Source of the DNA: an uncultured Dehalococcoidaceae bacterium | Lineage (GTDB): Bacteria; Chloroflexota; Dehalococcoidia; Dehalococcoidales; RBG-16-60-22 | Length of the DNA stretch: 64,000 nucleotides | NCBI GenBank assembly: GCA_964500415.1 | Contig: CAZCOB010000001.1 | Span: forward strand, 15,204-79,203 | Direction of reading: 5' to 3' | In this document: positions 1 through 64,000 of the stretch, in pieces | Position numbering within the stretch: the stretch's first letter is position 1 | How the letters are laid out: each line of letters opens with the position of its first letter | Notes under the pieces: generated by a model | Told to the model about the DNA's origin: nothing | Seen by the model: the letters and a program-made list of their open reading frames with translations, nothing else | Database searches by the model: none | Position numbers and translations under genes: made by a program

Positions 1-839
1 TCGATGGCTACCGACGCCGTCTCGCCGATGGCGCCCATCGTCATCAGGACGACCCTGGCGCTGTCTGTTTTGTGTTTCTCGACGGGTGTATATTTTCGCC
101 CGAAGGCTTTATTGTATTTGTCCCAGACCTCCACGATGACCTTCTTGGAGTTCCGTATAGTCACTTCGTGTGCCCACTTCGTCTCCGTGAAGATGCCCGG
201 CGGGGCGAAGTCTCCCATTGCTACCGGATTATCCGGGTTCAACGGCAGCGGAAACCTGTAAGGAGGCAGGAACTTATCGACTTCGCTCTGTTCCGGAAAT
301 TCTATCGGCTCGATGACATGTGTAAGGTTAAAGCCGTCCAGGTGTACCATCACCGGCAGCAACACCCGTTTGTCCTCGCCGATGCGGAAGGCGCAGATGA
401 CGTTATCCACACACTGCTGCCCGTTCTCCGCGATTATCTGTATCCAGCCCGTGTCCCTGACGGACATCAGGTCGGAATGGTCGCACCAGATGCTCAGCGG
501 CGCGGACAAAGCCCGGTTGGCCACCGTCATGACGATGGGCAGCCTCATCGGAGCCGCCACATATACCACTTCGTTCATCAGTGCCAGACCCTGGCTGGCT
601 GTGGCTGTAAACGTGCGGGCGCCGCTGGCCGCCGAGCCGAGACAGGCGCTCATGGCGGAGTGCTCCGACTCCACCGGTATGTATTCGGCATCCAGTTCCC
701 CGTTGGCTACCAGTTCGGCCAGGTGCTCGACGATGTGGGTCTGCGGGGTAATCGGGTAGGCCGCGATGACATCCGGGTTGGCCAGTTTGACCGCGTCCGC
801 AATGGCGATGGATACCTCGATACCTACTCTTGTAGCCAT
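1..839 (-). CDS. porA: Pyruvate:ferredoxin oxidoreductase alpha subunit, 3' end truncated by the window edge
   Basis: Not in the ORF track; manual translation from ATG at 839 gives MATRVGIEVSIAIADAVKLANPDVIAAYPITPQTHIVEHL with the PorA YPITPQT motif; start overlaps the porD stop. Confidence 0.93.
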   Translation of the reverse strand, partial: MATRVGIEVSIAIADAVKLANPDVIAAYPITPQTHIVEHLAELVANGELDAEYIPVESEHSAMSACLGSAASGARTFTATASQGLALMNEVVYVAAPMRLPIVMTVANRALSAPLSIWCDHSDLMSVRDTGWIQIIAENGQQCVDNVICAFRIGEDKRVLLPVMVHLDGFNLTHVIEPIEFPEQSEVDKFLPPYRFPLPLNPDNPVAMGDFAPPGIFTETKWAHEVTIRNSKKVIVEVWDKYNKAFGRKYTPVEKHKTDSARVVLMTMGAIGETASVAI

Positions 840-1132
840 TATTCCACCTCCTCTACCATCGTTATCACCCTGGTCCAGCACTCCCTGGCGCAGATGCCGC
901 ATCCCTTACAGTAGAAAAGGTCGGCTTCGAAATACCCTTCCTCGTTCTCCCCGATGCACCCCTCCGGGCAGTACAGCGCGCAGAGGCCGCACTTGATGCA
1001 TTTCTTAAAGTCATAGGTCGGGCGTTGCGAACGCCAGGTACCGCTCTCGTACTGCCGGGCGCTGCCCGGGGCGGCCACTATCGCGCCGATTTCCAGGTCT
1101 TTCCAGGTATATTCACCCTCGGATTTAGCCAT
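839..1132 (-). CDS. porD: 2-oxoacid:ferredoxin oxidoreductase delta subunit (2x[4Fe-4S])
   Basis: Two CxxCxxCxxxC motifs (CIKCGLCALYC, CKGCGICAREC); TWRSQRP motif; lies between gamma and alpha. Confidence 0.93.
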   Translation of the reverse strand: MAKSEGEYTWKDLEIGAIVAAPGSARQYESGTWRSQRPTYDFKKCIKCGLCALYCPEGCIGENEEGYFEADLFYCKGCGICARECWTRVITMVEEVE

Positions 1133-1717
1133 TTATTGCTCCTCGATTACTACTTCTTCGTAGGCTGTTTCCATCGCTTTGATGTTGCGCTCCCCCAGCC
1201 TCCCGAAACGCTTCTCCAGCGGTGCGTGGACTGACTCTTTCTTGACGATTCCCGTAACTCTGATAACCGCGCCGAGCACGGTGGTGTTGACGATGGGCAC
1301 CCCCAGTGTCTCGCGCGCAATCTTGTTGGCATTTACCGTGGCCACCGGATATTTTATGCCGAACTCTTTCTTTATCTCCTTGACCGTTTTTCTGGTATTG
1401 ACGATAACCCATCCGCCCTTTTTCAGGCCGGAGGTCACGTTGACTTTATCCAGCAGGTTGGGGTCAAGCACCACGACGACATCCGGTTCGTTGATATCCG
1501 CCCTGATTCTAACCGGCTCTCTGGTGTCTATCCGGTTAAAAGCCTGGACCGGCGCTCCCCGTCGCTCCGGACCGAAGCTGGGGAAGGCCTGTGCGTACTT
1601 GCCTTCGCTTATGGCCGCCTGTGCCAGTAGCTCGGTAGAGGTAACCGCGCCCTGTCCGCCGCGGCCATGCCACCTGATTTCCGTGAGGCTCTTTTCTTTC
1701 GTCATTTTATGCTCCAT
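1133..1717 (-). CDS. porG: 2-oxoacid:ferredoxin oxidoreductase gamma subunit
   Basis: EIRWHGRGGQGAVT and FGPERRGAPV motifs; start may be 1705. Confidence 0.94.
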   Translation of the reverse strand: MEHKMTKEKSLTEIRWHGRGGQGAVTSTELLAQAAISEGKYAQAFPSFGPERRGAPVQAFNRIDTREPVRIRADINEPDVVVVLDPNLLDKVNVTSGLKKGGWVIVNTRKTVKEIKKEFGIKYPVATVNANKIARETLGVPIVNTTVLGAVIRVTGIVKKESVHAPLEKRFGRLGERNIKAMETAYEEVVIEEQ

Positions 1718-1727
1718 GTACTAAAAA

Positions 1728-1800
1728 CGCCCCTGGAGCGACTTGAACGCTCGCACCCGGCTCCGGAGGCCGGTGCTCTATCCACCTGAGCTACAGGGGC
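1728..1800 (-). tRNA. tRNA-Arg(CCG)
   Basis: Reverse complement folds as a cloverleaf: acceptor GCCCCTG/CAGGGGC, anticodon arm CCGGC-CTCCGGA-GCCGG, T-loop GTTCAAG; CCA not encoded. Confidence 0.95.
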
Positions 1801-1855
1801 CAATTACTAAAATGATACTATAAAATGTAAAGTTTGCGCAACCTGTACGCATCGT

Positions 1856-3214
1856 TCAGGCGTAGCGCCAGATAAGCATCAGGTGGCTGATGCCTACCAC
1901 GATAATCATGGGCGGCAGGGCGTATTTCAGGAATCTGCCCCAGCTGATGGGGTAGCCCTCTTTGTTGGCCACTGCCGTGCCCACCACATTAGCCGAAGCG
2001 CCGATGGGTGTGGCGTTCCCACCGAGGTCGGTACCCAGCGCCAGCGTCCAGGCGAGCGTCGGCAGGCTCATCGCTCCCACTACCGAAAGCTCCTTGATAA
2101 CGGGCACCATGGTGGCGGCGAAGGGAATGTTATCGACGATTGCCGAGGCGAAAGCAGAAATCCATAAGATGAAAGGTATCGCGATAGTTAATTTACCCCC
2201 GGATGCATCCCCGATGAATTTGGCGATTATCTCCAGCACGCCGGTCTCTTCCAGCCCGCCGACGCAGACAAACAGGCCGATGAAAAAGAGCAGGGTCTGC
2301 CAGTTGACCCCCCTTAAAACGTGCTTGATGTCTTTCACGTCGGTCAGCAATGTCAGTATGGCGGCAATCACGCCGATAATACCCATTGACAGTCCGGTCT
2401 CGGCGTGCGTCACGATAAGTATTACCGCAAATATGAATATGCCCGTATCTATCATGAACAGGCGGCGGTCCTTGATGGCGGAGCCGGGCAGGGGGCATAC
2501 CTTCATTATTTCATCGGGGCTGGTCTTCTGCTTCAGGCTTTTACGGAAAATAAAGTAGAAATAGACCAGCGTAAAAATCATGCAGGTCCAGGCGATGATG
2601 CCGGTATTCATGGCGAAGTCGAAGAAATTATAACCCAGGGCGGTGCCGATGATGATATTGGGCGGGTCGCCGCTCATAGTGGCGCTGCCGCCGGTGTTGG
2701 CGGCGAAAATTTCCGCCACTATCACCGGCACGGGGTCGAACTTGAAAAGTCGGGCCAGTTCGACGGTTATCAGGCTCAGGAACAGCAATACGGTAATGCT
2801 GTCGATGAACATTGATAAGAACCCGGAAATAACCATAAACAAGAGCAGTAAAGGAATTACCCGGCATCCTACCAGGCGCGCCGCGTAAAGACAAATCCAG
2901 CGGAAAAATCCCACCCTCTCCATGCCGGCCACCATTACCATCATCCCGCCGATGAAGATTATGGTCTGCCAGTTCACGCCGTAGGATTCTACATGCTCCC
3001 CGCCCGGTACCCAGAAGCTCCACTGCCCCAGTTGCTCCAGGTTCAGCACATTCCAGGCCGACCCCGGACTCTGCATGACTCCCAGGAAGACGACCAGTAT
3101 CACGAGGGCCGCGCCGATAAGGGCGGGGATATAACGGGGTGCCTTATCGCTGACAATTACGGCCAGCATGATAACGAAGATGGCTATGGATAGAATTTGG
3201 CTTAGTGATATCAT
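1856..3214 (-). CDS. ArsB/NhaD (SLC13-like) ion transporter superfamily permease
   Basis: Multi-TM protein; AANTGGSATMSGDPPNII, VDNIP and LGGNATPIGASAN hairpin motifs. Confidence 0.88.
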   Translation of the reverse strand: MISLSQILSIAIFVIMLAVIVSDKAPRYIPALIGAALVILVVFLGVMQSPGSAWNVLNLEQLGQWSFWVPGGEHVESYGVNWQTIIFIGGMMVMVAGMERVGFFRWICLYAARLVGCRVIPLLLLFMVISGFLSMFIDSITVLLFLSLITVELARLFKFDPVPVIVAEIFAANTGGSATMSGDPPNIIIGTALGYNFFDFAMNTGIIAWTCMIFTLVYFYFIFRKSLKQKTSPDEIMKVCPLPGSAIKDRRLFMIDTGIFIFAVILIVTHAETGLSMGIIGVIAAILTLLTDVKDIKHVLRGVNWQTLLFFIGLFVCVGGLEETGVLEIIAKFIGDASGGKLTIAIPFILWISAFASAIVDNIPFAATMVPVIKELSVVGAMSLPTLAWTLALGTDLGGNATPIGASANVVGTAVANKEGYPISWGRFLKYALPPMIIVVGISHLMLIWRYA

Positions 3215-3301
3215 TGAATTGGACGCAGTCTAAGAATCGGATGTGACAACTCAATTTTAACAGGTGTTATCCGTTACTGGCAATATTACCCTGTCACATG
3301 G

Positions 3302-4399
3302 TTATTTACACCTGGCGAGTATGCTCAGGCTGCAAGGGAGACCTCCCCACTCACTGACGACCCTGTCCAGTTGCACCCACGTAAAGCCCGGTGACGATTC
3401 GGCAGGCGTCTCCAGTATTTCTATTATTTCAAATCTATCACTTAAATTCCTGATAAGAAATTCTCTGGTGTAACCCACCAGATGGAGGCGTCGAAGGCCC
3501 CTTTGCTGATACTCAATTTCATCATTGATATTAGGGCATTGAATCAGTAAATACCCCTTCGATTTAAGTTGGTAATACATAGCGTCGAAGACTTCCTTAA
3601 CGTTAAAAACATGTTCCAGAGCGTGGTGTGAAATAATGCCGTCGAAGCTGGCCTCCGGGAAACTCTTCAGCCCGTAATTACCGAGCGCAATATTTTCGAG
3701 GTTATAGTGTTCCCTTGCGTATTTGACCTCCGGCAAGCTCGGGTCGATTCCGTACGGAATCATGCCGGCTTCTTTAAAGCAATTGCATAAGATTCCTTCG
3801 GCGCAACCTATGTCCAGTATTTTTGAGGAAGGTGGCAGGCCGGTACGATTAAGAAAGTACTGTGCGATGAAGTTCTTGCGTTCTATGAACTTTACGTCTG
3901 CTCCACGCCCAAAACTTGATTCCGTGTCAGCCAACATGGACCGGTACAGGTTGCTGTAATAGTTGTTGACAGCCTGCTCGTCGTGAGGGTAATTCTGGTA
4001 AATCAGGCCGCAATCATTGCATTTCATGTAATTGATGGAAGTGTTTTTCTCCAGGATTCTTTTTGCCTTGTTGAAATAGCGGTTGCGTTTTTTTAAGCTC
4101 TTGATATTCATGCCGTAAATATAGTCTAATCGCCTGGAATCTTTATCGTAGAGGCCTGTAAAATTTCCCTCCAGCGTGTATTTATAGAACAGCTGAGAGT
4201 TATTGGACCCGCAATAGTAACAAGGTAAGATTACCCCGCTATTATTTGTTTGCTCGATGGTGGATAGTCGCCATAGCCTTTTTATCTTGTTGGATTTGTA
4301 TGCATGGAAGACTGCAAGAAATATCAGACGCTCAGCGTAAATGTATACTAAAAACAACAACGCTTTCAGTTTATGATAGAACCATTTGATAATAGTCAT
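3302..4399 (-). CDS. Class I SAM-dependent methyltransferase with N-terminal Zn-binding region
   Basis: ILDIGCAEG motif I, HHALEH, CxxC pairs (CYYC, CNDC). Confidence 0.85.
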   Translation of the reverse strand: MTIIKWFYHKLKALLFLVYIYAERLIFLAVFHAYKSNKIKRLWRLSTIEQTNNSGVILPCYYCGSNNSQLFYKYTLEGNFTGLYDKDSRRLDYIYGMNIKSLKKRNRYFNKAKRILEKNTSINYMKCNDCGLIYQNYPHDEQAVNNYYSNLYRSMLADTESSFGRGADVKFIERKNFIAQYFLNRTGLPPSSKILDIGCAEGILCNCFKEAGMIPYGIDPSLPEVKYAREHYNLENIALGNYGLKSFPEASFDGIISHHALEHVFNVKEVFDAMYYQLKSKGYLLIQCPNINDEIEYQQRGLRRLHLVGYTREFLIRNLSDRFEIIEILETPAESSPGFTWVQLDRVVSEWGGLPCSLSILARCK

Positions 4400-4458
4400 A
4401 TTATTGGCAGCCGGGTATTTTTATTTTTATGATTATTCCTCCTGAGCAATGAGAAAGG

Positions 4459-5526
4459 TTACCGTTTGGTATGGCTGTTCTTTTCATTTGAAAGGTTTTG
4501 CTTGCTCATGAGAATACACAGGTTATCACCGGGATATTTTATGACCTTTCGGGCTGCTATTAGCAATTCCAACAGTAAGTACACAACGCCCCTGTCGATA
4601 AAGCCGTTACCACGGCTTTTCATGTCTTGAAACCCCGGTTCCTTTATCTCATCATACAGGTTGTAATTATCAACGATAGTGAGTTTTAGTGGATTTTCCA
4701 GGATATCCCTCATGGATATTGATTCCGACCAGAGATTTTTTACACTGAGGCCTGCGGCCTTAGCTGCCCGTTGTACTGTCCTGGCCGTGAAGAACTGCAC
4801 GTGGACCGGCGACCATGTGCGTTGTAATCCGTTAAATATTTTTCGAGATAATGATTCATAATTCGGGACGGAAACAAAGATGCGCGAGCGTTCGTCCCGA
4901 AGCAAGCGTTTACAATGTGATAATAATGCTACGGGGTCAATTATATGCTCCAGTACCTCCTCAAGTATAATCAGGTCAAACTTCTCGCTACTCTCAAAAT
5001 CCTCCACCTTCGTCTGAACAAGTTCTAATCCAAAGCGCCGGCGGGCTTCTTCCACCCTGGTATTATCGAATTCAATCCCCGTAGCCTCCCAACCCTGGTC
5101 GAGGGCTGCTTTTACCAGGTAGCCGTAACTGGTGCCGACATCCAAAAGCCTTCCCTTTTCGATACCTGCTATATCCTTTAACTGGTTAAAACGTTTGACC
5201 TTGGACTGCAGTGCGGCTTCATCGGATTTGAACCCCATGTGAGGGACGGCGTGGTCAATCCCTTTATATTGCAGGGCCAGGCGTAGTTCCACCAGCGCTT
5301 CAGGCGATGTTACTTTACGCAGGTACACCAGCCTGCAACGACGGCACTTTACGAAATCCAGCGGCCTTAAGGGGTGTGTTATCGGTCTGCCATTATCACC
5401 GGAACATAAGGGACATTCTCTATGCACCAGTTTTGAGCTATCGAGGTTTTCTTTTACCTTGTCTTCCAGCAGTCGTAACAGTGTTTTAGATTTTATTATT
5501 TTATAAAGTCGCCTTAATGTCTTCAT
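4459..5526 (-). CDS. Class I SAM-dependent methyltransferase with N-terminal Zn-binding region
   Basis: LLDVGTSYG motif I, EEVLEH, VSVPN, CPLC and CRRC. Confidence 0.85.
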   Translation of the reverse strand: MKTLRRLYKIIKSKTLLRLLEDKVKENLDSSKLVHRECPLCSGDNGRPITHPLRPLDFVKCRRCRLVYLRKVTSPEALVELRLALQYKGIDHAVPHMGFKSDEAALQSKVKRFNQLKDIAGIEKGRLLDVGTSYGYLVKAALDQGWEATGIEFDNTRVEEARRRFGLELVQTKVEDFESSEKFDLIILEEVLEHIIDPVALLSHCKRLLRDERSRIFVSVPNYESLSRKIFNGLQRTWSPVHVQFFTARTVQRAAKAAGLSVKNLWSESISMRDILENPLKLTIVDNYNLYDEIKEPGFQDMKSRGNGFIDRGVVYLLLELLIAARKVIKYPGDNLCILMSKQNLSNEKNSHTKR

Positions 5527-5569
5527 GTTTTATATCTCACCGGTGAGTTGCGGCTGACATTCTTTATTA

Positions 5570-6856
5570 TTAATTCCTGATATCCAAAGACGGGTAACGT
5601 CTGCGCAAATTCATCAAAAACCGGCAATACCTGTCCAGCAATCTCCATAACTTGCGGTGCGAAGCGAGAAACCGTCTGGAATGAAGGAGGAAAATATTCA
5701 GGTAATCGGTGGCTAAAGTCGGTATCGATGGCTTTTCATCATAGCGGGGCACCTTTCTCCCCAGGAGTCTGGCATATTGAAATTGCCCCTTCAGCCTTCT
5801 CTTTTGCCTGAAAAATTGTTTTCCAGATATCTTGACGCGGTCGGCGCTAATCGGCTCCGCGGTTATCCTTCCTTTGTTAACAAGCCTCTGAATAATCTCC
5901 TCGCCATAGCTGGTTCTGGACACGAAGATGGAGCTACCGATTTTGTCGATATTCCTTATTTCGGGCAGCGATGCGTCCCCGAAGGAGATATCGGCTAGCT
6001 CCGCCGCGCCGTCTCTGCAGAGTGTGCAGCGCCAGGGAGTGAACGAGCAAAAGGGAATATCGTAATACCTGAGCTGATTGATTTCCTTGATACCCCCGCC
6101 CTTGAGATGAATTACCATTTTGCCGGGCCAACCTTCCCTGCGGTAGCTCAGTTTGGTTACGTTATCTTTCTCAATTCCGTATCTGGAGAGAAGATATTCG
6201 GTGGCAAGGAGGGTTTTGGTGGTGCCGCAGAACAGCCCGAGGTGTAAAATTATCCTTTCCTTGAGTTCGGTATTAACTTCCTCGGCTTTTCTCACACCAT
6301 GAAGGTGACACGGCAGCCCCACCACGGCGTATTTACCCGGCGTCGCCAGTATCTCGTCCAGGGCCAGATTGGCGGGAACGGCGCAGTACTTGGACCCCGC
6401 TGAGGATATTATATCCTCTTTGTTTCTGGCAATCACGGGTTCCGGTTCTAAAGGCCTATCTTGATTCATCGTAGCTACGAGGGCCCCATCGATGATATTA
6501 TCTTCCAGCAATGAAATCAGCAACGATGGTATCAGACCGCCGGAGCTGGACTCATATCTTATTTTGTCATCAGTAGCATGGCCGGTGTAGCAATTCAAGT
6601 AATTGCCGAGTATTTTGTCCTCGGGTTCCGCATTAAAGATATCCAGGTTAAGATGTTTGAAATCGACCTCGTGCCCCGGGCAGACCTGAAGGCAGGTTCC
6701 ACACGCGGTACATTTTTCCTTTTCCACATGCGGAATGTAAAGCTGGTCGTTTTTGAGTATTTTTATTGCCGAGGAGGGACAGAGACTCACGCACGTGCCG
6801 CAGCCCAGGCAAAGGCCGCTTCTTACCACGTCATCAATCGTTCCCTCTTTTTTCAT
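5570..6856 (-). CDS. Coenzyme F420 hydrogenase/dehydrogenase beta-subunit (FrhB-like) domain protein with ferredoxin N-terminus, glycan-cluster type
   Basis: CLGCGTCVSLCP and CTACGTCLQVCP; SSSGG, GSKY, VVGLPCH, LGLFC, CTLC..ADISFGD. Confidence 0.88.
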   Translation of the reverse strand: MKKEGTIDDVVRSGLCLGCGTCVSLCPSSAIKILKNDQLYIPHVEKEKCTACGTCLQVCPGHEVDFKHLNLDIFNAEPEDKILGNYLNCYTGHATDDKIRYESSSGGLIPSLLISLLEDNIIDGALVATMNQDRPLEPEPVIARNKEDIISSAGSKYCAVPANLALDEILATPGKYAVVGLPCHLHGVRKAEEVNTELKERIILHLGLFCGTTKTLLATEYLLSRYGIEKDNVTKLSYRREGWPGKMVIHLKGGGIKEINQLRYYDIPFCSFTPWRCTLCRDGAAELADISFGDASLPEIRNIDKIGSSIFVSRTSYGEEIIQRLVNKGRITAEPISADRVKISGKQFFRQKRRLKGQFQYARLLGRKVPRYDEKPSIPTLATDYLNIFLLHSRRFLASHRKLWRLLDRYCRFLMNLRRRYPSLDIRN

Positions 6857-6871
6857 GGGGGTTAATCCGAA

Positions 6872-8053
6872 TTATTTACCCGGCAGCCCCAGCTTAACCA
6901 GGTCGTCTCTCATCTCTTTTTTAAATATCTCCCACTCTTTAAAGGCCTGCTCGACTCTTTTGTTATAGTTTGCCAGCGGGTCCGGATTTTCCAGAATCGA
7001 GCGCGCCTTGGAGATGACAGTATCTAGGTTCGCGGATTTTGCGGGGAGGTGCAATTCCATATCCGGGTCGTAGGTATCTATCATGTCCCTCGTTCTCGTA
7101 GATTCCTCGGTAAATACGTGGAGGAAGGGCGTTCCCACCGCACCCGCTAATATCGAAGAATGTAACTGATAGGTTATTACCAGAGGGGCATTCTGGAAAA
7201 GGAGGGGGTAGGCGTAGGGGTCATAAAATTTCATTCCGTACCTTTTGACCACAACTGCTCTCGGCGAGTATTTCAGGGCGCTGGTAATCAGCGGGTGGAC
7301 CCAGTTTTTCAGCGGCGAGCGCCTTATTAACGCTTCTGAAAGGGTCCTTGCCCTTTCGAACATTCTCCAGGTAAACCTCTGTGTGCCGGTTATCGGTTTA
7401 TCCATTCCTACCCGCCAGTCCTGAAGTAGAGGCCTCTCGTATTCCTGGGCCACGATAAGCGCCTTGCGGAGGCCTATTCTCTCGGCCATATGCTGCGCCT
7501 TCGACTCGTCGAGTAACAAATCATCCGGTATAAACATGTCCCGATAGTTGATTATCAGCGTCTCTCTATCTCGCTCGCTGAGTGGTTTCCTGGCCCACTG
7601 GTCTTCTCTGGAAAGATGCATCACGGGGTCACCGATTACCCTGGCTTTAACTCCCAGTTTTTCCAGCCTGTTTTGGGTGACATTATCCCTGGCTGAAAAA
7701 AGCCTTAGGCTTTTAAGACTCTTGATAAATTGCTCAAATTTAGACGTAAGGTCAACACCAATAGTGCTTGAATAGTCCGGTGTGGTTATGCCTAACGCAT
7801 AGACAGGTATATCGATATTCGCTGGAAGATTTAATAAAAAGGAGACGCTGATTATGCCGCCGACGACGATTATATCTGGTTTGCCTAACAAGCCGATATT
7901 CTCCTCGGTAATCGGTGTGGACAAATTCATTATCTCTGCATGGGGTATGATTTCCCTGATAAGGTCTCGCCCTTTGATGTGCACCATGGCCCCGCCGGCA
8001 TTTGGAGCTGTTATTTTATAAAATTTGACTTTTACGGTTGATTTATTCATCAT
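6872..8053 (-). CDS. Polysaccharide pyruvyl transferase family protein
   Basis: IVVGG, SARDNVT, IGDPV, YQLHSSILA motifs; start placed at ATG 8053 just past the wzt stop. Confidence 0.72.
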   Translation of the reverse strand: MMNKSTVKVKFYKITAPNAGGAMVHIKGRDLIREIIPHAEIMNLSTPITEENIGLLGKPDIIVVGGIISVSFLLNLPANIDIPVYALGITTPDYSSTIGVDLTSKFEQFIKSLKSLRLFSARDNVTQNRLEKLGVKARVIGDPVMHLSREDQWARKPLSERDRETLIINYRDMFIPDDLLLDESKAQHMAERIGLRKALIVAQEYERPLLQDWRVGMDKPITGTQRFTWRMFERARTLSEALIRRSPLKNWVHPLITSALKYSPRAVVVKRYGMKFYDPYAYPLLFQNAPLVITYQLHSSILAGAVGTPFLHVFTEESTRTRDMIDTYDPDMELHLPAKSANLDTVISKARSILENPDPLANYNKRVEQAFKEWEIFKKEMRDDLVKLGLPGK

Positions 8054-8073
8054 CCTGCCTTTTCCCCTGACGC

Positions 8074-9336
8074 TTATGGATATGGCTGATTGATGCGCCA
8101 TTCGTGATGCGGTAAATAGGGCGGGTAGTTTTGTACTACCGGGGCTATGCGCTCCCAGCTTGCTTGGGATGAAGATATCTCCATGAAACCGATTGTCTGT
8201 CTGGTAAAAGCCGCTTTCTTGCCGAGAGTCGATGTCGGTAGCAGCAGCACCGATAGTAAAATATCATACGTGCCGGGTAGAAGTAACAGGTCGTGCAAGG
8301 TGCAGGAGATTATTCCCTTGCCGACCTCGATAGTGGCACGTACATCGTCGTGGGCGGTGTTTAGGCGTATCGCCAACTCCTTGTTATCTCTCCGCTGGAA
8401 GAGTATATCGAACGAGGGGGTTTCCAGGCGTTGGAAGCAATCATAGCCTATCTCCATCGTTACCGTGTCGCCGTGCCTGAACTCGGAGGAGTCTTTTCTC
8501 TGGTTGCTTATGTTGACATTACGGATGACAATTTCCTCTGATGCGGGCAGTGTAACGGCTCCGGGCGCGGCGCCGGATATGGTATCGCGGATATAGGCTG
8601 ATATGACGGATTCCGGAGTGCCTTCCTGTTTGACAGTAGCGTCCTGAAGCCATATCACCCGTTCTGTTATTGACTGTACGGTTGGCATGCTGTGGGATAT
8701 GAAGATAGTTGAACCGCCGGCATTCATGAATTCTTTCATCTTGGCGACGCATTTGCCCCTGAAGCTCTCATCGCCCACCGCCAGGACCTCGTCCACCAGC
8801 AGGATATCCTGGTCGCAATGGGCCGCTACGGCGAACCCCAGCCTGACGAGCATGCCGGAGCTGTAGTTCTTCACCGGCGTGTTCAGAAAGTCGCCGATAT
8901 TCGCAAAACTCACTATCTCATCGAATTTGCGGTCTATCTCCTCCTTGTTCATGCCCAGGATGGCGCCATTGATGTAGATGTTCTCGCGCCCGGTCAGCAT
9001 GGGATGGAACCCGGCGCCCAGCTCGATGAGAGGCCCCACCCGACCGGCTATCTCTATTTTACCCTTATCCGGCATGTAGATTCCGTTGAGCATCTTCAGC
9101 AGTGTGCTCTTCCCCGAGCCATTGGCCCCGATAATCCCCAGGCACTCGCCCTTTTTCAGCTCGAAGGAAACATCGTCTACTGCCCAGAACTCGTTTTTTC
9201 TGAGTCTATCCGGTTTCGTGCTCATCCGGAGCAGGCTCTTGGCGATGTCTAGCATGCCGTAACGCATCGATGTCCGCAGGTATCGGCAGAACTTCTTGGA
9301 TACATGCTCGACTTTTACTATAGTGTTATCGTTCAT
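8074..9336 (-). CDS. wzt: Polysaccharide ABC exporter ATP-binding protein with C-terminal Wzt_C-like domain
   Basis: Walker A GANGSGKST, YSSGM signature, LLVDEVLAVGD; about 170-aa C-terminal extension. Confidence 0.92.
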   Translation of the reverse strand: MNDNTIVKVEHVSKKFCRYLRTSMRYGMLDIAKSLLRMSTKPDRLRKNEFWAVDDVSFELKKGECLGIIGANGSGKSTLLKMLNGIYMPDKGKIEIAGRVGPLIELGAGFHPMLTGRENIYINGAILGMNKEEIDRKFDEIVSFANIGDFLNTPVKNYSSGMLVRLGFAVAAHCDQDILLVDEVLAVGDESFRGKCVAKMKEFMNAGGSTIFISHSMPTVQSITERVIWLQDATVKQEGTPESVISAYIRDTISGAAPGAVTLPASEEIVIRNVNISNQRKDSSEFRHGDTVTMEIGYDCFQRLETPSFDILFQRRDNKELAIRLNTAHDDVRATIEVGKGIISCTLHDLLLLPGTYDILLSVLLLPTSTLGKKAAFTRQTIGFMEISSSQASWERIAPVVQNYPPYLPHHEWRINQPYP

Positions 9337-9350
9337 CGTCTTTTACAGCC

Positions 9351-10205
9351 TTATACCCTCTCGGTAATCCTGGTCTCGCTCAGATGGAAAACAATCAGGC
9401 CGACCACGAACACTACGAGAGAGATAATACTCGCATAGGCGAACCCTTTGAGATTATCGGCACTACCCAGAACGAGCAGGTCCCTGGGAACTGAAACCAG
9501 ATAGTACAGGGGATTGTAGGTACTGACAATGCCTACAATACCGCCGGCCGGTTTGGCGTAAAGTATCGGCGTGGCGAAGAGCAGGAAGGTGATGGCTACT
9601 ACAATACTGTTGCCTGCATCCCGGGCAACGCAGTTAATCAGCGAGAGGAAAAACCCCAGGCCGAGTGTGAGTATTAGTAAAGGTATAACGGCGAATGGCA
9701 CCAGTAATATCGTTAGAGGGGGTGGGGTCGTGTAAGCGCCGAAGAGGATGAGCAGGATTACAATCGGGATAAGGAAGGTAATAAATCCCTGGAGTACGCC
9801 GGAGATAACGAGGGTCTTCTTGGGGAAATTAATCTTGGTAATGATAGTCCCGGCGGTAACCAGTGAGTTTGTGCCCAGCGTAAGCCCCACCGAAAAAAGC
9901 TGCCATATCGACGTTCCGGCCAGGGCGAACAGCGGATACGGTACGGAGATATCCCCAACGTTAAGTATTCCACCGTTATTCAGGAAGACGAAGATAACCA
10001 CACTGGCCAGGGGGACCATGAGAGCCCAGAATATACCCAATACCGACTGCTTGTAGTTAGCCGTGAAGTTCCTCTTAAAAAGTTGGAAAGTCAGCCAGTA
10101 ATTACTGAAGATTTCGCTGAACATCTCTTTAAACAAGGTCGGATAACCTTGCTTGTTGAGCTTATCCGGCACATATACGAAGCGTTTTTCCTTCACTTTG
10201 ACCAA
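9351..10205 (-). CDS. wzm: Polysaccharide ABC exporter permease (ABC-2 type)
   Basis: YKQSVLGIFW, KINFP, TPILY, NPL motifs; adjacent to wzt. Confidence 0.92.
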   Translation of the reverse strand: MVKVKEKRFVYVPDKLNKQGYPTLFKEMFSEIFSNYWLTFQLFKRNFTANYKQSVLGIFWALMVPLASVVIFVFLNNGGILNVGDISVPYPLFALAGTSIWQLFSVGLTLGTNSLVTAGTIITKINFPKKTLVISGVLQGFITFLIPIVILLILFGAYTTPPPLTILLVPFAVIPLLILTLGLGFFLSLINCVARDAGNSIVVAITFLLFATPILYAKPAGGIVGIVSTYNPLYYLVSVPRDLLVLGSADNLKGFAYASIISLVVFVVGLIVFHLSETRITERV

Positions 10206-10217
10206 TCACTATCCGAA

Positions 10218-10240
10218 GTTAATGGATAATTTCCATTAAC
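10218..10240. promoter_or_regulatory. 8-bp inverted repeat in the wzm leader (operator or RNA hairpin)
   Basis: GTTAATGG-N7-CCATTAAC, 13-35 nt upstream of the wzm TTG start. Confidence 0.4.
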
Positions 10241-10330
10241 GTTCATCAAGCGTAACACGGGTATTGTATCGTTTAAGCGTCGGCTGATAAGAGGATGTTG
10301 CCTCATCATTATCGCTCTTGGTGTTAACCT

Positions 10331-10339
10331 ATTATACCA
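10331..10339 (-). promoter_or_regulatory. Extended -10 promoter for the wzm-wzt operon
   Basis: Minus strand reads TGGTATAAT; no clear -35. Confidence 0.55.
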
Positions 10340-10377
10340 CAAGCGGCGAATCTATAGTCCAATTTAAGAAGACATAG

Positions 10378-10548
10378 CTGGACGATGAAGGTATTAAACT
10401 GGCACTCAACATACTCGGTATCGCGGTATGGCTGGACGGTGAAAACGTAGAAGTGACGGGCTCTTTAGACCCTGGCATCGTGTTCACACCCTCGGGGGGG
10501 GCGCCAGCCCCCTCTCGAAATTATTCTCCTACTCTATCATTCTGCTAA
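10378..10548 (+). pseudogene. Probable C-terminal remnant of a large serine recombinase
   Basis: Start-less open frame LDDEGIKLALNILGIAVWLDGENVEVTGSLDPGIVFTPS, preceded by an in-frame stop; resembles from recall the C-terminal tail of Dehalococcoidia recombinases; no search run. Confidence 0.5.
10492..10518. repeat. REP-like GC hairpin
   Basis: GGGGGC-GCCA-GCCCCC core, similar to AGGGGC-TTCG-CCCCT hairpins at 56641 and 62837. Confidence 0.55.
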
Positions 10549-10610
10549 TATTGACTTTTTAGCCTCATGCCGATTAAAGTAACTACAGCAAGATTCAGTA
10601 GAGGTATATC

Positions 10611-11597
10611 TTGGTCTGGCTTAAGCTTGTTATTTGCATACTGGTTATTTTCTTTTCCGGGCAGAAAGTAGCCAAATACGGTGATGTCATCTCGGAGAGA
10701 ACCGGTATCGGTCAGGTGTGGATGGGTGTCATCGCCATAGCGCTGATAACTTCGCTGCCCGAGCTTTTTACCGGCATCAGCGCCGTAACCCTGGTGAACG
10801 CCCCCGATTTAACCATCGGCGACCTCATCGGTGCCAATGCCTTCAACCTGTTAAATCTCGCCCTGCTCGATATTTTCCACAAGAACGGTTCCATCCTGGC
10901 GATAGCCAGCCGGGCGCACCTCCTCACCGGCTGGTTCAGCCTCAGTCTTGTGGTAATCGTGGCTGTCTTTATCTTCATCAGCTGCCGCTTCTCCGCCATG
11001 TCGCTCGGCTGGATTGGCTGGTACACTCCCGTCATTATCCTTTTCTATCTGTTCTCGGTGCGGCAGATATTTCATTACGAGAAAACACACCTGGCGATGA
11101 AAGAAGCCAGCCCTTTCCCGGCTGAGATGTCCTTAAAACGAATCTATATTTACTTCGGTATCGCGGCGGTTTTTATTATAGGCGCCGGTATCTGGCTGGC
11201 TACTATCGGCGACGAGATTGCACAGGTCACCGGCTGGGGACAGAGCTTTGTGGGCAGCCTTTTCCTGGCCTTTACCACCACCCTCCCCGAGATAACGGTT
11301 TCCTTCACCGCTTTGCGAATCGGTGCTGTCGATATGGCGGTAGCTAACATGGTCGGCAGCAATCTGTTCAACCTGACCATCATCCCCGTAATCGACCTTA
11401 TTTATGCTAAAGAGCCTGTCCTGGCTCAGGTCTCGGAGAGCCATCTGGTTACCGCCGGGGCTGTTCTTTTAATGTCGCTGCTCTTTGTTGCCGGGCTGCG
11501 TTTTAAACCGGGGAGGTATTTCCGCCTGAGCTGGTTTAACATCGGTATAATTGTGTTGTTCATTGCTGGCGCGTATTTTAATTTCGTCGTGTCCTGA
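10611..11597 (+). CDS. Sodium:calcium antiporter (YrbG/CaCA family)
   Basis: Two alpha repeats: ITSLPELFT..IGANAFN and TTTLPEITV..VGSNLFN. Confidence 0.9.
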   Translation: MVWLKLVICILVIFFSGQKVAKYGDVISERTGIGQVWMGVIAIALITSLPELFTGISAVTLVNAPDLTIGDLIGANAFNLLNLALLDIFHKNGSILAIASRAHLLTGWFSLSLVVIVAVFIFISCRFSAMSLGWIGWYTPVIILFYLFSVRQIFHYEKTHLAMKEASPFPAEMSLKRIYIYFGIAAVFIIGAGIWLATIGDEIAQVTGWGQSFVGSLFLAFTTTLPEITVSFTALRIGAVDMAVANMVGSNLFNLTIIPVIDLIYAKEPVLAQVSESHLVTAGAVLLMSLLFVAGLRFKPGRYFRLSWFNIGIIVLFIAGAYFNFVVS

Positions 11598-11614
11598 AGA
11601 GGAGAACTGTAAGG

Positions 11615-12685
11615 ATGCAAAAATTAACGGCGGTAATCCTGGTGGGCGGTCCGGGTTTGCGGCTCCGCCCGCTTACCGATGATAGGCCCAAGTCCGTTTT
11701 GCCGGTGCTTAACCGGCCCTTTATTGAGCATACCATTGCCTATCTCAAGCAGTTCGGCATCGAGGATATCGTCCTGACTCTGAACTACCTGCCGGATGTC
11801 ATTCGCGGATATCTGGGGGATGGCAGCCGCTGCGGCGTCCGCCTGACCTATTGCCTGGAAGAAGAGCCGCTGGGTACTGCCGGCGCCGTCGAAAATGCCG
11901 CGAGTTACCTGGACGGTACCTTTCTTGTCCTCAACGGCGATATTTTCACCGATATGAATCTGGCCGACATGCTCGCTTTTCACCGCGATAAAAAGGCAAA
12001 GGCTACCATATCGTTAGCCTGGGTTGACGACCCCAGCGCCTTTGGAGTCGTTGAAACCGATGATGAAAAAAAGGTGAAGCGCTTTATCGAAAAGCCTCCC
12101 CTCACCGAGGCCGCCACCAACTGGATAAATGCCGGGATTTACGTCCTGGAGCCGGAAGTCCTGGAGCTTATACCATCGAATACCCACTACATGTTCGAAA
12201 AAGGCCTTTTCCCTCTCCTTCTGGATACGGGAGAGCCGGTGTATGGCTATCCGTACCGCGGCTACTGGCTGGACATGGGCACGCCGGATAAATACTTTTC
12301 CCTGAATGTTGACCTCCTGTCATCGAAAGTAGCCAGCCCGCTGGTTTCTTTGTCGGGGCAAAATGGTATATATTATAACCGTGATGTTATCATCCATCCT
12401 TCGGCGGAAATATCACCGCCCGTATTGATTGGTAGCGGCAGCCGCATAGGACAGGGAGTAAACATCAGAGGCCCGGTGGTTATCGGGCGGGAGTGCCGCC
12501 TGGAACAGGACGCCGGTATAGAAAACGTCTTGTTATGGGATAATATTGATATCGGGGCCGGGGCCAGACTCAGTCGGTCAGTTGTTAGCAGTGATATGAG
12601 TGTTAGGGCAAATCAGGATATTACGAATCGTGTTTTAACCCCTTCGCAAACGGCGACGCTGTTTCCGGCTTTAATAAACGGGTGA
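11615..12685 (+). CDS. NDP-sugar synthase (mannose-1-phosphate guanylyltransferase family)
   Basis: LVGGPGLRLRPLT..PKSVLPV, EPLGTAGA, LNGDI, WLDMGTP, C-terminal hexapeptide repeats. Confidence 0.9.
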   Translation: MQKLTAVILVGGPGLRLRPLTDDRPKSVLPVLNRPFIEHTIAYLKQFGIEDIVLTLNYLPDVIRGYLGDGSRCGVRLTYCLEEEPLGTAGAVENAASYLDGTFLVLNGDIFTDMNLADMLAFHRDKKAKATISLAWVDDPSAFGVVETDDEKKVKRFIEKPPLTEAATNWINAGIYVLEPEVLELIPSNTHYMFEKGLFPLLLDTGEPVYGYPYRGYWLDMGTPDKYFSLNVDLLSSKVASPLVSLSGQNGIYYNRDVIIHPSAEISPPVLIGSGSRIGQGVNIRGPVVIGRECRLEQDAGIENVLLWDNIDIGAGARLSRSVVSSDMSVRANQDITNRVLTPSQTATLFPALING

Positions 12686-12706
12686 ATTTACTATAAAGGA
12701 GCACCT

Positions 12707-12880
12707 ATGGCAGCAGAAGCAATAAAGGGAGAGGCTAAAGGGAAGAGGCAGGAACCAAGGAAAATTACGTTCAAATGTCAGCGCTGTGAAAAACAGAGGG
12801 CGCTTGAAGAAATGGTGAGCCTCACCCGGTTCCGGCCGGTGCTGGTAGTATGCCGGGATTGTGCCAAAGAGATACGTTAG
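12707..12880 (+). CDS. Small Zn-finger protein, 57 aa
   Basis: Below the ORF-track cutoff; AAGGAG RBS; MAAEAIK..FKCQRCEK..VVCRDCAKEIR with two CxxC. Confidence 0.75.
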   Translation: MAAEAIKGEAKGKRQEPRKITFKCQRCEKQRALEEMVSLTRFRPVLVVCRDCAKEIR

Positions 12881-12920
12881 GTATCATGATATTGCTCTGA
12901 GATTATAGGGGGGGTGTTTG

Positions 12921-13556
12921 ATGGCTGAGGAACTCGGGAAAATAGAGAAACTTCCGGTAGAAGATTTTAAAAAAGGCAGAAAGCTGTACTTCGTTCCGCT
13001 TATTTACGGCGGCGTGGACATGCCGGAAAATTATATTGAGAAATTAAATAAATACTGGGAACAGGTGGAAAAGCAGATTGAGGAACTGGCCTCGAAACTC
13101 GGCGAGGTAAACAGGATATACCACGAGCTGATTACGCTGCCCGGCGATGAAGGCTGTAAGAACGTTAAGGAGTTGAGTGAACCGAGTCATAAAATCGTTC
13201 GGGCCTGTATGGATAAGAAGGCGCAGCTGGAAGCCGTCGAGGATGGTGATATCCTGACGGAATTCATGGACTGGAGCCGTTGCCTGATAATCGGCCTGCA
13301 AAACCCGAAGGTAGTATCAAAGGTCTACGAATCTTATACGGAAATCGGTAAAAAGAGAAACGAGTATATTGCCTGGAAAATCGACGAAACGCTTAAAGAG
13401 AATGAAATCGGGATATTACTCATGAGGGAAAATCATCAGGTACAATTCCCGTCTGACATACAGGTGTTTTATGTCGCCCCACCAGCCCTGGACGAGATTA
13501 AACGCTGGCTCAGGGAAAATGAAAATAAGACAGACCGGGAAGCCGAACGGAAGTAA
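12921..13556 (+). CDS. Hypothetical protein
   Basis: 211-aa ORF with G-rich RBS and no recognised motif. Confidence 0.75.
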   Translation: MAEELGKIEKLPVEDFKKGRKLYFVPLIYGGVDMPENYIEKLNKYWEQVEKQIEELASKLGEVNRIYHELITLPGDEGCKNVKELSEPSHKIVRACMDKKAQLEAVEDGDILTEFMDWSRCLIIGLQNPKVVSKVYESYTEIGKKRNEYIAWKIDETLKENEIGILLMRENHQVQFPSDIQVFYVAPPALDEIKRWLRENENKTDREAERK

Positions 13557-13569
13557 TTAGCCTCTTCTC

Positions 13570-13746
13570 CTAGTGGGCATACACCTTTTTTCTTTTAGCC
13601 TTCGGTGTTTTCGTTACCGGGGCGAGGTGCCTGTAATAGACCGCGCTGCACTGCAGACAGGTTATGTAAACTCCTTCGTCATCGCGTTCCAGGAACAGGT
13701 CGCCGCCGCAACGTTTACACCCTTTGAATTTGACTATATTTAGCAT
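13570..13746 (-). CDS. Small Zn-ribbon protein, 58 aa
   Basis: Below the ORF-track cutoff; GGAGG RBS; MLNIVKFKGCKRCGGDLFLERDDEGVYITCLQCSAVYY with a basic tail. Confidence 0.78.
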   Translation of the reverse strand: MLNIVKFKGCKRCGGDLFLERDDEGVYITCLQCSAVYYRHLAPVTKTPKAKRKKVYAH

Positions 13747-13962
13747 TACCCTTCCCCTCCTTGGAGACCGCTGTTTTAACCTCCGTTCTTTTTTATACAG
13801 CAGTTTGTAATAGTTGCGTGTTTAACGTTCTCTGCAATCGTTTCATTCGCTTTAATCGTTGGTATTGTAAAGAAGCGGTATCACAGAGATATCACAAAAT
13901 ACGTTACGAACGTCACAAAATCATCACAAATGCGGTTTTCGTATAAAATGTAACGGTTTGCT

Positions 13963-13992
13963 TTGACAAGGTAAACGTAAATAAACTAGAAT
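13963..13992 (+). promoter_or_regulatory. Sigma70-type promoter
   Basis: TTGACA-N18-TAGAAT upstream of 14041. Confidence 0.7.
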
Positions 13993-14040
13993 TTTTTTAA
14001 TAACTCACGTTCTAAAATTTCAATTTTCAGGAGGTAAAGC

Positions 14041-14535
14041 ATGGCGGGAAAATACGATGAGTACATTCATCATCCGCCCCATGTCCGGATGAGCATGAAG
14101 GCGGACAAGAGCATTATTTTCGATGGGCTGTGGGTGGGCAAACAGCTTATAAATTATGATTTTACTTTCGGCCATCAGTTTGTCAGAAAACCGTTTAAAG
14201 GAGATAATCCCGCTCATACCCACAATTTCCAGGAGTTTTTGGCCTGGTACGGCGGCAACCCTGACGACCCCGACGATTTCGGGGGTGAAGTGGTATTCTA
14301 CATGGGTGAAGAACTGGAAAAACACGTCTTTACCCGGCCGACGGTTGTCTCCCTGCCGCCGGGGCTTGTCCATTGCCCCCTGGAGATAACTAGGATTGAC
14401 CGCCCGATTATTCAGATAGAAATGATGCTCGCTCCCCCGGACGGTTCGCCCCCGACAAGGGAACCTTTCTTCGAAAAAGATAAGGGTTTTAATCCCCAGG
14501 ATGTGATGGAATTCGAGGATTTATCACGCCGGTAA
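14041..14535 (+). CDS. Uncharacterised cupin-like protein, paralog 1
   Basis: HTHNFQE..GNPDDPDDFGGEV..EKH..PPGLVHCP; GGAGGT RBS. Confidence 0.8.
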   Translation: MAGKYDEYIHHPPHVRMSMKADKSIIFDGLWVGKQLINYDFTFGHQFVRKPFKGDNPAHTHNFQEFLAWYGGNPDDPDDFGGEVVFYMGEELEKHVFTRPTVVSLPPGLVHCPLEITRIDRPIIQIEMMLAPPDGSPPTREPFFEKDKGFNPQDVMEFEDLSRR

Positions 14536-14636
14536 CCCGTGGCTCGTCAGGGTTGCTGTTTGTTAATTGAATGTGACCGGCCGGCTGCTTGAGGCTGTTT
14601 TATCTCCGGGCGGCCGACCTGAGAAGTTGGATTATC

Positions 14637-15101
14637 ATGGAGATACTATCAGCGCAGGATTCCCATGTACCCGGCATTGTAGATGTCTGGGAGGAGTTTG
14701 CCATCTTCCACGAAGATATGGACCCCCGCTATCCCATGGTGGATAACGTCCGTTCCGGCTTTGAAGAGCACTTAAAAGACTTGATGGCGGATGCCGACAC
14801 CCTTGTCCTCGTCGCCCTCGATAAAGGGAAAGTGGTCGGCCATTCTATCGCACAGGTCAGGAAGTCCTCTCCGGCGTTTAAGCGGGAAAGGTTTGGATTC
14901 ATCGACGAAATGGCCGTAAAGGCGGAGTACCGCCGCTGCGGCGTTGGGACGCAGCTGCTGGAGAAAATACTCGAGTGGTTCGGGTCGCAGAATATAGATA
15001 TGATTGAATTAGATGTAGCCGCTGCGAATCAGGTAGGCCACCCTTTCTGGAAGAAGCACGGCTTTCAGGTTTACCTGCACCGCTTATATTTGAAAACGTA
15101 G
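14637..15101 (+). CDS. GNAT family N-acetyltransferase
   Basis: VKAEYRRCGVGTQLL acetyl-CoA motif; FWKKHGF. Confidence 0.88.
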   Translation: MEILSAQDSHVPGIVDVWEEFAIFHEDMDPRYPMVDNVRSGFEEHLKDLMADADTLVLVALDKGKVVGHSIAQVRKSSPAFKRERFGFIDEMAVKAEYRRCGVGTQLLEKILEWFGSQNIDMIELDVAAANQVGHPFWKKHGFQVYLHRLYLKT

Positions 15102-15116
15102 CACGTATAATCGGCC

Positions 15117-15965
15117 TTAATCTTCCCTCCAGTTCCAGTCCATTCCGCCTTTGAAAACTTGCGAGTTCATCTCGTTGCTGATAAAGAGGTTGGCATCGGG
15201 GAAACGTTTTACCATGGCGTAATAAAATCCGGCAACGTCATTCGTTTTTGGAAGTTCCTCGTCGGTAGCGACCAGGTATTCCCTGGTAAAACTGAACGAA
15301 CTGGAGTCGAAGGGCATCCCCGGTTTCTGGTGTCCGGGAATGACTACCTCGGCGCCCATTTTCTCCAGGCGCTCTATATCCTTTAGCCATTGCTGGCGTT
15401 CTTCGGCCGTAACCTCGCAGGTAAACAGGTGCGCTTGGTTAAAAAGAACATCGCTTCCGTACAGGGTTTTTATGGAAGGTATCCACACCACCGTGTTGTA
15501 TTTCAGGTCTCCCATTACTTCCGGTATTATCTCGATACGGTGTCCTTCCAGCTCGAAGTGGTTCTCGGCAAGAGGTTCGATATTTACCGCTTTTCTGGGT
15601 GTGTTGATAACTCCTATGGTTGCTTCCCAGTGTTCGATTTTCCCAAAAAACTGATTATTTATCGTGCGGGCTACCGAAGGGAGCGCGATGACCCGGGCTT
15701 CGGGGAAAGCCTCGGCAATCGGTCCGAGGCCAAAGTAATGGTCGGGATGCGCGTGAGTCACGTAAATCGTTTTCAGGTATTTGCCTGTTTCCAGTATTTC
15801 CGCGACAACTCGATGGGCATTGGATAGAGTCCACTGCGCATCGATAAGGACGGTATCGGTCTCCCCGGTCACGATTACGGAAGCAACTTCGAAACCGCTT
15901 TCGTCGCTGAAAAAGACTTTCGTGGCCGGTAAATCCGGCCCGTGTGTGTCGATTCTAACTTCCAT
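15117..15965 (-). CDS. MBL-fold metallo-hydrolase
   Basis: LIDAQ, THAHPDH, GSD, VIPGH; GGAGG RBS before ATG 15965. Confidence 0.88.
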   Translation of the reverse strand: MEVRIDTHGPDLPATKVFFSDESGFEVASVIVTGETDTVLIDAQWTLSNAHRVVAEILETGKYLKTIYVTHAHPDHYFGLGPIAEAFPEARVIALPSVARTINNQFFGKIEHWEATIGVINTPRKAVNIEPLAENHFELEGHRIEIIPEVMGDLKYNTVVWIPSIKTLYGSDVLFNQAHLFTCEVTAEERQQWLKDIERLEKMGAEVVIPGHQKPGMPFDSSSFSFTREYLVATDEELPKTNDVAGFYYAMVKRFPDANLFISNEMNSQVFKGGMDWNWRED

Positions 15966-16097
15966 AGACTGGTCCTCCAAAAAGAGATATTTAAGTTTAT
16001 CAAGCAGTGCTCCAAATTGCAAAAAGTTATCAATGCTCTTAATAATCTTCCACCCCTTGCCCCTTTGCCCACTTTTCCGTTACAATTCAATAGCCAC

Positions 16098-16187
16098 GGA
16101 GAGGTGTCCGAGTGGTTTATGGTGCCGCTCTCGAAAAGCGGTCTACGTGCAAGCGTAGCGTGGGTTCGAATCCCACCCTCTCCGCCA
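16098..16187 (+). tRNA. tRNA-Ser(CGA)
   Basis: GGAGAGG..CCTCTCCGCCA; anticodon arm CCGCT-CTCGAAA-AGCGG; long variable arm. Confidence 0.96.
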
Positions 16188-16232
16188 TAATGCTATCAAC
16201 CCGTTGTGAAAATCTGCTAAAATAAAGAGCGC

Positions 16233-16323
<91 letters not shown>

Positions 16324-16395
16324 CCTTTTACAAAGTTTTGGGGGGGGGGGAGGTAGCTCTCTCGCCATTGTTCAATATGAACGAGGTAGCGTCAG

Positions 16396-17451
16396 ATGAA
16401 AGTAATTGATTTGCGCAGCGACACCGTTACCCACCCCACCGCTGAAATGCGGAAGGCAATCTTTAAGGCGGAAGTCGGTGACGATGTTTACCGCGAGGAC
16501 CCCACCGTCAATCAGCTTGAGACAATGGCCGCTGAAAGAATGGGTAAAGAAGCCGCCCTCTTAACCACCTCCGGCACCCAGAGTAATCTTATCGCCGTAC
16601 TTACCCATACCGGTCATGGCAACGAGATAATATTGGGCGAAGATGCCCACATGTTGTGGTACGAAGTGGGTGGTGCTGCCGCCCTGGGCGGTGTGGTTAT
16701 GCGCACCCTGCCCAATGACAGTAACGGCCGTCTCGACCCCGATGACATCGAGCAGGCCATCCGGGGTAAATATATACACTACCCGGAGAGCACGCTCCTC
16801 TGTCTTGAGAATACGCATAATCGCTGCGGCGGGGCGGTTCTTTCCGCGGACTATACAGACGAAGTCTGTAATCTGGCCCATGCACACGACCTGAAGGTGC
16901 ATCTTGACGGTGCCCGTATTTTCAATGCCGCAGTTGCTCTCGGCGTACCGGCACGCGTACTTGTGAAAAACGTCGACTCGGTTTCGTTCTGCCTTTCTAA
17001 GGGACTCAGCGCACCGGTCGGGTCGCTGTTATGCGGAAACAGCGATTTTATCGAGCCAGCCCGCAAGTTCCGTAAGATGCTGGGCGGCGGTATGAGGCAG
17101 GCGGGGATTATCGCAGCCGCAGGCATTGTGGCACTCCGAACAATGATAGACCGCTTAAAGCAAGACCACGACAATGCGAGACGTCTGGCCCGGGGATTGG
17201 CAGGTATCGAAGGAATCACGCTGGCCCGGGACGATGTACCCACCAACATCGTTATGTTCGACCTCTCACCGGAGTTATCTTTTGGAGAGTTCGTTGAGGG
17301 TCTTGAAAAGGAAGGGGTAAAGGTGGGTTCGCGCGGTGGGAATTTATTTCGTGCGGTTACTCACCGGATGATTTCATCCTCAGACATTGACAAAGCGCTG
17401 ACACGCATCGAAGCAGTATGTCAGAGACTCAGCCGTCGAAGTCATAAATAG
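16396..17451 (+). CDS. ltaE: Low-specificity L-threonine aldolase
   Basis: DLRSDTVT, EDPTV, LENTHN, HLDGARIFNA, CLSKGLSAPVGS (PLP Lys). Confidence 0.95.
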   Translation: MKVIDLRSDTVTHPTAEMRKAIFKAEVGDDVYREDPTVNQLETMAAERMGKEAALLTTSGTQSNLIAVLTHTGHGNEIILGEDAHMLWYEVGGAAALGGVVMRTLPNDSNGRLDPDDIEQAIRGKYIHYPESTLLCLENTHNRCGGAVLSADYTDEVCNLAHAHDLKVHLDGARIFNAAVALGVPARVLVKNVDSVSFCLSKGLSAPVGSLLCGNSDFIEPARKFRKMLGGGMRQAGIIAAAGIVALRTMIDRLKQDHDNARRLARGLAGIEGITLARDDVPTNIVMFDLSPELSFGEFVEGLEKEGVKVGSRGGNLFRAVTHRMISSSDIDKALTRIEAVCQRLSRRSHK

Positions 17452-17473
17452 TTTTTTATTAATTTACGTTCAG

Positions 17474-18697
17474 TTATCCCGAGGGTCCTTCCGGCCGGGT
17501 AAAACGGGGCAAATCCTTAATTTCATCAAGTATCTGTGAGGCCATCGTCAGGGCTTCGTTACATTTATTTTCCACAAACTCTGTTAGTATCTTTCTGGCT
17601 TCATCCGGCTTACCATCGTCAGCCAGAATCGCAACCTTTGCCTCCAGCCCGGTGCTTTCCTCCATGGTGTGTATTTCGAATATCTTCCAGTAACGGGTAA
17701 TTTTATCCCGGTACTCCGGGTGGTATTCTACCGCTAACCGCAGCTCTTCGAATATTTTAGCCGCCGCATTTGTCCCCATCGACTCGGGCACGGCATTAAT
17801 ACCGATATAGAATGGCAGATAGGGGGAAATACAGGGCTGTCCGAAGGTCGTCCACAGGCAGCTAAGCAAATCGGTATGGTCCGGCCTGGCAACGCAGATG
17901 TAGGCATAGGTCGTATATCCCTTCAGTCCGTGCGTGCATATGGTATAATGGTCTCTCTCCTCCGATACACCTAATACGCTGAACCGGTGGTCCTCGGGAG
18001 AGGTGTTTCCATGGTCTCTGAAGCAGCTCATCAGGTAGGACAGCGATATGCCCCTGGCGAACGTCATGCAGGAGTCGTATTGCTGGTCTATCAGCAGTTG
18101 CCACATCCTCTTGGCCCTGATGTAACCCAGTCCGATTCCGGCTTCAACCGCCTTGAGCCTTTGCGCAACAAAGAAATTGGCGTGGGCAAAGACCTGGTCG
18201 GTCATGGGGCCGTGGACGGCATGATTTTCCGGATTGTTATAAACCCAGTTTGCGGCTTCCAGGAGGTAGCCTTCCCTGGGGTCAGCAATCGTATGCGCAC
18301 CTGCCCCGCTGGGAAATTCGATTCCGTATTTGGTCACGTTCTCCGACCATAACTCGACGAATTTCCTGGCGCTATCGGACCGCTGCATCAGTTCCTTGCT
18401 GCTGAGAGGTTGCGGCTTATCCGGGCCGGGATACGGGACTATTCCGGCCGAACGGAAAAATTCGGTATTGCAAACGCCCTTTTCATTCAATGCGCTCATC
18501 GGACGCTCGAACATGCCGGCTACAGACAGGCATCGGTACCCGTCTTTGGGGATAACCAGCTCTATTTTAACGTTCTGCCAGAAGGGCACAAAAAGGTCCA
18601 TGGACTGCCCCACCATATTCCCCCCGCCTGCCGATGTTAAGCCCGTTACGAGTGCTCCCGTACATCCGCCTGGTGGTTGATACACAGTCTTTTCCAT
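17474..18697 (-). CDS. Ntn-hydrolase, C69/secernin-like or C45-related
   Basis: N-terminal GGCTG putative nucleophile then SAGGGNMVGQSMD; LNEKGV, AHANFF; C69-like C-terminal PCISPYLPF; GGAGG RBS before ATG 18697. Confidence 0.65.
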   Translation of the reverse strand: MEKTVYQPPGGCTGALVTGLTSAGGGNMVGQSMDLFVPFWQNVKIELVIPKDGYRCLSVAGMFERPMSALNEKGVCNTEFFRSAGIVPYPGPDKPQPLSSKELMQRSDSARKFVELWSENVTKYGIEFPSGAGAHTIADPREGYLLEAANWVYNNPENHAVHGPMTDQVFAHANFFVAQRLKAVEAGIGLGYIRAKRMWQLLIDQQYDSCMTFARGISLSYLMSCFRDHGNTSPEDHRFSVLGVSEERDHYTICTHGLKGYTTYAYICVARPDHTDLLSCLWTTFGQPCISPYLPFYIGINAVPESMGTNAAAKIFEELRLAVEYHPEYRDKITRYWKIFEIHTMEESTGLEAKVAILADDGKPDEARKILTEFVENKCNEALTMASQILDEIKDLPRFTRPEGPSG

Positions 18698-18811
18698 ACA
18701 ACCTCCAATCGTCCGCTGCTTTTTTTCTTTCATCTTTCCCCTCCTTAAACCGTTTGTCCGTTGATACTGACGATTTATACAGGGCAGTCTTCGATAACCC
18801 GCCGGTATTAC

Positions 18812-19594
18812 TTATTCGTCTCTCCCCGAGAGCAACCTGCCGCTGGTAACTTCCTTAAAGCGTTTGTTATACCCCTCCCGACCATCTGTATAGGCAGCGA
18901 TTACCCAGGTCATCTCTTTCAGGTTTTCTATCATGTTTCTTAATAAATTAAACGGTATGGATACGGTAACGTATCCCATCGTTGCCACCTGGCGTGCGAT
19001 ATGGCCGAAACATACTCCTTCAACGACATAGTTCAGTTGGCCTGAAATGTATGGATATACGAATGTCCACGCACAGCCGATAACCGGTGTGGTTCTACTG
19101 ACATACATTTCACCGGTTGAATAAGAATAAGATCGCAGTACAATTTCAGCCTGCCTGGCGGTGCCCGTGATAATCAGTACATCAGGGTCGAAATCCATCT
19201 CACTCAACGGCGCGAAGATGATATAGTTGCAGCTACCTTTTCTTAAAGTGGGAAGCACCTCGTAAATACGCCGGTTGGCGCGTGCCTCCTGAAAAATATC
19301 CAGTCCGTACTTGGTGCCAATTTGTCCGGACACGCTGAACGGGTCGTCATTGGCTATACCCAGACAAAGCGGCCCGGCACATTCAAAATGTGTCTCATCA
19401 ACATAAAAAGCTCCTGAATTCTGGGCTTCTTCCGGCATCAGGCAGAAAGCGAGGTTTTTATCCAGTCTCCTTACACCTTCCGGTTTATTAAAGAGAAATT
19501 TGATGCCGACAGGTTGTCTCTCCAGTTCCAGCTTGTTGAGAATCGACAAATCGATGCTTAGCGGATGTATCTCTGCGCTATTAAACTTGGTCAT
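18812..19594 (-). CDS. DUF169 domain protein
   Basis: PVGIKF, FCLM, FECAG, GC; GGAGGTGG RBS. Confidence 0.8.
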   Translation of the reverse strand: MTKFNSAEIHPLSIDLSILNKLELERQPVGIKFLFNKPEGVRRLDKNLAFCLMPEEAQNSGAFYVDETHFECAGPLCLGIANDDPFSVSGQIGTKYGLDIFQEARANRRIYEVLPTLRKGSCNYIIFAPLSEMDFDPDVLIITGTARQAEIVLRSYSYSTGEMYVSRTTPVIGCAWTFVYPYISGQLNYVVEGVCFGHIARQVATMGYVTVSIPFNLLRNMIENLKEMTWVIAAYTDGREGYNKRFKEVTSGRLLSGRDE

Positions 19595-19664
19595 AATTCC
19601 ACCTCCAATTATAATATTTTTTTATTCTAGCACATATTGTTATTAATGATTACCCCAGATTCCC

Positions 19665-20852
19665 TCAGTTTTTGCCTTCTTTCACCAAGGGCGCAAGTAT
19701 CAATGTTACCACGACTACCGCTATACTGGCCCAGGTAAAGCAGTTAGAGAAACCGTAATTATCCATCAGGTAGCCCATCAATGGAGCGAGCAGGGCGCTG
19801 CTCTCGGTCATGGAAAAATAATAAATCCCGTAGACCAGGGAACGGTTGCGCTCGGTCGTCTGCCCGATAATGTATGCTTCGGACACCGGCATACGAGTAT
19901 ACATTGCCATGCCGTATACAAAAGACACCACCGCTATTCCCCAGTAATAAGGGGCCCAGTTGAGCATATAAACGGCGGCGGCACTTGCCAGGCAAGATGT
20001 TACCACCAGCGGGACTCTTCCCAGGCGGTCGGAAAGGTAACCGCCCAGCGGACTTATCCAGATACCGGCCGCATTCATTATGACGAGGAAGGACGCAGCC
20101 CCTGTTATACTGGCGCCAAAATTATCGACGGCGTAAAGAGTGATAAATGCGAATACGGAACTGACAATTCCACCCGTTAAGACGCTTAGCAGAAGAAATG
20201 CCACCAGGTGCCGCCCCTTGCCCTTGGGCATTGGTTTGGCTTCCGGGCTGTGATCGAGTTCGCGGCGAGTTTCGCTTGTTTTCTTGGGTCGGCGGGTGAG
20301 TTTTATCATGAATAGTCCACATATCATTGTGGGTATGGCGAGGATAATAAAAGCACTGCGCCATCCGCCGACAGAAGCTATTGCCGTGGCGATAAGTGGG
20401 GTCACCAGAAAGCTGGCGCTGGCTCCCATCTCGTGAAAACCCAGGGCCCGACCGCGATTCTTCCCCGCCGCCGCCGAGACCATCGGCGCCGCAGACGGAT
20501 GGTAGCCGCCTCCCAGAATACCCATCACCACCAGAAAAGACAGCATCATGACATAGGTCCGGGACAGCCCTATAAGTATCCCCCCGGCAGCTACACCACA
20601 TATGCCGATAATCAACAGGATACGCGGCCCGATTCTGTCGGCGAGAAAACCGGCCGGGATTTGGGCAGTTCCGTATGTCCAGGAGAACGATGATTGAATT
20701 AGCGCTGCTCTGGTATAGCTCAGGTTGAATTCGTCGCGGATAAGCGGCAGCAACGGAGCCGGCAATGCGATTAGTATGTGATGAACGAAATGCGCCAGCA
20801 CATAAACGGGAAGAAATCCCTGAAAAATCGAGCGAAGTCGAGATTTTTTAAT
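19665..20852 (-). CDS. MFS transporter, paralog 1, probable ATT start
   Basis: GFLADRIGPR and GYLSDRLGR motif A, YHP; frame stays open to ATT at 20852 with AAGGA 7 nt upstream; the ORF track starts it at GTG 20801. Confidence 0.85.
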   Translation of the reverse strand: MKKSRLRSIFQGFLPVYVLAHFVHHILIALPAPLLPLIRDEFNLSYTRAALIQSSFSWTYGTAQIPAGFLADRIGPRILLIIGICGVAAGGILIGLSRTYVMMLSFLVVMGILGGGYHPSAAPMVSAAAGKNRGRALGFHEMGASASFLVTPLIATAIASVGGWRSAFIILAIPTMICGLFMIKLTRRPKKTSETRRELDHSPEAKPMPKGKGRHLVAFLLLSVLTGGIVSSVFAFITLYAVDNFGASITGAASFLVIMNAAGIWISPLGGYLSDRLGRVPLVVTSCLASAAAVYMLNWAPYYWGIAVVSFVYGMAMYTRMPVSEAYIIGQTTERNRSLVYGIYYFSMTESSALLAPLMGYLMDNYGFSNCFTWASIAVVVVTLILAPLVKEGKN

Positions 20853-20885
20853 GGTCGCGTCCTTTCCACATCGTACTCTTTTTAC

Positions 20886-22592
20886 TTATTTAATTACTCC
20901 GGCGTTATAAACGATATTACCGCCGACTACCGTCATTACGGTTTTTATATTCTGTATTTCATGGGGTTCGATACTCAGAATGTCCTGGTCCAGGATACAG
21001 AGGTCGGCCAGCTTGCCTGCCTCGAGAGAGCCTTTGATTTTTTCCGAGTGGTCCTGCCAGGCACCTTCGATGGTGTACATCCGGATGGCTTCTTCAACGG
21101 TAATACGCTGGTCCGGCCCCCTGACTGTGCCGGTGGCCTTGGACTCCCGGAGCACCGCCGCCTGGATTCCAGCCTGCCAGCTGGGGTAGACTACCGGGGC
21201 ATCAGACCCGGCCGCCAGGTGCGCTCCGGCGTCAAGCATTTTACGCAGCGGGAACTGCCGGGTGGAAAGCTCAATCCCCACCAGCTTATCCATCGCATCG
21301 GAGAAAGTCCATTTTAAGATTGGCTGTACGCCTAGCCCGAAGCCGTGCCGGGCAGCGAATTCGATATACTCATCCGAGATGAAGTCGGCATGGAGAACAT
21401 AATGACGGAGGCCTTTCGGGGCTTCCTTCTCAGCCTGGAGGAACCCGTCGATGGTGGCTTCAATCGCTCTGCCGCCAATGGCGTGGACCCCCACCTGAAA
21501 TCCGTACTTATGGGCAAAGTAAATCATCTTTATCAACTCACTGCGGCGTTCTTCGTCGCTGCTGCCGGGAATAACCAGACTGCCACGACCACTGCCATCG
21601 GGATAGTCATCGTGCATCCAGGCAGTCTTGGTCATAGGGGTACCGTCGGCGAATATCTTGACCCCCGCCACCCGCAGCCATTCGTTACCGAAACCGGTAT
21701 GAATGCCCAGCTGGGGAATAACCTCCCGGAAATCCTCGAAGGTACAGGCGCCGTATTCCCCGAAGAGGTATAGCCAGCCCGCCCTCAGTGTCAGCCTGCC
21801 TTCATTGAGCAGGTCGCTGTAAATCCCGATACAATCGGACCCGAACAGACCCCCCTGGAATTCGTCGCCTCCGGAACCAAGCGCGCCCTCCGTGATGCTG
21901 GTTATACCTAGCGAATTCAGGTCTCTTATCATGGCCTGGATTCCCTGCCGTTTCTCTTCTTTCGTCCAGGGAGGTACCGCCTTCATCACGAGAGCCTGCG
22001 CCGGAAACTCGCTGAAGATACCCGTAAGCTCTCCGGTGGCCGGGTCTTTAGCGATTACCCCGCCCTCCGGGGTCGGTGTGTCTCTGGTAATCCCGGCTGC
22101 CTCCATTGCCCGGCTGTTCACCCACACCTCGTGCTGGGTGTAATGACCGAGTATTACAGGGTTATCCGGAGACACTGCATCCAGGTCCCGGCGGCTCGGG
22201 TAACGCGCCGGGTCTTTTAAGCATTCCTCCAGATAGCCTTCGTCCCAGCCCATACCCCGTATCCACTCACCGGGTCTGGCTTCTTTCGCCTTCTCGGCGA
22301 CAGCCTTCACGATATCACTGATTGATTTTACCGTCGGATAGCCGACATCAAGGGTCAGGGGAGGCCGCGTGCCGCCGTAGAGGGCGGCATGAATATGAGC
22401 GTCATTAATACCCGGCAGCATCGTCCTGCCCTTAAGGTCGATAACCTCGCTTTTAGCGTCGATACATGTTTTAATACCCTCATCCGACCCAACGGCAAGA
22501 ATTTTGTCTCCTTCAACTGCCACCGCTTGAGCGATAGAGAAACTACCGTCAACTGTAATCACCTTTCCGTTGATAAAAACTAAGTTAGCCAT
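20886..22592 (-). CDS. YtcJ-like amidohydrolase (Amidohydro_3), paralog 1
   Basis: PGINDAHIH, KIFADG, HAIG, RHYVLHAD, GSDAPV, GSLEAGKLAD. Confidence 0.9.
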   Translation of the reverse strand: MANLVFINGKVITVDGSFSIAQAVAVEGDKILAVGSDEGIKTCIDAKSEVIDLKGRTMLPGINDAHIHAALYGGTRPPLTLDVGYPTVKSISDIVKAVAEKAKEARPGEWIRGMGWDEGYLEECLKDPARYPSRRDLDAVSPDNPVILGHYTQHEVWVNSRAMEAAGITRDTPTPEGGVIAKDPATGELTGIFSEFPAQALVMKAVPPWTKEEKRQGIQAMIRDLNSLGITSITEGALGSGGDEFQGGLFGSDCIGIYSDLLNEGRLTLRAGWLYLFGEYGACTFEDFREVIPQLGIHTGFGNEWLRVAGVKIFADGTPMTKTAWMHDDYPDGSGRGSLVIPGSSDEERRSELIKMIYFAHKYGFQVGVHAIGGRAIEATIDGFLQAEKEAPKGLRHYVLHADFISDEYIEFAARHGFGLGVQPILKWTFSDAMDKLVGIELSTRQFPLRKMLDAGAHLAAGSDAPVVYPSWQAGIQAAVLRESKATGTVRGPDQRITVEEAIRMYTIEGAWQDHSEKIKGSLEAGKLADLCILDQDILSIEPHEIQNIKTVMTVVGGNIVYNAGVIK

Positions 22593-23002
22593 TACATCGC
22601 CTGCTTTCCGCTAATAATTTCTGCAAAATAGGCAGAATCAAAATGCATCCGGACGCTCTTGATTTTGTCGTCCCTGAATTCATAGATATTGGCGCAGGGT
22701 ATCTCGAACGTTTGCGCATCCCCGCCTCCCACAAGCAGCCACTCAACGGCAACCCGATTACCCTCACCGAAAACGCCCTGCACCCTGGCTTTCACCGGCG
22801 GCAGGTTTGCCAGCCATGTAAAAAAATCCTTTACCTCGTCAAGACCGGAAGCAGTGTTAGTGTCCTTGTAGCCGGCGACCTTCATAACCGGGTCCCATAC
22901 CACGGCGCTGTCGGTATAACAGGCCAGTTTTTTCTCCAGGGTCTCCGGGCCGATACTGAGGACATCGGCAGTAGCTACCTTCTTATTATTTTCTACGCTC
23001 AC
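22592..23002 (-). CDS. NTF2-like / SnoaL-like protein
   Basis: GEGNRVAVEW..IYEFRDDKIKSVRMHFD fold pattern. Confidence 0.8.
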   Translation of the reverse strand: MSVENNKKVATADVLSIGPETLEKKLACYTDSAVVWDPVMKVAGYKDTNTASGLDEVKDFFTWLANLPPVKARVQGVFGEGNRVAVEWLLVGGGDAQTFEIPCANIYEFRDDKIKSVRMHFDSAYFAEIISGKQAM

Positions 23003-23024
23003 AGAATTCCTCCATCCCGATTTA

Positions 23025-23495
23025 TTATTTGTATTGCCCCGGATTCTTTATGGCATCATCTTCAGCCGTGGGATATTTATCGGTCAAAGCAAATACCACC
23101 AGCAGGAACGGCTTATCGACACGTTTATGCATGAAGGGGCAGTGTGGCACGCCTTTCGGTACGAAAATCGTAGTCGTCTTACTAAAAGTGTGTTTTTCAT
23201 CGCCGATGTGAAATTCAATCTCGCCGCCCAACTCCCGCGGGCGCTCCGGGTCAGTCCCGATAAAACAGAGGACTTCGTCAAAATCATGGGTATGCGTCCA
23301 TTCCACGGGATCCGGCTCTGGTATCTGAAAACACCATCCGATATCTACCACCGCCGGTGAGCCTGCAATGATGTCGCCGTCGAGATAAATCTCGTCGGGG
23401 AAGGTTACTCCTTTGACGTTCTTAACCGGGTGGTAAGCAACACTTTCCACCCTGGGTTCGGTGATGAAGTATTTACCGTATTTGCTTTCCCCCAT
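23025..23495 (-). CDS. Uncharacterised cupin-like protein, paralog 2
   Basis: HTHDFDE..GTDPERPRELGGEIE..EKH..VPKGVPHCP. Confidence 0.8.
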   Translation of the reverse strand: MGESKYGKYFITEPRVESVAYHPVKNVKGVTFPDEIYLDGDIIAGSPAVVDIGWCFQIPEPDPVEWTHTHDFDEVLCFIGTDPERPRELGGEIEFHIGDEKHTFSKTTTIFVPKGVPHCPFMHKRVDKPFLLVVFALTDKYPTAEDDAIKNPGQYK

Positions 23496-23573
23496 TTTGT
23501 ATCACACCTTTCTTCCAGATATCGGCTTATAATAACAAATATCGATAAAAATTCTCCGGTCAGGATTCATATT

Positions 23574-24950
23574 TCAGTGTTTTCTACAGACATCCAGAAC
23601 AATATCAACCGCCTTTTCCAGATATTCTTTAGTGATGGTCAAGGGGGGCATGAAACGTATCACATTATGGTAGCGACCGCAGGGGACGGCGATTACGCCC
23701 CGGTCAAGCAGCCCGGACAATATTTTGCCCATGTCATCGGCGGGGAGGGGTTCCCTGGTTTCCTTGTTCTTCACCAGCTCCACCCCGATGAACAAACCCC
23801 GACCTCGGACATCCCCAACAATATTAATTTTCTTTGATTCTTCTTTAAGCCTGGCTTCTATTTCTTCACCCAGCTTGGCGGCCCTGCCCATCAGGTCGTA
23901 ATTCTTATCGGTCAGTATATCGATATTGGTCATGCAGACAGCGGCGGAGAGAGCGTTCCCGGCAAATGTACCCGGCTGGGAAGCCTCTACCAGTTTATCG
24001 GCAAAATCGGCTTTAAACGTAAGACCGGCCATCGGGAGGTCGCCACCCAGTCCCTTGCCCCATATAAGCATGTCCGGGACGACATCACTAAACTCGATAG
24101 ACCACATTTTACCGCTGCGTCCCGCCCCTGCCTGGACTTCATCGGCGATAAACAAGGCACCGCATTTTTCGCAGGCTTTCTTCAATGTCTCCATATAACC
24201 CGGCGGCGGTACCAGGTAGCCTCCCTCCCCCTGCAGCGGCTCCACGATGAGTGCGGCGACGTCATCAGCCGCAGTGTAAGGGGTATTGAGCACATAATCG
24301 ACGTATTTAGCACATTGGAGGTCACAGCTCGGGTACTCCAGGCCAAAGCAGCAGCGGTAACAATAGGCATAAGGCACGTGGATTACATAGGGCATGAGAG
24401 GACCGTAACCATGATGGTACTGGTCCCCGGTGGTCAGCGCCCCGGAACCGCACCACACCCCGTGATAGGCGCCGTGAAAAGCGACAATCTGCGCCCTCCC
24501 GGTCAAATGACGAGCGAACTTTATGGCTGTTTCCACAGCTCCGCTGCCGCTCTGGGTAAAGTAACTGACACAATTGCCACGCAAACCTTCAGGCATGATA
24601 TCGGATATTTTCCTAGCTAATTCCGTACGACGGGTATTAACCGCTTCAGCGGCGTGCATAATTTTACCCAACTGCCCCTCCATGGCCTGGACTACTCTGG
24701 GGTGTCTGCGTCCCACAGAATTTACCGCTACCCCGGCGGACATATCGATGAAAATGTTTCCGTCGGGGTCTTTCACCGCGGCGCCCATACCCTCGTCAAA
24801 AACCGGAGGAGCCGCGCTGCCGGGTCGGGTTAAAGACTCGTATTTGGGTACGTCTTTCAACACCTTGAGACTCTTGGGGCCGGGAATAGCGGTTATTATT
24901 TCCGGAGCTCCGGGGTAGGATAATTTAGCGAGTTCTGCTTCTGATATCAC
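23574..24950 (-). CDS. Class III PLP aminotransferase (GabT-like omega-transaminase)
   Basis: SGSGAVETA, FHGAYHG, EPLQGEGG, FIADEVQAGAGRSG, WGKGLGG. Confidence 0.92.
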   Translation of the reverse strand: MISEAELAKLSYPGAPEIITAIPGPKSLKVLKDVPKYESLTRPGSAAPPVFDEGMGAAVKDPDGNIFIDMSAGVAVNSVGRRHPRVVQAMEGQLGKIMHAAEAVNTRRTELARKISDIMPEGLRGNCVSYFTQSGSGAVETAIKFARHLTGRAQIVAFHGAYHGVWCGSGALTTGDQYHHGYGPLMPYVIHVPYAYCYRCCFGLEYPSCDLQCAKYVDYVLNTPYTAADDVAALIVEPLQGEGGYLVPPPGYMETLKKACEKCGALFIADEVQAGAGRSGKMWSIEFSDVVPDMLIWGKGLGGDLPMAGLTFKADFADKLVEASQPGTFAGNALSAAVCMTNIDILTDKNYDLMGRAAKLGEEIEARLKEESKKINIVGDVRGRGLFIGVELVKNKETREPLPADDMGKILSGLLDRGVIAVPCGRYHNVIRFMPPLTITKEYLEKAVDIVLDVCRKH

Positions 24951-25031
24951 AATTTTACCCTCCTTGTTAAGGATGTATTATGTAAATTTATATCGTACGA
25001 CTATTCTATAATCACAGGTATAAATACCTGA

Positions 25032-25862
25032 TTAAAAGCCGTTACCGCGAGATAATTGACCGCCGTCTATATAGATAGTCTGTCCCGTAACCCAGTCGGA
25101 TGCCTCTGATGCAAGATATACCACCAGCAGTCCGATTTCACGTATTTCACCTAATCGCCCCAGAGGAACCCTCTCCAGTATTGCCTTCTTTCTCTCCGGG
25201 TCATCGAGCACGGGCGCGCTTAATTCGGTATGAACGCTCCCGGGACCGACGGCATTAACGCAGATGTTATAAGGGGCCCACTCCGTGGCCAGGCAGCGGG
25301 TAAACATACTCAGGCCGGCTTTACTGACACAATATGCCGAAAAATAAGGAGGAGCCAGCTCGGCACTGTTCGAACTGATGTTAATGACTTTCCCCTTTTG
25401 CCGCCCCATCATATGCGGACCCACAGCCTGCGCGAAGAGAAAGGCACTGGTCAAATTGGTATTTAAAACAAGGTGCCATTCTTCTTCGGTTAGCGGTGTA
25501 TCCCAGCTATCTGCGGTCTGCCAGCCCTCGAGCTTCATCCCGGCTACGAAAGCAATGGGTTTGAGAATGGGTATGCCGGCATTATTTACGAGGATATCTA
25601 TTTTACCGAATTCTGAAACGGTTTTGGTAACTGCATTTTCCACGTGCTCTTTCTTGAGCACGTCGGTCGGAACAACCAGTACGCTACGCCCCAACTTGCG
25701 TATCTCTTTAGCCGCGTTTTCTAGCTGCTCCTCGGTGCGAGCCGCCAGGGTAACGTTCGCGCCGGCCTCAGCGAGAGTCTGGGCAATCCCCCTGCCGATG
25801 CCCCTTCCCGCCCCTGTTACGATAGCTACCTTGCCTTGAAGACTGTATTCCTTAAGAATCAC
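25032..25862 (-). CDS. SDR family oxidoreductase
   Basis: TGAGRGIG, NNAG, YCVSK, NAVGPG. Confidence 0.92.
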   Translation of the reverse strand: MILKEYSLQGKVAIVTGAGRGIGRGIAQTLAEAGANVTLAARTEEQLENAAKEIRKLGRSVLVVPTDVLKKEHVENAVTKTVSEFGKIDILVNNAGIPILKPIAFVAGMKLEGWQTADSWDTPLTEEEWHLVLNTNLTSAFLFAQAVGPHMMGRQKGKVINISSNSAELAPPYFSAYCVSKAGLSMFTRCLATEWAPYNICVNAVGPGSVHTELSAPVLDDPERKKAILERVPLGRLGEIREIGLLVVYLASEASDWVTGQTIYIDGGQLSRGNGF

Positions 25863-26929
25863 TTATCTCCTGATTTCTTATAATCGCTGATTAACCTCTT
25901 TACCTCGTCATAAACTGCACGAGCCGGTAATCCCATATCTTCAACTTCTTCCATCCACGCTAACGTAACCGATTCAGCGGTTTTCCTCCACTCTTCTATT
26001 TCTTCATCATTAAGAGTCGAGAAAGTATTACCCAGCTTCTTAGCTTCATTGATTGCCTTTACAATCTCAGCTTCATCTATTGAAATATACTTTTCCTCAA
26101 TCCAGGAAGAATTGCCTAAAATAATTTCCCGGATATCCTCAGGAAGCTTATTCCAGACTACCTCGTTTGCCCACATGCCATGCATGCCCATGCTGATACC
26201 GGCATCGCCGAAATCCGTATGATAATGGAAAAGGGGAATGAGACCGTAGCCACTGACGGCCGACCAGTGTACCATGATACTGTCGGCAAGGCCTGTTTCC
26301 AGGGATGTTTCCCAATCAGGTGGCCCCACGCTGGTAATCGGGGTGGCACCTGCGTTAGTTGCAATTTCAGCCAGGCGACCGGACGTAATAACTTTTATAC
26401 CTTTGTAATCCGCGGGGATACGTACTTCACGGTTAACCATATGTATCTGATTGGGCGGCATACTGCATATCCATAACAACCTGGTACCTTCAAATTCCGC
26501 TTCTAACTCCGGGAATTTGGGAAATATTTCATGGTATATATCAGTTGCCATTTGCATATCTTCCCACCCCATGAACGGCAAGCCGGTGAAGCCGTTAAGA
26601 GCGTGCAGCGCAGGGTCTTCACCGAAACCGATTACGAAATAACCGATATCAGTCATACCCGTTTGGATGGCCTTCCAGGTATCGCTCGCTTTTACCAGAG
26701 ACTGGCCCCAGTAAAAGGTAAATTTTACCCTGCCGCCGCTCTGTTCCTCGATAATTTCCGCCCATTCTTCATTGACCTTGGAGATGGGTAGCTGGGACGG
26801 ACCCCAGGTAGAAACCTTTAGCTCTAGCGGCTTTTCTACCGTTGGCTGCGGAGCATTTTCAGCGCATCCTCCAAGGACCGCCAGACCTGTAAGCAGTAAC
26901 GTTAGAAATATTGTTATATTTTTTTTCAT
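25859..26929 (-). CDS. dctP: TRAP substrate-binding lipoprotein (DctP family), orphan
   Basis: Lipobox LGGC; SGGRVKFTFY, GLPF, DYKGIKVI, SLETGLAD; no DctQ/DctM in the window. Confidence 0.85.
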   Translation of the reverse strand: MKKNITIFLTLLLTGLAVLGGCAENAPQPTVEKPLELKVSTWGPSQLPISKVNEEWAEIIEEQSGGRVKFTFYWGQSLVKASDTWKAIQTGMTDIGYFVIGFGEDPALHALNGFTGLPFMGWEDMQMATDIYHEIFPKFPELEAEFEGTRLLWICSMPPNQIHMVNREVRIPADYKGIKVITSGRLAEIATNAGATPITSVGPPDWETSLETGLADSIMVHWSAVSGYGLIPLFHYHTDFGDAGISMGMHGMWANEVVWNKLPEDIREIILGNSSWIEEKYISIDEAEIVKAINEAKKLGNTFSTLNDEEIEEWRKTAESVTLAWMEEVEDMGLPARAVYDEVKRLISDYKKSGDK

Positions 26930-27009
26930 ATTCCATTATTCCTTGATAAGGCGTAAGGTGAAATAATATATAAGATTGTCAAATAATAATAAAAGATTTT
27001 TAGCAACCA

Positions 27010-27096
27010 GATATTGCTTTCAGAGTATATCATACAGCCATGTACTTCAAGATACTATTAGTCTCTATCTTTTGGACTACAAAGTATATCTTTTGG
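27010..27096 (-). promoter_or_regulatory. Regulon promoter block A, driving the dctP operon
   Basis: Gene-strand GTCCAAAAGATAGAGACTAATAGTATCTTGAAG-N15-TATACT; homologous to blocks B and C. Confidence 0.75.
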
Positions 27097-27153
27097 CTGA
27101 AACGAAGACGTGTCAAGTATCAATTTTAACCGCTTTTTGTTAAAATACAGATT

Positions 27154-27861
27154 ATGAACGACATTGTCCCAGCAGCAGAACAAAATAATGAAGAACCGAA
27201 AAAGACTTCAATTATTCTGGCAGACGACCACCCAATCGTGCGCAAAGCTCTCAGGAACGACCTCGAAAAAGAAGTTGATTTTATTGTTCTGGCAGAGGCC
27301 GGCGATGGTGAAGAGGCCGTGACACTTGTTTCCGAGCTAATCCCAGATGTAGTGATTATGGATATCGGAATGCCTAGGATAAACGGCATAGAAGCAACTC
27401 GACAAATAAAATCAACCCACCCTGACATCATCGTACTGGTTCTTACCGTCTATGATGACGTCGAACATATACTCGGTATACTTGAATCCGGGGCTGACGG
27501 GTACCTGACAAAGAATATACTGGTCGAAGACATCATTAAATCCATACGTTCCGTTGTAGCCGGCGAAACGGTACTATCTCCTCAGGTTTTTCAACAAGTA
27601 TTAAAATACGCTCTTAGACACAGTATTAAACCTATACGTTTAGATACCGGAGTGAAGCTTACCGCGCGTGAACTGGAAATTCTTCAATTAATCGCAAGGG
27701 GTATCAGCAACAAAGAAATAGCGAATGAGTTGAATATAAGTTCACGCACTGTAAAGAGTCACATGGTTGATATATTTCGTAAGTTAGACGTGTCCTCCAG
27801 GACAGAGGCAGTTATTACTTCACTAAGAATCGGCTTCATTAATATTAATAATATCGGCTGA
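27154..27861 (+). CDS. NarL/LuxR-family response regulator
   Basis: ADDH, PDVVIMDI, GYLTK, LTARELEIL..NKEIA..TVKSH. Confidence 0.95.
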   Translation: MNDIVPAAEQNNEEPKKTSIILADDHPIVRKALRNDLEKEVDFIVLAEAGDGEEAVTLVSELIPDVVIMDIGMPRINGIEATRQIKSTHPDIIVLVLTVYDDVEHILGILESGADGYLTKNILVEDIIKSIRSVVAGETVLSPQVFQQVLKYALRHSIKPIRLDTGVKLTARELEILQLIARGISNKEIANELNISSRTVKSHMVDIFRKLDVSSRTEAVITSLRIGFININNIG

Positions 27862-27873
27862 TAAGGCACTGGT

Positions 27874-28965
27874 ATGAAGCGGCTTGCAGACATAAAATTC
27901 GCAGACGGAATTAGCATATTCCGTAATTTTCACTTCTGGGCCATAGTAATTATTATGCTTGGCCTAACTTTCATGTATTACTCTGATATTTTATTTATCA
28001 ATCTTTTTAACCAGAGATGGAGCTGGTTGTGGCACCTGGTAATTTTTGAATTTAACAATGATATACACGGCAGCCTTTTTGTCATCCCGTTTGTATACGC
28101 AGCGGTAATATTCTGGTGGCGCGGTATTCTACTTACGTGGCTATTTACCATGGTCGTAATGATACCCAGAATTTACTACTACGCGCCTGACATTAACTCG
28201 TTAATCACCAATATATTCTTGTTATTAGTGCCACTACTGATTGTGGCTATCCTGGCCTTACAGATAAAGTGGAGGGAGGCCGAAAAGAAGGCATCAATAG
28301 AACGCGAAAAAGAACGTCAGGCTTACATGGCTCGTATCTTTATCTCTCAAGAAGAAGAGAGAAAAAGGATTTCAAGAGAGATTCACGATGATACAACACA
28401 GAGGTTATGGATAGTAGCAAATGACGTGCGGAGGCTGGCAGTTGATAAAATCCGCAGTATTGATTCCCAAACAGGGGACGATCTCGAAGCGATTAAGGAC
28501 ACCGTGTTAAATATAGCTGAGGATACGAAAAGGTTAAGTCTTGCCCTAAGGCCTGGTATACTGGATGACCTTGGTCTCGTCCCGGCGATGAGGTGGCTGG
28601 TCGACCAACTAAATAGAGACGATTCTGTCCAGGCAAAGGTATCTGTGGAGGGCCGCCAACGTTCGCTAAACCAGGAGATTAACAATCATTTATTCCGTAT
28701 TGTCCAGGAAGCCTTGAACAATATAAGGCGACACGCAAAAGCAACTGAAGTGAACGTTAAACTTGTATTTTCTAAAGAGACCGTAAAATTATTAGTTCAA
28801 GACAATGGCAAAGGTTTTGTATTTAAAGATATTGACAATTTCCCACATCAGGAAAGAATAGGGATAATAGGAATGCAGGAAAGAGCCAGATTGCTTAAAA
28901 GTAATTTACAAATTTCTTCCAAGTCGGGTAAAGGTACAACTGTTTCGGTTGAATTCAGAGAGTAG
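27874..28965 (+). CDS. HisKA_3 sensor histidine kinase, intramembrane-sensing type
   Basis: About 4 N-terminal TM segments with short loops; QEEERKRISREIHD, QEALNN, DNGKG, GIIGMQER, GKGT. Confidence 0.94.
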   Translation: MKRLADIKFADGISIFRNFHFWAIVIIMLGLTFMYYSDILFINLFNQRWSWLWHLVIFEFNNDIHGSLFVIPFVYAAVIFWWRGILLTWLFTMVVMIPRIYYYAPDINSLITNIFLLLVPLLIVAILALQIKWREAEKKASIEREKERQAYMARIFISQEEERKRISREIHDDTTQRLWIVANDVRRLAVDKIRSIDSQTGDDLEAIKDTVLNIAEDTKRLSLALRPGILDDLGLVPAMRWLVDQLNRDDSVQAKVSVEGRQRSLNQEINNHLFRIVQEALNNIRRHAKATEVNVKLVFSKETVKLLVQDNGKGFVFKDIDNFPHQERIGIIGMQERARLLKSNLQISSKSGKGTTVSVEFRE

Positions 28966-29000
28966 ACCGTATACTAATTAAATCCATCACGGCTAATACA

Positions 29001-30071
29001 TTAATTCAACTTATACTCTAAGTATTCATATTTACAGGGTTGTCCCCAGGTAGCATACAGCACTCCGTCTTCCGGCACCATGATTTCCGCGGCGAGCGTC
29101 TCGCCAAGCTGCACTTCCATGTCGGTGTGTTTACAGATAGAACGCGGGTAATCGGTATGGTCGGTCAGGAACTCTTCCATTAACTCGACAGTCAGTTCGC
29201 CGTAGTGTTCTTCCATGAGCCTCTTTAACCGTTGGATACGAACGTAACTGTCTCCCTCCATGAAACCGAACATTTTATCGCCCTTCTTAAATCTCTCCGT
29301 GATGTAATGGTTCGTGTGGACCAGCATGTCTCTTTCCGGCTGTATCACGTTATAGTCGCCCGGCCTGGTCTCAATTCCGATTATATCCCCCTCGGCGCTG
29401 GCAAAACCGTAGTAGAGTATACTGCGCCCGGCCCCACATACGACCCCCAGGGCATCACCAATCCTCTTCTGCCTCATCGCCTTCGGTATTACACAAGCAC
29501 AGGGTACGTTGAGTGTCTGCTGTTCGGCAGGACTCAACATGACATTTAAAACCATCCCCAGACCCGCCGTGGTCAGGGATAGCTCCCCGACTCCTCCGCC
29601 TGCGAACACCAGGGATAACTGCTCCAGGCCATCCGGGAATTTCGTTTTCACCAGGTCTATGCTGATTCCGGGATTGAGGTCGTACGTCTGCCCGATGATA
29701 GTCTTGCCTCCCCTGGTCGCATTCCCCGTGGCTATGAAAGACGTACAGAGCGCCGCTATACGCTGGTAATACATGCCTACCTCAAGCCTGCACCTCAACG
29801 CGAAAACCTCATCAAAACTCACCCCCGCTCCATCTGCCTGTCCCTTCAGCGTTTCAATTAACTCCGGGTCGAAACTCTCTACCAGCGGGAGATACTTCCT
29901 GGCATTGGCAATAATGTCTTCCTTGCCGGTTTTCTGAAACATGCTGATATCACTGAAAAGCGAATCGATAGAACCGATAAGGCTGTCCCGGCAGTACTCG
30001 CCATACTGCCTGCCGATTTCGTAAAAACTACCGCTACATTCGATTAATTTGTACTCTTTCCTTTCCTTCAC
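29001..30071 (-). CDS. C45 family autoproteolytic acyltransferase/hydrolase, paralog 1
   Basis: ALCTSF cleavage-site Cys, GQTYD, HTNHY, SICKH. Confidence 0.88.
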   Translation of the reverse strand: MKERKEYKLIECSGSFYEIGRQYGEYCRDSLIGSIDSLFSDISMFQKTGKEDIIANARKYLPLVESFDPELIETLKGQADGAGVSFDEVFALRCRLEVGMYYQRIAALCTSFIATGNATRGGKTIIGQTYDLNPGISIDLVKTKFPDGLEQLSLVFAGGGVGELSLTTAGLGMVLNVMLSPAEQQTLNVPCACVIPKAMRQKRIGDALGVVCGAGRSILYYGFASAEGDIIGIETRPGDYNVIQPERDMLVHTNHYITERFKKGDKMFGFMEGDSYVRIQRLKRLMEEHYGELTVELMEEFLTDHTDYPRSICKHTDMEVQLGETLAAEIMVPEDGVLYATWGQPCKYEYLEYKLN

Positions 30072-30216
30072 CTACTGCTCCTTTTTCCCGTCATCCAGTA
30101 ATAATACGCATAATCACTCTCAATGTACACCGCAATACAGTCAGGCATACAGGCCAGATATGCACTCCCGCTGAATTTAAGGATAAAGCTAAAATTCTTA
30201 TGAATAACCTGTATTT

Positions 30217-30624
30217 TTAATCCGGATAAGCGGCTATTGCATCCACCTCTACCTTAAAGGTGTCCACAGCCAGCCCATCCACAACTGCGAGCGTCCCGGT
30301 ACTTGGTTTTTCTTTCAAATCCGGCGCCAGACGGTAGCACTCTTGATGGAATTTCTGTATTACCTCGACGGGGTCCGCGGCGCCCTTCTTCATATAAAGA
30401 GTGTGTTTTATCATGTTTCCTATGGAAAGGCCGATTTCCTCCAGCGCGGCGTTCATCTTCTTCACAACCACCTCTATCTGTGCATTTATGTCCTCAGGGA
30501 CCGCTCCACCCTTGTCAAAATCCATTGCCTCTGTTCCGGAAAGGAAAACCAGCTTGCCGACCGTCAGCGTTTTGCAGATGTCCATCTGCATTCCTTCAAA
30601 ATACGTGCGATGATAATTATCCAT
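30217..30624 (-). CDS. Rid/YjgF family protein lacking the catalytic Arg
   Basis: LVFLSG, KVEVDAIA; PAR motif replaced by PSTG. Confidence 0.85.
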   Translation of the reverse strand: MDNYHRTYFEGMQMDICKTLTVGKLVFLSGTEAMDFDKGGAVPEDINAQIEVVVKKMNAALEEIGLSIGNMIKHTLYMKKGAADPVEVIQKFHQECYRLAPDLKEKPSTGTLAVVDGLAVDTFKVEVDAIAAYPD

Positions 30625-30661
30625 TTGTAACCTCCTTTAGTGTTTTTAATATTAACAGGGA

Positions 30662-32371
30662 TTATTTACCCAATCCGGCACTATATACAATCTCGCCGCC
30701 AACTATCGTCATCAAGGTACGTATATCTTTTATTCTTTGCGGTTCGACGGTTAGAATATCTTCGTCTAAAACGCAGAAATCCGCCAGCTTTCCTTCTTCG
30801 ATAGAACCTTTGATGTCTTCTGCGTGGTCCTGCCAGGCGCCTCCCACCGTAAACATGCGGATGGCTTCTTCCACAGTTACGTGCCGGGCTGGCTCACCCT
30901 CCGTCGCATAATTTCGTAAAACGATGGACTGTATTGTCGCCTTCCAATCAGGATACGTAACCGGAGCGTCGGAACCACCGGCAATATGAACGCCGGCATC
31001 AAGCAATGTTCTTAAACACCCGTATTGTGCCGCTCTTTGCGTACCCACGGAATACGGCAGCAAATTCATAACGATATCAGCTAGAGCCGGCTGCACCGAA
31101 ACGCCAATGTTATACATATTCATAAGCTTCGCTCCCTCGGGTGATACATAATCTCCGTGAATAAGGTAATGCCTGAGCTTCTTCGGCTCTTCGCGTTCGG
31201 CTTTTACAAAACTGTCAATACACGCGTCGATAGCTCTATCTCCCGTAACGTGAACGCCTACCCGGAAACCAAGTTTATGACAATGGGCCACGATTTTCAT
31301 CAGTTCAGTGCAGCGTTCTTCGTCGGTTTCACCGGTGAAAATCATTTTACCGTTGCCACCATCTTCGTAATCTTTGTACATCCAGGCGGTCTTGTTCAGG
31401 GGTATACCATCGGCAAAGAGTTTGACTCCGGCCATTCTCACCCGCTCAGTGTTAAAATCGGAATTCGTCCCTAATTGAGATAGTCCATCATATAATGCTT
31501 GGGGGTCGTATGAGCCGTACGGTGTAAATAGCATCATGATGCCTACCCTTAGAGAAAGCCTGCCCGCATTATCAAGCTCTTTGTAAACTTCGATACACTC
31601 TTCATTCCACAACCCGCCCTGATATCCGGTGCCGCCCGGGCCAAGAGCCCCCTCGGTTATGCTCGTTATACCCAGCGAATTCAGTTCCTTCACAGCGGTA
31701 AGAAGTGCTTTTCGCTTTTGTTCTCGTGTCAAATCGGGAATAACGCTGGCGACCATCTCTCCCAGTTGCGCCCCCCTCAGCAAACCGGTAGGCTCTCCGT
31801 TTACCGGGTCTTTGACTATCTCACACCCCGGAAGCGCCGGTGTATCCCCGGTGATTCCAACCAGTTCCAGGGCCCGGGTATTAAGCCAGGTAACACTCTC
31901 TCCGATAGTAAAAGGAATCACACCAAGACAAACAGGATTGACAGGAGATACCAGGTCCAGGTCCCATCGTGTCGGGTACCTTGCGGGACTACTTTTACAT
32001 TCCTTCAGTGTACCCAGATTTAACCCTGACCCCCGGATCCATTTACCGGGTTTGGTCTTTTTAGCCTGCTTCCCAACTGCGTTCACAATATCGCGAATCG
32101 ACTTCATAGCAGGGTAACCGGCATCAAGTACCACAGGCGGTCTCGACCCCCAGTAGAGGGCTGCATGGATATGGGCGTCATTAATACCCGGAAGCATGGT
32201 TTTCCCTTCCAGGTCTATGATTTTTGTCTGCCTGTCACCCAATGCTTTAATATTATCGTTAGTGCCAACGGTTACTATTTTCCCGCCCTTTACTGCAACT
32301 GCCTGGGCGATGTAAAAATTCCCGTCAACTGTGATTATATTGCCATTAATAATTATCAAATCTGCTGACAT
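30662..32371 (-). CDS. YtcJ-like amidohydrolase, paralog 2
   Basis: PGINDAHIH, KLFADG, HVTG, RHYLIHGD, GSDAPV, GSIEEGKLAD. Confidence 0.9.
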   Translation of the reverse strand: MSADLIIINGNIITVDGNFYIAQAVAVKGGKIVTVGTNDNIKALGDRQTKIIDLEGKTMLPGINDAHIHAALYWGSRPPVVLDAGYPAMKSIRDIVNAVGKQAKKTKPGKWIRGSGLNLGTLKECKSSPARYPTRWDLDLVSPVNPVCLGVIPFTIGESVTWLNTRALELVGITGDTPALPGCEIVKDPVNGEPTGLLRGAQLGEMVASVIPDLTREQKRKALLTAVKELNSLGITSITEGALGPGGTGYQGGLWNEECIEVYKELDNAGRLSLRVGIMMLFTPYGSYDPQALYDGLSQLGTNSDFNTERVRMAGVKLFADGIPLNKTAWMYKDYEDGGNGKMIFTGETDEERCTELMKIVAHCHKLGFRVGVHVTGDRAIDACIDSFVKAEREEPKKLRHYLIHGDYVSPEGAKLMNMYNIGVSVQPALADIVMNLLPYSVGTQRAAQYGCLRTLLDAGVHIAGGSDAPVTYPDWKATIQSIVLRNYATEGEPARHVTVEEAIRMFTVGGAWQDHAEDIKGSIEEGKLADFCVLDEDILTVEPQRIKDIRTLMTIVGGEIVYSAGLGK

Positions 32372-32441
32372 TCGCTCTAAACCTGTCTTTGAGTTCCATT
32401 TTAACTATATAAATCTTTACGGCATCAAGACACAAAAAGCC

Positions 32442-32527
32442 GATATTGCTTTTAGGGTATATTAATCTATTATGCGGTTCAAGATACTAATAGACTCCAC
32501 CTTTCGGACAATAATATATATCTTCCG
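32442..32527 (-). promoter_or_regulatory. Regulon promoter block B, driving amidohydrolase-rid-C45
   Basis: 62/83 ungapped identity to 27010-27092 by manual count; -10 TATACC. Confidence 0.75.
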
Positions 32528-32754
32528 TTACAATCGAATATAAAACTCTGGAAATTAGATTAAAAATTAAATCGATCTCGTTGATTTTTTTGCGGGTGCA
32601 TACATTGGCTTTATAAGAAACATATCATTATCATCACTTTCCCAGCCGCCCCCCGATACCGCGATAACTGTATCATACCGGGATTATTGTCAATCTGTTG
32701 GGGTAATATTTAAAGCTTATACTTTCAATCCCATCAAAAAGTACGTACTGAGTT

Positions 32755-32819
32755 GTCCAAAAGATGGAGGCTATTGGTATCTTGAAGTATAAAATACGTT
32801 GATATAATCTGAGAGTAAT
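32755..32819 (+). promoter_or_regulatory. Regulon promoter block C, driving the ABC operon
   Basis: GTCCAAAAGATGGAGGCTATTGGTATCTTGAAG-N15-TATAAT-CTGAGAG; inverted copy of A and B. Confidence 0.75.
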
Positions 32820-32990
32820 TGTAAGTTGCTCGTGTTTCTCTCAATGAAAATTCCAAACATAGAAGCAACAGCGTGACGGTCTGAATCTGTGAAGAAGGAG
32901 GTGCAATATTTAAATAATACGCAATAGTGTGACCACTTGTTTACAAAATGGACTGAAAAGTCTCTCCCCTGTAATAAAGGAGGAAAAATA

Positions 32991-34667
32991 GTGAAAAAGT
33001 ATTTTATAATTATTTGTGCGATAGTAATAATCGGCTCGCTGATACTTGGCGGTTGTGCCGAACCTGAACCAGAACCGGCACCAGCGCCGGCACCGGCACC
33101 GAGTCCAGAACCGGCACCGAAACCGAGTCCAGAACCGGCACCGGCACCGAGTCCAGAACCGGCACCGGCACCGAGTCCAGAACCGGCACCGGCACCTGAT
33201 CAGCCAAAGTACGGCGGCACGTGGACCATCATGTCGGACACAACTCCCACCAATGTTAACCCCCCGGCCGATGGAGGTTCTTTGTCGACCAGGCATCTTG
33301 TCCCCTGCCTGGAGCCATTACTCCGGCTAGGCGAAGGTGGAGTTCTCCAAGGGCATCTGGCGGAATCCTGGGACGTTTCTCCCGACGGTACCGCCATCAC
33401 CTTCCACCTGCGCCAGGGCATCAAGTTCCATGATGGCACCCCCTTTAATGCCGAGGCGGTCAAATATAACCTGGAAGCAACCGCGGCATCAGGCCTTTGG
33501 GGCGTTGGTATCCTGAACGTTGCCACATCTTATGACATCCTTGACGACTATACCATCCGGGCGAATCTTGACGGCTTCAATTACAGTTACATAACCGCGC
33601 TGGCCGGGCTTGCCGGCATGATCGCATCGCCAACAGCTTTACAGATACCCGCCGAGGACGAAGAACTCCCCGAGCTCCACATGGTAGGCACCGGGCCTTT
33701 CATCTTCGATAGCTTCAAGCGGGATGACTATGTCAAATATACGAAGAACCCGAACTACTGGCAGGAAGGTAAGCCCTACCTCGATGCGGTTGTCTTGAGG
33801 AACATCGCCGACCGAACCGTCGCGTTGATGGCTTTCCAGGCGGGCGAGGCGGACGAGTGGGCGACAGGACTCCAACTGGCTACGTCGAATATGCTGGAAG
33901 AGCAGGGCTACATTATTAGATCATATCCGCTGCGGTTCCATTTTGCCATGGTGTATGACAGCGCGGACCCGGCTTCTCCATTTGCCAACCAAAAAGTACG
34001 CGAAGCTGTTCACTATGGTGTGGACAAGCAGACTCTGGTTAATGGTATCGGCGGCGGCGCAAAGAGAGGATTTACCGCTCTGTATCAGATGGCTGAGCCA
34101 GGCGACCCGTGGTATTGCCCCGAACTGCCGATTCGCGCATACGATCTGGCAAAAGCCAAGCAGATGCTGGCTGACGCCGGTTACCCCGATGGGATAAAGA
34201 CAACGCTCATTTCGGACACCTTTGCGGAGACGAACTTCTTAGAGGCCCTGCAAATCGAGCTTAAAAAGATGGGCATCGATACCGAACTTGACATTGCGGA
34301 TTTTGGTAGGATAACCTCTCTAGAGATGGGCGGTTGGGAAGGTCTGTTGCATCCGGGTTTCCCGACCTCCGATACCATCTCGGGTCTTAACTCCCGCTGG
34401 GGCGACCCGTCCTTCTTCGTCAGTATGTACAAGCCGGCCGGATGGGATGACATGTGGGCTGCAATGATGGCCGAGGTTGACGATAACAAGCGTATAGAAA
34501 TGATGAAAGATATAGTTAGACTCGACTATAATGAGTGTTTAACCTTTACCTGGAGGGCGGATGCTCCTTTCGGAGTGAATGATGGAACCAGTCATGGTTT
34601 CGTACTTCACGCCGGTGGTGCCATGGACATCTGGTGGCCGGAATTCGTTTGGAAAGAACAAAAATAA
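32991..34667 (+). CDS. Family 5 (Opp/Dpp) ABC substrate-binding lipoprotein with a Pro-rich linker
   Basis: Lipobox LGGC; LAESWDVS..LRQGIKFHDGTPFNAEAVK, GTGPF; GGAGG RBS before GTG 32991. Confidence 0.93.
   Translation: MKKYFIIICAIVIIGSLILGGCAEPEPEPAPAPAPAPSPEPAPKPSPEPAPAPSPEPAPAPSPEPAPAPDQPKYGGTWTIMSDTTPTNVNPPADGGSLSTRHLVPCLEPLLRLGEGGVLQGHLAESWDVSPDGTAITFHLRQGIKFHDGTPFNAEAVKYNLEATAASGLWGVGILNVATSYDILDDYTIRANLDGFNYSYITALAGLAGMIASPTALQIPAEDEELPELHMVGTGPFIFDSFKRDDYVKYTKNPNYWQEGKPYLDAVVLRNIADRTVALMAFQAGEADEWATGLQLATSNMLEEQGYIIRSYPLRFHFAMVYDSADPASPFANQKVREAVHYGVDKQTLVNGIGGGAKRGFTALYQMAEPGDPWYCPELPIRAYDLAKAKQMLADAGYPDGIKTTLISDTFAETNFLEALQIELKKMGIDTELDIADFGRITSLEMGGWEGLLHPGFPTSDTISGLNSRWGDPSFFVSMYKPAGWDDMWAAMMAEVDDNKRIEMMKDIVRLDYNECLTFTWRADAPFGVNDGTSHGFVLHAGGAMDIWWPEFVWKEQK
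33093..33194 (+). repeat. Coding tandem repeat, 4 x 24 bp (PSPEPAP[A/K])
   Basis: CCGAGTCCAGAACCGGCA at 33099, 33123, 33147 and 33171. Confidence 0.95.
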
Positions 34668-34702
34668 ATAGAGATAGCTGAAGAAAAGGAATATATACAT
34701 AT

Positions 34703-34739
34703 CGGTGGAGGGGCCGGACACGCTCTAACCCCTCCACCG
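34703..34739 (+). terminator. 11-bp GC stem-loop after the SBP gene (terminator or mRNA stabiliser)
   Basis: CGGTGGAGGGG / CCCCTCCACCG; no U-tract. Confidence 0.6.
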
Positions 34740-34966
34740 GAGTAGAACTTAATAGCTTTATTCTGGTTCTCTGCCTGAATGAACCTTCTGGAATGTATGA
34801 AATAGAAATCAGATTTAAATATAACCTATAACTATAGAAACAACAGAGTTCTTTGATGGTTCAAAGGGTGCCAGTACTTCGAAAGTAACTCCGCCGGCGC
34901 GGTACCTTTTGTAATACACTTCAAATAATAACATGTAAGCGAAAATAAGCCAGCGAGAGGTCTTGA

Positions 34967-35929
34967 ATGGCAGGCTACGTGATTCGCCGATTATTCATGG
35001 GTCTTATTGTCGTCATAATAGTGACCATCCTGGTATTTCTCCTGATACGGCTTCTGCCGGGTGACCCGCTCTTGGTGTATCTAACCCAGCAGCAATACAG
35101 GGATACGGCTTACGACCCTGCCCAGCTGGCACAATTGCAGGCACAGTATGGCCTGGACAAACCACTGCCCATACAGTATATATCCTGGATAGCGGATATG
35201 TTCCACGGCGATTTCGGAGAATCAATTAATCTTAAGGAGCCGGTGTCGAAGCTGATTGGAGAACGCTTACCGGTGACCCTACACCTGAGTATCATTGGCG
35301 CCATATTCGCTACAGTTTTCGGTATAGGTTTCGGCATAATCTGCGCTTTAAGGCGAGGCACGTGGCTGGATACCGTGCTTACTTTCCTGGCAAACATAGG
35401 TATAACTATGCCCAGCTTCTGGGCAGCTATTCTGCTCATATATCTGTTCGGCCTCAAGCTGGGCTGGGTGCCGATCGGGGGTTACACATCACCGTTCGAG
35501 GACTTCTGGTTGAACACCCGCCAGATAGTATTGCCGGTTTTCTGCATGTCGCTCTTCGGCCTGGCATCAAACACGCGCCTGACGCGTTCCTGTATGCTTG
35601 AGGTCGTCGCTCAGGATTATATTCGCACAGCCTGGGCTAAAGGCCTGAAAGAGCGGGTTATCGTCCTCAGGCATACCATTAAGAATGGCTTAATACCCTT
35701 AATTGCCAATATGGGTTTCCTGGTCGCCGGCCTGTTCGGCGGTTCGGTGATTATCGAGACTTTATTTAACATTCCCGGTGTCGGGAGATTATTGACAACA
35801 GCTATTCTCGGGCAGGATTACATGATTGTTCAGGCCAGCACTTTGCTGATGGTGGTACTGATAACATTCGCCAACATTGCAGTGGATATTTCCTACGGTT
35901 GGCTTGACCCCAGGATAAGATATGATTAA
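34967..35929 (+). CDS. ABC permease, DppB/OppB-like
   Basis: RLLPGDP, QDYIRTAWAKGL EAA-type motif. Confidence 0.93.
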   Translation: MAGYVIRRLFMGLIVVIIVTILVFLLIRLLPGDPLLVYLTQQQYRDTAYDPAQLAQLQAQYGLDKPLPIQYISWIADMFHGDFGESINLKEPVSKLIGERLPVTLHLSIIGAIFATVFGIGFGIICALRRGTWLDTVLTFLANIGITMPSFWAAILLIYLFGLKLGWVPIGGYTSPFEDFWLNTRQIVLPVFCMSLFGLASNTRLTRSCMLEVVAQDYIRTAWAKGLKERVIVLRHTIKNGLIPLIANMGFLVAGLFGGSVIIETLFNIPGVGRLLTTAILGQDYMIVQASTLLMVVLITFANIAVDISYGWLDPRIRYD

Positions 35930-35940
35930 GGAGTTCTGGT

Positions 35941-36855
35941 ATGGCAGATAGTCCAAACCCCCGCGCCCCGCTAAGCGATACTGTGACGTCGGACGTACCT
36001 TTAAAAAAGTACAGTGAATTTAAGCGCACCGTAGCCGTATTCTTCGGGCGGCCGCTCCCCGTCGCTGGCCTGGTAATTATCACCATTTTTATTATCATTA
36101 CTATTTTCGGCCCCTGGCTGGCTCCCTACGACCCTCTTGATATGGATGTCATGAGCTCGTTAGCGCATCCCAGCAGCAATCACCTCCTCGGCACCGACGA
36201 AATAGGCCGAGATACCTTGAGTCGTTTGATTTACGGCGCGCGTACTTCGCTGTTCATCGGCATCGTGGTCATCGGTGTATCTTCGGCTATTGGTGTACTG
36301 CTGGGTCTTATTGCCGGGTATTCCACCGGAGCACTGCATCATGTAATTATGAGAATTACCGATGGTCTGATGGCCTTTCCGAGTATAATACTGGCTCTCC
36401 TTATCGCCGGGTTGCTCGGAGGTGGTCTGCAGAATGTCATTATAGCTCTGACCGTTGGTATGATAGCGCCGGTTATCCGTATAACATGTGGTACGGCCAT
36501 GTCTATTAAAGAAAATGAATATATTATGGCTGCACGGGCAATGGGCGTGAGCAAACTGAATATTATGATTAGCGAAATTTTACCTAATTGCTTCGCTCCG
36601 ATACTGGTGATGATGACCATGGGAATTGGTGCGACCATTCTGGCGGAGGCGGGGCTCAGTTTTCTGGGGGTAGGTATCACCCCACCGACACCGGTCTGGG
36701 GACGCATGGTAAATGACGGCTATCGATATCTCCTTACCAATCCCGAGTTGTCAATAGCACCTGGCCTGGCGGTCATGCTGGTAGTCTTCGGTTTCAATAT
36801 GATGGGTGATGGCCTGCGGGATGCACTCGACCCGAGGCTGAGAGGTGTTATCTAG
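35941..36855 (+). CDS. ABC permease, DppC/OppC-like
   Basis: HLLGTDEIGRD, EYIMAARAMG. Confidence 0.93.
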   Translation: MADSPNPRAPLSDTVTSDVPLKKYSEFKRTVAVFFGRPLPVAGLVIITIFIIITIFGPWLAPYDPLDMDVMSSLAHPSSNHLLGTDEIGRDTLSRLIYGARTSLFIGIVVIGVSSAIGVLLGLIAGYSTGALHHVIMRITDGLMAFPSIILALLIAGLLGGGLQNVIIALTVGMIAPVIRITCGTAMSIKENEYIMAARAMGVSKLNIMISEILPNCFAPILVMMTMGIGATILAEAGLSFLGVGITPPTPVWGRMVNDGYRYLLTNPELSIAPGLAVMLVVFGFNMMGDGLRDALDPRLRGVI

Positions 36856-36887
36856 TTATTGCTCAAAGAATAAGCAAGGAAGTTGAC

Positions 36888-37880
36888 ATGGAAGCTCTGC
36901 TAAATGTTGAAAATCTTAAGACTTACTTCAATACCTACCACGGACAGGTTAAAGCTGTAGATGGCGTCTCCTTTCATATAAATCAGAAAGAGACTATTGG
37001 TATAGTGGGAGAGAGTGGTTGTGGTAAATCGGTGAGTATGTTGTCAGTAATGCAGTTAATCACCACGCCACCGGGTGATATAGTTGACGGCAAGGTTATC
37101 TTCGAAGGGAATGATTTGCTCCAGTACAATGCTAAAGGCGATGTAATGTGTTCTGTCCGCGGTGGGAAAATTAGCATGATATTTCAAGAGCCGATGACCT
37201 CGCTTAACCCAGTACTGACTATTAACCGGCAGTTAACCGAAACGCTGGAGCGGCATCTCGGTATGGACCCCCGTGCGGCCAGGCTGCGCGCTATTGACCT
37301 GCTGAAGCTGGTGGGTATCCCTGAAGCTGAAAAACGCATTGATGCCTACCCGCACCAGTTCAGCGGCGGTATGCGCCAGCGAGTGATGATTGCCATGGCA
37401 ATCTCCTGTAATCCGGAAATACTGATCGCCGATGAACCTACCACAGCTCTAGACGTAACCACTCAGGCGCAGATATTAGACCTCATGAAAAAAATGACAG
37501 AGAACTTGAATACTTCTCTTATTATCGTCACACACAATATCGGCGTAGTCGCCCGTTATGCCGAGAGGATTTATGTCATGTACGCCGGTCGCATCGTTGA
37601 GTCTGGCCATTCCTACGATATATTTGACAACCCGTGCCATCCATACACAATAGGTCTTCTTAAGTGCGTACCTCAGTTGGGAGAAACACGAAACACGAGA
37701 AAACTGGTACCGATTACCGGTATGCCTCCCAACCTGATTGATATGGCCCCAACTTGCGCTTTTCTCCCAAGATGTACTTATCGAACTGAAAGGTGTAAAC
37801 GAGAGCCTTGGCCTCCGTTAAGACAAATAGATGGTCAGCATTATATATCGTGTTATGTTGATACTTGGGAGAAGAAATGA
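36888..37880 (+). CDS. ABC ATPase, DppD-like
   Basis: [29 protein letters not shown] and Cys-rich tail. Confidence 0.94.
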
Positions 37881-38860
37881 AAGAAGCAGCGGATGACTCA
37901 GTAATAGAAGTAAAAAACCTGAAAATGTACTTCCCCATAACAGCAGGCATATTGCGGCGTAAAGTCGGCGATATTAAAGCTGTAGATGACGTGAGTTTCA
38001 AGATAAAGAAAAATGAAACGCTTGGCCTAGTTGGTGAAAGCGGGTGTGGCAAGACCACTGTTGGTCGCTGCATCTTACGCCTTTATCGACCTACCTCCGG
38101 AAATATCACATTTCTCGGACGCGATATATCAAAGATGCCGGAACACCATATTAGACCGATGCGCATACACATGGGCGCTATTTTCCAGGACCCGTATAGC
38201 TCACTTAATCCACGCCAGACGGCCCGCAATATCGTCGGTAAGCCGTTGAAAACCCATAACCTCGTAGGAATGAATGAGTTTAATACCAAGGTATCCGACC
38301 TTTTCAATCTCGTCGGTCTTAACCCCGTAATGATGAACCGCGTTCCTCACGAGTTTAGCGGCGGCCAACGACAGCGTCTGGCTATTGCACGTGCATTAGC
38401 TTGCCAGCCTTCACTGGTAGTCTGTGACGAGCCTATTTCAGCTCTCGACGTTTCGATTCAAGCTCAGATAATTAATATCCTTGAAGAAATCCAGGATATG
38501 ATGGGATTGACGTATCTCTTTATTGCCCACGACCTCTCCGTGGTGCAGCATATCAGCACTCGTGTAGCTGTCATGTATCTGGGACGCATCGTGGAGATAA
38601 CAAACGCGGAGGAACTCTACTCCAATCCGCTGCATCCATATACCAAGGCTTTGCTTTCGGCGGTACCGATACCGAATCCGCATATTGAAAAAAACCGCCA
38701 GCGTATCGTCTTGAAGGGCGAGGTGCCCAGTCCGGCTAATCCGCCGAGTGGTTGTCACTTCCATCCACGCTGCGATTTAGCTACTACAGATTGCATGGAG
38801 ACAAAGCCGACCTTAAGGGACGTTGGTAACGGCCACGAGGTGGCCTGTTTCAGGGTATGA
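37877..38860 (+). CDS. ABC ATPase, DppF-like
   Basis: GESGCGKT, FSGGQRQR, HPYT, CHFHPRC; ATGA overlap with the upstream gene. Confidence 0.94.
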   Translation: MKEAADDSVIEVKNLKMYFPITAGILRRKVGDIKAVDDVSFKIKKNETLGLVGESGCGKTTVGRCILRLYRPTSGNITFLGRDISKMPEHHIRPMRIHMGAIFQDPYSSLNPRQTARNIVGKPLKTHNLVGMNEFNTKVSDLFNLVGLNPVMMNRVPHEFSGGQRQRLAIARALACQPSLVVCDEPISALDVSIQAQIINILEEIQDMMGLTYLFIAHDLSVVQHISTRVAVMYLGRIVEITNAEELYSNPLHPYTKALLSAVPIPNPHIEKNRQRIVLKGEVPSPANPPSGCHFHPRCDLATTDCMETKPTLRDVGNGHEVACFRV

Positions 38861-38952
38861 TATCAGTTATCGAAAGGAGTAATTAAACAACTAAAAGGTC
38901 TTTTAGGACCTACTTCGCATTGTTGTTCCTGTTATTTTCTTGATTATCATTA

Positions 38953-39054
38953 GACGGGCAGGCTCTGCCAGGGGAGAATCAGGCAAAGGCTGGTGCTGGC
39001 GCCCCTACCATTGGCAGCCTGATGCACAATTGGTCAAGTGGTATCCTGCCTGTC
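38953..39054. other. Candidate structured RNA element upstream of aor
   Basis: Outer stem GACGGGCAGG/CCTGCCTGTC plus competing inner stems. Confidence 0.4.
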
Positions 39055-39172
39055 CCTACTTCTCGTTTCATTGAATATAGTCCGTGATTATATTTAGCAA
39101 CTCGTTATGAATTCATCCACATGAATATATATTAACTATTCAGTTAGTGATTTTTACAGAAAGGAGTACGAA

Positions 39173-41023
39173 ATGGTTAGAGGAGGATATATGGGAAAGC
39201 TCCTGTGGATTGACCTTTCCACAGGAAAAATAGAAGTGGAACAGCCGGATGACAACCTCTACAGGGATTTTATCGGAGGCTACGGGATAGGTTCGCGATT
39301 ACTTTACAGCAGGATGAAGGGGGGAGTGGACCCGCTGGGGCCGGACAATATATTTGGCCTGATGACCGGTCCGCTAACCGGCACACCGGCAATCAGCGGT
39401 ACCAGGTATGCAGCCATGGGCAAGTCGCCGCTGACCGGCGGCTGGGGAGACGCCAACTCCGGAGGGCATTTCGGCCCCAGGCTCAAGTTTGCCGGCTTTG
39501 ATGGGGTGTTCTTTACCGGCATTGCGGACAAGCCGGTATACCTGCTGCTGGACAATGGCAAGGCCGAATTGAAAGATGCAGGCCAGTTCTGGGGCAGAGA
39601 TACGTACTATACAGAAGATACCCTCAGGGCGGAATACGGTGACGCCGCCGAAGTCGTATCTATCGGTCCGGCCGGTGAAAAACTTTCCCCCGTGGCCTGT
39701 ATTATTACCCGCCACGGGGATGCCGCCGCACGCTCGGGGCTTGGTACGGTAATGGGCTCGAAAAAACTAAAAGCAGTGGTTGCCAGGGGAGACCGGGAAG
39801 TGCCTCTAGCCGATAGCGAGGCCGCCAACAGAATCAGGAAAGAACACATGGAAGCTTCTAAAATGGCATTCAGCGGCATGAACGTTTACGGCACCTCGGG
39901 ACACGGAGACACGTCGGCTATGAGCGGCGATACCCCCGTTAAAAACTGGGGCGGGATAGGCGTTAACGAACTGTCTGATGTCTCCGGCCTCCATAAGGAT
40001 AAGATGATTGCCAATCTCGACTACAGGACGGGCTGCTGGCACTGCCCGTCGGCCTGCAAGGGCATCCTTAAAGCCGGAACGGAATACCCCTATCCGGCCG
40101 GCAGTAAAAGGGTGGAGTATGAGACTATCGGCGCTTTTGGTGCTAACTGTTTGAACACTAATGCCGAGGCAATAACCATGGCAGCCCACCTCTGCGACAG
40201 CTACGGTATGGATACAATCTCTGCCGGTAGTATCATCGCCTTCGCGATGGAACTGTATGAGCACGGCATTATCACCAGGAAAGACACGGACGGCATTGAC
40301 CTCAAGTGGGGCGACCCTGATGCCCTGGTTGCCATGACGGAAAAACTGGTAAAGCGCGAGGGAATCGGGGACATTCTTGCGGAAGGCGTTAACATTGCGG
40401 CAGAGAAAATCGGCAAAGGTGCGGAGGAATATGCGGTACATGCCGGCGGACAAGAACCCGGAATGCATGACCCCAAATTAAAAGGCCATCCCCTGCAATA
40501 TCCCCGCCACCCCACCGCCACCGTTTACAAGATGGATTCAACTCCGGGCCGGCACACCGGGGCTTTTGGACCAGACGGCTTTGAAAGGCATCTCAACAAT
40601 TCCATGGGTACCTGCCTGTTCGTTTATTTATCCCCTCTCCCCTCGAATCCCACGGTAGGCTCTCCTTACGCAGCTTCTATGATGAAAGCCGTCACCGGCT
40701 GGGACCGCTCCTGGGAAGAACTGCTCAAGGCGGGTGAGAGAATTGCCAACATGAGGCACGTCTTTAACCTTCGTGAGGGTATAAACCCCGTGAAGAGTTT
40801 TATGCATGACAGAGTGCTGGGCATTCCTCCCCAGCAGGAAGGTCCGCTGGCCGGGGTAACCATTGACGAAAAGTCGGAGAGCCTGTGGAACCTGGGAGCC
40901 CTGGATTGGGATTGGACAACCGCCATACCGAGTCGGAAGAAGCTGCTGGAACTCGGCCTCGACGATATAGCGGATGAGATTGCACCACCGCTGAAAGCGC
41001 CGGGCTTCGGGCCGTCAGGGTAA
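39173..41023 (+). CDS. aor: Aldehyde:ferredoxin oxidoreductase (tungsten AOR family)
   Basis: KSPLTGG, AARSGLGTVMGSKKLKA, CWHCPSAC, EYET, DSYGMDTIS, SMGTC (fourth FeS Cys). Confidence 0.93.
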   Translation: MVRGGYMGKLLWIDLSTGKIEVEQPDDNLYRDFIGGYGIGSRLLYSRMKGGVDPLGPDNIFGLMTGPLTGTPAISGTRYAAMGKSPLTGGWGDANSGGHFGPRLKFAGFDGVFFTGIADKPVYLLLDNGKAELKDAGQFWGRDTYYTEDTLRAEYGDAAEVVSIGPAGEKLSPVACIITRHGDAAARSGLGTVMGSKKLKAVVARGDREVPLADSEAANRIRKEHMEASKMAFSGMNVYGTSGHGDTSAMSGDTPVKNWGGIGVNELSDVSGLHKDKMIANLDYRTGCWHCPSACKGILKAGTEYPYPAGSKRVEYETIGAFGANCLNTNAEAITMAAHLCDSYGMDTISAGSIIAFAMELYEHGIITRKDTDGIDLKWGDPDALVAMTEKLVKREGIGDILAEGVNIAAEKIGKGAEEYAVHAGGQEPGMHDPKLKGHPLQYPRHPTATVYKMDSTPGRHTGAFGPDGFERHLNNSMGTCLFVYLSPLPSNPTVGSPYAASMMKAVTGWDRSWEELLKAGERIANMRHVFNLREGINPVKSFMHDRVLGIPPQQEGPLAGVTIDEKSESLWNLGALDWDWTTAIPSRKKLLELGLDDIADEIAPPLKAPGFGPSG

Positions 41024-41035
41024 TAGGAGGAAATA

Positions 41036-41965
41036 ATGTCAAAAGGGATAATTGTATACCTCTCTTATACCGGAAATACCAAGCAGATTGCCGAGGCTAT
41101 TTACAAAGGCATGAGTCCTGCAATTGACCAGTGCGACATTGTAAAACTGCGCAAGACAGACCCTAAGATTCTAACTGGTTACGACCTGATTGGTATCGGC
41201 AGCCCGGTACGACTCGGCAAAATGCCGTTCGAGCTCAAAGAATTTATCGCCGGTATGAATTCCCTGGAAGGTAAGCATTGTTTCGTTTTAAATACTCACG
41301 CCGCCCTTCCAGTAAATTTTATGCGGGAGGCAATAACCGCTCTAAAAGAGAAGGGGTTGGTCGTTATCGGTTTTAAAAACTGGTACTGTTCCGTCTATCT
41401 ACCCTACGTGCCCAAGCCGTACTTCACCGACGGACATCCGGATGACATCGACCTTAAAGAGGCCGAGGACTTCGGTCGGGAGATGGTCGAGCGCAGCCGT
41501 AGAATACATGACGGCGAGACCGACCTCGTCCAGAAGCTGCCTGAAGGCGAAGAGTACGATAAGATTTACGGCGGCATGATGATAGGTACGTTGCCTGCGG
41601 GTGTCATGGAGGCGCGAGCCCAGGGATTCAGCATCGACATGAATAAATGTACCCGCTGCAATTACTGCGTTGAGCTCTGCCCTACCAACAGCATCGATTT
41701 CTCCACAGACCCGCCGGTTTTTCATCCGTGCGAGCAGTGCTGGTTGTGCGAGCAGACCTGCCCTGAAGGCGCTATATCATTCAACTACCCGCCGCTCCAC
41801 AAATCTCACAACATCATGGTAGCGCAGAATTATGCTACGTCGCTGGAAGCCGCCGAGAAAGCCGGGCGTTTCCGTCCGCTGGTCAAACCCGAGGAGGTTG
41901 GCTGGGAAACGGCGCTGTACGTAACGAAAAAACCGCCGCGTTTTAAGCTTGCCGACCCTATCTGA
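41036..41965 (+). CDS. Flavodoxin-ferredoxin fusion (EFR1-like)
   Basis: SYTGNT flavodoxin loop, GSPV; CTRCNYCVELCP and CEQCWLCEQTCP. Confidence 0.88.
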   Translation: MSKGIIVYLSYTGNTKQIAEAIYKGMSPAIDQCDIVKLRKTDPKILTGYDLIGIGSPVRLGKMPFELKEFIAGMNSLEGKHCFVLNTHAALPVNFMREAITALKEKGLVVIGFKNWYCSVYLPYVPKPYFTDGHPDDIDLKEAEDFGREMVERSRRIHDGETDLVQKLPEGEEYDKIYGGMMIGTLPAGVMEARAQGFSIDMNKCTRCNYCVELCPTNSIDFSTDPPVFHPCEQCWLCEQTCPEGAISFNYPPLHKSHNIMVAQNYATSLEAAEKAGRFRPLVKPEEVGWETALYVTKKPPRFKLADPI

Positions 41966-42004
41966 TAAAAATATCAGGTAAAATTTAGTAAAAGGAGATA
42001 GATT

Positions 42005-42667
42005 ATGGCTGGTGAAACCTTGGAGGCGAAGGTCAGGGACCTGGAAGCGAAGGTTAAGAATTTGGAGACGGAGCTTACTGCCGTGCATGATATACAGGAG
42101 ATAAAAAAATTGCAGAGAACATACGGTTATTACCTGGATAATCGCCTGTGGGATGATATTGTAGACTTGTTTTCCGATAATACGGAGTCGCTGGAGATAA
42201 GCGATAGCGGTGTCTACCTGGGTAAAGCGGGGGTCGAGAGATTCTTCAAGGGTTTCCTGAGCGGAGGCGGCCTACCGCCCGGACGAGGGAGCCTGGGCAC
42301 CCACATGCAGCTTCAGGGCGTTGTCAATCTGGACCCGGGAGGCGATACCGCCAGGGGAAGATGGCAATGCGTTATTCTGCTGGCCGTGCCCTACAATAAT
42401 GAACTGACGGCAATGGTCGGCTTCGGCGTGTATGAAGTGGAGTATATCAAGGAAAACGGCGTCTGGGCGTTCAAGAAAATGCACTTCTATCTTATCTTCC
42501 GAACGCCGCTTCACGAAGGCTGGGCCATGACGCCGGTGGTTTATTCCATGGCCAGCGGGACTCCGGATAAACCTTCGACGGTCTACAAGCCGCTACCGGA
42601 TAGATATATCGTGCCGTTCCACTATAGCAACCCCGTAACCGGTAACGAACCGCGTATTACCTCTTAA
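42005..42667 (+). CDS. NTF2-like (SnoaL_4/LinA/BaiE-type) protein with N-terminal coiled coil
   Basis: DIQEIKKLQRTYGYYLD, TARGRW, YEVEYIKENGVWAFK. Confidence 0.85.
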   Translation: MAGETLEAKVRDLEAKVKNLETELTAVHDIQEIKKLQRTYGYYLDNRLWDDIVDLFSDNTESLEISDSGVYLGKAGVERFFKGFLSGGGLPPGRGSLGTHMQLQGVVNLDPGGDTARGRWQCVILLAVPYNNELTAMVGFGVYEVEYIKENGVWAFKKMHFYLIFRTPLHEGWAMTPVVYSMASGTPDKPSTVYKPLPDRYIVPFHYSNPVTGNEPRITS

Positions 42668-42705
42668 TTTCCGGGTAATAATACCGGACATGTGGAATTA
42701 AACAT

Positions 42706-42729
42706 TCAGGCGTTGCCCTTGACGCCTGA
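42706..42729 (+). terminator. Intercistronic stem-loop
   Basis: TCAGGCGT-N8-ACGCCTGA followed by TTATT. Confidence 0.45.
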
Positions 42730-42759
42730 TTATTCGTAAATTTATTACAGGAGGGTGAA

Positions 42760-43209
42760 ATGGCAGAGTCCAAATACGGGAAATATGTCATATCGAATCC
42801 GAAGATTGCCGAACAGCTGGCGCACCATTCCAAAGAAGCCGACTATCCCTGGAAAAACCCCGCCGAAGTCTATCTGGATGGCGAAATGGTGCCCGGATGT
42901 CCGGTGTGGTTCGACATTAACTGGATTTATGATACCCACCTGCCTTCCGTTCCAGGCTGGGTCAAGCCGCATAAACACGAGCAAAATGAGATACTCCTTT
43001 TTATTGCGACTAATCCGGAGGGCGACCTGGGCGGGGAAATCGAGATTACGATAGGCAAGGGCAAGGATAAAGAAAAACACAGCTTCAGCCACACCGCGGC
43101 TGTCTTCATACCGGCGGGGATAACACATTGCCCCATTGTTTATAAAAGTGTTGACAAGAATAAACCACAGATGATGATGGCCCTGTTATTTAATCCCGAG
43201 TACACATAG
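42760..43209 (+). CDS. Uncharacterised cupin-like protein, paralog 3
   Basis: HKHEQNE..ATNPEGDLGGEIE..EKH..IPAGITHCP. Confidence 0.8.
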   Translation: MAESKYGKYVISNPKIAEQLAHHSKEADYPWKNPAEVYLDGEMVPGCPVWFDINWIYDTHLPSVPGWVKPHKHEQNEILLFIATNPEGDLGGEIEITIGKGKDKEKHSFSHTAAVFIPAGITHCPIVYKSVDKNKPQMMMALLFNPEYT

Positions 43210-43292
43210 CATCGCTATCAAGTGGCTGACCGATAAAACCTATATTTACCGATATTTATTTTTAATAACCAGAATTTGAAAAGGAGCTTTTT

Positions 43293-44480
43293 ATTAAAAG
43301 ATTCCGTTTTCCCTCGTTTTCAGGATTTCTGATACTCTTTATCCTGGCCCACTTCATGCACCACCTCCTGGGGGCACTGCTGACACCTCTATTGCCGTTC
43401 ATCCGCGACGAATTTGTTCTTGATTACACCCAGGCAGGATGGTTGCTCTCTGCTTATTCGTGGTCATACGGCATCAGCCAGATTCCGGCGGGATACCTTA
43501 CCGAAAAAATAGGTCTGCGCCTGATTATGACCATAGGTATCTCGGGCGTGGCGCTTGTCGGGATAGTAATAGGCCTTTCGCCGTCTTACTATATAATGGC
43601 TGTCTTACTGGTAATTCTAGGGCTGCTGGGCGGCGGTTACCATCCGGCTTCGGCGCCTTTGGTTTCCGAACTGGTAGAACCGGAAAAAAGGGGCGTGGTC
43701 CTGGGAATCCACCAGGTAGGTGGTACGTGCAGCTTTTTCCTGACTCCCCTCATTGCGGTTGGAATCGCCGGCTACTTCGGCTGGCGCGGCTCGTTCGTCG
43801 GGCTGGCCCTGATTACGTTAATTTTCGGTATCATATTTTATATACTCCTGAGGCGCTGGAGGAGTGGCGGAAAATCCGAACCCGTACAAACCGAGAGTCA
43901 TATAATAACACCGCCCCCGGCGAATCATGCCCGCCACCTGATAGTGTTTTTAATCCTGGGTATAACCAGCTACGCCACTATCCTTTCCGTGATATCGTTC
44001 CTCCCGTTATTTGCCGTGGATTACCTGAATGTCAGTGAGGAAATCGGGGCAACCCTGTTAGCGATTGTTCACTTTGCCGGATTGCTGGCGGGTCCGCTGG
44101 GGGGTTACCTCTCCGACAGGTTCGGAATGGTTAAGGTGATGGTAATAACCGTCCTTATTGGCGGCCCCCTGCTTTACCTGCTGTCACTGGTGTCCTACGG
44201 ATGGGTTATTTACGTCCTGTCGTTTGCTATCGGCATGTCCATGTATATGACCATGCCCGTCGCCGAGTCATATATAATAGGATATGTTCCGGAAAAGAAA
44301 CGTCCCAAATTTCTCGGGTTCTACTACTTCGGCAGCCGGGGCGGCGGTGGCGCAATAACACCCATAATAGGTTATTTAATTGACCGATTCAGCTTTTCTA
44401 CCAGTTTCACCGTTGCAGGGGCCTTTTTAGTCGCGGTAACACTTGGTTGTATCGGCCTGCTATGGAAAAACCGGAGATAA
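43293..44480 (+). CDS. MFS transporter, paralog 2, probable ATT start
   Basis: YHP, GYLSDRFG; frame open to ATT at 43293 with AAGGAG 6 nt upstream; the ORF track starts it at 43356. Confidence 0.85.
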   Translation: MKRFRFPSFSGFLILFILAHFMHHLLGALLTPLLPFIRDEFVLDYTQAGWLLSAYSWSYGISQIPAGYLTEKIGLRLIMTIGISGVALVGIVIGLSPSYYIMAVLLVILGLLGGGYHPASAPLVSELVEPEKRGVVLGIHQVGGTCSFFLTPLIAVGIAGYFGWRGSFVGLALITLIFGIIFYILLRRWRSGGKSEPVQTESHIITPPPANHARHLIVFLILGITSYATILSVISFLPLFAVDYLNVSEEIGATLLAIVHFAGLLAGPLGGYLSDRFGMVKVMVITVLIGGPLLYLLSLVSYGWVIYVLSFAIGMSMYMTMPVAESYIIGYVPEKKRPKFLGFYYFGSRGGGGAITPIIGYLIDRFSFSTSFTVAGAFLVAVTLGCIGLLWKNRR

Positions 44481-44521
44481 GGAAACCGTTATGTTAAAAA
44501 ATATAAGGAGGGAATAAAGCA

Positions 44522-44953
44522 ATGGGTAAATATGACAAGTATTTTATGACGGAGGTTAAACTCCCGGCGGGCAAACAGAAGTTCGCCGATGAGTATGCCG
44601 GTACGTACTCTCACGTAGCCTGGCTGGACTCTAGCAAAATCGAAGGTGCGTTTTATACCGAGGTCGTCTGGTATTACAAGCCGAGGAAAAGCATAGTGGG
44701 AGCTCATACGCACGATTTTGACGAAGTAATTGCATTCTTCGGCAGCAACCCTGATGATATCCACGACCTGGGAGGCGAGGTGGAAATGTGGATGGGCGGC
44801 GAGAAGCATATCATTACTAAAAGTTGCCTTGTCTTTGTCCCCAGGGGGATGGAGCACTGCCCCCTGTCCTTCAACAGGGTTGACCGGCCCATCTTTCACT
44901 TCACGGCGGGAACCGGGGGTAAATATATATCGTCAATTGAAAGAGAAGATTAA
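44522..44953 (+). CDS. Uncharacterised cupin-like protein, paralog 4
   Basis: HTHDFDE..GSNPDDIHDLGGEVE..EKH..VPRGMEHCP. Confidence 0.8.
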   Translation: MGKYDKYFMTEVKLPAGKQKFADEYAGTYSHVAWLDSSKIEGAFYTEVVWYYKPRKSIVGAHTHDFDEVIAFFGSNPDDIHDLGGEVEMWMGGEKHIITKSCLVFVPRGMEHCPLSFNRVDRPIFHFTAGTGGKYISSIERED

Positions 44954-45009
44954 TCTACTGAATATATTTTAGTTATAACCCATAGGGCGCCGGAATAGGT
45001 TTAGCAGTC

Positions 45010-46227
45010 ATGAAACGTTTGCTGGCTACCATTGATTTTCAACGTTACCGACGGTTTGATACCAGAATCTGGATTATCACCGCCGTCGGTCTTCTTAACG
45101 TAGCCGGCTTTTCTCTCAGCCTGCCTTTCCTCTCTTTGTACCTGTACCAGGAACGCGGAATACCCATGACCGTGGTGGGGACTATCATCCTTATCAGCGG
45201 TCTCTGTTCCGCCGTAACCCAGATTTTCGGCGGCGTAATCTCTGACCGCCTCGGGCGCCGACCTCTGCTCATCGGCGCCGCCATGACGGCGGCATTGTTA
45301 TTCATAGCAATGGCAATCTTAATCGCTGCCGAGGCTCCGGTCTGGGCTATCGTTATCGTATATGCTACCGGCCAGTCGGCGATGATGATAACACGACCCG
45401 CCAACCAGGCAATGGTAGTTGATATTTCCCCTAAAAAACAGCTCGCGGAAGCTTACGGCATCCTTAGAGTAGGTATGAACCTGGGCTGGGCGGTTGGCCC
45501 GGCGATTGGTGGTCATCTACTGGTATTCTTACCCTACCCGTGGCTTTTCGGGGTAACGGCTCTGACGAGCTTTATCAGCTGCGGGCTGATATTTTTCCTG
45601 GTAAAAGAGTCATTCGGCGGAGCAGTGGAACAGGTAAACGTGCGGACTATTTTCCTGGCGGTCAGGGACCGGCATTTACTGAAATTCACTTTATTGAGCC
45701 TGCTGGTCTTTCTGGTAATGGGACAGATGATAAGCACTCTATCAATCTTCACTGTCGACCACGTGGGGTTTACCACGGCCCAATACGGCATGCTGCTTAC
45801 AACTAACGGCTTAATCGTGGTGGTATTGCAGTATCCCGTGGCTGTTAATGCCGGCCGGATAGCGAAATATAAAGCCCTTGCCCTGGGGGCCCTGTTTTAT
45901 GCGATGGGTTACCTGCTATTCGGCTGGGTCGGGAGTTTTACGCTGGCTATCATCGCCATGATAATCGTCAGCTTGGGTGAGGTCATCTTCTCCCCCGTAT
46001 CGCTCTCGGTTGTCGGGGAGCTTTCTCCGCAGGACCGGCGGGGACGATACATGGCGTTTTTCGGCCTGAGCGAGGGGCTGGGGTTCTCGGCGGCGTCGCT
46101 GCTCGGTGGGGTTCTCCTCGACGGGTTTCCCGCGAAACCCCTGTTTATATGGGGGACAATCGCACTTATAGCACTCTTGGCCGCGGCAGGTTTTCAGCGA
46201 TGGGGCAGCGCCAGTAAGCAGGCATGA
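45010..46227 (+). CDS. MFS transporter (different subfamily)
   Basis: GVISDRLGRR motif A; about 12 TM segments. Confidence 0.9.
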   Translation: MKRLLATIDFQRYRRFDTRIWIITAVGLLNVAGFSLSLPFLSLYLYQERGIPMTVVGTIILISGLCSAVTQIFGGVISDRLGRRPLLIGAAMTAALLFIAMAILIAAEAPVWAIVIVYATGQSAMMITRPANQAMVVDISPKKQLAEAYGILRVGMNLGWAVGPAIGGHLLVFLPYPWLFGVTALTSFISCGLIFFLVKESFGGAVEQVNVRTIFLAVRDRHLLKFTLLSLLVFLVMGQMISTLSIFTVDHVGFTTAQYGMLLTTNGLIVVVLQYPVAVNAGRIAKYKALALGALFYAMGYLLFGWVGSFTLAIIAMIIVSLGEVIFSPVSLSVVGELSPQDRRGRYMAFFGLSEGLGFSAASLLGGVLLDGFPAKPLFIWGTIALIALLAAAGFQRWGSASKQA

Positions 46228-46246
46228 AGATTGAAATAAGGGGGCA

Positions 46247-47305
46247 GTGATGAAAAAGAGAAAGAGGTTCAATATTATCGAATGCGGGGGTACTGCCTTT
46301 GATATTGGCAAGCAATACGGGACTGCCTGCCGGGACAGTTTTATTACTTCGATTAACTCCATGTTTGAAGAATACATCGTATCCAATAAAACCAGCCAAG
46401 AAGAAATAATCGCCACGTTGAGAAAATACATTCCCCTGGTGGAAAGCTTCGACCCCGATTTGCTCGAAATGCTCAAAGGCCAGGCGGAGGGCGCCGGGGT
46501 TTCCTTGGAAGAGATTTTCTTACTCAGGTGTAATTTCGAGCTGAGTTTTTATTATCAGCGCATGAAGACCTTTTGTACGTCCTTTGCCGTTACCGGCAGG
46601 GCTGCGAAAGACGGAAAGACGATTATCGGTCAGAACTTTGACGCCACCGTCGGCAGGACGATAGACCTTGTGAAAGTAACGCATGCCGATGGACTGAAGC
46701 AGCTGTCTTTGATTTTCTGGGGGGCCTGCGAGCTTACCTTGAACTCGGCGGGTTTGGGGATGGTCTTAAATGTTGTGGTGAGTCCGGTGGAGGAACAGCT
46801 TCTCAACCTGCCTGCCTGTTGTGTTATCCCGAAGGCAATGAGGCAAAAGAGAATCGGCGATGCCCTGGGAGTCTTCTGCGCCGCCGGACGCAGCATGATG
46901 TACTACTGCCTTGCCGGTAAGGAGGGTGATATTATCGGCATCGAAACCATGCCCGACGATTATAACGTGATACAGCCGGTTAAGGATGTACTGGCTCATG
47001 CCAATCATTATCATACCGACCGTTTTAAGAAGGGCGAACTGGTCTATATGGGCGCTCCGAGCAGCTACATTCGTGAGCCGCAAATGAGGAGGTTGATTGA
47101 TAAACATTACGGAAATATCACGCTGGAGCGGATGATGGAAATCATGTCCGACCATAATCATTACCCGAAGGGAATATGCAATCACGCCCTGGAGGGGTCT
47201 ACCGCGGAGACGCTGGCTTCGGTGATAATGGTGCCTGAAGATAACGCCATGTACGTAACCTGCGGGCACCCCTGCGAGTACGAGTATGAAGAATATAAAT
47301 TATAA
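46247..47305 (+). CDS. C45 family autoproteolytic acyltransferase/hydrolase, paralog 2
   Basis: TFCTSF, GQNFD, HANHY, GICNH. Confidence 0.9.
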   Translation: MMKKRKRFNIIECGGTAFDIGKQYGTACRDSFITSINSMFEEYIVSNKTSQEEIIATLRKYIPLVESFDPDLLEMLKGQAEGAGVSLEEIFLLRCNFELSFYYQRMKTFCTSFAVTGRAAKDGKTIIGQNFDATVGRTIDLVKVTHADGLKQLSLIFWGACELTLNSAGLGMVLNVVVSPVEEQLLNLPACCVIPKAMRQKRIGDALGVFCAAGRSMMYYCLAGKEGDIIGIETMPDDYNVIQPVKDVLAHANHYHTDRFKKGELVYMGAPSSYIREPQMRRLIDKHYGNITLERMMEIMSDHNHYPKGICNHALEGSTAETLASVIMVPEDNAMYVTCGHPCEYEYEEYKL

Positions 47306-47309
47306 GCTA

Positions 47310-48404
47310 TTACCCGCTTGGCCGGTCAGCGATATACGACAGCAGGCGTCCGGGATTATCTATCGTCATGGTATTAACCTGCGTTTCCGTGACTCCCTGC
47401 CGCAGCATTACAGGTACGATGTTGCGCAAAATATGGGCGTAACCGAACCCGCCGTAAGCAGTCAGGAGTACCTTTAAAAAGGTATCGTGGGACAGGAGAA
47501 TGTGCTCCAGGTACCCTTCGGCGATAAGCTGCATTATGGCGTCGATGCGTTGCGACTCGCCGGGGAAACTCATCACGCTTTCACCAAGCAGGAAGGGCGG
47601 GAACAGGTGGCCGAAGGTGTCGAACTCGATGAAACAGCCGGCATCGGCAATGCGGCGGGCGGTATCCAGGTTTAAACCCATGATGTCGATATGGCAGATG
47701 ACCGTCCTGTCCGGTCGGCCGCCGTTCTCCCGTAAGATGTGTAGTATCTCCTGTATTAGCTGGTTGTCCAGGCCGGGCGGGTGAATCGTCAGGGGTGCCC
47801 CGGTCTGGCTTTGAGCCGCCGCACAGGCACGCAACAATCGGCGCTCATCTTCACGCAGGGCGGGAGTCAGGCCTATCTCGCCGATGATGCCGGCGCATAT
47901 TCCGGTATCATCAATACCCACGGTCAGGTCGCGCACGAGCCCATCACAAAGTTGTGCCTCGGTCAAAGCGGCTACCTCTGTAGAATACTGTAGTCCCATG
48001 TAGTAGCCGGTGCCCATGATTATGTTAAGGCCGGTAGCCTGTGCCAATCGTTGCAACCCCAGAGGATTATCACCACCGACGGGTCTGGTACTGACATCGA
48101 CAATGGTGTTGCCCCCGGCCTGTTTGTAGGCCAGAAGCTCTTTCGTCAGAACAGCCTCATCCGGTGATTGCAGGCAGTCCAGGTTACTTAAAGCATGCGC
48201 GCGTACCCAGGCAAGGTTTTCGAGTGTGACCGGAGCGTTGGCCAGCCGCTTTTCGGCCGGTTCGACCGGCTCAAAGTAAAAATTCTCCCGGGCGTCAACG
48301 AAGATATGTTCATGAGGAAGGGTTATACCCAGCTTATTGGCATCAACCGGTCCCGTGACCGTTTGAGCCTTGAGAGACTTATGCGTTGTTATCGTTATTT
48401 CCAC
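47310..48404 (-). CDS. Phosphotriesterase-related protein (Php family)
   Basis: LGITLPHEHI, IGEIG, TIH, ICH, LSHD. Confidence 0.9.
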   Translation of the reverse strand: MEITITTHKSLKAQTVTGPVDANKLGITLPHEHIFVDARENFYFEPVEPAEKRLANAPVTLENLAWVRAHALSNLDCLQSPDEAVLTKELLAYKQAGGNTIVDVSTRPVGGDNPLGLQRLAQATGLNIIMGTGYYMGLQYSTEVAALTEAQLCDGLVRDLTVGIDDTGICAGIIGEIGLTPALREDERRLLRACAAAQSQTGAPLTIHPPGLDNQLIQEILHILRENGGRPDRTVICHIDIMGLNLDTARRIADAGCFIEFDTFGHLFPPFLLGESVMSFPGESQRIDAIMQLIAEGYLEHILLSHDTFLKVLLTAYGGFGYAHILRNIVPVMLRQGVTETQVNTMTIDNPGRLLSYIADRPSG

Positions 48405-48570
48405 CTCTTTCTTATTGACTTACCCCCGGTATTGGTAACACTTTTCGGGGTAGATATTTACTGTTTGTTTTTAATAAAGTATATCACGTTTTATTACCCA
48501 GGTGATTAACCTCATGTTATACTAATTCCTTACGTGATATTGAAACCTCAAAGAAGTTTATAGTGGATTA

Positions 48571-48714
48571 TTATTTCTCTTTGCTCTCACGCTTCGTTCG
48601 CTTGCTGACCTCGTCGGCCTTGGCGATGACAAAAATCATTGTCCCCAGCAGTACCAGGAAAATCCCTATACCTATCGGGCTTCCCCAACCCAGTATCATC
48701 ATTAAATCTCCCAT
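48571..48714 (-). CDS. Small single-TM protein, 47 aa
   Basis: MGDLMMILGWGSPIGIGIFLVLLGTMIFVIAKADEVSKRTKRESKEK; AAGGGAG RBS. Confidence 0.65.
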   Translation of the reverse strand: MGDLMMILGWGSPIGIGIFLVLLGTMIFVIAKADEVSKRTKRESKEK

Positions 48715-48939
48715 TTATATATCTCCCTTCTTAAATAAAATATTGCCCCGATTATACCTGCCAGTTCAAACCCGAGTCAAGTAACCTCCCCCATTTTACG
48801 ATGAATTGTTTTTAAAACCAAACAAAGCTGTACTTACCATAAATCTAAAATCAATACAAAGTTATTCCTCCCCCCCACCACGAAGGAATTGTTTCCCTTT
48901 ATAAAAGTCCTTGGTTTTCATCGTTCCTTATATCGTAAA

Positions 48940-48968
48940 TTGTCATCGCTCTACCCCTGTGCTAGAAT
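48940..48968 (+). promoter_or_regulatory. Sigma70-type promoter of dprA
   Basis: TTGTCA-N17-TAGAAT with an extended TG. Confidence 0.65.
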
Positions 48969-48978
48969 TAAACTTGCT

Positions 48979-50097
48979 TTGAAAGAGGACATTAAATACT
49001 GGGTAGGCTTCAACAGCATCCCCGGCATCGGACGTGTCAGGCTGTCCCAGCTTGAAGATTACTTCGGCGGGCTGGAGCAGGCCTGGAGGGCTTCCCCCGG
49101 CGAGCTGAAGCGCTCCGGAATCGATAGTATGGCTCTGCGGGCTATAAACCAGTGGCGTGATAAAATAGAACCTGACGAAGAGATGGAGAAGCTGGAAAAG
49201 TTCGGCATTAAGGTGCTTACCTGCAACGATTCTGCTTACCCGGGCCGACTCAAGGAGATATATGATTATCCTCCGGTGCTTTACCTGCGCGGCTTGCTAT
49301 TGCCGGAGGATGATTGGTGTGTGGCGGTGGTCGGCACCCGGCGGGCGACCGTCTACGGTAAACAGGTAACTGAAGAACTGGTAGCCGACCTTGCCCGAAA
49401 TAAAATTACCATCGTCAGTGGTCTGGCTAAAGGGATAGATACCATTGCTCACCGGAGCGCACTAGAGGCCGGTGGGCGTAGTCTGGCAGTCTTTGCCTGC
49501 GGACTCGATGTCGTCTATCCCTCCGAGAATGATAGGCTGGCTCGTGATATTATGAAACACGGCGCGCTACTCAGTGAATACCCTCTGGGTACCAGGCCTC
49601 GTGCAGAAAACTTTCCGCGCCGTAATCGGATTCTCAGCGGTCTGAGCCTGGGTGTTCTGATCACCGAGGCGGACGAGACCAGCGGTGCCATGATTACGGC
49701 CCGTATGGCGTTGGAGCAGAACCGGGAGGTATTCGCTATTCCCGGCAATATCCTCTCGCCGGTGAGTCGGGGTACCAATCACCTTATCCAGGATGGAGCC
49801 AAACTGGTGCGCGAATACACTGATATACTGGAGGAACTCAACTTGACGGCAGTAGCCCGACAGATGGAGATGCGGGAGATACTCCCTGAGTCTGGCACCG
49901 AGTCTGTCCTGCTCAAGCAGCTCAGCGCTGAACCGACCCATATAGATGAACTCTGCCGTAAGAGCGGGCTTCCGGCTGCGGAGGTCAGCGGCACACTGGC
50001 GATGATGGAGTTGAAGGGACTCGTCAAGCAAATGGGAACCATGAATTATGTCCTGGCGCGGGAATTGCGGCAGGAGTATCGAGTGAGAGTGGATTAG
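48979..50097 (+). CDS. dprA: DNA-processing protein DprA
   Basis: YPPVLY, AVVGTR, VSGLAKGID, FPRRNRILSG, SGAMITA; start placed at TTG 48979. Confidence 0.95.
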   Translation: MKEDIKYWVGFNSIPGIGRVRLSQLEDYFGGLEQAWRASPGELKRSGIDSMALRAINQWRDKIEPDEEMEKLEKFGIKVLTCNDSAYPGRLKEIYDYPPVLYLRGLLLPEDDWCVAVVGTRRATVYGKQVTEELVADLARNKITIVSGLAKGIDTIAHRSALEAGGRSLAVFACGLDVVYPSENDRLARDIMKHGALLSEYPLGTRPRAENFPRRNRILSGLSLGVLITEADETSGAMITARMALEQNREVFAIPGNILSPVSRGTNHLIQDGAKLVREYTDILEELNLTAVARQMEMREILPESGTESVLLKQLSAEPTHIDELCRKSGLPAAEVSGTLAMMELKGLVKQMGTMNYVLARELRQEYRVRVD

Positions 50098-50102
50098 AAA
50101 CT

Positions 50103-52199
50103 ATGAGCAAGAAACTGGTTATCGTGGAATCGCCGGCTAAAGCCAAAACACTGGGTAAAATTCTCGGGAAGAACTACAAGCTCAAGGCTTCACTCGGACA
50201 TGTAAGGGACCTGCCCCGGGGCCAGATGGGTGTGGACATAGAGAACGGATTTATTCCCAAGTACGTGGTGCCTAGAGCCAAGACCAAACTGGTCAATGAG
50301 TTAAAGCAGGCGGCTAAAGACGCTTCAGCCATATATCTGGCTACCGACCCCGACCGCGAAGGAGAGGCCATTGCCTGGCATTTGGCGGAGGTAGCCAGGA
50401 TCGAAAAGCGAAATTACCATCGCGTCGTCTTCCATGAGATAACTGAAGACGCCGTGAAATCGGCTTTTCAGAATCCCCGCACCATCGATATGCAGCTGGT
50501 GAATGCCCAGCAAGCGCGGCGTATCCTGGACAGGCTCGTTGGCTATAAAATCAGCCCGCTGCTCTGGCAGAAGGTCAGAAAACGCCTCTCCGCCGGCAGG
50601 GTGCAATCGGTAGCGGTTAAAATAATCGTCGACCGCGAGCGTGAAATACGGGCCTTCGTTCCTGAGGAATACTGGACCGTCGAGGCTGAACTTGAAAAGA
50701 AAAAAGAAAAACCTTCCTTCCGGGCAACATTAATCGGCCTCATCGATGGTAAAAAGCTTGATATTCATGCGCAAGAAGAAGCCGATAAGGTTAAAAGCGT
50801 GCTGGAGCAGTCAGCCTATGACGTGCTCAAGGTAAGCACTAAGAAGGCGACTCGCCAGCCGGCCCCGCCTTTTACTACCAGCACTTTACAGCAGGAAGCC
50901 TGGCGTAAGCTCCGCTTCACTGCCAAGCAGACCATGGCTATCGCCCAGCAGCTATACGAAGGCCTGCCGGTTGGCAATGAAGGCAATGTCGGCCTTATCA
51001 CCTATATGCGTACCGATTCCACCCGTGTGGCCAGTTCTGCTATCGGCGAGACCGTGGCCTTTATCCGTGAAAAATACGGTGCCAAATTCCTGCCTCCCCG
51101 CCCCCGCGCCTTCACCACCCGCACCAGGGGGGCGCAGGAAGCGCACGAGGCTATTCGCCCTACCAGGGTCAGCCGTGAGCCTGACTTTATTAAAAAATAT
51201 CTCAATAACAACCAGTTCAGATTGTATGACCTTATCTGGAAGCGGATGGTTGCCAGCCAGATGGCGGCGGCTTTATTTAATAATACTAACGTCGATATCA
51301 AGGCCAAGGACCACCGCGACTATTTGCTGAGAACGGCCGTCTCGGTCAATACCTTCCCCGGTTTCATGAGCCTTTACAGCGAGAGCAGGGACGAGGTCGA
51401 GGAGGAAGGTAGTAAGAATGCGCTCCCCCGTCTGGCAAAAGGTGATGAGCTTAAGCTCCTGGGTATATTCCCTAAGCAGCGTTTTACCCAGCCGCCGCCC
51501 CGCTATACCGAGGCAACGCTGGTGAAAATTCTAGAGCAAAACGGCATCGGCCGGCCCAGCACCTATGCGCCGACCATCTCCACGATTCAGGACCGGGAGT
51601 ACGTCACCAGGGTCAAGGGGGTCTTTCAGCCCACGGAACTGGGCATGGTGGTCAACGATTTACTCGTCCAGCATTTCCCCGACATCATAAATGTGAAGTT
51701 TACCGCCGGTATGGAGAACGAACTGGATAATATCGCCAGTAAGGGGCGTGAATGGCCGAGCGTCGTACAGGACTTTCATACTCCGTTTGAAAAAGACCTG
51801 CAAAAGGCGCTCAAGACGGCGGAGAAGGTTAAGCTGGCGGACGAGGAAACCGGCGACTCCTGCCCCAAGTGCGGTAAACCGCTGGTGGTTAAAGCGGGGC
51901 GCTTCGGGAAGTTTATCGCCTGCAGCGGCTACCCCGAGTGCCGGTATACGCAGTCGTACCAGATTAAAGTCGGGGCGAAATGCCCCAAGTGCGGCAAAGA
52001 AATCGTACAGAGGGTAAGCAAGAAGAAGCGGACTTTCTATGGTTGCAGCGGCTATCCCGACTGCGATTTCATTACCAGTTTTAGGCCGTTGACCCAGCCC
52101 TGCCCGCGGTGCGGCGGCCTGCTTACCCAGCACGGCAAACAGGCCTGGTGTGTCAAGTGCGAGTATAAGGGGAAGGTGGAAGAGGAAAAGGCGGGATAA
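50103..52199 (+). CDS. topA: DNA topoisomerase I
   Basis: IVESPAKAKT, LATDPDREGE, SAGRVQS, ITYMRTDS, C-terminal Zn ribbons. Confidence 0.97.
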   Translation: MSKKLVIVESPAKAKTLGKILGKNYKLKASLGHVRDLPRGQMGVDIENGFIPKYVVPRAKTKLVNELKQAAKDASAIYLATDPDREGEAIAWHLAEVARIEKRNYHRVVFHEITEDAVKSAFQNPRTIDMQLVNAQQARRILDRLVGYKISPLLWQKVRKRLSAGRVQSVAVKIIVDREREIRAFVPEEYWTVEAELEKKKEKPSFRATLIGLIDGKKLDIHAQEEADKVKSVLEQSAYDVLKVSTKKATRQPAPPFTTSTLQQEAWRKLRFTAKQTMAIAQQLYEGLPVGNEGNVGLITYMRTDSTRVASSAIGETVAFIREKYGAKFLPPRPRAFTTRTRGAQEAHEAIRPTRVSREPDFIKKYLNNNQFRLYDLIWKRMVASQMAAALFNNTNVDIKAKDHRDYLLRTAVSVNTFPGFMSLYSESRDEVEEEGSKNALPRLAKGDELKLLGIFPKQRFTQPPPRYTEATLVKILEQNGIGRPSTYAPTISTIQDREYVTRVKGVFQPTELGMVVNDLLVQHFPDIINVKFTAGMENELDNIASKGREWPSVVQDFHTPFEKDLQKALKTAEKVKLADEETGDSCPKCGKPLVVKAGRFGKFIACSGYPECRYTQSYQIKVGAKCPKCGKEIVQRVSKKKRTFYGCSGYPDCDFITSFRPLTQPCPRCGGLLTQHGKQAWCVKCEYKGKVEEEKAG

Positions 52200-52356
52200 G
52201 CGGCGGGTGATGCGGGGGTAGCCTGGGTGGGTGAATGAAAATCCCCCTTTTATCCCCCTTTTCCAAAGGGGGAAACTGGGAAGGGAAACCTGCGGGATAA
52301 GCCGCAGATGATGCGAGGGCGGACTGGGTGGGAAAAGATAAGAAAAGAGGGGAAGT
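52191..52356 (+). repeat. Truncated composite repeat R1
   Basis: Two GGGATAAG..GGGTGGG units flanking an AAAATCCCCC..CCTTTTCCAAAGGGGG hairpin; supplies the topA stop codon. Confidence 0.75.
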
Positions 52357-52391
52357 ATGGAAAGGTAAAGGGCTGGTCGCAGGATAGAACT

Positions 52392-53357
52392 ATGCAGCAG
52401 GTCTTCAGCAAGTACATCGCGTTTCTGGAGGCGGAGAAGAACGCCTCTGCGTATACGGTGAGGAACTATACCAACGACCTGATGGAGTTCTTCGGCTTCG
52501 TCAGGGACAAGGGAATAGAGTCGCTCAGGGACGTTAACAAGCAGACGCTGCGCGACTATATGGCGTACCTGATGGCGCAGGGTAAGGCCAAGTCCAGCAT
52601 CGCCCGGAAACTCTCGGCGATACGCTCTTTTTATCGTTACCTGATGCGGGAAGAAATGATAGCGGCCAGTCCCGCCGCGACGACTGTCTCACCAAAGCTG
52701 GACCGACGCCTGCCCTCTTTTCTGACCGTGGAGGAAGCCAAGCGCCTGGTGGAATCGCCCGACCTCTCCAAGGCGCCCGGTCAGCGCGACCGCGCCCTGC
52801 TGGAGCTTTTATACGCGTCCGGCCTGCGGGTAAGCGAGCTGGTGAACATAAACGTAGAGGAAGTGAACCTGGCGACAAATGAAATACGTGTCTGGGGCAA
52901 AGGCTCCAAGGAAAGAGTGGTGCTCATCGGCACTCCGGCGGCGCGGGCGTTAACGAGTTATATCGATAAAGGCAGGCGGGAACTGCTCGGAGGTAAAAAG
53001 AACAACGCCCTATTTTTGAATCGCTACGGCGAGCGCCTGCCGGCCCGGCGGGTACAGAAAATACTTCAAAAATATGCCCGGAATATCAATAAAAAAGTGC
53101 ACCCGCACGTACTGCGCCACACCTTCGCCACGCATCTCCTCGACGGCGGGGCGGACTTAAAGGTCGTCCAGGAGCTGCTGGGACACGCCGACCTACAGAG
53201 CACGCAGATTTACACGCACGTAACGCAGAGTCGGGCGCGCAAGATATACCTCGCCGCCCACCCGATGGCGCGGGAAAAGGGTCTGGATTCTGGCCTTCGC
53301 CAGAATGACATGACTGACCATCCGATGGCGCGGGGAGACATTGGTAAACATGAATAG
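52392..53357 (+). CDS. xerC: Tyrosine recombinase XerC/XerD
   Basis: SGLRVSEL, GKGSKER, HPHVLRHTFATHLL, LLGH, TQIYT; dprA-topA-xer synteny. Confidence 0.9.
   Translation: MQQVFSKYIAFLEAEKNASAYTVRNYTNDLMEFFGFVRDKGIESLRDVNKQTLRDYMAYLMAQGKAKSSIARKLSAIRSFYRYLMREEMIAASPAATTVSPKLDRRLPSFLTVEEAKRLVESPDLSKAPGQRDRALLELLYASGLRVSELVNINVEEVNLATNEIRVWGKGSKERVVLIGTPAARALTSYIDKGRRELLGGKKNNALFLNRYGERLPARRVQKILQKYARNINKKVHPHVLRHTFATHLLDGGADLKVVQELLGHADLQSTQIYTHVTQSRARKIYLAAHPMAREKGLDSGLRQNDMTDHPMARGDIGKHE
53258..53334 (+). repeat. REP-like hairpin flanked by a 17-bp direct repeat inside the xerC 3' end
   Basis: CTGGATTCTGGCCTTCGCCAGAATGAC at 53283-53309 between CCA[C/T]CCGATGGCGCGGG copies 60 bp apart. Confidence 0.85.
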
Positions 53358-54426
53358 TCGACTGGAAAAGTTACGCAACGAGTTTGACGCAAGGGAAATC
53401 GATGCTATCTTTATTACGCAGGCGGAAAATCGCCGATATCTTTCCGGGTTCGACGGCACGGCCGGCTATCTGCTGATTACCCGGAAGAAAGCGGTTCTGG
53501 CCACGGACTTTCGCTATACCGAGCAGGCTGCCGGGGAGGCGCCAGATTTTGAGATTTTACATATCGGCGGCAAAATCGCCGACTGGTTGCCCGGTCTGTT
53601 ACATGATGCGGGTATCAAAAGACCGGGGTTTGAGGCAGCCGACATTACGTTTAATTTCTACCTCCAGTTGAGCGATGCCCTGAAAGAGAAAAAAGCTACC
53701 GTCAGGCTCGTCCCCGTAAGCGGGCTGGTGGAATCGTTGCGGGCAGTCAAAGAGCCGGGAGAAATCGAATTCATCAGGAAGGCGGCGGCCATCAGCGATG
53801 CCGCCTTTGAATATGTAGAAGCGACGATGAAGGCCGGCATGACGGAAAAGCACGTGGCCTGGGAACTGGAGAAAAGCATGCGTGAAAACGGGAGCCAGTC
53901 GCTGCCCTTCGAAATAATCGTCGCTTCCGGCCCTCAGGCAGCCCTGCCCCATGCCAAGCCTACGGACCGGGTCGTTAAAGAAGGCGAGCCAATATTGATA
54001 GACATGGGGGCGAAATACGGTGGCTATGCCAGCGACCTCAGCCGGACTATATGTATCGGAGCTCCCGATGATAAATATAAAGAAATATACCGCACCGTCC
54101 TTGACGCGCAGGCGGCGGCAATGTCTATAATAAATACGGGAACGACCGGCCACCAGGCCGATAGCGCCGCCAGGGGAACTATCGAAGAGGCTGGCTACGG
54201 CGAGGCCTTCGGACACGCGCTGGGACACGGCGTCGGCCTGGCCGCTCACGAACTGCCCCGCCTCGGCCCCGGCGCGGAGGAGCCGCTAACCGAGGGTATG
54301 GTGTTCACCGTGGAGCCGGGTATTTACCTGTCCGGGTGGGGAGGCGTCAGGATTGAAGACACTGTCGTAATGAAGAGCGGGAAGGCCATAGCGCTCTCTA
54401 AAGCTAGAAAGGCGAGGTATGATTAA
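53350..54426 (+). CDS. Xaa-Pro aminopeptidase (M24)
   Basis: YLSGFDG, DFRY, DMGA..SDLSRT, HALGHGVG, TVEPGIY, RIEDT. Confidence 0.93.
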   Translation: MNSRLEKLRNEFDAREIDAIFITQAENRRYLSGFDGTAGYLLITRKKAVLATDFRYTEQAAGEAPDFEILHIGGKIADWLPGLLHDAGIKRPGFEAADITFNFYLQLSDALKEKKATVRLVPVSGLVESLRAVKEPGEIEFIRKAAAISDAAFEYVEATMKAGMTEKHVAWELEKSMRENGSQSLPFEIIVASGPQAALPHAKPTDRVVKEGEPILIDMGAKYGGYASDLSRTICIGAPDDKYKEIYRTVLDAQAAAMSIINTGTTGHQADSAARGTIEEAGYGEAFGHALGHGVGLAAHELPRLGPGAEEPLTEGMVFTVEPGIYLSGWGGVRIEDTVVMKSGKAIALSKARKARYD

Positions 54427-54976
54427 CGCAACGGAGTTGAGGAAAGGGGTTCTTATCGAATTCGAAGGCAAGCTTTACCAGGTCGTCGAGCACCAGCATG
54501 TCAAGATGAAGCGGACGGCCCTGGCGAAGGTGAAACTCCGTGATATCAATGCCGGCCATACCATCGAACGTTCCTTCCAGTCGGACGACAGGCTCGTCCG
54601 GGCGCGCCTCGACGAGCGGCAGATGCAGTACCTCTACAACGACGGCAACCTGTACTATTTCATGGACCAGGAGAACTTCGAGCAGATGCCCCTGACAAAG
54701 GAACAGCTCGGCGACGCGCTCGACTACCTTAAAGAAGGCAATACCGTGGAGGTATCCAACTATAAAGGCGAGGTGGTGGGGGTCACGATGCCGATTACCG
54801 TGGAGCTCGAAGTAGCGGAGACAGATCCCGGCTTCAAGGGAGACACCGCCACCGCCGGTACGAAACCGGCCAGGCTGGAGACCGGCCTGACGATACAGGT
54901 TCCCCTGTTCATCAACGAAGGCGATGTGCTCAAGGTGGACACGCGTACCGGAACCTATCTGGAGAGGAGGGGTTGA
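54419..54976 (+). CDS. efp: Elongation factor P
   Basis: PGFKGDTA, KPARLETG, VPLFI, VDTRTGTY; tip loop VKMKR32TA. Confidence 0.96.
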   Translation: MINATELRKGVLIEFEGKLYQVVEHQHVKMKRTALAKVKLRDINAGHTIERSFQSDDRLVRARLDERQMQYLYNDGNLYYFMDQENFEQMPLTKEQLGDALDYLKEGNTVEVSNYKGEVVGVTMPITVELEVAETDPGFKGDTATAGTKPARLETGLTIQVPLFINEGDVLKVDTRTGTYLERRG

Positions 54977-54983
54977 GACTGCT

Positions 54984-55640
54984 ATGCTGAAAGCCGACCT
55001 TCATATCCATACCATGTTCTCCATGGACTGCAGTACGCCCCTGGAAAAGATAGTCCAGCGCTGTCAGGAACTGAAAATCAATTGTATTGCCATAGCCGAC
55101 CACGGCATCGTCGATGGCGCCCTGATGATGCAGAAACTGGCCCCGTTCAGGGTTATCGTCGCCGAGGAAATCCTGACCACCCAGGGCGAAATCATGGGCA
55201 TGTTCCTGAAAGAGACCATACCCGGCGGCCTGACTCCCCAGGAGACGATTAAACGTATCCGGGCCCAGGGTGGGCTGGTCAACATCCCGCATCCCTTCGA
55301 AACAATGCGCGGTTCCGCGTTGAAGGACTGGGCTATCGAAGAGATAGTCGGTGACATCGACCTCATGGAAGTGCTCAACTCAAGGAGTCCTTTCCCGGCC
55401 AATACCGAGAAAGCCAGGGCTTTTGCCGGGAAACACGGCATACCCGGAAGTGCCGGCAGCGATGCTCATACGGTTTACGAAATAGGAAACGCCTATGTCG
55501 AGATGCCCGAGTTCAATAATAAAGATGATTTTCTCAAGTCCCTGGCCCAGGGTAAAATTCAGGGGAGGCGGTCGAGTGTATTTGTGCGTCTTTTCAGCAC
55601 CTGGGCCAAAGTGAAATCGCAGTACCTCAGAAGGAGGTAG
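54984..55640 (+). CDS. PHP domain protein
   Basis: DLHIHT, IADH, HPF, GSDAH. Confidence 0.88.
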   Translation: MLKADLHIHTMFSMDCSTPLEKIVQRCQELKINCIAIADHGIVDGALMMQKLAPFRVIVAEEILTTQGEIMGMFLKETIPGGLTPQETIKRIRAQGGLVNIPHPFETMRGSALKDWAIEEIVGDIDLMEVLNSRSPFPANTEKARAFAGKHGIPGSAGSDAHTVYEIGNAYVEMPEFNNKDDFLKSLAQGKIQGRRSSVFVRLFSTWAKVKSQYLRRR

Positions 55641-55642
55641 CC

Positions 55643-56476
55643 GTGAGTAACCGCTATAAAGTCGGCTGGTTTTCCACCGGGAGGGGGTCAGGTTCGCGGG
55701 GACTTTTACAGACGGTCCAGGAAAGTATTATCGCCGGAGAACTCGACACAGAACTAGAGTTCGTTTTTTGCAGTCGTGAATGGGGTGAGACGGAAGCCAC
55801 CGACCAGTACCTGACGATGGTGGAGGAATACGGCATACCCCTGGTCAGATTTTCCTACCAGATGTATAAAGCGGTGAGGGATATGCCCAATCCCGAACCG
55901 GCTCAGCCCCTGCCGCAGTGGCGAATCGACTACGATAGAGAGGTCATGAAACGGCTGGAGGGTTTTCATCCAGACCTGTGTGTTCTGGCGGGTTTCATGC
56001 TGATAACCGGCCCGGAGATGTGTGAAAAATACGATATTATCAACCTGCACCCGGCGGCGCCCGACGGCCCGGCCGGCACCTGGCAGCAGGTAATCTGGAA
56101 GCTGATAGAGACCGGGGCGGAGGTGCAGGGGGTGAAGATGCACGTGGCCATACCGGAACTGGACATGGGCCCTACGGCCACGTATTGCACGTTCCCGATA
56201 CGCGGGGAGGCCTACGACGGGGGGTGGGAGGAAATCAGGGGGAAAACGGTGGAGGATGTGAAGAAGGAACAGGGTGTGGAGAACGTGCTGTTCAAGACCA
56301 TACGGGAGCACGGCGCCATACGCGAATTGCCGCTGATGGTGGCCACCATCAGGGCTTTCAGCCGGGGTAAGGTGAAAATATCGAAAGACTGGCAGGTGGT
56401 TGACGCTGCTGGCCGTGTTATCAAGGGTTATGACCTTACCGCCGAGATTGACGAGATGGTGAAGGGCGAGCTTTAG
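55643..56476 (+). CDS. purN: Phosphoribosylglycinamide formyltransferase-like protein
   Basis: GWFSTGRGS, VLAGFM, IINLHPA, ELDMGP. Confidence 0.75.
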   Translation: MSNRYKVGWFSTGRGSGSRGLLQTVQESIIAGELDTELEFVFCSREWGETEATDQYLTMVEEYGIPLVRFSYQMYKAVRDMPNPEPAQPLPQWRIDYDREVMKRLEGFHPDLCVLAGFMLITGPEMCEKYDIINLHPAAPDGPAGTWQQVIWKLIETGAEVQGVKMHVAIPELDMGPTATYCTFPIRGEAYDGGWEEIRGKTVEDVKKEQGVENVLFKTIREHGAIRELPLMVATIRAFSRGKVKISKDWQVVDAAGRVIKGYDLTAEIDEMVKGEL

Positions 56477-56517
56477 TCAATATTTTCATAAATTTTAGCC
56501 TAAGTAGAACAATGTGC

Positions 56518-56957
56518 TAGCCTCATCCCCTGTGTCCCCCTCAAGGGAAAATTCTAAGCACTAAACTGGCTGGTGAACCTATCCCCCTATGTCCCCCTTC
56601 CCTTGAGGATTATTGAAGGGAAGGGGGAGTAATTTGAAATAGGGGCTTCGCCCCTCTTAGACGCCCCGTTTGGGGGTGGGGGTAAAGACTGAGGGATAAG
56701 ACAATGAAAATCCCTCTTAGTCGCCCCTTTTTCAAATGGGGAAACTGTATATCACCCTCACCCTAGCCCTCTCCCATCAATGGAGAGGGGAATATAATAC
56801 GGGATAAGCCGAGGATGATACTGGGCGGCCTGGGTGGGAAGAGATAACAGGCGAGGGGTGGGGCGTATAGGTACGTTACCCACCCCACCACGAGATTCTT
56901 CGCTGCGCTCAGAATGACAGAGGGGAAGTACTGGATTCTGGCCTCCGCCAGAATGAC
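56518..56957 (+). repeat. Composite multi-hairpin repeat R3
   Basis: Ordered hairpin modules shared with R4; see findings. Confidence 0.8.
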
Positions 56958-56970
56958 AGTTATGAATAGC

Positions 56971-57606
56971 TTATTTCTTTGTTTTTTTGGGCTTCGCCTC
57001 TTTTTCATCGGCGGGTTTGGCCAATATCTCATCGATGATGCCGTATTCCGCTGCCTGCTCGGGGTTGAGATAGAAATCGCGGTCGGTGTCGTGGGTTATC
57101 TTGTCCAGAGGTTGGCCGGTATGCCTGACGAATATGTCCTTGATGATATCCTGCTGCCGCATGATTTCACGGGCGGCAATGACCATATCCGCCGCTTGCC
57201 CCTGGACACCGCTACTGGCCTGGTGCATGTGGATGGTGGCGTGGGGGAGGGCGTAACGCTTTCCCTCGGCTCCGGCACAAAGTAAAACAGTGGCCATGCT
57301 GGCTGACATGCCCACGCAGATGGTGGAAACACTGGGGCGGATGAGCTGCATGGTATCGTAGATGGCCAGTCCGGCGCTGATAACGCCGCCCGGACTCTGG
57401 ATATACATGCTGATGTCCTTATCCGGGTCTTCGCGTTCCAGATAGAGAAGCTGGGCAATCAGGGTATTGGCTACGGGGTCGGAAATGGGGGTGAAGAGCA
57501 TAACGATACGTTCTTTCAGGAGCAGGGAATATATATCCCAGAACCTTTCACCCCTCGGGCCGGTTTCGACCACACCGGGTATGATATTCGCTGGTAGATT
57601 ATTCAT
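56971..57606 (-). CDS. clpP: ATP-dependent Clp protease proteolytic subunit
   Basis: DIYSLLLKERI, SPGG, SASM (Ser), HQ, DRD. Confidence 0.96.
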   Translation of the reverse strand: MNNLPANIIPGVVETGPRGERFWDIYSLLLKERIVMLFTPISDPVANTLIAQLLYLEREDPDKDISMYIQSPGGVISAGLAIYDTMQLIRPSVSTICVGMSASMATVLLCAGAEGKRYALPHATIHMHQASSGVQGQAADMVIAAREIMRQQDIIKDIFVRHTGQPLDKITHDTDRDFYLNPEQAAEYGIIDEILAKPADEKEAKPKKTKK

Positions 57607-58943
57607 TTTTCTTCCTCCTTTTTGGTCTTCTTCTCCACCTTTGTCTTTTTCTTAGGGTCTCCGTTAGTTTTAGCTATATCGGTCATTCTTTCTATGGTCT
57701 TGCGGGTCTTTAACGACTGCTTAATCGATTCGCGGGTTTGAGGGGTGTCCAGCATTTTTCGAAGTTCATCTATTTTATCATCTCCCGCGCCCCGCGTCAT
57801 ATTACTAATTCCATTTTCAATGTCTGTCTCGGTGATTTCAATCTTCTCCGCCTCGGCGATTTTGCTCATTACCAGAGAGGCGGCTACGTTTTTCGTCGCT
57901 ACCGGGCGTAGTTCTTCACGGAGCTGCTCCGCCGTCTTATTGATACTTTGCAGGTACTCGTCCATACCCCGCCCCGTCATTTGCAGCTGCCTTACCTGCT
58001 CGTTAAGAATACGGTTAATTTCCATCTCCACCAGGACCGGCGGATATTCAACACTTGACCGCTCGACAGCGGTATTGATAACCTTTTCCTCAAATTCCAT
58101 CCTGGTGTTTTCTTCGGCCCTCAGCTGCAGGCTTTTGGCGATTTCCTCGCGGAGCGTATCAACCGTCTTAAAGTCGGGAGAGACCTGACCGGCGAACTCG
58201 TCGTTGAGTTCCGGGAGCTTCTCTTCCTTGATTTCAGTAAGTTTAACTTTAAAATGGCCTTCCTTACCGGCTACGTTGTTGTTGGGGTAGTCCCCGGGAA
58301 AGCTGAGGTTAAATTCCTTCTCCTCTTCATTCTTCATGCCGACTACCTGGTCGGAAAATCCAGGCGCGGGGGATATCAGTTCTTTCAGTACCTGAATCTG
58401 GGCGCCAACTTTCTGGACATAGGGCTTCTCATCGACCATGCCGTTAATATCGATAATAGCCATATCATTGTAGTCGAGCGCCCTGTCGACGGGTTCCCAG
58501 ATGGCGTGCTGGTGGCGCAGCTCTTCGAAAACAGCATTGACCTTCTCATCCGTTATGTCAACCGGGTCAGGCGTTATCCGGATATCCCGGTAGTCACCAA
58601 GCTCCACCGTGGGCGACAGAGGCACGACAGCCTTGAATATCAGGGGGTCGGTCTGGGTTATCTCCAGGTCCGGCTGGGCGAAGGGTTCTATTTCCTGCTC
58701 CTTGAGGGCCTGCTCGTAGGCCTGGGGCAGCAGGTGGTCGAGCGCCTCTTCGAGGAGCCTGGGTTTGCCCAGGTGGCGTTCCACTATCGCTCGCGGCGCT
58801 TTCCCCTTGCGGAATCCGGGGATGCTGGTTTTTTGCACCAGGTTGTGATAGGCATGCTGCAGGGATGATTCCATTTCGGCAGGCTCCATCTCGACGGTTA
58901 TATATGCCTGACGGTTCTCCTCTTTTTCTTTCGTAACTTTCAA
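57603..58943 (-). CDS. tig: Trigger factor
   Basis: IPGFRKGKAP, PGFSDQVVGM, FPGDY. Confidence 0.96.
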   Translation of the reverse strand: MKVTKEKEENRQAYITVEMEPAEMESSLQHAYHNLVQKTSIPGFRKGKAPRAIVERHLGKPRLLEEALDHLLPQAYEQALKEQEIEPFAQPDLEITQTDPLIFKAVVPLSPTVELGDYRDIRITPDPVDITDEKVNAVFEELRHQHAIWEPVDRALDYNDMAIIDINGMVDEKPYVQKVGAQIQVLKELISPAPGFSDQVVGMKNEEEKEFNLSFPGDYPNNNVAGKEGHFKVKLTEIKEEKLPELNDEFAGQVSPDFKTVDTLREEIAKSLQLRAEENTRMEFEEKVINTAVERSSVEYPPVLVEMEINRILNEQVRQLQMTGRGMDEYLQSINKTAEQLREELRPVATKNVAASLVMSKIAEAEKIEITETDIENGISNMTRGAGDDKIDELRKMLDTPQTRESIKQSLKTRKTIERMTDIAKTNGDPKKKTKVEKKTKKEEEK

Positions 58944-58959
58944 ATTCCCTCCCGATTAG

Positions 58960-60783
58960 CTAATCTTCACGCAGACGAATGTGCAATTCATCAAGCTGTT
59001 CTTCCGTGACGGGTGAAGGCGCGTTAAAGGTAAGGTCGGCGGCGCTCTGAGTCTTGGGGAAAGCGATTACCTCCCTGATGTTTTCCTCCCCGGTAAGATA
59101 CATGATAATACGGTCAATACCCGGAGCGATGCCACCGTGAGGGGGCGCACCATATTTAAAGGCCTCGAGCAAATGCCCGAAGCGTTCTTCAATGGCTTCA
59201 TCAGTGTAGCCAAGTATTTTAAATATTTTTCTTTGCAGGTCGCTCTTGTGAATCCTGATGCTGCCGCTACATAGTTCGCCCCCGTTACAGATAATATCGT
59301 AGCTCCTGGCCCTGACCTTCTCGGGGTCGGTATCCAGCAGCGGCATATCCTCTTCCCTGGGCATGGTAAAGGCATGATGCATGGCTTCCAGTCGCCCTGT
59401 CTGGCTATCCCTCTCGAACATAGGAAAATCAATGATAAAGCCGAAGGCAAAGACATCAGGGCTGGCCAGTCCCAGCCGGGAGCCAATCTCGCGGCGGAGT
59501 CCTCCAAGCACCGTACTGACCAGTTTGTTTTCCCCGGCCACAATCAGGAGCAGGTCGCCGATACCGGCTTCGAGTCGTCCGGCCATTGCTTTAATATCAT
59601 CCAGCGAGAGGAACTTGGCGGCAGTTGATTTCACCATTTCCGGGGTAAGTTCCGCCAGGCTATTACCGGCACCGCTCAGGGCGATGGAAACCAGGCCACC
59701 GGCGCCGAGTCCCCTGGCTATCTCGTTTAACTCCTCAAGCTGGCGGCGCGTATAACCGGCACAGCCAGCAGCACGGATACCTTTTACCCTGCCCTTGCCG
59801 GCGATAGCCGAGGTAAATATATCGAAGCCGGAATTCGCCACGATATCCGAAAGGTCTTTAATCTCCACGCCGAAACGGAGGTCGGGTTTATCCGAGCCAT
59901 AGCGTTCCATAGCGTCAGCATAACTGAGGCGGGGGAAAGGCTGTATCAACTGCTTTTCCGGCATGAGTGTCTTTATCATGGCGGTAAACAGTTCTTCGGT
60001 CAGACTGAAAATATCCTCTTCTTCAACGAAGCTCATCTCAACGTCAAGCTGGGTATGTTCCGGCTGTCGGTCGGCGCGGGTATCCTCGTCGCGGAAGCAG
60101 CGGGCAATCTGGTAGTATTTTTCGAAGCCGGCCACCATAAGTAGCTGCTTGAGCTGCTGGGGTGACTGCGGCAGGGCGTAAAAGTGGCCGGGGTAAACAC
60201 GGCTGGGCACCAGGTAATCGCGGGCTCCTTCCGGCGTGCTTTTGATAAGGATAGGCGTCTCTATCTCGACGAAACCTCTGGCATCCAGGAAATCGCGCAT
60301 GAACCTGATAACCCGGTGACGGAGGAGCAAGTTCTCTTTCATGCGGGGCCGGCGCAGGTCCAGGTAACGGTATTTCAGGCGCAGGTTTTCGTCTACCTCC
60401 ATTTCTTCGTTAATATAAAAGGGAGGGGTCTCGGAGGGGTTCAGTATCTCGGTGTCCTTAACGATTACCTCGATATCGCCGGTGGGGAGCCTGGGGTTTT
60501 CGGTACCCGCCGGACGCAGAGCTACCTCGCCTTTAATCCTCACGACGTACTCATTGCGCATTTTTTCGGCGGTTTTCAGACTGGCGGGTGATATTTCTGG
60601 ATTGAAAACCGTCTGGACGATGCCTTCCCTGTCCCTCAGGTCGATAAAGATAAGGCCGCCGTGGTCGCGCCTGCGGTTTATCCAGCCGGCCAGCGATACC
60701 TCGCTGCCGATGTGTTCTTTCCTTAATTCACCGCAGGAATGCGTCCTGAGCAAAGTTGCCTCCCCAATGATAGATGCCTTCAC
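58960..60783 (-). CDS. aspS: Aspartyl-tRNA synthetase, probably non-discriminating
   Basis: RTHSCGELR, RRRDHGG (His at the ND-diagnostic site), YQIARCFRDE, PPHGGIAPGIDR. Confidence 0.96.
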   Translation of the reverse strand: MKASIIGEATLLRTHSCGELRKEHIGSEVSLAGWINRRRDHGGLIFIDLRDREGIVQTVFNPEISPASLKTAEKMRNEYVVRIKGEVALRPAGTENPRLPTGDIEVIVKDTEILNPSETPPFYINEEMEVDENLRLKYRYLDLRRPRMKENLLLRHRVIRFMRDFLDARGFVEIETPILIKSTPEGARDYLVPSRVYPGHFYALPQSPQQLKQLLMVAGFEKYYQIARCFRDEDTRADRQPEHTQLDVEMSFVEEEDIFSLTEELFTAMIKTLMPEKQLIQPFPRLSYADAMERYGSDKPDLRFGVEIKDLSDIVANSGFDIFTSAIAGKGRVKGIRAAGCAGYTRRQLEELNEIARGLGAGGLVSIALSGAGNSLAELTPEMVKSTAAKFLSLDDIKAMAGRLEAGIGDLLLIVAGENKLVSTVLGGLRREIGSRLGLASPDVFAFGFIIDFPMFERDSQTGRLEAMHHAFTMPREEDMPLLDTDPEKVRARSYDIICNGGELCSGSIRIHKSDLQRKIFKILGYTDEAIEERFGHLLEAFKYGAPPHGGIAPGIDRIIMYLTGEENIREVIAFPKTQSAADLTFNAPSPVTEEQLDELHIRLRED

Positions 60784-60864
60784 TTTTGATTATAGCTTAT
60801 ACAGGTAGGCGCTTCAACAAAAATGCACCGACCGGCGATATCGGATAGTCTGGCTAGACGAGTA

Positions 60865-60893
60865 TTGACAAATAAATAATCCGGTGCTATCCT
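60865..60893 (+). promoter_or_regulatory. Sigma70-type promoter of the homocysteine operon
   Basis: TTGACA-N17-TATCCT with an extended TG. Confidence 0.7.
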
Positions 60894-61035
60894 GAGTATT
60901 GTTGATGAAAACAGTCAACTTTTATAGCGAGAATAATGCCAGTAAGTTAGGTACAGTTGTATTAGTACGGCGGCTCTGCTAGAATGTTATGTAATCCCGC
61001 TAATTATCATCAGGGGACAGGAGGGAAGCAGTCCA

Positions 61036-62244
61036 GTGGCCAAGACAATCGCGGAGATAAACGAAAAAATCAAAGAAGGCAAGGCCGTAGTCTTCAATGC
61101 GGAAGAGATTATCGACGTTGCCCGGGAGAAAGGCATCAAAAGGGCCGCCCAGGAAGTGGACGTGGTCACTACGGGGACTTTCGGGATTATGTGTTCCTCC
61201 GGGGCCTATTTCAACATCGGACACGCCAAACCGCGCTTTAAGCTGGGGGGCGGCCGGGCTTACCTGAACGACGTGCCGGCTTATACCGGACTGGCGGCAG
61301 CCGACCTGTTCCTGGGGGCTAACGCCCTGCCCGACGACGACCCGAGAAACAGGGTACATCCCGGTGAATTCACCTACGGCGGCGGGCATGTTATCGAAGA
61401 GCTGGTGGCGGGCAAGGACGTGCGGCTGGTGGCCACGGCCTTCGGCACGGACTGCTATCCACGCAAGAAGCTGGAGACGCTGCTGAACATCAAAGACCTT
61501 AACGAAGCGGTGCTCTTTAACATCAGGAATGCCTACCAGAATTACAACGTGGCGGTGAACTGTTCGGATAAGACAATCTATACATACATGGGGGTGCTCA
61601 AGGCGCAGTTGGGCAACGCCAACTATAGCTCGGCGGGGCAGCTTTCGCCACTGTTCAACGACCCCTATTACAAGACGATAGGAATCGGGACGAGGATATT
61701 CCTGGGCGGGGGCACCGGTTTCGTGGCCTGGCAGGGCACGCAGCACAATCCCGGCGTGCCCCGCACCGAGAAGGGCATTCCTAAAGAAGGCGCCGGGACG
61801 CTGGCGGTCATCGGCGACCTGAAGCAGATGAACGCGCGCTGGCTGGTAGGCACGAGCGTGCTCGGTTACGGGTGCAGCCTGACGGTCGGCATCGGGGTGC
61901 CAATTCCCGTGCTGTCGGAGGAAATCCTGGAGTATACCGCGGTAACCGACGCGGATATCCTGGCGCCGGTCGTCGATTATTCGGACGCCTTCCCTAATCT
62001 AAAACCGGACATCCTGGGCGAGGTCAGCTACGCCGAGCTTAAGAGCGGCAAGATAAAGGTCAAGGGGAAGGACGTGCCGACGGCTTCGCGCTCCAGCTAC
62101 CCGAGGGCGCTGGAGATAGCCAACCTGCTCAAGGAGTGGATACAATCGGGCAAATTTTTACTGACCGAGGCGGTGCAGCCGTTGCCCGGCGCGGAGTCCG
62201 CCGTAAAAGTGAAGCCGCTCAACGAGCGGCCCATCGAATATTAA
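61036..62244 (+). CDS. Homocysteine biosynthesis protein (DUF39, MA1821 family)
   Basis: KTIAEINEKI, VDVVTTGTFG, RNAYQNY, YSSAGQLSPL, GTQH, GDLKQM. Confidence 0.9.
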   Translation: MAKTIAEINEKIKEGKAVVFNAEEIIDVAREKGIKRAAQEVDVVTTGTFGIMCSSGAYFNIGHAKPRFKLGGGRAYLNDVPAYTGLAAADLFLGANALPDDDPRNRVHPGEFTYGGGHVIEELVAGKDVRLVATAFGTDCYPRKKLETLLNIKDLNEAVLFNIRNAYQNYNVAVNCSDKTIYTYMGVLKAQLGNANYSSAGQLSPLFNDPYYKTIGIGTRIFLGGGTGFVAWQGTQHNPGVPRTEKGIPKEGAGTLAVIGDLKQMNARWLVGTSVLGYGCSLTVGIGVPIPVLSEEILEYTAVTDADILAPVVDYSDAFPNLKPDILGEVSYAELKSGKIKVKGKDVPTASRSSYPRALEIANLLKEWIQSGKFLLTEAVQPLPGAESAVKVKPLNERPIEY

Positions 62245-62330
62245 CTTCAGCAGAAGCGAGATAATATAAATATAGAGAATCTGAGGTTATATTGCCTTAG
62301 CTATAGTGAGCAGGGGAAGAGGTGTAAGCA

Positions 62331-62741
62331 ATGGCAGTTACGAAAAGAATCGTTTTACGCTTTCCCAGGCGACTGGTGGAGCGACCGATAATATACCGTC
62401 TGGTCAAGGACTACGACCTTGAGTTCAATATTCTCAAGGCTTCTATAACCCCCGAGCAGGAAGGTCTGCTGGTGCTGGAGCTTAAGGGGAACCAGAAGGA
62501 ATACGATAAAGGCATCGATTTCCTGATCAAGGCCGGCGTGCAGATACAGTCGCTGAGCCAGGACGTGACGCGTAACGAGGAGAGGTGCACCAGTTGCGGC
62601 GCCTGCGTCACCGTCTGCCCTACCGGCGCTTTCCGGGTAGACCCGAAGACGCGGGAAGTGCTGTTCGATAATACGAAGTGCATTGCCTGCGGGCTCTGCA
62701 TCCCGGCTTGCCCGCCGCGGGCGATGGAAGTGCATTTCTAG
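62331..62741 (+). CDS. NIL-domain ferredoxin (MA1822-like)
   Basis: FNILKASI NIL domain; CTSCGACVTVC and CIACGLCIPAC. Confidence 0.9.
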   Translation: MAVTKRIVLRFPRRLVERPIIYRLVKDYDLEFNILKASITPEQEGLLVLELKGNQKEYDKGIDFLIKAGVQIQSLSQDVTRNEERCTSCGACVTVCPTGAFRVDPKTREVLFDNTKCIACGLCIPACPPRAMEVHF

Positions 62742-62770
62742 CTGCTTTGATATTGAGTGGCGTTATTTAA

Positions 62771-63297
62771 AAACCTTACCCCCTGTGTCCCCCTCTCCTT
62801 ACGAGGCAGGGTGAAGGAGAGGGTGAATGGATTTGAGAGGGGGCTTCGCCCCCTCTCGCTGTGCACTCCCCTGTAAGGGGTGGGGAAACGCCAGGTATCA
62901 AGGAACAAGTATCAAGGAAGGGATAAAATTCCTAAGCTATCAAAATCCTCCTTAATCCCTCCTTCGGCAGGCTCATGACAGGCTCTTTTTTCAAAGGAGG
63001 AAACTGGGGACGAAAATCTACCTTAATCCCTCCTTACGAAGGAGGGAGACAGATTGGGTTAAGGCATTGATATAAGGGTTTGTGCAAACAACCTCTCCCT
63101 TCGGTAAAGGGAGAGCGAGAGGGATTTTGGGGCGGGGGTATATTAGCGGGATAAGCAGAGGATGGTGCGAGGGCGGTCAGGGCGGGAAAAGATAACATAG
63201 ACGGGGGGTGGGGTCTGTATGTTGCCTGCCCCACCCCGAGATTCTTCCCCTTCAGCCGAAGGGTCAGAATGACAGAGGGAATGTTCCTCAGAATGAC
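62771..63297 (+). repeat. Composite multi-hairpin repeat R4
   Basis: Same module order as R3, with nested extra modules. Confidence 0.8.
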
Positions 63298-63304
63298 GGA
63301 ATGA

Positions 63305-64000
63305 ATGAAAGAGGATACCTACCAGCCGAGGACGTACCGGCACTGGATTGAGGGCAAAGACCTCATCGCGTTTAACGCAGCCGAGAAGGAAACCGATTTA
63401 TACATTCGCGCCGTATCCGACTTGCAGAGAAAAGCCCGACGATTGATAGTAAAATACCGCCGTCAGCTTGAGGGTTATATCGGACGCAATCCCGACTTCG
63501 TTACATCACTTACGCCTCTTCGCGTGGAGGACGATGCACCGGCTATAGTCAAGGGGATGGCGGAGGCGGGAGAGAAGGCAGGAGTCGGGCCGATGGCGGC
63601 GGTAGCCGGAGCCATTGCGGAGTATGTCGGCTGGGAACTGCTGGAGTTTTCACCGGAGATAATCGTGGAAAACGGGGGGGATATCTTTCTAAAATTTTTG
63701 AACAAAAGGGTTGTGGGCATATTCGCCGGAGAATCGCCATTGAGCGGGAAAATTGGACTGGAAATAGAGGCGCGGGATACGCCGCTGGGTATTTGCACCT
63801 CCTCGGGGACGGTGGGGCATTCTTTAAGCTATGGTAAGGCCGACGCCGTGGTGGTTGTTTCCGCTTCGGCGGCGCTGGCCGATGCTGCGGCGACAGCTAT
63901 CGGCAACCGGGTTGAGAAGCCAGGCGACATCGATGCCGCCATCGATTTCGGCAATAGCATCAATGGTATTAAAGGCATCGTTATTATCATCGGAGAAAGT
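63305..64000 (+). CDS. UPF0280/ApbE-like protein (MA1715 family), truncated by the window edge
   Basis: Manual translation MKEDTYQPRTYRHW..ETDL..GPMAAVAG..NGGDI..GICTSSGTVGHSLSYGKADA. Confidence 0.9.
   Translation, partial: MKEDTYQPRTYRHWIEGKDLIAFNAAEKETDLYIRAVSDLQRKARRLIVKYRRQLEGYIGRNPDFVTSLTPLRVEDDAPAIVKGMAEAGEKAGVGPMAAVAGAIAEYVGWELLEFSPEIIVENGGDIFLKFLNKRVVGIFAGESPLSGKIGLEIEARDTPLGICTSSGTVGHSLSYGKADAVVVVSASAALADAAATAIGNRVEKPGDIDAAIDFGNSINGIKGIVIIIGES

Follow-up and report, generated by a model that had tools for sequence, protein, structure and literature searches.

Three neighbouring operons with genes for uptake and amide-bond cleavage, found at positions 17474-38860 of a 64-kb stretch of DNA (the window) from an uncultured sediment Dehalococcoidaceae bacterium, are, as judged from the sequence, one regulated unit for a nitrogen-containing compound, since they have in common one conserved 32-bp site and lie beside a two-component regulator. 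The system is best read as an inducible catabolic regulon, clearly defined though of an ordinary type, whose combination of genes is undescribed; in agreement with the earlier note, we found no described pathway with such a combination in the literature. None of the binding proteins or hydrolases of the cluster reached a substrate-specific (equivalog) cut-off in NCBIfam that would name the substrate.

Operon 1 (minus strand, 26929 to 17474) encodes, in order, DctP, SDR, class-III aminotransferase, weak cupin, SnoaL_2, Amidohydro_3, MFS, DUF169 and, last, a 419-aa protein. Operon 2, also on the minus strand (32371 to 29001), encodes Amidohydro_3, Rid-like and C45 proteins, and operon 3 lies on the plus strand (32991-38860) and comprises SBP_bac_5, two permeases and two ATPases. 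The response regulator and histidine kinase genes (both plus strand, 27154-28965) lie amid them. The region holds four hydrolases (two Amidohydro_3, one C45 and one Ntn) and not the five that had been claimed.

A predicted 32-bp operator common to the three operons

The operator core, GTCCaAAAGaTrGAGnCTAnTaGTATCTTGAA, was found ahead of each operon.

27046..27077, minus strand: operator A (32-bp core), ahead of operon 1; -10 box TATACT at 27024-27029, extended TG
32478..32509, minus strand: operator B, ahead of operon 2; -10 box TATACC at 32456-32461
32755..32786, plus strand: operator C, ahead of operon 3; -10 box TATAAT at 32803-32808, extended TG

Each copy faces its downstream operon, with 16 nt between its 3' end and the -10 hexamer in all three cases and an extended TG in two of them. 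At operator A there is also an exact direct repeat, CCAAAAGATA, at 27066-27075 and 27087-27096 (spacing 21 bp). The homologous promoter blocks described earlier were recovered in the repeat search as the direct pair D5 (27005-27092 versus 32437-32524, 74% over 88 nt) and as the inverted pairs I1 and I2, tying both D5 blocks to 32746-32819. When up to 3 mismatches were allowed, the 32-nt core pattern matched at exactly three places in the window, against 0.00 expected, and with a weight matrix built on 17 sites operators A, B and C scored 52-54 bits, compared with 8 bits or less for the rest of the 64 kb and 13.8 for the best of 20 shuffles.

No good -35 hexamer was seen at normal spacing from the -10 box at the three promoters, and the failure of a generic sigma-70 scan to find them fits a weak -35. 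The best dyad in the core is GAGnCTAnTAGTATC. Its centre lies some 42 bp ahead of the predicted start of transcription, the classic position of a class-II activator; the starts being predicted, this -41.5 placement holds to within about 2 bp. Since alternative dyads and direct repeats can be traced in the core as well, this dyad is one candidate for the half-sites.

The two-component system and its co-occurrence with the operator

27154..27861, plus strand: NarL/UhpA-class response regulator (REC + GerE HTH; PF00072 E 7.6e-27, PF00196 E 5e-21), divergent from operon 1
27874..28965, plus strand: HisKA_3 histidine kinase (HisKA_3+HATPase_c; PF07730, PF02518) whose N-terminal sensor is embedded in the membrane (residues ~15-135)

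The response regulator has its phospho-acceptor residues, with the acidic pocket DD24-25 and D70, T98 and K120, and scored 172 bits against the NarL equivalog (cut-off 250). In the kinase, hydrophobic regions at residues 13-44, 64-97 and 105-134 read as about four helices; this membrane domain is highly conserved, the N-terminal domain constitutes a modular family without a Pfam model, and the likeness of the kinase core to UhpB (137 bits) and to MctS (144 bits) stays under cut-off in both cases. A single 224-bp intergenic region contains both operator A and the response regulator promoter.

Operators A, B and C are kept at equivalent positions in four other Dehalococcoidaceae lineages (loci with orthologous operators: L002/L014, L004, L007-9/L015/L016, L013, L017 and L018), and L004 has a fourth, diverged operator (35 bits) ahead of a second SBP_5-permease operon for a peptide-type transporter. 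Operator and two-component system co-occurred at every locus examined, and no operator was found in the six loci having homologous enzymes without the system (L010-12, L020-22). The gene set recurs in relatives, with synteny across five lineages, and the earlier proposal of a single regulon with the NarL-class system in its middle is supported.

Proteins encoded by the three operons

The gene calls of the earlier note held, including that of the Ntn hydrolase. Those of operon 1 are as follows.

25859..26929, minus strand: leading gene, for a solute-binding lipoprotein of DctP type (TRAP family 7; PF03480 E 2.5e-19; NF037995 67 bits, cut-off 50)
25032..25862, minus strand: SDR oxidoreductase, variable member (adh_short_C2 E 3e-64)
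23574..24950, minus strand: PLP enzyme of class III, either an omega-aminotransferase or a racemase; variable member (PF00202 E 2e-94)
23025..23495, minus strand: weakly cupin-like protein, 156 aa, variable member (Cupin_2 E 4.8e-4, 20.2 bits, under the 27.2 cut-off)
22592..23002, minus strand: SnoaL_2 / NTF2-like protein (PF12680 E 1.9e-14)
20886..22592, minus strand: YtcJ-like metal amidohydrolase 1 (PF07969 E 1.4e-100; nearest PDB entry 3icj)
19665..20801, minus strand: MFS transporter, variable member (PF07690 E 3.6e-59; best NCBIfam matches all far under cut-off)
18812..19594, minus strand: DUF169 protein, invariant member (PF02596 E 3.3e-31)
17474..18733, minus strand: Cys-Ntn hydrolase by predicted fold, 419 aa, of a small family without a Pfam model; likely start Met13 (18697), nucleophile Cys24

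The DctP protein has an N-terminal signal with lipobox LGGC, and its gene adjoins that of the response regulator in every related locus. No DctQ/DctM partner is encoded in the cluster, which makes import via DctP doubtful. The class-III enzyme matched PF00202, and in the PDB its best sequence matches were 7vno (E 7e-84), the Ala/Ser racemase 9wqz (1e-78) and GABA-AT; archaeal amino-acid racemases scored almost equal to aminotransferases, so that the protein could be a racemase. Orthologues of amidohydrolase 1 and the DUF169 protein in relatives have 82-88% and 88-92% identity, respectively, the latter with three invariant Cys (C51, C72 and C174), and a Foldseek search of the PDB with its AF2 model (pLDDT 88.1) gave no neighbour (best E 0.34). 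The 419-aa protein had no Pfam match and only sub-threshold C45 and C69 matches in NCBIfam; 84 homologues were found, mostly of about 400 aa, with C24 nearly invariant. Its AF2 model (pLDDT 86.8) matched C69 dipeptidase best (5img/5iau, E 3.7e-14, TM 0.62-0.65), followed by IAT and then BSH/PVA.

Operons 2 and 3 encode the following proteins.

30662..32371, minus strand: metal amidohydrolase 2, YtcJ-like, encoded first in operon 2 (PF07969 E 4.8e-93)
30217..30624, minus strand: divergent YjgF/Rid-family protein (PF01042 E 3.2e-11, 43.7 bits)
29001..30071, minus strand: C45-family autoproteolytic Cys-Ntn hydrolase/acyltransferase (NF040521 171.8 bits, cut-off 85; PF03417)
32991..34667, plus strand: Dpp/GsiB/NikA-like family-5 solute-binding lipoprotein (PF00496 E 8.6e-69); probable start GTG 32991 after GGAGG
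34967..36855, plus strand: two ABC permeases, DppB/C type (PF00528, PF19300, PF12911)
36888..38860, plus strand: pair of DppD/F-type ABC ATPases having C-terminal oligo_HPY domains (PF00005, PF08352)

The two amidohydrolases are 53% identical, have in common the metal-ligand-like motifs HxH, VK(I/L)FADG, GVH, (L/I)H(A/G)D and GSDAP, and are both present in every relative. The family assignment of the rid gene stood, with no obvious RidA catalytic Arg (PxR) motif by eye and no NCBIfam match for its product. The C45 protein aligned to PDB 2x1d (IAT) with E 4.4e-11, and in alignment with the 419-aa protein its Cys-Thr (residues 109-110) pairs with Cys24-Thr25. A second C45 paralogue lies at 46247-47305, beyond the three operons, with no operator ahead of its gene. 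In the family-5 binding lipoprotein, lipobox LGGC is followed by a Pro/Ala/Glu-rich (PAPE)n linker, and its best PDB match was GsiB (1uqw, E 2.8e-39), all NCBIfam matches being under cut-off.

Variation among relatives

The aminotransferase gene is missing from operon 1 in L013 (between SDR and cupin), the SDR gene in L002 and L004 and the MFS gene in L007 and L016, while L004 also lacks the cupin gene and has SnoaL as a fragment. These members are thus dispensable in some lineages, and the steps after hydrolysis make up no fixed pathway; the earlier linear route of hydrolysis, transamination and aldehyde redox was therefore supported only in part, its chain not being a conserved core. In distant loci of 48-64% identity and other arrangements, the Ntn hydrolase recurs with one or two Amidohydro_3 genes, joined by Aminotran_3 in L021 and L022 and by binding proteins of SBP_5 type in L020 and again in L022. 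In L010, Amidohydro_3 is once more found together with Aminotran_3, here with an ABC system of amino-acid/amide type and with an NTF2-like gene ahead of the aminotransferase-amidohydrolase pair. That the Ntn hydrolase again lies beside YtcJ, class-III and Dpp-type genes in distant relatives indicates a functional link reaching beyond this cluster.

Proposed mechanism and alternative explanations

We favour, with a probability of about 0.6, a self-contained inducible regulon for uptake of one or several peptide-like or N-acylated amine compounds and stepwise cleavage of their C-N bonds. The HisKA_3 kinase would phosphorylate the divergently encoded response regulator, which would bind the 32-bp element and recruit RNA polymerase to the three operon promoters, probably acting on its own promoter as well because this shares the intergenic region with operator A. 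Having no extracytoplasmic domain and a sensor of about four conserved membrane helices, the kinase most likely senses via a partner. The best candidate for a co-sensor is the orphan DctP-type lipoprotein, being encoded first behind operator A and always beside the regulator; adjacency and the missing DctQ/M are what point to it. Of the import proposed earlier, the Dpp-type ABC call stood, and this system would take up the compound, whereupon four cytoplasmic hydrolases of two folds (two YtcJ-like binuclear-metal amidohydrolases and two Cys-Ntn enzymes) would cut amide bonds. In most lineages the class-III PLP enzyme may then turn the released omega-amine into an aldehyde, which the SDR or an adjacent aldehyde:ferredoxin oxidoreductase could process, and the MFS carrier could export a product. 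To the DUF169, Rid-like, SnoaL-like and cupin-like proteins we could assign no step in this route.

The same regulon could have another purpose, namely salvage of necromass peptides with D-amino acids or isopeptide links, such as peptidoglycan-type stem peptides, with the class-III enzyme as a racemase/epimerase and the hydrolases as dipeptidases or D-aminoacylase-like enzymes. The near-equal scores of racemases (Ala/Ser, broad-spectrum and of Ile 2-epimerase type), the structural closeness of the 419-aa protein to C69 dipeptidase, the peptide/glutathione-like family-5 binding protein and the presence of aminoacylases within PF07969 would all suit this purpose. We nevertheless consider it unlikely, as the top single matches of the class-III enzyme (7vno, GABA-AT) nonetheless carry an aminotransferase annotation, one lineage lacks that gene, the cluster has no dedicated D-amino-acid enzymes or murein-specific genes, and those characterised YtcJ-like enzymes that come closest in kind have N-acyl amines, not alpha-peptides, as substrates.

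It is less probable still that the adjacent two-component system is not the master switch, either because some other regulator binds the element or because the element is an operator for a repressor. Binding of the response regulator is predicted from sequence, the core is long (32 bp) and without a clean palindrome, and an operator across the -35 region would suit a repressor just as well. However, Pfam calls revealed no further regulator gene in the cluster, the element follows the two-component system in its presence and absence, and a weak -35 with a dyad near -42 favours activation.

It is very improbable that the blocks play no part in regulation and are duplication remnants or a small repeat element. 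The paralogous amidohydrolases imply that the region has seen duplication, but the first genes behind the blocks are non-homologous (DctP, amidohydrolase 2 and SBP_5), the blocks keep a constant orientation and a constant distance from the -10 box, the window holds no further copies, and the fourth copy in a relative precedes another transporter operon. Conservation is also sharply limited to the core and -10 box: across five lineages, core identity is 96% within and 86% between site types, whereas the flanks have decayed (46% and 38% for the 30 nt upstream, 64% and 37% for the spacer to the -10 box). A transcribed RNA leader (riboswitch or attenuator), as might be considered for blocks lying between divergent genes with 5' UTRs of roughly 80-180 nt, is hardly credible given that the most conserved 32 nt are upstream of the -10 box, that Rfam matches in the window were tRNAs only and that RNAalifold gave -1.96 kcal/mol with 0 compensatory pairs for the conserved block.

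Comparison with known systems

The favoured regulon resembles UhpABC and NarXL-type control in E. coli in its NarL-class REC+GerE regulator, its HisKA_3 kinase with multi-helix membrane input and its control of transport genes, and UhpB senses through a membrane partner. It differs in scores well under the equivalog cut-offs, in an N-terminal sensor of a separate family without a Pfam model, in its targets (three catabolic and uptake operons) and in a 32-bp operator unlike NarL heptamers. In B. subtilis DctS/DctR, the DctB binding protein is a co-sensor, and a DctP-family binding lipoprotein is likewise encoded beside the two-component system and outside any TRAP transporter; the kinase there is of CitA/DcuS type, and co-sensing in the present cluster is a proposed role.

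Among YtcJ-like enzymes, NfdA releases benzylamine and SmELA releases lysine. In line with the earlier note, which named NfdA, characterised enzymes of this kind cleave N-acyl or N-formyl amines, including NfdA, the epsilon-lysine acylase SmELA and the Bilophila metallo-BSH BwBSH1, which hydrolyses an amide and releases taurine (PMC13081902, PMC10699109). Their primary-amine products would suit a class-III aminotransferase. They share Pfam PF07969 and the nearest solved structure, 3ICJ, with the amidohydrolases here, a likeness at the family level; BwBSH1 is a 101-kDa protein with an extra C-terminal domain, whereas the present proteins have 568-569 aa and reach no NCBIfam equivalog. With regard to the Ntn enzymes, the C45 protein passes NF040521 and aligns to Penicillium isopenicillin-N acyltransferase, while the 419-aa protein is closest to the Lactobacillus farciminis C69 dipeptidase, with a modelled Ntn alpha-beta-beta-alpha fold and a Cys after a short predicted propeptide, the identities between these models and the IAT or C69 structures being 13-16%. 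The scores of the 419-aa protein stay under the family thresholds of C45 and C69 alike, and its AF2 model shows an additional helical region at the C-terminus.

In nylon-oligomer (6-aminohexanoate) catabolism (NylA/B/C, NylD, NylE), amide hydrolases of several folds, with NylC of Ntn type, are followed by a class-III omega-aminotransferase and then an aldehyde oxidoreductase, and in ectoine catabolism (DoeABCD) a DctP-type TRAP binding protein is also present. The likeness of the cluster to both is one of logic, the hydrolase families being different, and DUF169, Rid-like and SnoaL-like proteins as well as an importer of Dpp type are found in the cluster in addition.

Organization of the gene cluster

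The gene map of the cluster that an earlier note had drawn was reproduced by ORF listing together with Pfam and NCBIfam scans, with three operons and a two-component system encoded between them:

26929 to 17474, minus strand: operon 1, with the gene order described below
27154-27861, plus strand: response regulator (REC and GerE domains, Pfam)
27874-28965, plus strand: kinase (HisKA_3 and HATPase_c domains, Pfam)
32371 to 29001, minus strand: operon 2 (a second Amidohydro_3 protein, a divergent Rid-family protein and a C45 protein)
32991-38860, plus strand: operon 3 (a complete Dpp-type ABC importer)

Operon 1 starts with a DctP-type binding protein, an SDR, a class-III PLP enzyme, a weakly cupin-like protein (156 aa, under the Pfam threshold) and a SnoaL_2 protein, followed by an Amidohydro_3 protein (YtcJ-like), an MFS carrier, a DUF169 protein and a 419-aa protein that had no match in the Pfam scan. 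Gaps within the operons were at most 145 nt, the sole exception being the 299 nt that follow the binding-protein gene in operon 3. A signal peptide with an LGGC lipobox was found in each of the two binding proteins (DctP and SBP_5) and, because hydrophobic segments were absent from all enzymes of the cluster, amide hydrolysis by these enzymes is predicted to be cytoplasmic.

Some neighbors of the cluster should also be mentioned. A GntG-family PLP aldolase/low-specificity threonine aldolase (16396-17451; 476 bits, with the cut-off at 230) faces operon 1 in convergent orientation, with only 22 nt between it and the last gene of that operon. No counterpart was found in the related loci fetched from other genomes or metagenomes, including L002 and L004, which reach past this flank. 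Upstream of the cluster flank are two adjacent tRNA-Ser genes (CGA and GGA; 16098-16322) with 71% identity, positioned 135 nt start to start. Further away, the minus strand at 3302-10205 encodes two SAM methyltransferases, an FrhB/FdhB-like Fe-S protein, a polysaccharide pyruvyl transferase and a Wzt-type ABC ATPase, probably forming a surface-glycan cluster.

A shared element in front of the three operons

The homologous promoter blocks that the earlier note had described in front of the operons were borne out by a repeat search, a core pattern and a weight matrix. The repeat search paired 27005-27092 with 32437-32524 and, inverted, with 32746-32819. Searching for the 32-nt core with up to three mismatches gave exactly three matches in the window versus 0.00 expected, and these copies (operators A, B and C, at 27046-27077, 32478-32509 and 32755-32786 before operons 1, 2 and 3, respectively) scored 52-54 bits using a weight matrix built from 17 sites, with 13.8 bits for the best of 20 shuffles. 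Scanning the 64-kb window with this matrix revealed no further operator above 8 bits, including none upstream of the adjacent aldehyde:ferredoxin oxidoreductase (AOR) or second C45 genes.

Read toward its operon, the block layout is common to all three operons and consists of the core GTCCaAAAGaTrGAGnCTAnTaGTATCTTGAA, a variable 13-nt spacer and the sequence T(G/A)ATATA(C/A)TCT containing the -10 hexamer:

27024-27029, minus strand: TATACT, -10 hexamer of the operon 1 block
32456-32461, minus strand: TATACC, -10 hexamer of the operon 2 block
32803-32808, plus strand: TATAAT, -10 hexamer of the operon 3 block

The same cis element was thereby found at a fixed position and in a fixed orientation before each operon, being better conserved than its surroundings. 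An extended TG was present at two of the three -10 boxes. The only -35-like hexamer in the blocks was TTGAAG, at a spacing of 15 nt, and the block promoters were not listed by a generic sigma-70 scan; we read this miss as the result of a weak -35 region rather than of a missing promoter and, together with the poor -35 spacing, as activator dependence. An RNA element was rejected because the conserved core is located upstream of the -10 box, with RNAalifold on 13 block sequences giving -1.96 kcal/mol and 0 compensatory pairs, and Rfam at gathering thresholds finding three tRNAs in the window and no other match.

The AOR lies 312 nt past operon 3, in a segment (39173-47305) that further encodes a flavodoxin/4Fe-4S protein, a SnoaL_4 protein, two MFS carriers and the second C45 paralogue (46247-47305); the families of this segment are shared with the regulon, yet no operator precedes any of these genes.

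Conservation of the operators in related loci

Related loci were gathered from close homologues of amidohydrolase 1, from their contigs and from kinase-based scans. The conservation of the gene set in relatives, on which the earlier note had let its proposal depend, was indeed found, with the cluster recovered in four other lineages and with all three operators at the same positions in every related locus long enough to show them. Core identity was 96% within and 86% between site types, and that of the -10 region was 93% and 84%, to be compared with 46% and 38% for the 30 nt upstream of the core and 64% and 37% for the spacer before the -10 hexamer. Such conservation of core and -10 region over decayed flanks reads as a clear phylogenetic footprint. 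In six loci with homologous enzymes that do not have this two-component system (L010-12 and L020-22), no site scored above 5.1 bits.

A fourth and more diverged operator (35 bits) was seen in L004 (18989-19020, minus strand), preceding an additional SBP_5-permease-permease operon, and the regulon may thus exceed three operons in some genomes. The exact cluster looks narrow in distribution, since a scan of genome contigs with the kinase found it in 2 species only and a metagenome scan with the kinase alignment gave 5 loci, these pattern-based kinase scans being insensitive.

The two-component system and a proposed switch

The two-component system had been called NarL-type, which holds for its domain class (REC and GerE; HisKA_3 and HATPase_c) but not for an assignment as NarL, NarX or NarQ, with the response regulator scoring 172.5 bits versus the cut-off of 250 in the NarL equivalog model and the kinase 83 bits versus 578 in that of NarX. 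The response regulator (PF00072, E 7.6e-27; PF00196, E 5e-21) keeps all phospho-acceptor residues, having DD24-25, D70, T98 and K120 in place. The kinase matches PF07730 (HisKA_3) and PF02518 (HATPase_c), its H-box (REIHDDTTQ) shows no variation among 5 orthologues and its core resembles UhpB and MctS. On the input side it has about four membrane helices, connected by short loops and forming a bundle that is strongly conserved. This N-terminal membrane module (residues 1-150; window 27874-28323) has no Pfam model, was found in 219 representative clusters fused to HisKA_3, PAS-HisKA, GAF-HisKA or PAS-GGDEF outputs, and looks like an undescribed sensor module of MASE type.

The regulator would bind the shared element and the operons would be co-expressed, the only evidence for both being the co-occurrence of element and two-component system. 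The best-scoring dyad in the core was GAGnCTAnTAGTATC, with five of seven arm positions complementary in 70-100% of the sites; several overlapping dyads and repeats are possible in the core, and GAGnCTAnTAGTATC is a tentative assignment of the operator half-sites. With transcription predicted to start about 7 nt past the -10 hexamer, the dyad would be centered near -42 and the core would span about -61 to -30, a geometry expected of a class-II activator. The operator A block contains an exact repeat, CCAAAAGATA, at 27066-27075 and 27087-27096, 21 bp apart, and since this block and the regulator gene share a common 224-bp intergenic region, autoregulation of the response regulator is plausible.

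Kinases with a membrane-bundle input usually require a partner for solute sensing. By analogy, the orphan DctP lipoprotein would be the preferred candidate for such a co-sensor, because its gene always adjoins that of the regulator, is the first gene of operon 1 behind operator A and comes without DctQ/M. A TRAP transporter could accordingly not be assigned, with DctP found and no DctQ/M among the scanned ORFs of the window or the related cluster loci. The structural-database matches of DctP were weak (E 1e-25).

The Dpp-type ABC importer

Operon 3 encodes a family-5 binding protein, two permeases and two ATPases with oligo_HPY, as in importers of the Dpp/Opp type, and it is conserved in four of the related loci (L013-L016). 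The SBP_5 protein was nearest to GsiB and NikA, at scores far under both cut-offs. Within its gene, a 12-nt periodic repeat (33055-33196) encodes a (PAPE/PSPE)n linker from the lipobox to the body of the lipoprotein.

Amidohydrolases and Ntn hydrolases

Amidohydrolases 1 and 2 share 53% identity and scored 338.5 and 313.6 bits versus the PF07969 gathering threshold of 29.7 (PF07969/COG1574). The motifs HxH, VK(I/L)FADG, GVH, (L/I)H(A/G)D and GSDAP are common to both paralogues, their HxH, Lys, His, His and Asp residues being the predicted metal ligands according to the superfamily pattern. Published members of the PF07969/YtcJ-like group include NfdA (a formamide deformylase), aminoacylases, SmELA (an epsilon-lysine acylase) and a metallo-BSH that cleaves taurine conjugates and has been compared with 3ICJ (PMC13081902, PMC10699109). 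Each of these frees a primary amine from an amide. That uncharacterised protein was also the closest solved structure to the amidohydrolases studied here, and no equivalog was reached by either of them in the NCBIfam scan.

The C45 protein of operon 2 (29001-30071) scored 171.8 bits in NF040521 versus a cut-off of 85, and its Cys109-Thr110 pair corresponds, in the alignment, to Cys24-Thr25 of the 419-aa protein (17474-18733). The latter reached 45.1 bits versus 85 for C45 and 16.1 versus 250 for C69, and it belongs to a rare family, with 84 homologues found and a Pfam domain (C69) in one of them only. Met13 is the likely start of the 419-aa protein, as its orthologues begin about 19 residues after the longest-ORF start, and Cys24 is nearly invariant, being conserved in at least 90% of the sequences. 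Using its AF2 model (pLDDT 86.8), Foldseek gave the C69 dipeptidase of L. farciminis as best match (E 3.7e-14, TM 0.62-0.65), followed by IAT (E 1e-10) and then BSH/PVA (E 1e-6 to 1e-5). The predicted fold and the conserved nucleophile support placing the protein in the Ntn-hydrolase superfamily, in agreement with what had been proposed from the sequence.

The PLP enzyme, the Rid-like protein and DUF169

The class-III enzyme has the fold-type I class-III domain (PF00202, 317 bits) and has as its nearest relatives the P. horikoshii entry 7vno, a separate archaeal Ala/Ser racemase and GABA-ATs of bacteria. Its top matches were a mix of annotated aminotransferases, GABA-ATs and racemases, and it reached no equivalog cut-off in NCBIfam. 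The Rid-like protein is divergent (PF01042, 43.7 bits versus a threshold of 27.3), had no match in the NCBIfam scan and showed no PxR-type RidA Arg motif when its C-terminal region was inspected by eye.

The DUF169 protein (18812-19594), with an AF2 pLDDT of 88.1, has the invariant cysteines C51, C72 and C174. Neither Foldseek of its model against PDB (best E 0.34) nor a sequence comparison with PDB gave a match, and nothing useful on DUF169 function was found in the literature. The context of its distant homologues was mixed, one locus being from a Desulfitobacteriia contig and another being uninformative. On the Desulfitobacteriia contig (L023, 5648-13042), a 67%-identical homologue shares its neighborhood with two Amidohydro_2 genes, a SnoaL_2 gene and genes for an Fe-alcohol dehydrogenase and for an AOR, so that the grouping of DUF169 with SnoaL and AOR is also seen beyond Dehalococcoidia.

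Coherence of the cluster as one pathway

DctP, both amidohydrolases, DUF169, the Ntn hydrolase, C45, the Rid-like protein, the two-component system and the ABC importer were invariant across lineages. The SDR was absent in L002 and L004, the MFS carrier in L007 and L016, and the cupin-like and SnoaL genes were absent or fragmentary in L004. In L013, from a Dehalococcoidaceae MAG, operon 1 had no class-III PLP gene; at its place, about 110 nt (700-812) separated the SDR gene from the cupin-like gene, and the operon was otherwise intact as far as visible.

Ntn hydrolase homologues at 48-64% identity adjoin one or two Amidohydro_3 genes in other gene orders, with Aminotran_3 beside them in L021 and L022 and SBP_5 in L020 and L022; L021 additionally carries a regulator of GerE type. 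In L010, the partners of a 62%-identical amidohydrolase are Aminotran_3, an NTF2-like protein and an ABC system of amino-acid/amide type, while a second one, also at 62% identity (L012), adjoins only an amino-acid/amide-type ABC system. Because the combination recurs in such distant loci, gene neighborhoods point to a robust functional link between the hydrolases, the PLP enzyme and peptide-type uptake. The linear route of the earlier note, from import over amide cleavage and transamination to aldehyde redox, hence kept this link but lost its strict order, with the SDR, class-III, MFS, cupin and SnoaL genes each being dispensable in some lineages. For the oxidation of an aldehyde in an anaerobe, the AOR would be a better fit than the SDR.

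Discussion

Taken together, we consider it reasonably probable (roughly 0.6) that the cluster is a regulon under two-component control that serves uptake and amide hydrolysis, and a cis-regulatory function of the shared element is more likely still. What the earlier note had observed was confirmed and its interpretation was partly supported. Confidence in any named substrate is low. An undescribed route for N-acyl/isopeptide-type amines in sediment Dehalococcoidaceae, involving two uncharacterised enzyme families (the Cys-Ntn family, with 84 homologues found, and DUF169) and sensing by an orphan TRAP-type lipoprotein together with a Pfam-less membrane sensor domain, would be a rather unlikely extension of that reading. 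Literature searches found nothing relevant on Dehalococcoidia with amidohydrolase and aminotransferase, or on bacterial C45 enzymes, and no published description of this gene combination.

Sediment Dehalococcoidia are abundant and uncultured, and their food sources are largely guesswork. The regulon is clean and testable and contains three uncharacterised protein modules. Being defined by an operator, it gives a list of proteins expected to act on one compound class, with two binding proteins to screen for ligands and four hydrolases plus the PLP enzyme to screen for activity, and the 32-bp site can be used in genome-wide searches for further members. It also gives a first functional context for DUF169, for the Pfam-less Ntn hydrolase family and for the Pfam-less membrane sensor domain.

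As a mode of control, activation of catabolic and uptake operons by a two-component system is ordinary, with the logic of the NarL/UhpA class of such systems, and the finding as a whole is solid but not surprising in kind. The catabolism of nylon oligomers, ectoine and taurine conjugates follows a like logic, from amide hydrolysis over omega-transamination to aldehyde conversion, but with enzyme families that differ from those found here.

Follow-up and report, generated by a model that had tools for sequence, protein, structure and literature searches.

Three homologous promoter blocks as a candidate local regulon of a NarL/VraR-type two-component system in an uncultured Dehalococcoidaceae bacterium

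Several well-described two-component and LuxR-type systems provide the background against which a new promoter element next to a NarL-type regulator has to be read. The NarL and NarP proteins work on operators built from the heptamer TACYYMT in the so-called 7-2-7 arrangement, and class II activators of the LuxR/FixJ kind occupy sites such as the lux box, centred at -42.5, where a LuxR-type dimer sits on a compact 20-bp palindrome. The UhpB/UhpA and MctS/MctR pairs regulate transporter genes, with UhpB sensing through a transporter-like partner, and the DesK/DesR pair of Firmicutes acts at Pdes and at related ABC-transporter promoters. To our knowledge, next to nothing is known of how transcription is controlled in the uncultured, non-dehalogenating Dehalococcoidia of salt marshes, and a literature search for a system of this kind in Dehalococcoidia returned nothing relevant. 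Here we analyse a 64-kb stretch of DNA (hereafter, the window) from an uncultured Dehalococcoidaceae bacterium, in which three homologous promoter blocks surround one regulator and kinase gene pair.

The regulator, the kinase and the three transcription units

The candidate binding protein is a response regulator of the NarL/VraR family (27154-27861, plus strand) with a REC domain (PF00072, 7.6e-27) and a GerE helix-turn-helix (PF00196, 5e-21), and it is encoded by the sole transcription-factor gene among the scanned open reading frames of the 16-52 kb stretch. Its best PDB matches are VraR and NarL (about 1e-37), and it falls below every NCBIfam equivalog cut-off, the top match being NarL (172.5 bits; cut-off 250); orthology with NarL, VraR, DesR, MctR or UhpA is not supported, all scores lying under these cut-offs. 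Only 12 nt downstream starts a HisKA_3 histidine kinase gene (27874-28965, plus strand; PF07730 and PF02518), whose product has about four membrane segments within residues 1-130 and no extracytoplasmic domain. An exact-protein look-up found the same organism only, on a 7.8-kb Logan contig.

Each block serves a different transcription unit. Unit A (17474-26929, minus strand), the extent of which we infer from same-strand packing, encodes a DctP-type solute-binding protein (SBP), an SDR, a class III aminotransferase, a cupin, SnoaL, Amidohydro_3, MFS, DUF169 and C45-like proteins, and the first target of block A is the TRAP-type DctP gene itself (25859-26929, minus strand). Unit B (29001-32371, minus strand) encodes an Amidohydro_3 protein, a RidA-like protein and a C45/AAT autoproteolytic hydrolase, with the amidohydrolase gene (30662-32371, minus strand) facing block B. 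Unit C (32991-38860, plus strand) encodes an SBP_bac_5 lipoprotein together with an OppBCDF-like ABC transporter, and it may extend into AFOR, flavodoxin and further genes.

These orientations bear on the autoregulation through block A that the original prediction had considered possible. Block A is not upstream of the regulator in the sense direction: both A and B face genes on the minus strand (the SBP and the amidohydrolase), and A is therefore divergent from the regulator gene. The latter has its own conserved extended -10 element, TGTTAAAAT (27138-27146, plus strand), and the distance between the block A boxes and this promoter shifts by 7 nt among relatives, which leaves autoregulation unsupported. 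The regulator mRNA is probably leaderless, as its extended -10 ends 7 nt before the ATG and no Shine-Dalgarno sequence precedes it.

The conserved core and its promoter context

The central element is a 32-nt core, GTCCRAAAGRTRGAGNCTAWTRGTATCTTGAA, present in three copies in the window against a chance expectation of 0. The block A copy, GTCCAAAAGATAGAGACTAATAGTATCTTGAA (27046-27077, minus strand), spans the predicted positions -60 to -29 in the promoter of the DctP operon; the block B copy (32478-32509, minus strand) belongs to the promoter of the amidohydrolase-RidA-C45 operon, and the block C copy (32755-32786, plus strand) to that of the SBP_bac_5/Opp-like ABC operon. The homology first claimed for these blocks held in every count. 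Blocks A (27010-27092) and B (32442-32524) align without gaps at exactly the 62/83 positions first counted by hand, the best of 200,000 random pairs of 83-mers drawn from the window reaching 40/83, and the inverted third copy (32755-32819), taken as its reverse complement, shares 49/65 positions with A and 48/65 with B. The proposed consensus core, with up to three mismatches allowed, has exactly three matches in the window and none in 100 dinucleotide-preserving shuffles, and a repeat search of the window gave 74-84% identity among the three blocks.

All of them show an operator-type architecture of repeated 6-7 bp boxes in direct and inverted orientation, which in block A read AAGATA (first direct repeat, DR1), AAGATA (second direct repeat, DR2) and inverted TATCTT, with variants in B and C. 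The YAYCTT boxes were correctly placed 21 bp apart, at 27066 and 27087 in A and at 32498 and 32519 in B. The DR1 box of block A, GCCAAAAGATATAC (27084-27097, minus strand), thus lies 21 bp upstream of the matching core box, a spacing of 21-23 bp in relatives; that of block B, ACGGAAGATATAT (32516-32528, minus strand), is more weakly conserved in L090 and L091, which are more distant relatives, and block C has a DR1-like box, TCAAAAAGTACGTAC (32734-32748, plus strand), which in relatives reads CAAAAGGTACATAC. The string TATACT is also found inside DR1.

The fixed geometry proposed for the three promoters was confirmed as well: a TATAMY -10 hexamer lies 16 nt downstream of the core in all three copies, and also in 20/20 of the promoter instances collected from relatives, with a TG extension in types A and C. 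Block A has the extended -10 TGATATACT (27024-27032, minus strand), of high information content over the 20 promoters, followed by a conserved start-site-proximal box, CTGAAAGCAATATC (27010-27023, minus strand), around a predicted start at about 27017. Block B combines a -10 hexamer devoid of TG (TATACC, 32456-32461) with the start-site box CTAAAAGCAATATC (together 32442-32461, minus strand; predicted start about 32449), and block C the extended -10 TGATATAAT with the start-site box CTGAGAGTAATTGT (together 32800-32822, plus strand; predicted start about 32815). In A, B and C the -35-like TTGAAG stands 15 nt from the -10 rather than 16-18 nt, and because of this spacing none of the three promoters was called in a consensus sigma-70 scan with 16-18 nt spacers, a result consistent with activator dependence. 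The RNA runs searched for this locus included one lake metatranscriptome with 5% of the sampled words of the ABC-transporter SBP, and the DctP region was present in none.

The 20 distinct promoter instances come from related Dehalococcoidia MAGs and metagenome contigs representing at least nine genomes or populations, invariably with the same three gene types downstream and in constant orientation. Between genomes the core is 97.5% identical (pairwise 0.975 for the block A core in five genomes), DR1 0.90 and the block A start-site box 0.857, as compared with 52% at the four-fold synonymous sites of the regulator gene and 35% in the remaining 5'UTR. Contigs of related strains align across block A and diverge to either side. 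The variable core positions (5, 10, 12, 16, 20 and 22) have no 3-nt periodicity and the 16-nt spacer is mostly different among A, B and C; conservation is therefore motif-like, neither that of coding DNA nor that of a fresh duplication, and a coding reading of the block was rejected for the lack of codon periodicity. Taken together, these comparisons support the view that the blocks are promoter-proximal elements under strong purifying selection.

Proposed mechanism and alternative readings

We consider it rather likely, from sequence comparison, that the three blocks, as homologous operator-promoter modules, serve a single local regulon activated by the phosphorylated regulator. In this scheme we infer regulator binding, activation, the transcription starts and the signal. 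The membrane-embedded HisKA_3 kinase would respond to a signal that is probably related to the substrate taken up, and would phosphorylate the NarL/VraR-type regulator, which would then bind as an oligomer to three boxes per promoter: DR1 (CCRAAAGRTR, about -79 to -69), DR2 (the same CCRAAAGRTR, about -58 to -48) and the inverted YATCTTGAA (about -37 to -29). DR2 and the inverted box would form a dyad centred at about -43, as computed from predicted transcription starts only, where the regulator would recruit RNA polymerase to a promoter that lacks a canonically spaced -35 and has a good -10 (with a TG extension in A and C). Such a geometry agrees with activation from a position over the -35 region, and the outcome would be co-induction of TRAP-type SBP and Opp-like ABC uptake together with amide/amine-catabolic enzymes. 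The near-invariance over 32 bp is longer and stricter than is typical of NarL-family half-site pairs, which may point to a contribution from polymerase contacts or a second factor.

The strongest competitor keeps the same regulator and the same operator and reverses the sign: the regulator, in its phosphorylated or unphosphorylated form, would be a repressor that occupies -60 to -29, perhaps with the start-site box, and keeps polymerase out, and induction would be derepression. A site that covers the -35 region, together with a conserved box over the predicted start, could suit repression equally. This CTRAAAG box is akin to CCRAAAG and lies 52 bp (about five helical turns) from DR2, and the TG-extended -10 elements of A and C can function without a -35 and might give activator-independent transcription. 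However, promoter B carries the same block although it lacks TG and its -10 is weaker (TATACC or TATATT), none of the promoters has a canonical -35 at 16-18 nt, a direct repeat as far upstream as about -75 is typical of activator arrays, and uptake and catabolic operons under two-component control are usually positively regulated. We therefore regard repression as unlikely.

An improbable alternative is that the block belongs to a different, unlinked factor, either a global regulator or an alternative sigma factor with an unusual -35 region, and that its two-component neighbours are incidental. An invariant stretch of 32 bp at a fixed 16 nt from the -10 does resemble a promoter-class signature, the invariant TTGAA with its 15-nt spacing is odd for sigma-70, and the link to the regulator rests on sequence comparison. 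A global factor should nevertheless have many sites, and there are only three in 64 kb, with no further copies beyond these promoter ones and no strays in 1.4 Mb of related loci. The metagenome matches are all A, B or C promoters, except for those in L082, L087 and L092, which lie inside an IS6-like transposase ORF and were discarded as chance. Moreover, in regulator orthologues gathered by a genome-contig scan, the motif was found at 4/4 genome-collection loci with a regulator at least 67% identical, and it adjoins the regulator gene on the metagenome contigs L084, L089 and L093, whereas PWM and nhmmer searches found it at none of 76 loci whose regulators are at most 57% identical and have other recognition helices. 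Diverged copies near these distant regulators were also sought by repeat finding, PWM, an ATCTTGA/-10 pattern and nhmmer, with nothing convincing. One locus, L006, has merely a look-alike with the same promoter geometry.

The block also accompanies the regulator and kinase pair into an unrelated operon at a single locus, L005, on which the co-occurrence in a different gene context depends. There, identity is 67% for the regulator and 52% for the kinase, the recognition helix SSRTVKSHMVDIFRKL is the same as in the window, and one diverged core copy is located between the regulator and DctP genes; the operon consists of DctPQM and pyrogallol-transhydroxylase-like molybdoenzymes, with 0 enzyme families in common with the operons of the window. 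The proposal that the blocks are the operator of the regulator at 27154 is partly supported, autoregulation apart, in that within the loci scanned they occur only at the three promoters flanking the two-component system and track orthologues of its regulator, L005 included; a PWM scan of related loci, a check suggested at the outset, found none near the 76 distant homologues. A wider and doubtful idea is that kinase, regulator and operator make up a portable cassette, the constant first target of which, a TRAP-type SBP lipoprotein, doubles as the ligand-sensing partner of the sensor-less kinase, and that this cassette has been re-wired onto unrelated Chloroflexota catabolic islands, amide/amine here and pyrogallol-transhydroxylase-like in L005. 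If this were true, the 32-bp invariance would stem from a tetramer of the regulator and from polymerase contacts, at a promoter whose spacer is 15 nt.

Very improbable is that the block works as RNA, a transcribed leader or hairpin of AAGRTR and YATCTT, instead of as a DNA operator: the 6-bp inverted repeat on the gene strand does tolerate G-T (G-U) and the pair of positions 12 and 24 shows A-T, G-T and G-C states, but the stem is just 6 bp and its loop 11 nt, L005 and block B of L091 have T-T mismatches, no Rfam family matched the block at its gathering score (the only matches in the window being three tRNAs), and no promoter would transcribe the block in sense, because in every case it occupies the upstream margin of a divergent intergenic region and precedes the conserved -10. 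Finally, a recent neutral duplication or a small functionless mobile repeat is ruled out by the pattern of conservation across genomes, despite the clear homology of the three copies (74-84% identity) and the paralogues of the island (two Amidohydro_3 and several C45 genes): the core is kept at 97.5% between genomes with near-saturated synonymous sites (and a 5'UTR at 35%). In addition, similarity ends with the block, leaving out the unrelated coding genes on either side, the blocks keep a fixed orientation and a fixed distance to the gene downstream, and a MITE- or REP-like element is contradicted by the absence of terminal repeats and extra copies, with all three at promoters.

The local regulon under the linked regulator, if correct, provides a concrete candidate for this group, with three promoters, one candidate regulator and defined boxes. 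The motif joins some 30 kb of uptake and amide/amine-catabolic genes, at present poorly annotated, in a single candidate co-regulated unit, which aids functional annotation, and regulator and site are small enough for in vitro work without cultivating the organism. The finding is of a solid yet ordinary kind, and it leaves the understanding of the NarL-type regulator family unchanged.

Comparison with known systems

The predicted dyad at about -43 (from predicted starts), over the -35 position and with a good -10 and no canonical -35, resembles class II sites of the LuxR/FixJ kind, although the half-sites lie 17 bp apart, centre to centre, and are accompanied by an extra upstream direct repeat, unlike in the lux box. 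On the kinase side, UhpB and MctS are the best NCBIfam matches and share the membrane-embedded N-terminus and the HisKA_3 domain; however, the scores are far under the cut-offs of such equivalogs (144 vs. 700 and 137 vs. 408 bits), the N-terminal domain is much shorter here, at about 130 aa, and a UhpC-like partner is missing.

NarL is the best NCBIfam match of the regulator and among its best PDB matches, and the bottom-strand box TAYCTTT agrees at about 5/7 positions with the NarL heptamer, with several boxes in mixed orientation. In contrast, the inverted boxes are 11 bp apart here and 2 bp apart in NarL operators, there is no nitrate-respiration context, and the recognition-helix residues presumably differ from those of NarL. 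The DesK/DesR pair offers a similar partnership between a regulator of the NarL family and a HisKA_3 kinase with several membrane segments, devoid of an extracellular sensor domain. In the PDB comparison DesR ranks among the relatives of the regulator (3e-27), with VraR and NarL scoring higher, and the regulator is not a DesR orthologue. The box sequence is also different. The Des system controls a desaturase or one ABC pump, whereas three operons for catabolism and uptake are the targets in the window.

Conservation and anatomy of the three blocks

The three blocks are a real, strongly constrained cis-regulatory module. The original prediction held that 27010-27092 and 32442-32524 align without gaps at 62 of 83 positions and that 32755-32819 is an inverted third copy; we obtained the same count, the top match among 200,000 random 83-mer pairs drawn from the window being 40/83, and the reverse complement of the third copy matches A at 49/65 and B at 48/65 positions. 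The proposed consensus core, GTCCRAAAGRTRGAGNCTAWTRGTATCTTGAA, occurs exactly three times in the window, even with three mismatches permitted, and never in 100 dinucleotide-preserving shuffles. These cores lie at 27046-27077 (block A, minus strand), 32478-32509 (block B, minus strand) and 32755-32786 (block C, plus strand), with upstream boxes at 27084-27097, 32516-32528 and 32734-32748, and -10 elements at 27024-27032 (TGATATACT), 32456-32461 (TATACC) and 32800-32808 (TGATATAAT), respectively.

On the gene strand, and relative to the predicted start, the module opens with a direct-repeat box (DR1, CCAAAAGATA-like, predicted at about -79 to -69), followed by the core at about -60 to -29, which includes the same box again (DR2, CCRAAAGRTR), a conserved centre, GAGnCTAWTRG, and an inverted box, YATCTTGAA. 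DR1 and DR2 are 21-23 bp apart, start to start, and the YAYCTT boxes said to recur 21 bp apart in blocks A and B are indeed present. On the 3' side of the core come a 16-nt spacer, as had been claimed, and then TATAMY, with a TG ahead of it in promoter types A and C, and CTRAAAG..AAT covers the predicted start. The predicted starts are about 27017 and 32449 on the minus strand and about 32815 on the plus strand; if transcription begins 7 nt past the -10, the centre of the inverted pair AAGRTR-N11-YATCTT falls near -43. The TTGAAG within the block stands 15 nt from the -10, and therefore a standard sigma-70 scan with 16-18 nt spacers did not report promoters A, B and C.

In the A intergenic alignment of five genomes, mean pairwise identity is 0.975 in the 32-nt core, 0.90 in DR1, 0.86 in the start-site box, 0.82 in the 16-nt spacer and 0.35 in the remainder of the 5'UTR, which has indels; in the regulator gene, 84 four-fold synonymous sites average 0.52. 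The B-C intergenic alignment has the same conserved islands in a poorly conserved background, and the -10 is highly conserved over 20 promoter instances. In four salt-marsh runs, contigs of related strains can be aligned to block A and differ from the window sequence on both sides of it; their sole difference within the core is at 27058, also variable in the consensus. Among A, B and C the 16-nt spacer is mostly different. A recent neutral duplication, which the original prediction had raised against itself in a form extending into flanking coding DNA, is excluded by the core identity of 0.975 vs. 0.52 at four-fold sites and by the A/B/C similarity, which ends at the block, the downstream genes being unrelated; the same block-limited similarity, together with the cross-genome constraint, excludes a mobile repeat, and a coding function is rejected because the variable core positions have no codon periodicity. 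Rfam holds no family match for the block.

The direct-repeat boxes change together within one promoter and form unlike pairs between genomes, namely AAAAGATA/AAAAGATA in the window (27046-27097), AAATGATA/AAATGATA in block A of L004, a contig of a related genome (9893-9945, minus strand), and CCAnnnGTTG/CCAnnnGTTG in the more distant L005 (9879-9935, minus strand); the L004 B and C promoters keep AAAG. This joint change could stem from templated correction between neighbouring repeats or from selection keeping the affinities of the boxes equal.

Gene neighbourhood and relatives

Each block points into its own, different transcription unit. Block A leads into a minus-strand unit whose first gene encodes a DctP-type TRAP solute-binding lipoprotein (25859-26929), followed by an SDR, a class III aminotransferase, a cupin, a SnoaL protein, an Amidohydro_3 enzyme, an MFS transporter, a DUF169 protein and a C45-like protein. 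Block B precedes Amidohydro_3 (30662-32371), a RidA-like protein and a C45/AAT autoproteolytic hydrolase (29001-30071), and block C precedes an SBP_bac_5 lipoprotein (32991-34667), an OppBCDF-like ABC transporter and, beyond it, an aldehyde:ferredoxin oxidoreductase and further genes. Between blocks A and B sit a NarL/VraR-type response regulator (27154-27861; REC + GerE) and a HisKA_3 kinase (27874-28965), so that block A is divergent from the regulator gene and not sense-upstream of it; no further transcription-factor genes were detected among the scanned ORFs of 16-52 kb. About four hydrophobic segments lie within the first 130 residues of the kinase, which lacks an extracytoplasmic domain. 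Both proteins score under every curated equivalog cut-off; among the curated families the regulator matches NarL best, and the kinase MctS and UhpB. The closest solved structures of the regulator are VraR, NarL, ChrA, DevR and DesR.

The DctP-type lipoprotein looks orphan, because a scan of ORFs across the window detected no DctQ or DctM genes; in L005, by contrast, DctQ and DctM follow the block-controlled DctP. An orphan solute-binding protein beside a kinase without a sensor domain could be a co-sensor.

The units belong to a roughly 30-kb island (17474-47305), where the block stands at three promoters only and which is rich in paralogues: the two Amidohydro_3 genes at 20886-22592 and 30662-32371 are in stretches about 72% identical as DNA, genes of C45/AAT-like type lie at 29001-30071, 46247-47305 and, weakly, 17474-18733, and there are three MFS genes and SnoaL-like genes. 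Genes for an aldehyde:ferredoxin oxidoreductase, a flavodoxin/ferredoxin protein and a phosphotriesterase-family protein are present as well. In the variable 175-nt leader of the SBP_bac_5 gene, two islands, 32894-32926 and 32960-32988, are conserved in relatives and read GAAGGAGGTGCAATATTT... and GTCTCTCCCCTGTAATAAAGGAGGAAAAA; RNAalifold pairs an upstream GGAG with CUCC, and the CUCUCCCC stretch could pair alternatively with the real Shine-Dalgarno sequence just downstream, so this leader, which has no Rfam match and lacks covariation because its elements are invariant, may act in translation as an anti-SD/anti-anti-SD switch. Immediately behind this lipoprotein's lipobox (LGGC), a 12-nt-periodic repeat (33055-33196) encodes a Pro/Ala/Glu-rich linker (PEPAPAPS...). 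Elsewhere, tandem long-arm tRNA genes (16098-16184 and 16233-16319; 71% mutual identity) lie about 1.2 kb past the far end of transcription unit A, a third tRNA gene lies at 1728-1800 on the minus strand, and G-rich intergenic repeats (CGGGATAAGC..GATGATGCGAGGGCGG..., families D4, D9, D11, D13, D15 and D16) with associated segments recur at three or four sites over the window's final 12 kb (52191-52352, 56700-56873, 62774-63206).

A scan of genome contigs with the regulator placed the window in uncultured Dehalococcoidaceae, with regulator identities of 92, 91 and 89% in the related loci L002-L004, 67% in L005 (labelled a Chloroflexia MAG), 57% in L006 and lower values in others. L002-L004 each carry the three blocks, with 0-1 mismatches, and L005 has a single diverged copy with 6 mismatches. 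Scanning the metagenome collection with a degenerate 20-base pattern returned 12 stretches, nine of them promoters of type A, B or C from relatives, flanked by the same genes; the other three were dismissed as chance matches inside an IS6-like transposase ORF. The DNA runs bearing the locus are salt-marsh metagenomes, and the distinct promoter instances number 20 in total.

The adjacent regulator and its predicted action

Judged from sequence, the adjacent NarL-family regulator very probably has its operator in this module, a link that is correlative but consistent. The regulator/kinase pair adjoins blocks on every contig long enough to show it. In L005, where regulator and kinase have 67% and 52% identity, the recognition helix, SSRTVKSHMVDIFRKL, is the same as that of the window, and the diverged block lies within the regulator-DctP intergenic region, its operon encoding DctPQM and pyrogallol-transhydroxylase-like molybdoenzymes, not amidohydrolases; the travelling set is kinase, regulator, DctP-type first gene and block. 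At 57% identity or less, regulators have other recognition helices (shown for L006-L010), and neither PWM nor nhmmer found block copies within 10 kb of any of 76 such loci.

Beside the 57%-identity regulator of L006, the divergent solute-binding protein gene, which has a GC-rich 12/18-nt repeat similar to that of the window's SBP_bac_5 gene, is preceded (930-1050, minus strand) by GGCCAAAAGTCCGTTGAAC-N15-TATATC-CTTTAGC and two further CCAAAGTACAC-type boxes. This look-alike has the same TTGAAC-N15-TATATC geometry and CCAAAG boxes, the boxes being diverged, and may serve a sister system as its operator.

The best-supported model, and on present comparisons a probable one, is that the phosphorylated regulator would bind the block as a composite operator and activate three promoters that have a good -10 without a canonical -35, so that the genes for taking up and breaking down an amide-, amine- or peptide-like substrate would be co-induced. 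The main rival, repression through the same site, we consider unlikely: the overlap of the block with the -35 region, the CTRAAAG box at the predicted start and the extended -10 of A and C would suit a repressor, but promoter B has a weak -10 and no TG. Autoregulation through block A, also proposed originally, found no support, given that the regulator gene has its own conserved extended -10, TGTTAAAAT (TGTTAGAAT in relatives), and its distance from the boxes differs between relatives by 7 nt. In the stretch 27138-27156 this -10 ends 7 nt before the ATG, which suggests a leaderless regulator mRNA with a predicted start at about 27153-27154 (plus strand); the gene has no Shine-Dalgarno sequence.

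The motif of this predicted operator is new, and the regulator belongs, as an uncharacterised member, to a kind of system that is well known; the near-invariance over 32 bp is notable, yet within known mechanisms.

Follow-up and report, generated by a model that had tools for sequence, protein, structure and literature searches.

Within the window, by which we mean the whole stretch of 64,000 nucleotides that was analysed, positions 39173-47305 hold eight co-directional open reading frames, all on the + strand, for an aldehyde:ferredoxin oxidoreductase (AOR), an EFR1 fusion, a SnoaL_4 protein, a cupin, an MFS transporter, a second cupin, a second MFS transporter and a C45 protein, with intergenic distances of 12, 39, 92, 146, 41, 56 and 19 nt in this order. 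An earlier note on this DNA had read the region as co-directional genes with short spacing, and the distances of 12-146 nt bear this out. Directly upstream on the + strand, block C and the peptide-type SBP5-OppBCDF importer (32746..38860) lead into a conserved RNA and then into aor. On the other side, the - strand carries a phosphotriesterase-family hydrolase (47310..48404; PTE domain, E 7e-65), a conserved neighbour whose orthologue adjoins C45 or cupin genes in G010, G003, G005 and G014, in varying arrangements. The host is an uncultured Dehalococcoidia bacterium from sediment.

The first gene (39173..41023, +) encodes a predicted AOR-family tungstopterin aldehyde:ferredoxin oxidoreductase of 616 aa, whose AFOR_N and AFOR_C domains are both matched over their full length (PF02730, 250 bits, E 2e-74; PF01314, 289 bits, E 1e-85). 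Among solved structures it scores best against A. mobile WorL (9mqx) and P. furiosus AOR (1aor), both of WOR clade 87, and 9g7j, with E-values from 2e-93 to 6e-81, and FOR, WOR5 and BamB are lower-scoring. The protein has the same two-domain AFOR architecture, cluster, EYE and pterin motifs as 1aor and 9mqx: CwhCpsaC aligns with the CxxCxxxC [4Fe-4S] motif of 1aor, EYE and DsyGmDtis (the D..G.D pterin motif) are kept, and the fourth [4Fe-4S] cysteine lies within NNSMGTC, where Asn replaces the Asp of the second DxxGLC motif. These features support the assignment of the protein as a homologue of the AOR-type tungsten enzymes.

To our knowledge, tungsten AORs are the only enzymes that interconvert non-activated acids and aldehydes, and it is their electron partners that decide what they are used for. 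The published WOR partner types are L only (M), the four-cluster polyferredoxin WorS (SL), an FAD subunit (N, AorABC) and the bifurcating Bfu module (BF), and an EFR1-type fusion is not among them (PMC12318220). The partner encoded by the second gene (41036..41965, +, 309 aa), a fusion of a flavodoxin with a 2x[4Fe-4S] ferredoxin, is unlike any of these types. It passes the curated cut-off of the EFR1 family ferrodoxin model NF038196 (96.8 bits against 75), covers positions 1-232 of the 242 in the model, and keeps both cofactor-binding motifs, with the FMN-phosphate loop SYTGNT intact and the CxxCxxCxxxCP motif present twice. Judged by its sequence, the fusion is a true EFR1-family protein. 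We found no full-length solved homologue of it, no characterised member of the EFR1 family in the literature, and no description there of a fixed EFR1-AOR pairing. A multi-subunit AOR of the AorABC or WorSL type was ruled out, since the adjoining gene encodes a flavodoxin domain and two cluster motifs only, whereas the WorS/AorA polyferredoxin has four [4Fe-4S] clusters, and no FAD-subunit gene is present in the cluster.

The third gene (42005..42667, +, 220 aa) encodes a putative SnoaL_4/NTF2-like lyase of the LdpA/BaiE-like kind (SnoaL_4, E 1e-22). Among solved structures, the LdpA diarylpropane lyases 8abv/8abt come closest (E 5e-23, residues 10-214), followed by BaiE. LdpA is a cofactor-less diarylpropane gamma-formaldehyde lyase of sphingomonads that releases formaldehyde (structures 8abt-8abw), and LdpA, BaiE and related NTF2 lyases all work without a cofactor (PMC9942872). 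The homology to LdpA is full-length, including the C-terminal extension, and the protein keeps the Motif I His-Asp dyad, which BaiE has as well, together with the two tyrosines of the oxyanion hole: Asp45, His100, Tyr40 and Tyr143 align with Asp36, His93, Tyr31 and Tyr143 of SpLdpA, and the four residues are invariant in 24 of 24 orthologues and variable in the paralogues within the genome. In contrast, a Gly stands at the position of the Motif II acid catalyst, Glu139 of SpLdpA (Na Glu143), which is essential by mutagenesis (PMC9942872). An assignment as an LdpA orthologue was rejected on this replacement and on the host, an anaerobe without the lignostilbene dioxygenase context.

A metal cupin (42760..43209, +, 149 aa) closes the conserved core in types A and B, two of the three genomic contexts described below. 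It has no Pfam match, is 41% identical to the cupin at 23025-23495 in the operons to its left, with which it has the invariant HxHxxxE...HC motif in common, and its orthologues (76-92% identity) lie directly after SnoaL4 in 11 metagenome loci and in G010, G003, G028 and G014. The second cupin (44522..44953, +, 143 aa) also has the HxHxxxE...H motif, reaches 20.8 bits for Cupin_2 (under the cut-off of 27.2), and has an orthologue in G014 (86%) that is upstream of the opp genes. Since H71, H73, E77 and H123 do not vary among the five members aligned, nor does the Cys of the HxHxxxE...H site, the cupins of the operon can be assigned by their predicted His/His/Glu plus His ligands to the metal-binding cupin superfamily. 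The MFS transporter between them (43356..44480, +, 374 aa; MFS_1) is anion:cation-symporter-like; its nearest NCBIfam models, PgtP and the D-galactonate transporters, are all under cut-off, and its orthologues occur in type A loci only. The second MFS transporter (45010..46227, +, 405 aa; MFS_1) is efflux (DHA)-like and a single copy in the genome, with H+ antiporter, YdeE and MdtH as nearest models, all under cut-off. The last gene (46247..47305, +, 352 aa) encodes a predicted C45-family Ntn acyltransferase/hydrolase (C45_proenzyme NF040521, 178.6 bits against a cut-off of 85). Its FCTSF aligns with Cys103 of the P. chrysogenum acyl-CoA:6-aminopenicillanic acid (6-APA) acyltransferase 2x1d, so that the nucleophile Cys of self-cleavage is kept, at only 53 bits against the fungal enzyme.

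The earlier note had described the operon as a mirror of the left operons in its cupin, NTF2, MFS and C45 content. This is partly true. C45 and one MFS transporter have their sole paralogues of the genome there: the C45 protein is 58% identical to that at 29001-30071, and the MFS transporter at 43356-44480 is 45% identical to that at 19665-20801. The cupins are 36-41% identical to those of the left operons but have ~70 paralogues genome-wide, and the NTF2 proteins, SnoaL_4 of the aor operon and SnoaL_2 of the left operons, had no BLAST similarity to each other and agree at the superfamily level only.

Synteny was surveyed in 5 related genomes and 23 metagenome contigs, a comparison that draws on one bacterial family and on metagenomes of similar habitats, in which relatives are not independent. 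AOR-EFR1-SnoaL4 is the invariant core of the surveyed loci, usually with a cupin added, and the MFS-cupin-MFS-C45 tail is restricted to the window lineage. Full colinearity with the window is found in G010 and G003, and a rearranged form in G014. Among 61 related genomes, 5 have an AOR orthologue, and exactly these 5 have an EFR1 orthologue; AOR orthologues of at least 81% identity are found only where an EFR1 orthologue is present, and the next AOR match is a 69% paralogue. Of the metagenome loci, 17 extend far enough to show what precedes EFR1, and in 15 of them it is AOR; this pairing supports the earlier claim that the fusion is dedicated to the AOR. SnoaL4 lies downstream of EFR1 in 19 of 19 metagenome loci. 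Three loci (L057, L114 and L118) have an EFR1 orthologue without an upstream AOR, and L057 keeps the EFR1-SnoaL4 pair; EFR1 is linked more tightly to SnoaL4 than to AOR.

Types A and B of the three contexts of the core include the Opp importer, amide hydrolases and a class-III transaminase, and in all loci of both types oppF directly precedes aor. In type C, the core lies behind a TRAP transporter and a GlcDEF-like dehydrogenase, and within 10 kb of it no gene for a hydrolase, C45, a transaminase or the Opp importer was found. The earlier note had proposed to place the AOR in a phylogeny, and in our tree, which comes from no more than a quick search, AORs linked to EFR1 fall into a single clade whatever their context type (SH-aLRT 93), with the C2-type paralogues as its sister group.

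The 2.49-Mb genome is rich in paralogues (~70 cupin, 15 AOR including that of the operon, 13 SnoaL_4, 13 DUF169 and 33 SDR), as would be expected if there were no functional unit and the repetition merely reflected genome-wide expansions of cupin, NTF2, AOR and SDR genes scattered randomly among catabolic genes. However, AOR, EFR1 and SnoaL4 stay next to each other in the same order in all three contexts, with 64-93% protein identity, and the genome has exactly two copies of C45 and two of the ACS-like MFS, all of them within the island. The synteny of the cassette largely refutes such a random origin, which we hold to be most improbable.

The EFR1 paralogues of 45-48% identity stand in cupin-M24-EFR1-cupin-SDR modules without an AOR, M24 being a creatinase-like hydrolase, and therefore EFR1 may serve cupin or NTF2 enzymes instead. 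If this were its chief role, it would supply electrons for a reduction at the cupin metal centre or on the lyase substrate, and AOR would be the low-potential electron source that couples aldehyde oxidation to a reduction in the same pathway. The close EFR1-SnoaL4 link, which persists without AOR in L057, would fit such a role, as would the full HxHxxxE...H site and invariant Cys of the cupins. However, we know of no cupin or NTF2 enzyme that accepts electrons from a flavodoxin-ferredoxin, and such delivery would be without precedent among the known members of either group. The cofactor-free action of LdpA, BaiE and related NTF2 lyases (PMC9942872) also counts against a need for EFR1 at the NTF2 enzyme, and we consider this role unlikely.

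The earlier note saw the AOR as the terminal step for aldehydes from the class-III (omega) transaminase of the island, with EFR1 as dedicated acceptor. The transaminase falls in the GABA/acetylornithine omega-aminotransferase group, the products of which are aldehydes; all five AOR/EFR1 genomes hold it (85-90% identity) together with amidohydrolases, it lies 8-10 kb from the cassette in the type B contigs L109 and L113, and the cassette is downstream of the block-C-bearing operon. The expected co-occurrence with the hydrolase and transaminase genes is thus seen in these five genomes, but transaminase orthologues are also present in four relatives (G007, G015, G021 and G027; 77-81% complete) in which no AOR/EFR1 orthologue was found. 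In addition, the transaminase has its own adjoining SDR, and the A/B/C block that marks the left operons is limited to type A loci. The earlier note had named an AOR operon independent of the hydrolase and transaminase genes as the case that would speak against it, and the type C core is such a case. Since type C loci have no hydrolase or transaminase gene within 10 kb, the link of the cassette to transaminase-derived aldehydes is context-dependent. Since the AOR always comes with the EFR1 fusion and a lyase-like NTF2 protein, the cassette appears to be a variant of a known enzyme system that is not tied to one transaminase, and the LdpA/BaiE-like lyase would be an equally good aldehyde source. 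On balance, a terminal step for the transaminase seems to us a possible but rather doubtful role. The further description of the step as energy-conserving is not supported, as the AOR reaction yields no substrate-level ATP and, in the 90%-complete genome, RnfD was not found and the only possible electron sinks found were [NiFe] hydrogenases.

The cassette could also work in reverse, with reduced EFR1 driving the AOR to convert an acid, imported or freed by the amide hydrolases, to an aldehyde that is then processed by the lyase and the cupin. Given low-potential donors, AORs reduce non-activated acids, according to PMC9295118; the transporters that accompany the cassette belong to carboxylate-type families (TRAP, ACS-like MFS), and the products of the amidohydrolases and C45 are acids. 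However, oxidation by the AOR is favoured over reduction because the acid/aldehyde couple is very negative, and no obvious EFR1 donor is encoded within the cassette. We therefore regard catalysis in the direction of the aldehyde as very unlikely.

The conserved structured RNA between oppF and aor (38950..39057, +) is a candidate cis-regulatory leader. It has a compact fold of ~95-100 nt, occurs once in the genome, and is matched by no Rfam 15 family at E<=1; full-length copies occur at ~19 places among 301 genomes of the order. The fold comprises five helices, including a 7-bp loop-loop pseudoknot, with 95.9% of the cells paired and 14 pairs with compensatory change. None of 500 shuffles (0/500) matched this, and slid controls gave 36-50%. 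Like riboswitch-type 5' leaders, the RNA combines a compact fold with invariant unpaired blocks and covarying helices and lies on the sense strand 110-370 nt before transporter or catabolic genes; unlike them, it matches no Rfam 15 family and the pathways downstream of it are very diverse. Copies linked to DctP carry a second conserved motif downstream, which the aor copy does not have, and the weak variants found in small complete genomes do not stand out clearly as leaders. The RNA is absent from G003, where the oppF-aor gap is 62 nt. We regard the RNA before aor as a candidate new class of regulatory RNA, and a well-supported one.

The earlier note had stated that the aor operon lacks the A/B/C promoter block. 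Literally this is correct: the block, confined to type A loci, has copies at 27005-27092, 32437-32524 and, inverted, 32746-32819 (block C), and no copy was found in 38861-39172, before aor, where a member of the NarL-type regulon with the A/B/C operator would have one. However, block C, the nearest copy, lies ahead of SBP5/opp, so that the aor operon is directly behind a block-C-bearing Opp operon and has a conserved RNA leader of its own. Promoter and terminator scans were no better than with shuffled sequence. The aor operon is probably transcribed in two ways, from the opp promoter (block C) and as a unit with the conserved RNA at its start.

Taken together, we propose that a portable redox core of AOR, EFR1 and NTF2 lyase, usually with a metal cupin and here with a lineage-specific tail, oxidises catabolic aldehydes, a reading to which we would give an even chance. 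A compound would be imported by the Opp-type ABC system in the window and by the TRAP system elsewhere, and its catabolism would yield an aldehyde that the AOR oxidises to the acid. Electrons would pass from the [4Fe-4S] cluster of the AOR to the two clusters of EFR1, then to its FMN, and finally to a sink in the cell, for instance a hydrogenase. The NTF2 lyase, which accompanies EFR1 more constantly than any other neighbour, most likely generates or prepares the aldehyde through an elimination or a reaction of the retro-aldol type. In the window genus, the cassette is docked behind opp within the amide-hydrolase/transaminase island and has been lengthened by MFS-cupin-MFS-C45, in which C45 and one MFS transporter have their sole paralogues in the operons of the island. 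More speculatively, and as an idea we hold with considerable doubt, AOR-EFR1-NTF2 lyase may form a tungsten-enzyme system of a kind not described before, in which an aldehyde set free by a C-C or C-O lyase that needs no cofactor is oxidised at once by the AOR via a private FMN/Fe-S outlet, pluggable into different uptake pathways and, in the window lineage, switched by a new riboswitch class common to Dehalococcoidales TRAP-transporter operons.

If true, the fixed pairing of an AOR with a flavodoxin-ferredoxin fusion would be a fifth partner type beside the published ones and the first concrete role for the function-less EFR1 family. Few regulatory RNA classes are known in the host phylum, and the RNA before aor would provide a handle for finding the inducers of these pathways. 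Finally, the constant presence of an LdpA-like lyase in the cassette points to a way in which the strictly anaerobic Dehalococcoidia of sediments may dispose of the aldehydes from the breakdown of complex organic matter.

Contig C1 of a 2.49-Mb genome (G000; 130 contigs, 90% complete) carries the window, and the eight co-directional genes that the earlier note had described from aor onward are all present on the + strand, separated by gaps of 12, 39, 92, 146, 41, 56 and 19 nt. The first encodes a tungsten-type aldehyde oxidoreductase (AOR; 39173-41023, +) with the AFOR_N and AFOR_C domains, and is followed by an EFR1-family flavodoxin-ferredoxin fusion (41036-41965, +; NF038196, 96.8 bits against a cut-off of 75) and a SnoaL_4-domain protein, SnoaL4 (42005-42667, +). 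The fourth gene encodes a cupin (42760-43209, +) which has no Pfam match and has 41% identity to a cupin of the left operons, with a common HxHxxxE...HC motif. The remaining four genes encode an MFS-domain transporter (43356-44480, +), a second cupin (44522-44953, +; Cupin_2, under the cut-off), another MFS-domain transporter (45010-46227, +) and a C45 proenzyme (46247-47305, +; 178.6 bits against a cut-off of 85) in which the nucleophile Cys is kept. A phosphotriesterase-family (PTE) gene is convergent on the end of the cluster. A 10-bp hairpin without a clear U-tail was observed at 42706-42729, in the gap that separates SnoaL4 from the cupin gene, and a promoter-like match (TTGACA/16 nt/GATGAT) at 43151-43178, ahead of the MFS tail. 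A scan for consensus promoters and terminators returned little more than shuffled sequence did (27 versus 20.1 and 19 versus 16.1 matches), and did not define transcription units. Just left of the island (the amide-hydrolase/transaminase gene region), a pair of tRNA-like direct repeats (91 nt each, 71% identity) is found at 16097-16322.

The cluster had been proposed to mirror the left operons of the island, and this held for C45 and one MFS transporter, while the cupin and NTF2 types turned out to be generic. The C45 protein has 58% identity to that encoded at 29001-30071, and the first MFS transporter 45% to that at 19665-20801; since each is the sole such pair in the genome, they are island-internal duplicates. 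The cluster cupins have 36-41% identity to the left cupin, and they belong to one family of small (~145 aa) metal cupins with about 70 paralogues in the genome, frequently arrayed in tandem (for example on contigs C10:50436-52945, C19:28158-29014 and C112:1302-3547). The two NTF2 proteins, SnoaL_4 and SnoaL_2, had no BLAST similarity to each other. Thus, the repetition is meaningful only for C45 and one MFS transporter. The genome also has 15 AOR, 13 SnoaL_4, 13 DUF169 and 33 SDR paralogues, and five of the 13 SnoaL_4 paralogues are in tandem (C2:38006-41256). The nearest protein-atlas clusters of the small cupin are unnamed and mostly from Chloroflexota, and a literature search on its weak structure matches (6j4b and 7eqk) returned nothing relevant. 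Cupin enrichment beside the AOR paralogues was rejected, as 3 of 15 have an adjacent cupin, not clearly above the expectation from 70 copies. Recoding, suggested by 'stops inside' many AOR paralogues, was also dismissed when the one case checked was a natural terminal stop.

Among 61 related genomes, orthologues of EFR1 (78-93% identity) and AOR (81-90%) were found in the same five (G000, G003, G010, G028 and G014), and the next-best AOR matches were paralogues with 69% identity. The whole 30-kb island is colinear in G010 and G003, with 80-92% protein identity. We scanned metagenomes using an EFR1 alignment and obtained 23 contigs, whose mapping revealed three types of context. Type A, that of the window, has the order SBP5-OppBCDF-RNA-AOR-EFR1-SnoaL4-cupin-MFS-cupin-MFS-C45 followed by the convergent PTE gene. 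Type B, exemplified by G014, begins with C45-SBP5-OppBCDF-RNA-AOR-EFR1-SnoaL4-cupin and continues with a convergent Amidohydro_3-C45-RidA set and then Amidohydro_3-cupin-transaminase; here, cupin and C45 of the tail are found upstream of opp together with the PTE gene, and the MFS genes are absent. In G014, the PTE-family gene beside cupin and C45 (L080:6226-7427, contig C75) matches in two pieces, which may reflect a frameshift or a broken assembly. Type C has DctQ-DctM, a GlcD/GlcF-like FAD/Fe-S dehydrogenase set and a cupin ahead of AOR-EFR1-SnoaL4; these loci have no Opp genes and no RNA element, and no hydrolase, C45 or transaminase within 10 kb.

SnoaL4 follows EFR1 in all 19 loci with room for it, and of the 17 metagenome loci that extend far enough upstream, 15 have AOR ahead of EFR1; the EFR1 genes without a preceding AOR are at metagenome loci L114 and L118 and at genome-contig locus L057. 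A quick maximum-likelihood tree grouped all EFR1-linked AORs in a single clade (SH-aLRT 93), with type C at its base and C2-type paralogues as its sister. The evolutionarily kept unit is therefore AOR-EFR1-SnoaL4, usually with a cupin, and the MFS-cupin-MFS-C45 tail is an addition of type A. The dedicated pairing of AOR with EFR1 is supported by co-distribution, adjacency and the single AOR clade.

The AOR carries the cluster and pterin motifs, and among solved structures it is closest to A. mobile WorL (9mqx), P. furiosus AOR (1aor) and 9g7j, with FOR, WOR5 and BamB scoring lower. Four arrangements have been published for such enzymes (PMC12318220): no partner at all, a polyferredoxin with four clusters, an additional FAD subunit, and a bifurcating module. 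EFR1, with the FMN loop of a flavodoxin and a pair of CxxCxxCxxxCP motifs, fits none of these types. No solved full-length homologue of EFR1 was found, nor did a literature search on EFR1 with flavodoxin and 4Fe-4S return a paper on the family. A paralogous EFR1 group (45-48% identity) occurs in a recurrent module of cupin, M24/creatinase-like hydrolase, EFR1, cupin and SDR from which AOR is absent (L007:341-3928, L006, L008, L009 and L012-L014). Given its paralogues in such modules, EFR1 may act for cupin or NTF2 enzymes. The description of the AOR step as energy-conserving found no support: RnfD was not found in the organism's own genome (90% complete), and the only possible sinks found were [NiFe] hydrogenases.

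The specific proposal that AOR consumes aldehydes made by the class-III transaminase is supported only through context: the transaminase is of the omega-amine type, and all five genomes with the cassette hold the transaminase and the hydrolases. However, type C loci have the cassette without the transaminase and hydrolase genes, and the transaminase also has orthologues in four related but incomplete genomes in which no cassette was found. A GntG/LtaE-family PLP aldolase at the left edge of the island (16396-17451, +; NF041359, 476 bits against a cut-off of 230) was considered as another possible aldehyde source; in G003 it lacks synteny with the island. Over its entire length SnoaL4 is homologous to LdpA, an NTF2 lyase that works without a cofactor and releases formaldehyde (PMC9942872), with BaiE as the next-best relative. 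The invariance of its His-Asp dyad and two tyrosines in 24 orthologues, and their variability in 12 in-genome paralogues, argues for a catalytic role. The Motif II glutamate of LdpA is Gly in SnoaL4, thus SnoaL4 is not an LdpA orthologue. The lyase-like SnoaL4 of the cassette is a candidate aldehyde source at least as good as the transaminase.

As the earlier note had stated, no A/B/C block (the repeated upstream sequence block of the island) precedes aor. Block C (32746-32819) is ahead of the SBP5/opp importer genes, which run into aor, and only type A loci yielded A/B/C blocks. The oppF-aor gap of the window holds a 100-nt element (38950-39057), as it does in every type A and type B locus apart from G003, whose gap is only 62 nt. 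The element is single copy in the genome, which rules out a dispersed repeat, and no Rfam family matched either the gap or three loci carrying weak variants. Full-length copies were located at about 19 sites in 301 genomes belonging to the order. An alignment of 20 sequences supports five helices, including a 7-bp loop-loop pseudoknot, with 95.9% of cells paired and compensatory change at 14 pairs; this was reached by 0 of 500 shuffles, and slid controls gave 36-50%. From its G-U pairs, the RNA is assigned to the aor strand. The element is interpreted as a well-supported new structured RNA.

Elsewhere, the RNA is mostly ahead of complete dctPQM TRAP operons, as in other Dehalococcoidales (loci L083, L085, L087, L089, L092, L095, L096 and L097), and the catabolic genes after these operons are very diverse: URO-D-type and MtmB/MttB-type methyltransferases together with a corrinoid protein; a GFO/MocA oxidoreductase accompanied by ADH and POR; a TPP enzyme plus an enolase; an aminotransferase; or DHDPS plus a proline-racemase-like protein. 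At L033 and L045, the RNA is between dctP and a divergent regulator/kinase pair with 58-60% and 48-50% identity to the island's own. DctP-linked copies have a second common motif, GGAGGUGAUAGCUUUCAAC, about 100 nt downstream, which is missing from the aor copy. In a class-wide sample, a covariance model matched only within the order, including weak 140-nt variants (L121:5416-5554 (-), L122, L123 and L124; 38-40 bits, 139-145 nt, carrying about 50 nt of inserted sequence) from complete genomes of 1.4-1.5 Mb, where they are not clearly leaders. The L121 variant ends in a U-run with no obvious regulated gene after it, and may be a stand-alone RNA there. At L081:1564-10142 (genome G309), a copy 93% identical is directly followed by a cupin on the other strand, and two DUF169 genes and a distant AOR-family gene (28% identity) lie 5-6.5 kb downstream of the RNA.

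The AOR-EFR1-SnoaL4 cassette is real and conserved, and is a variant of a known enzyme system, with an uncharacterised partner protein, EFR1, and an undescribed candidate RNA leader.
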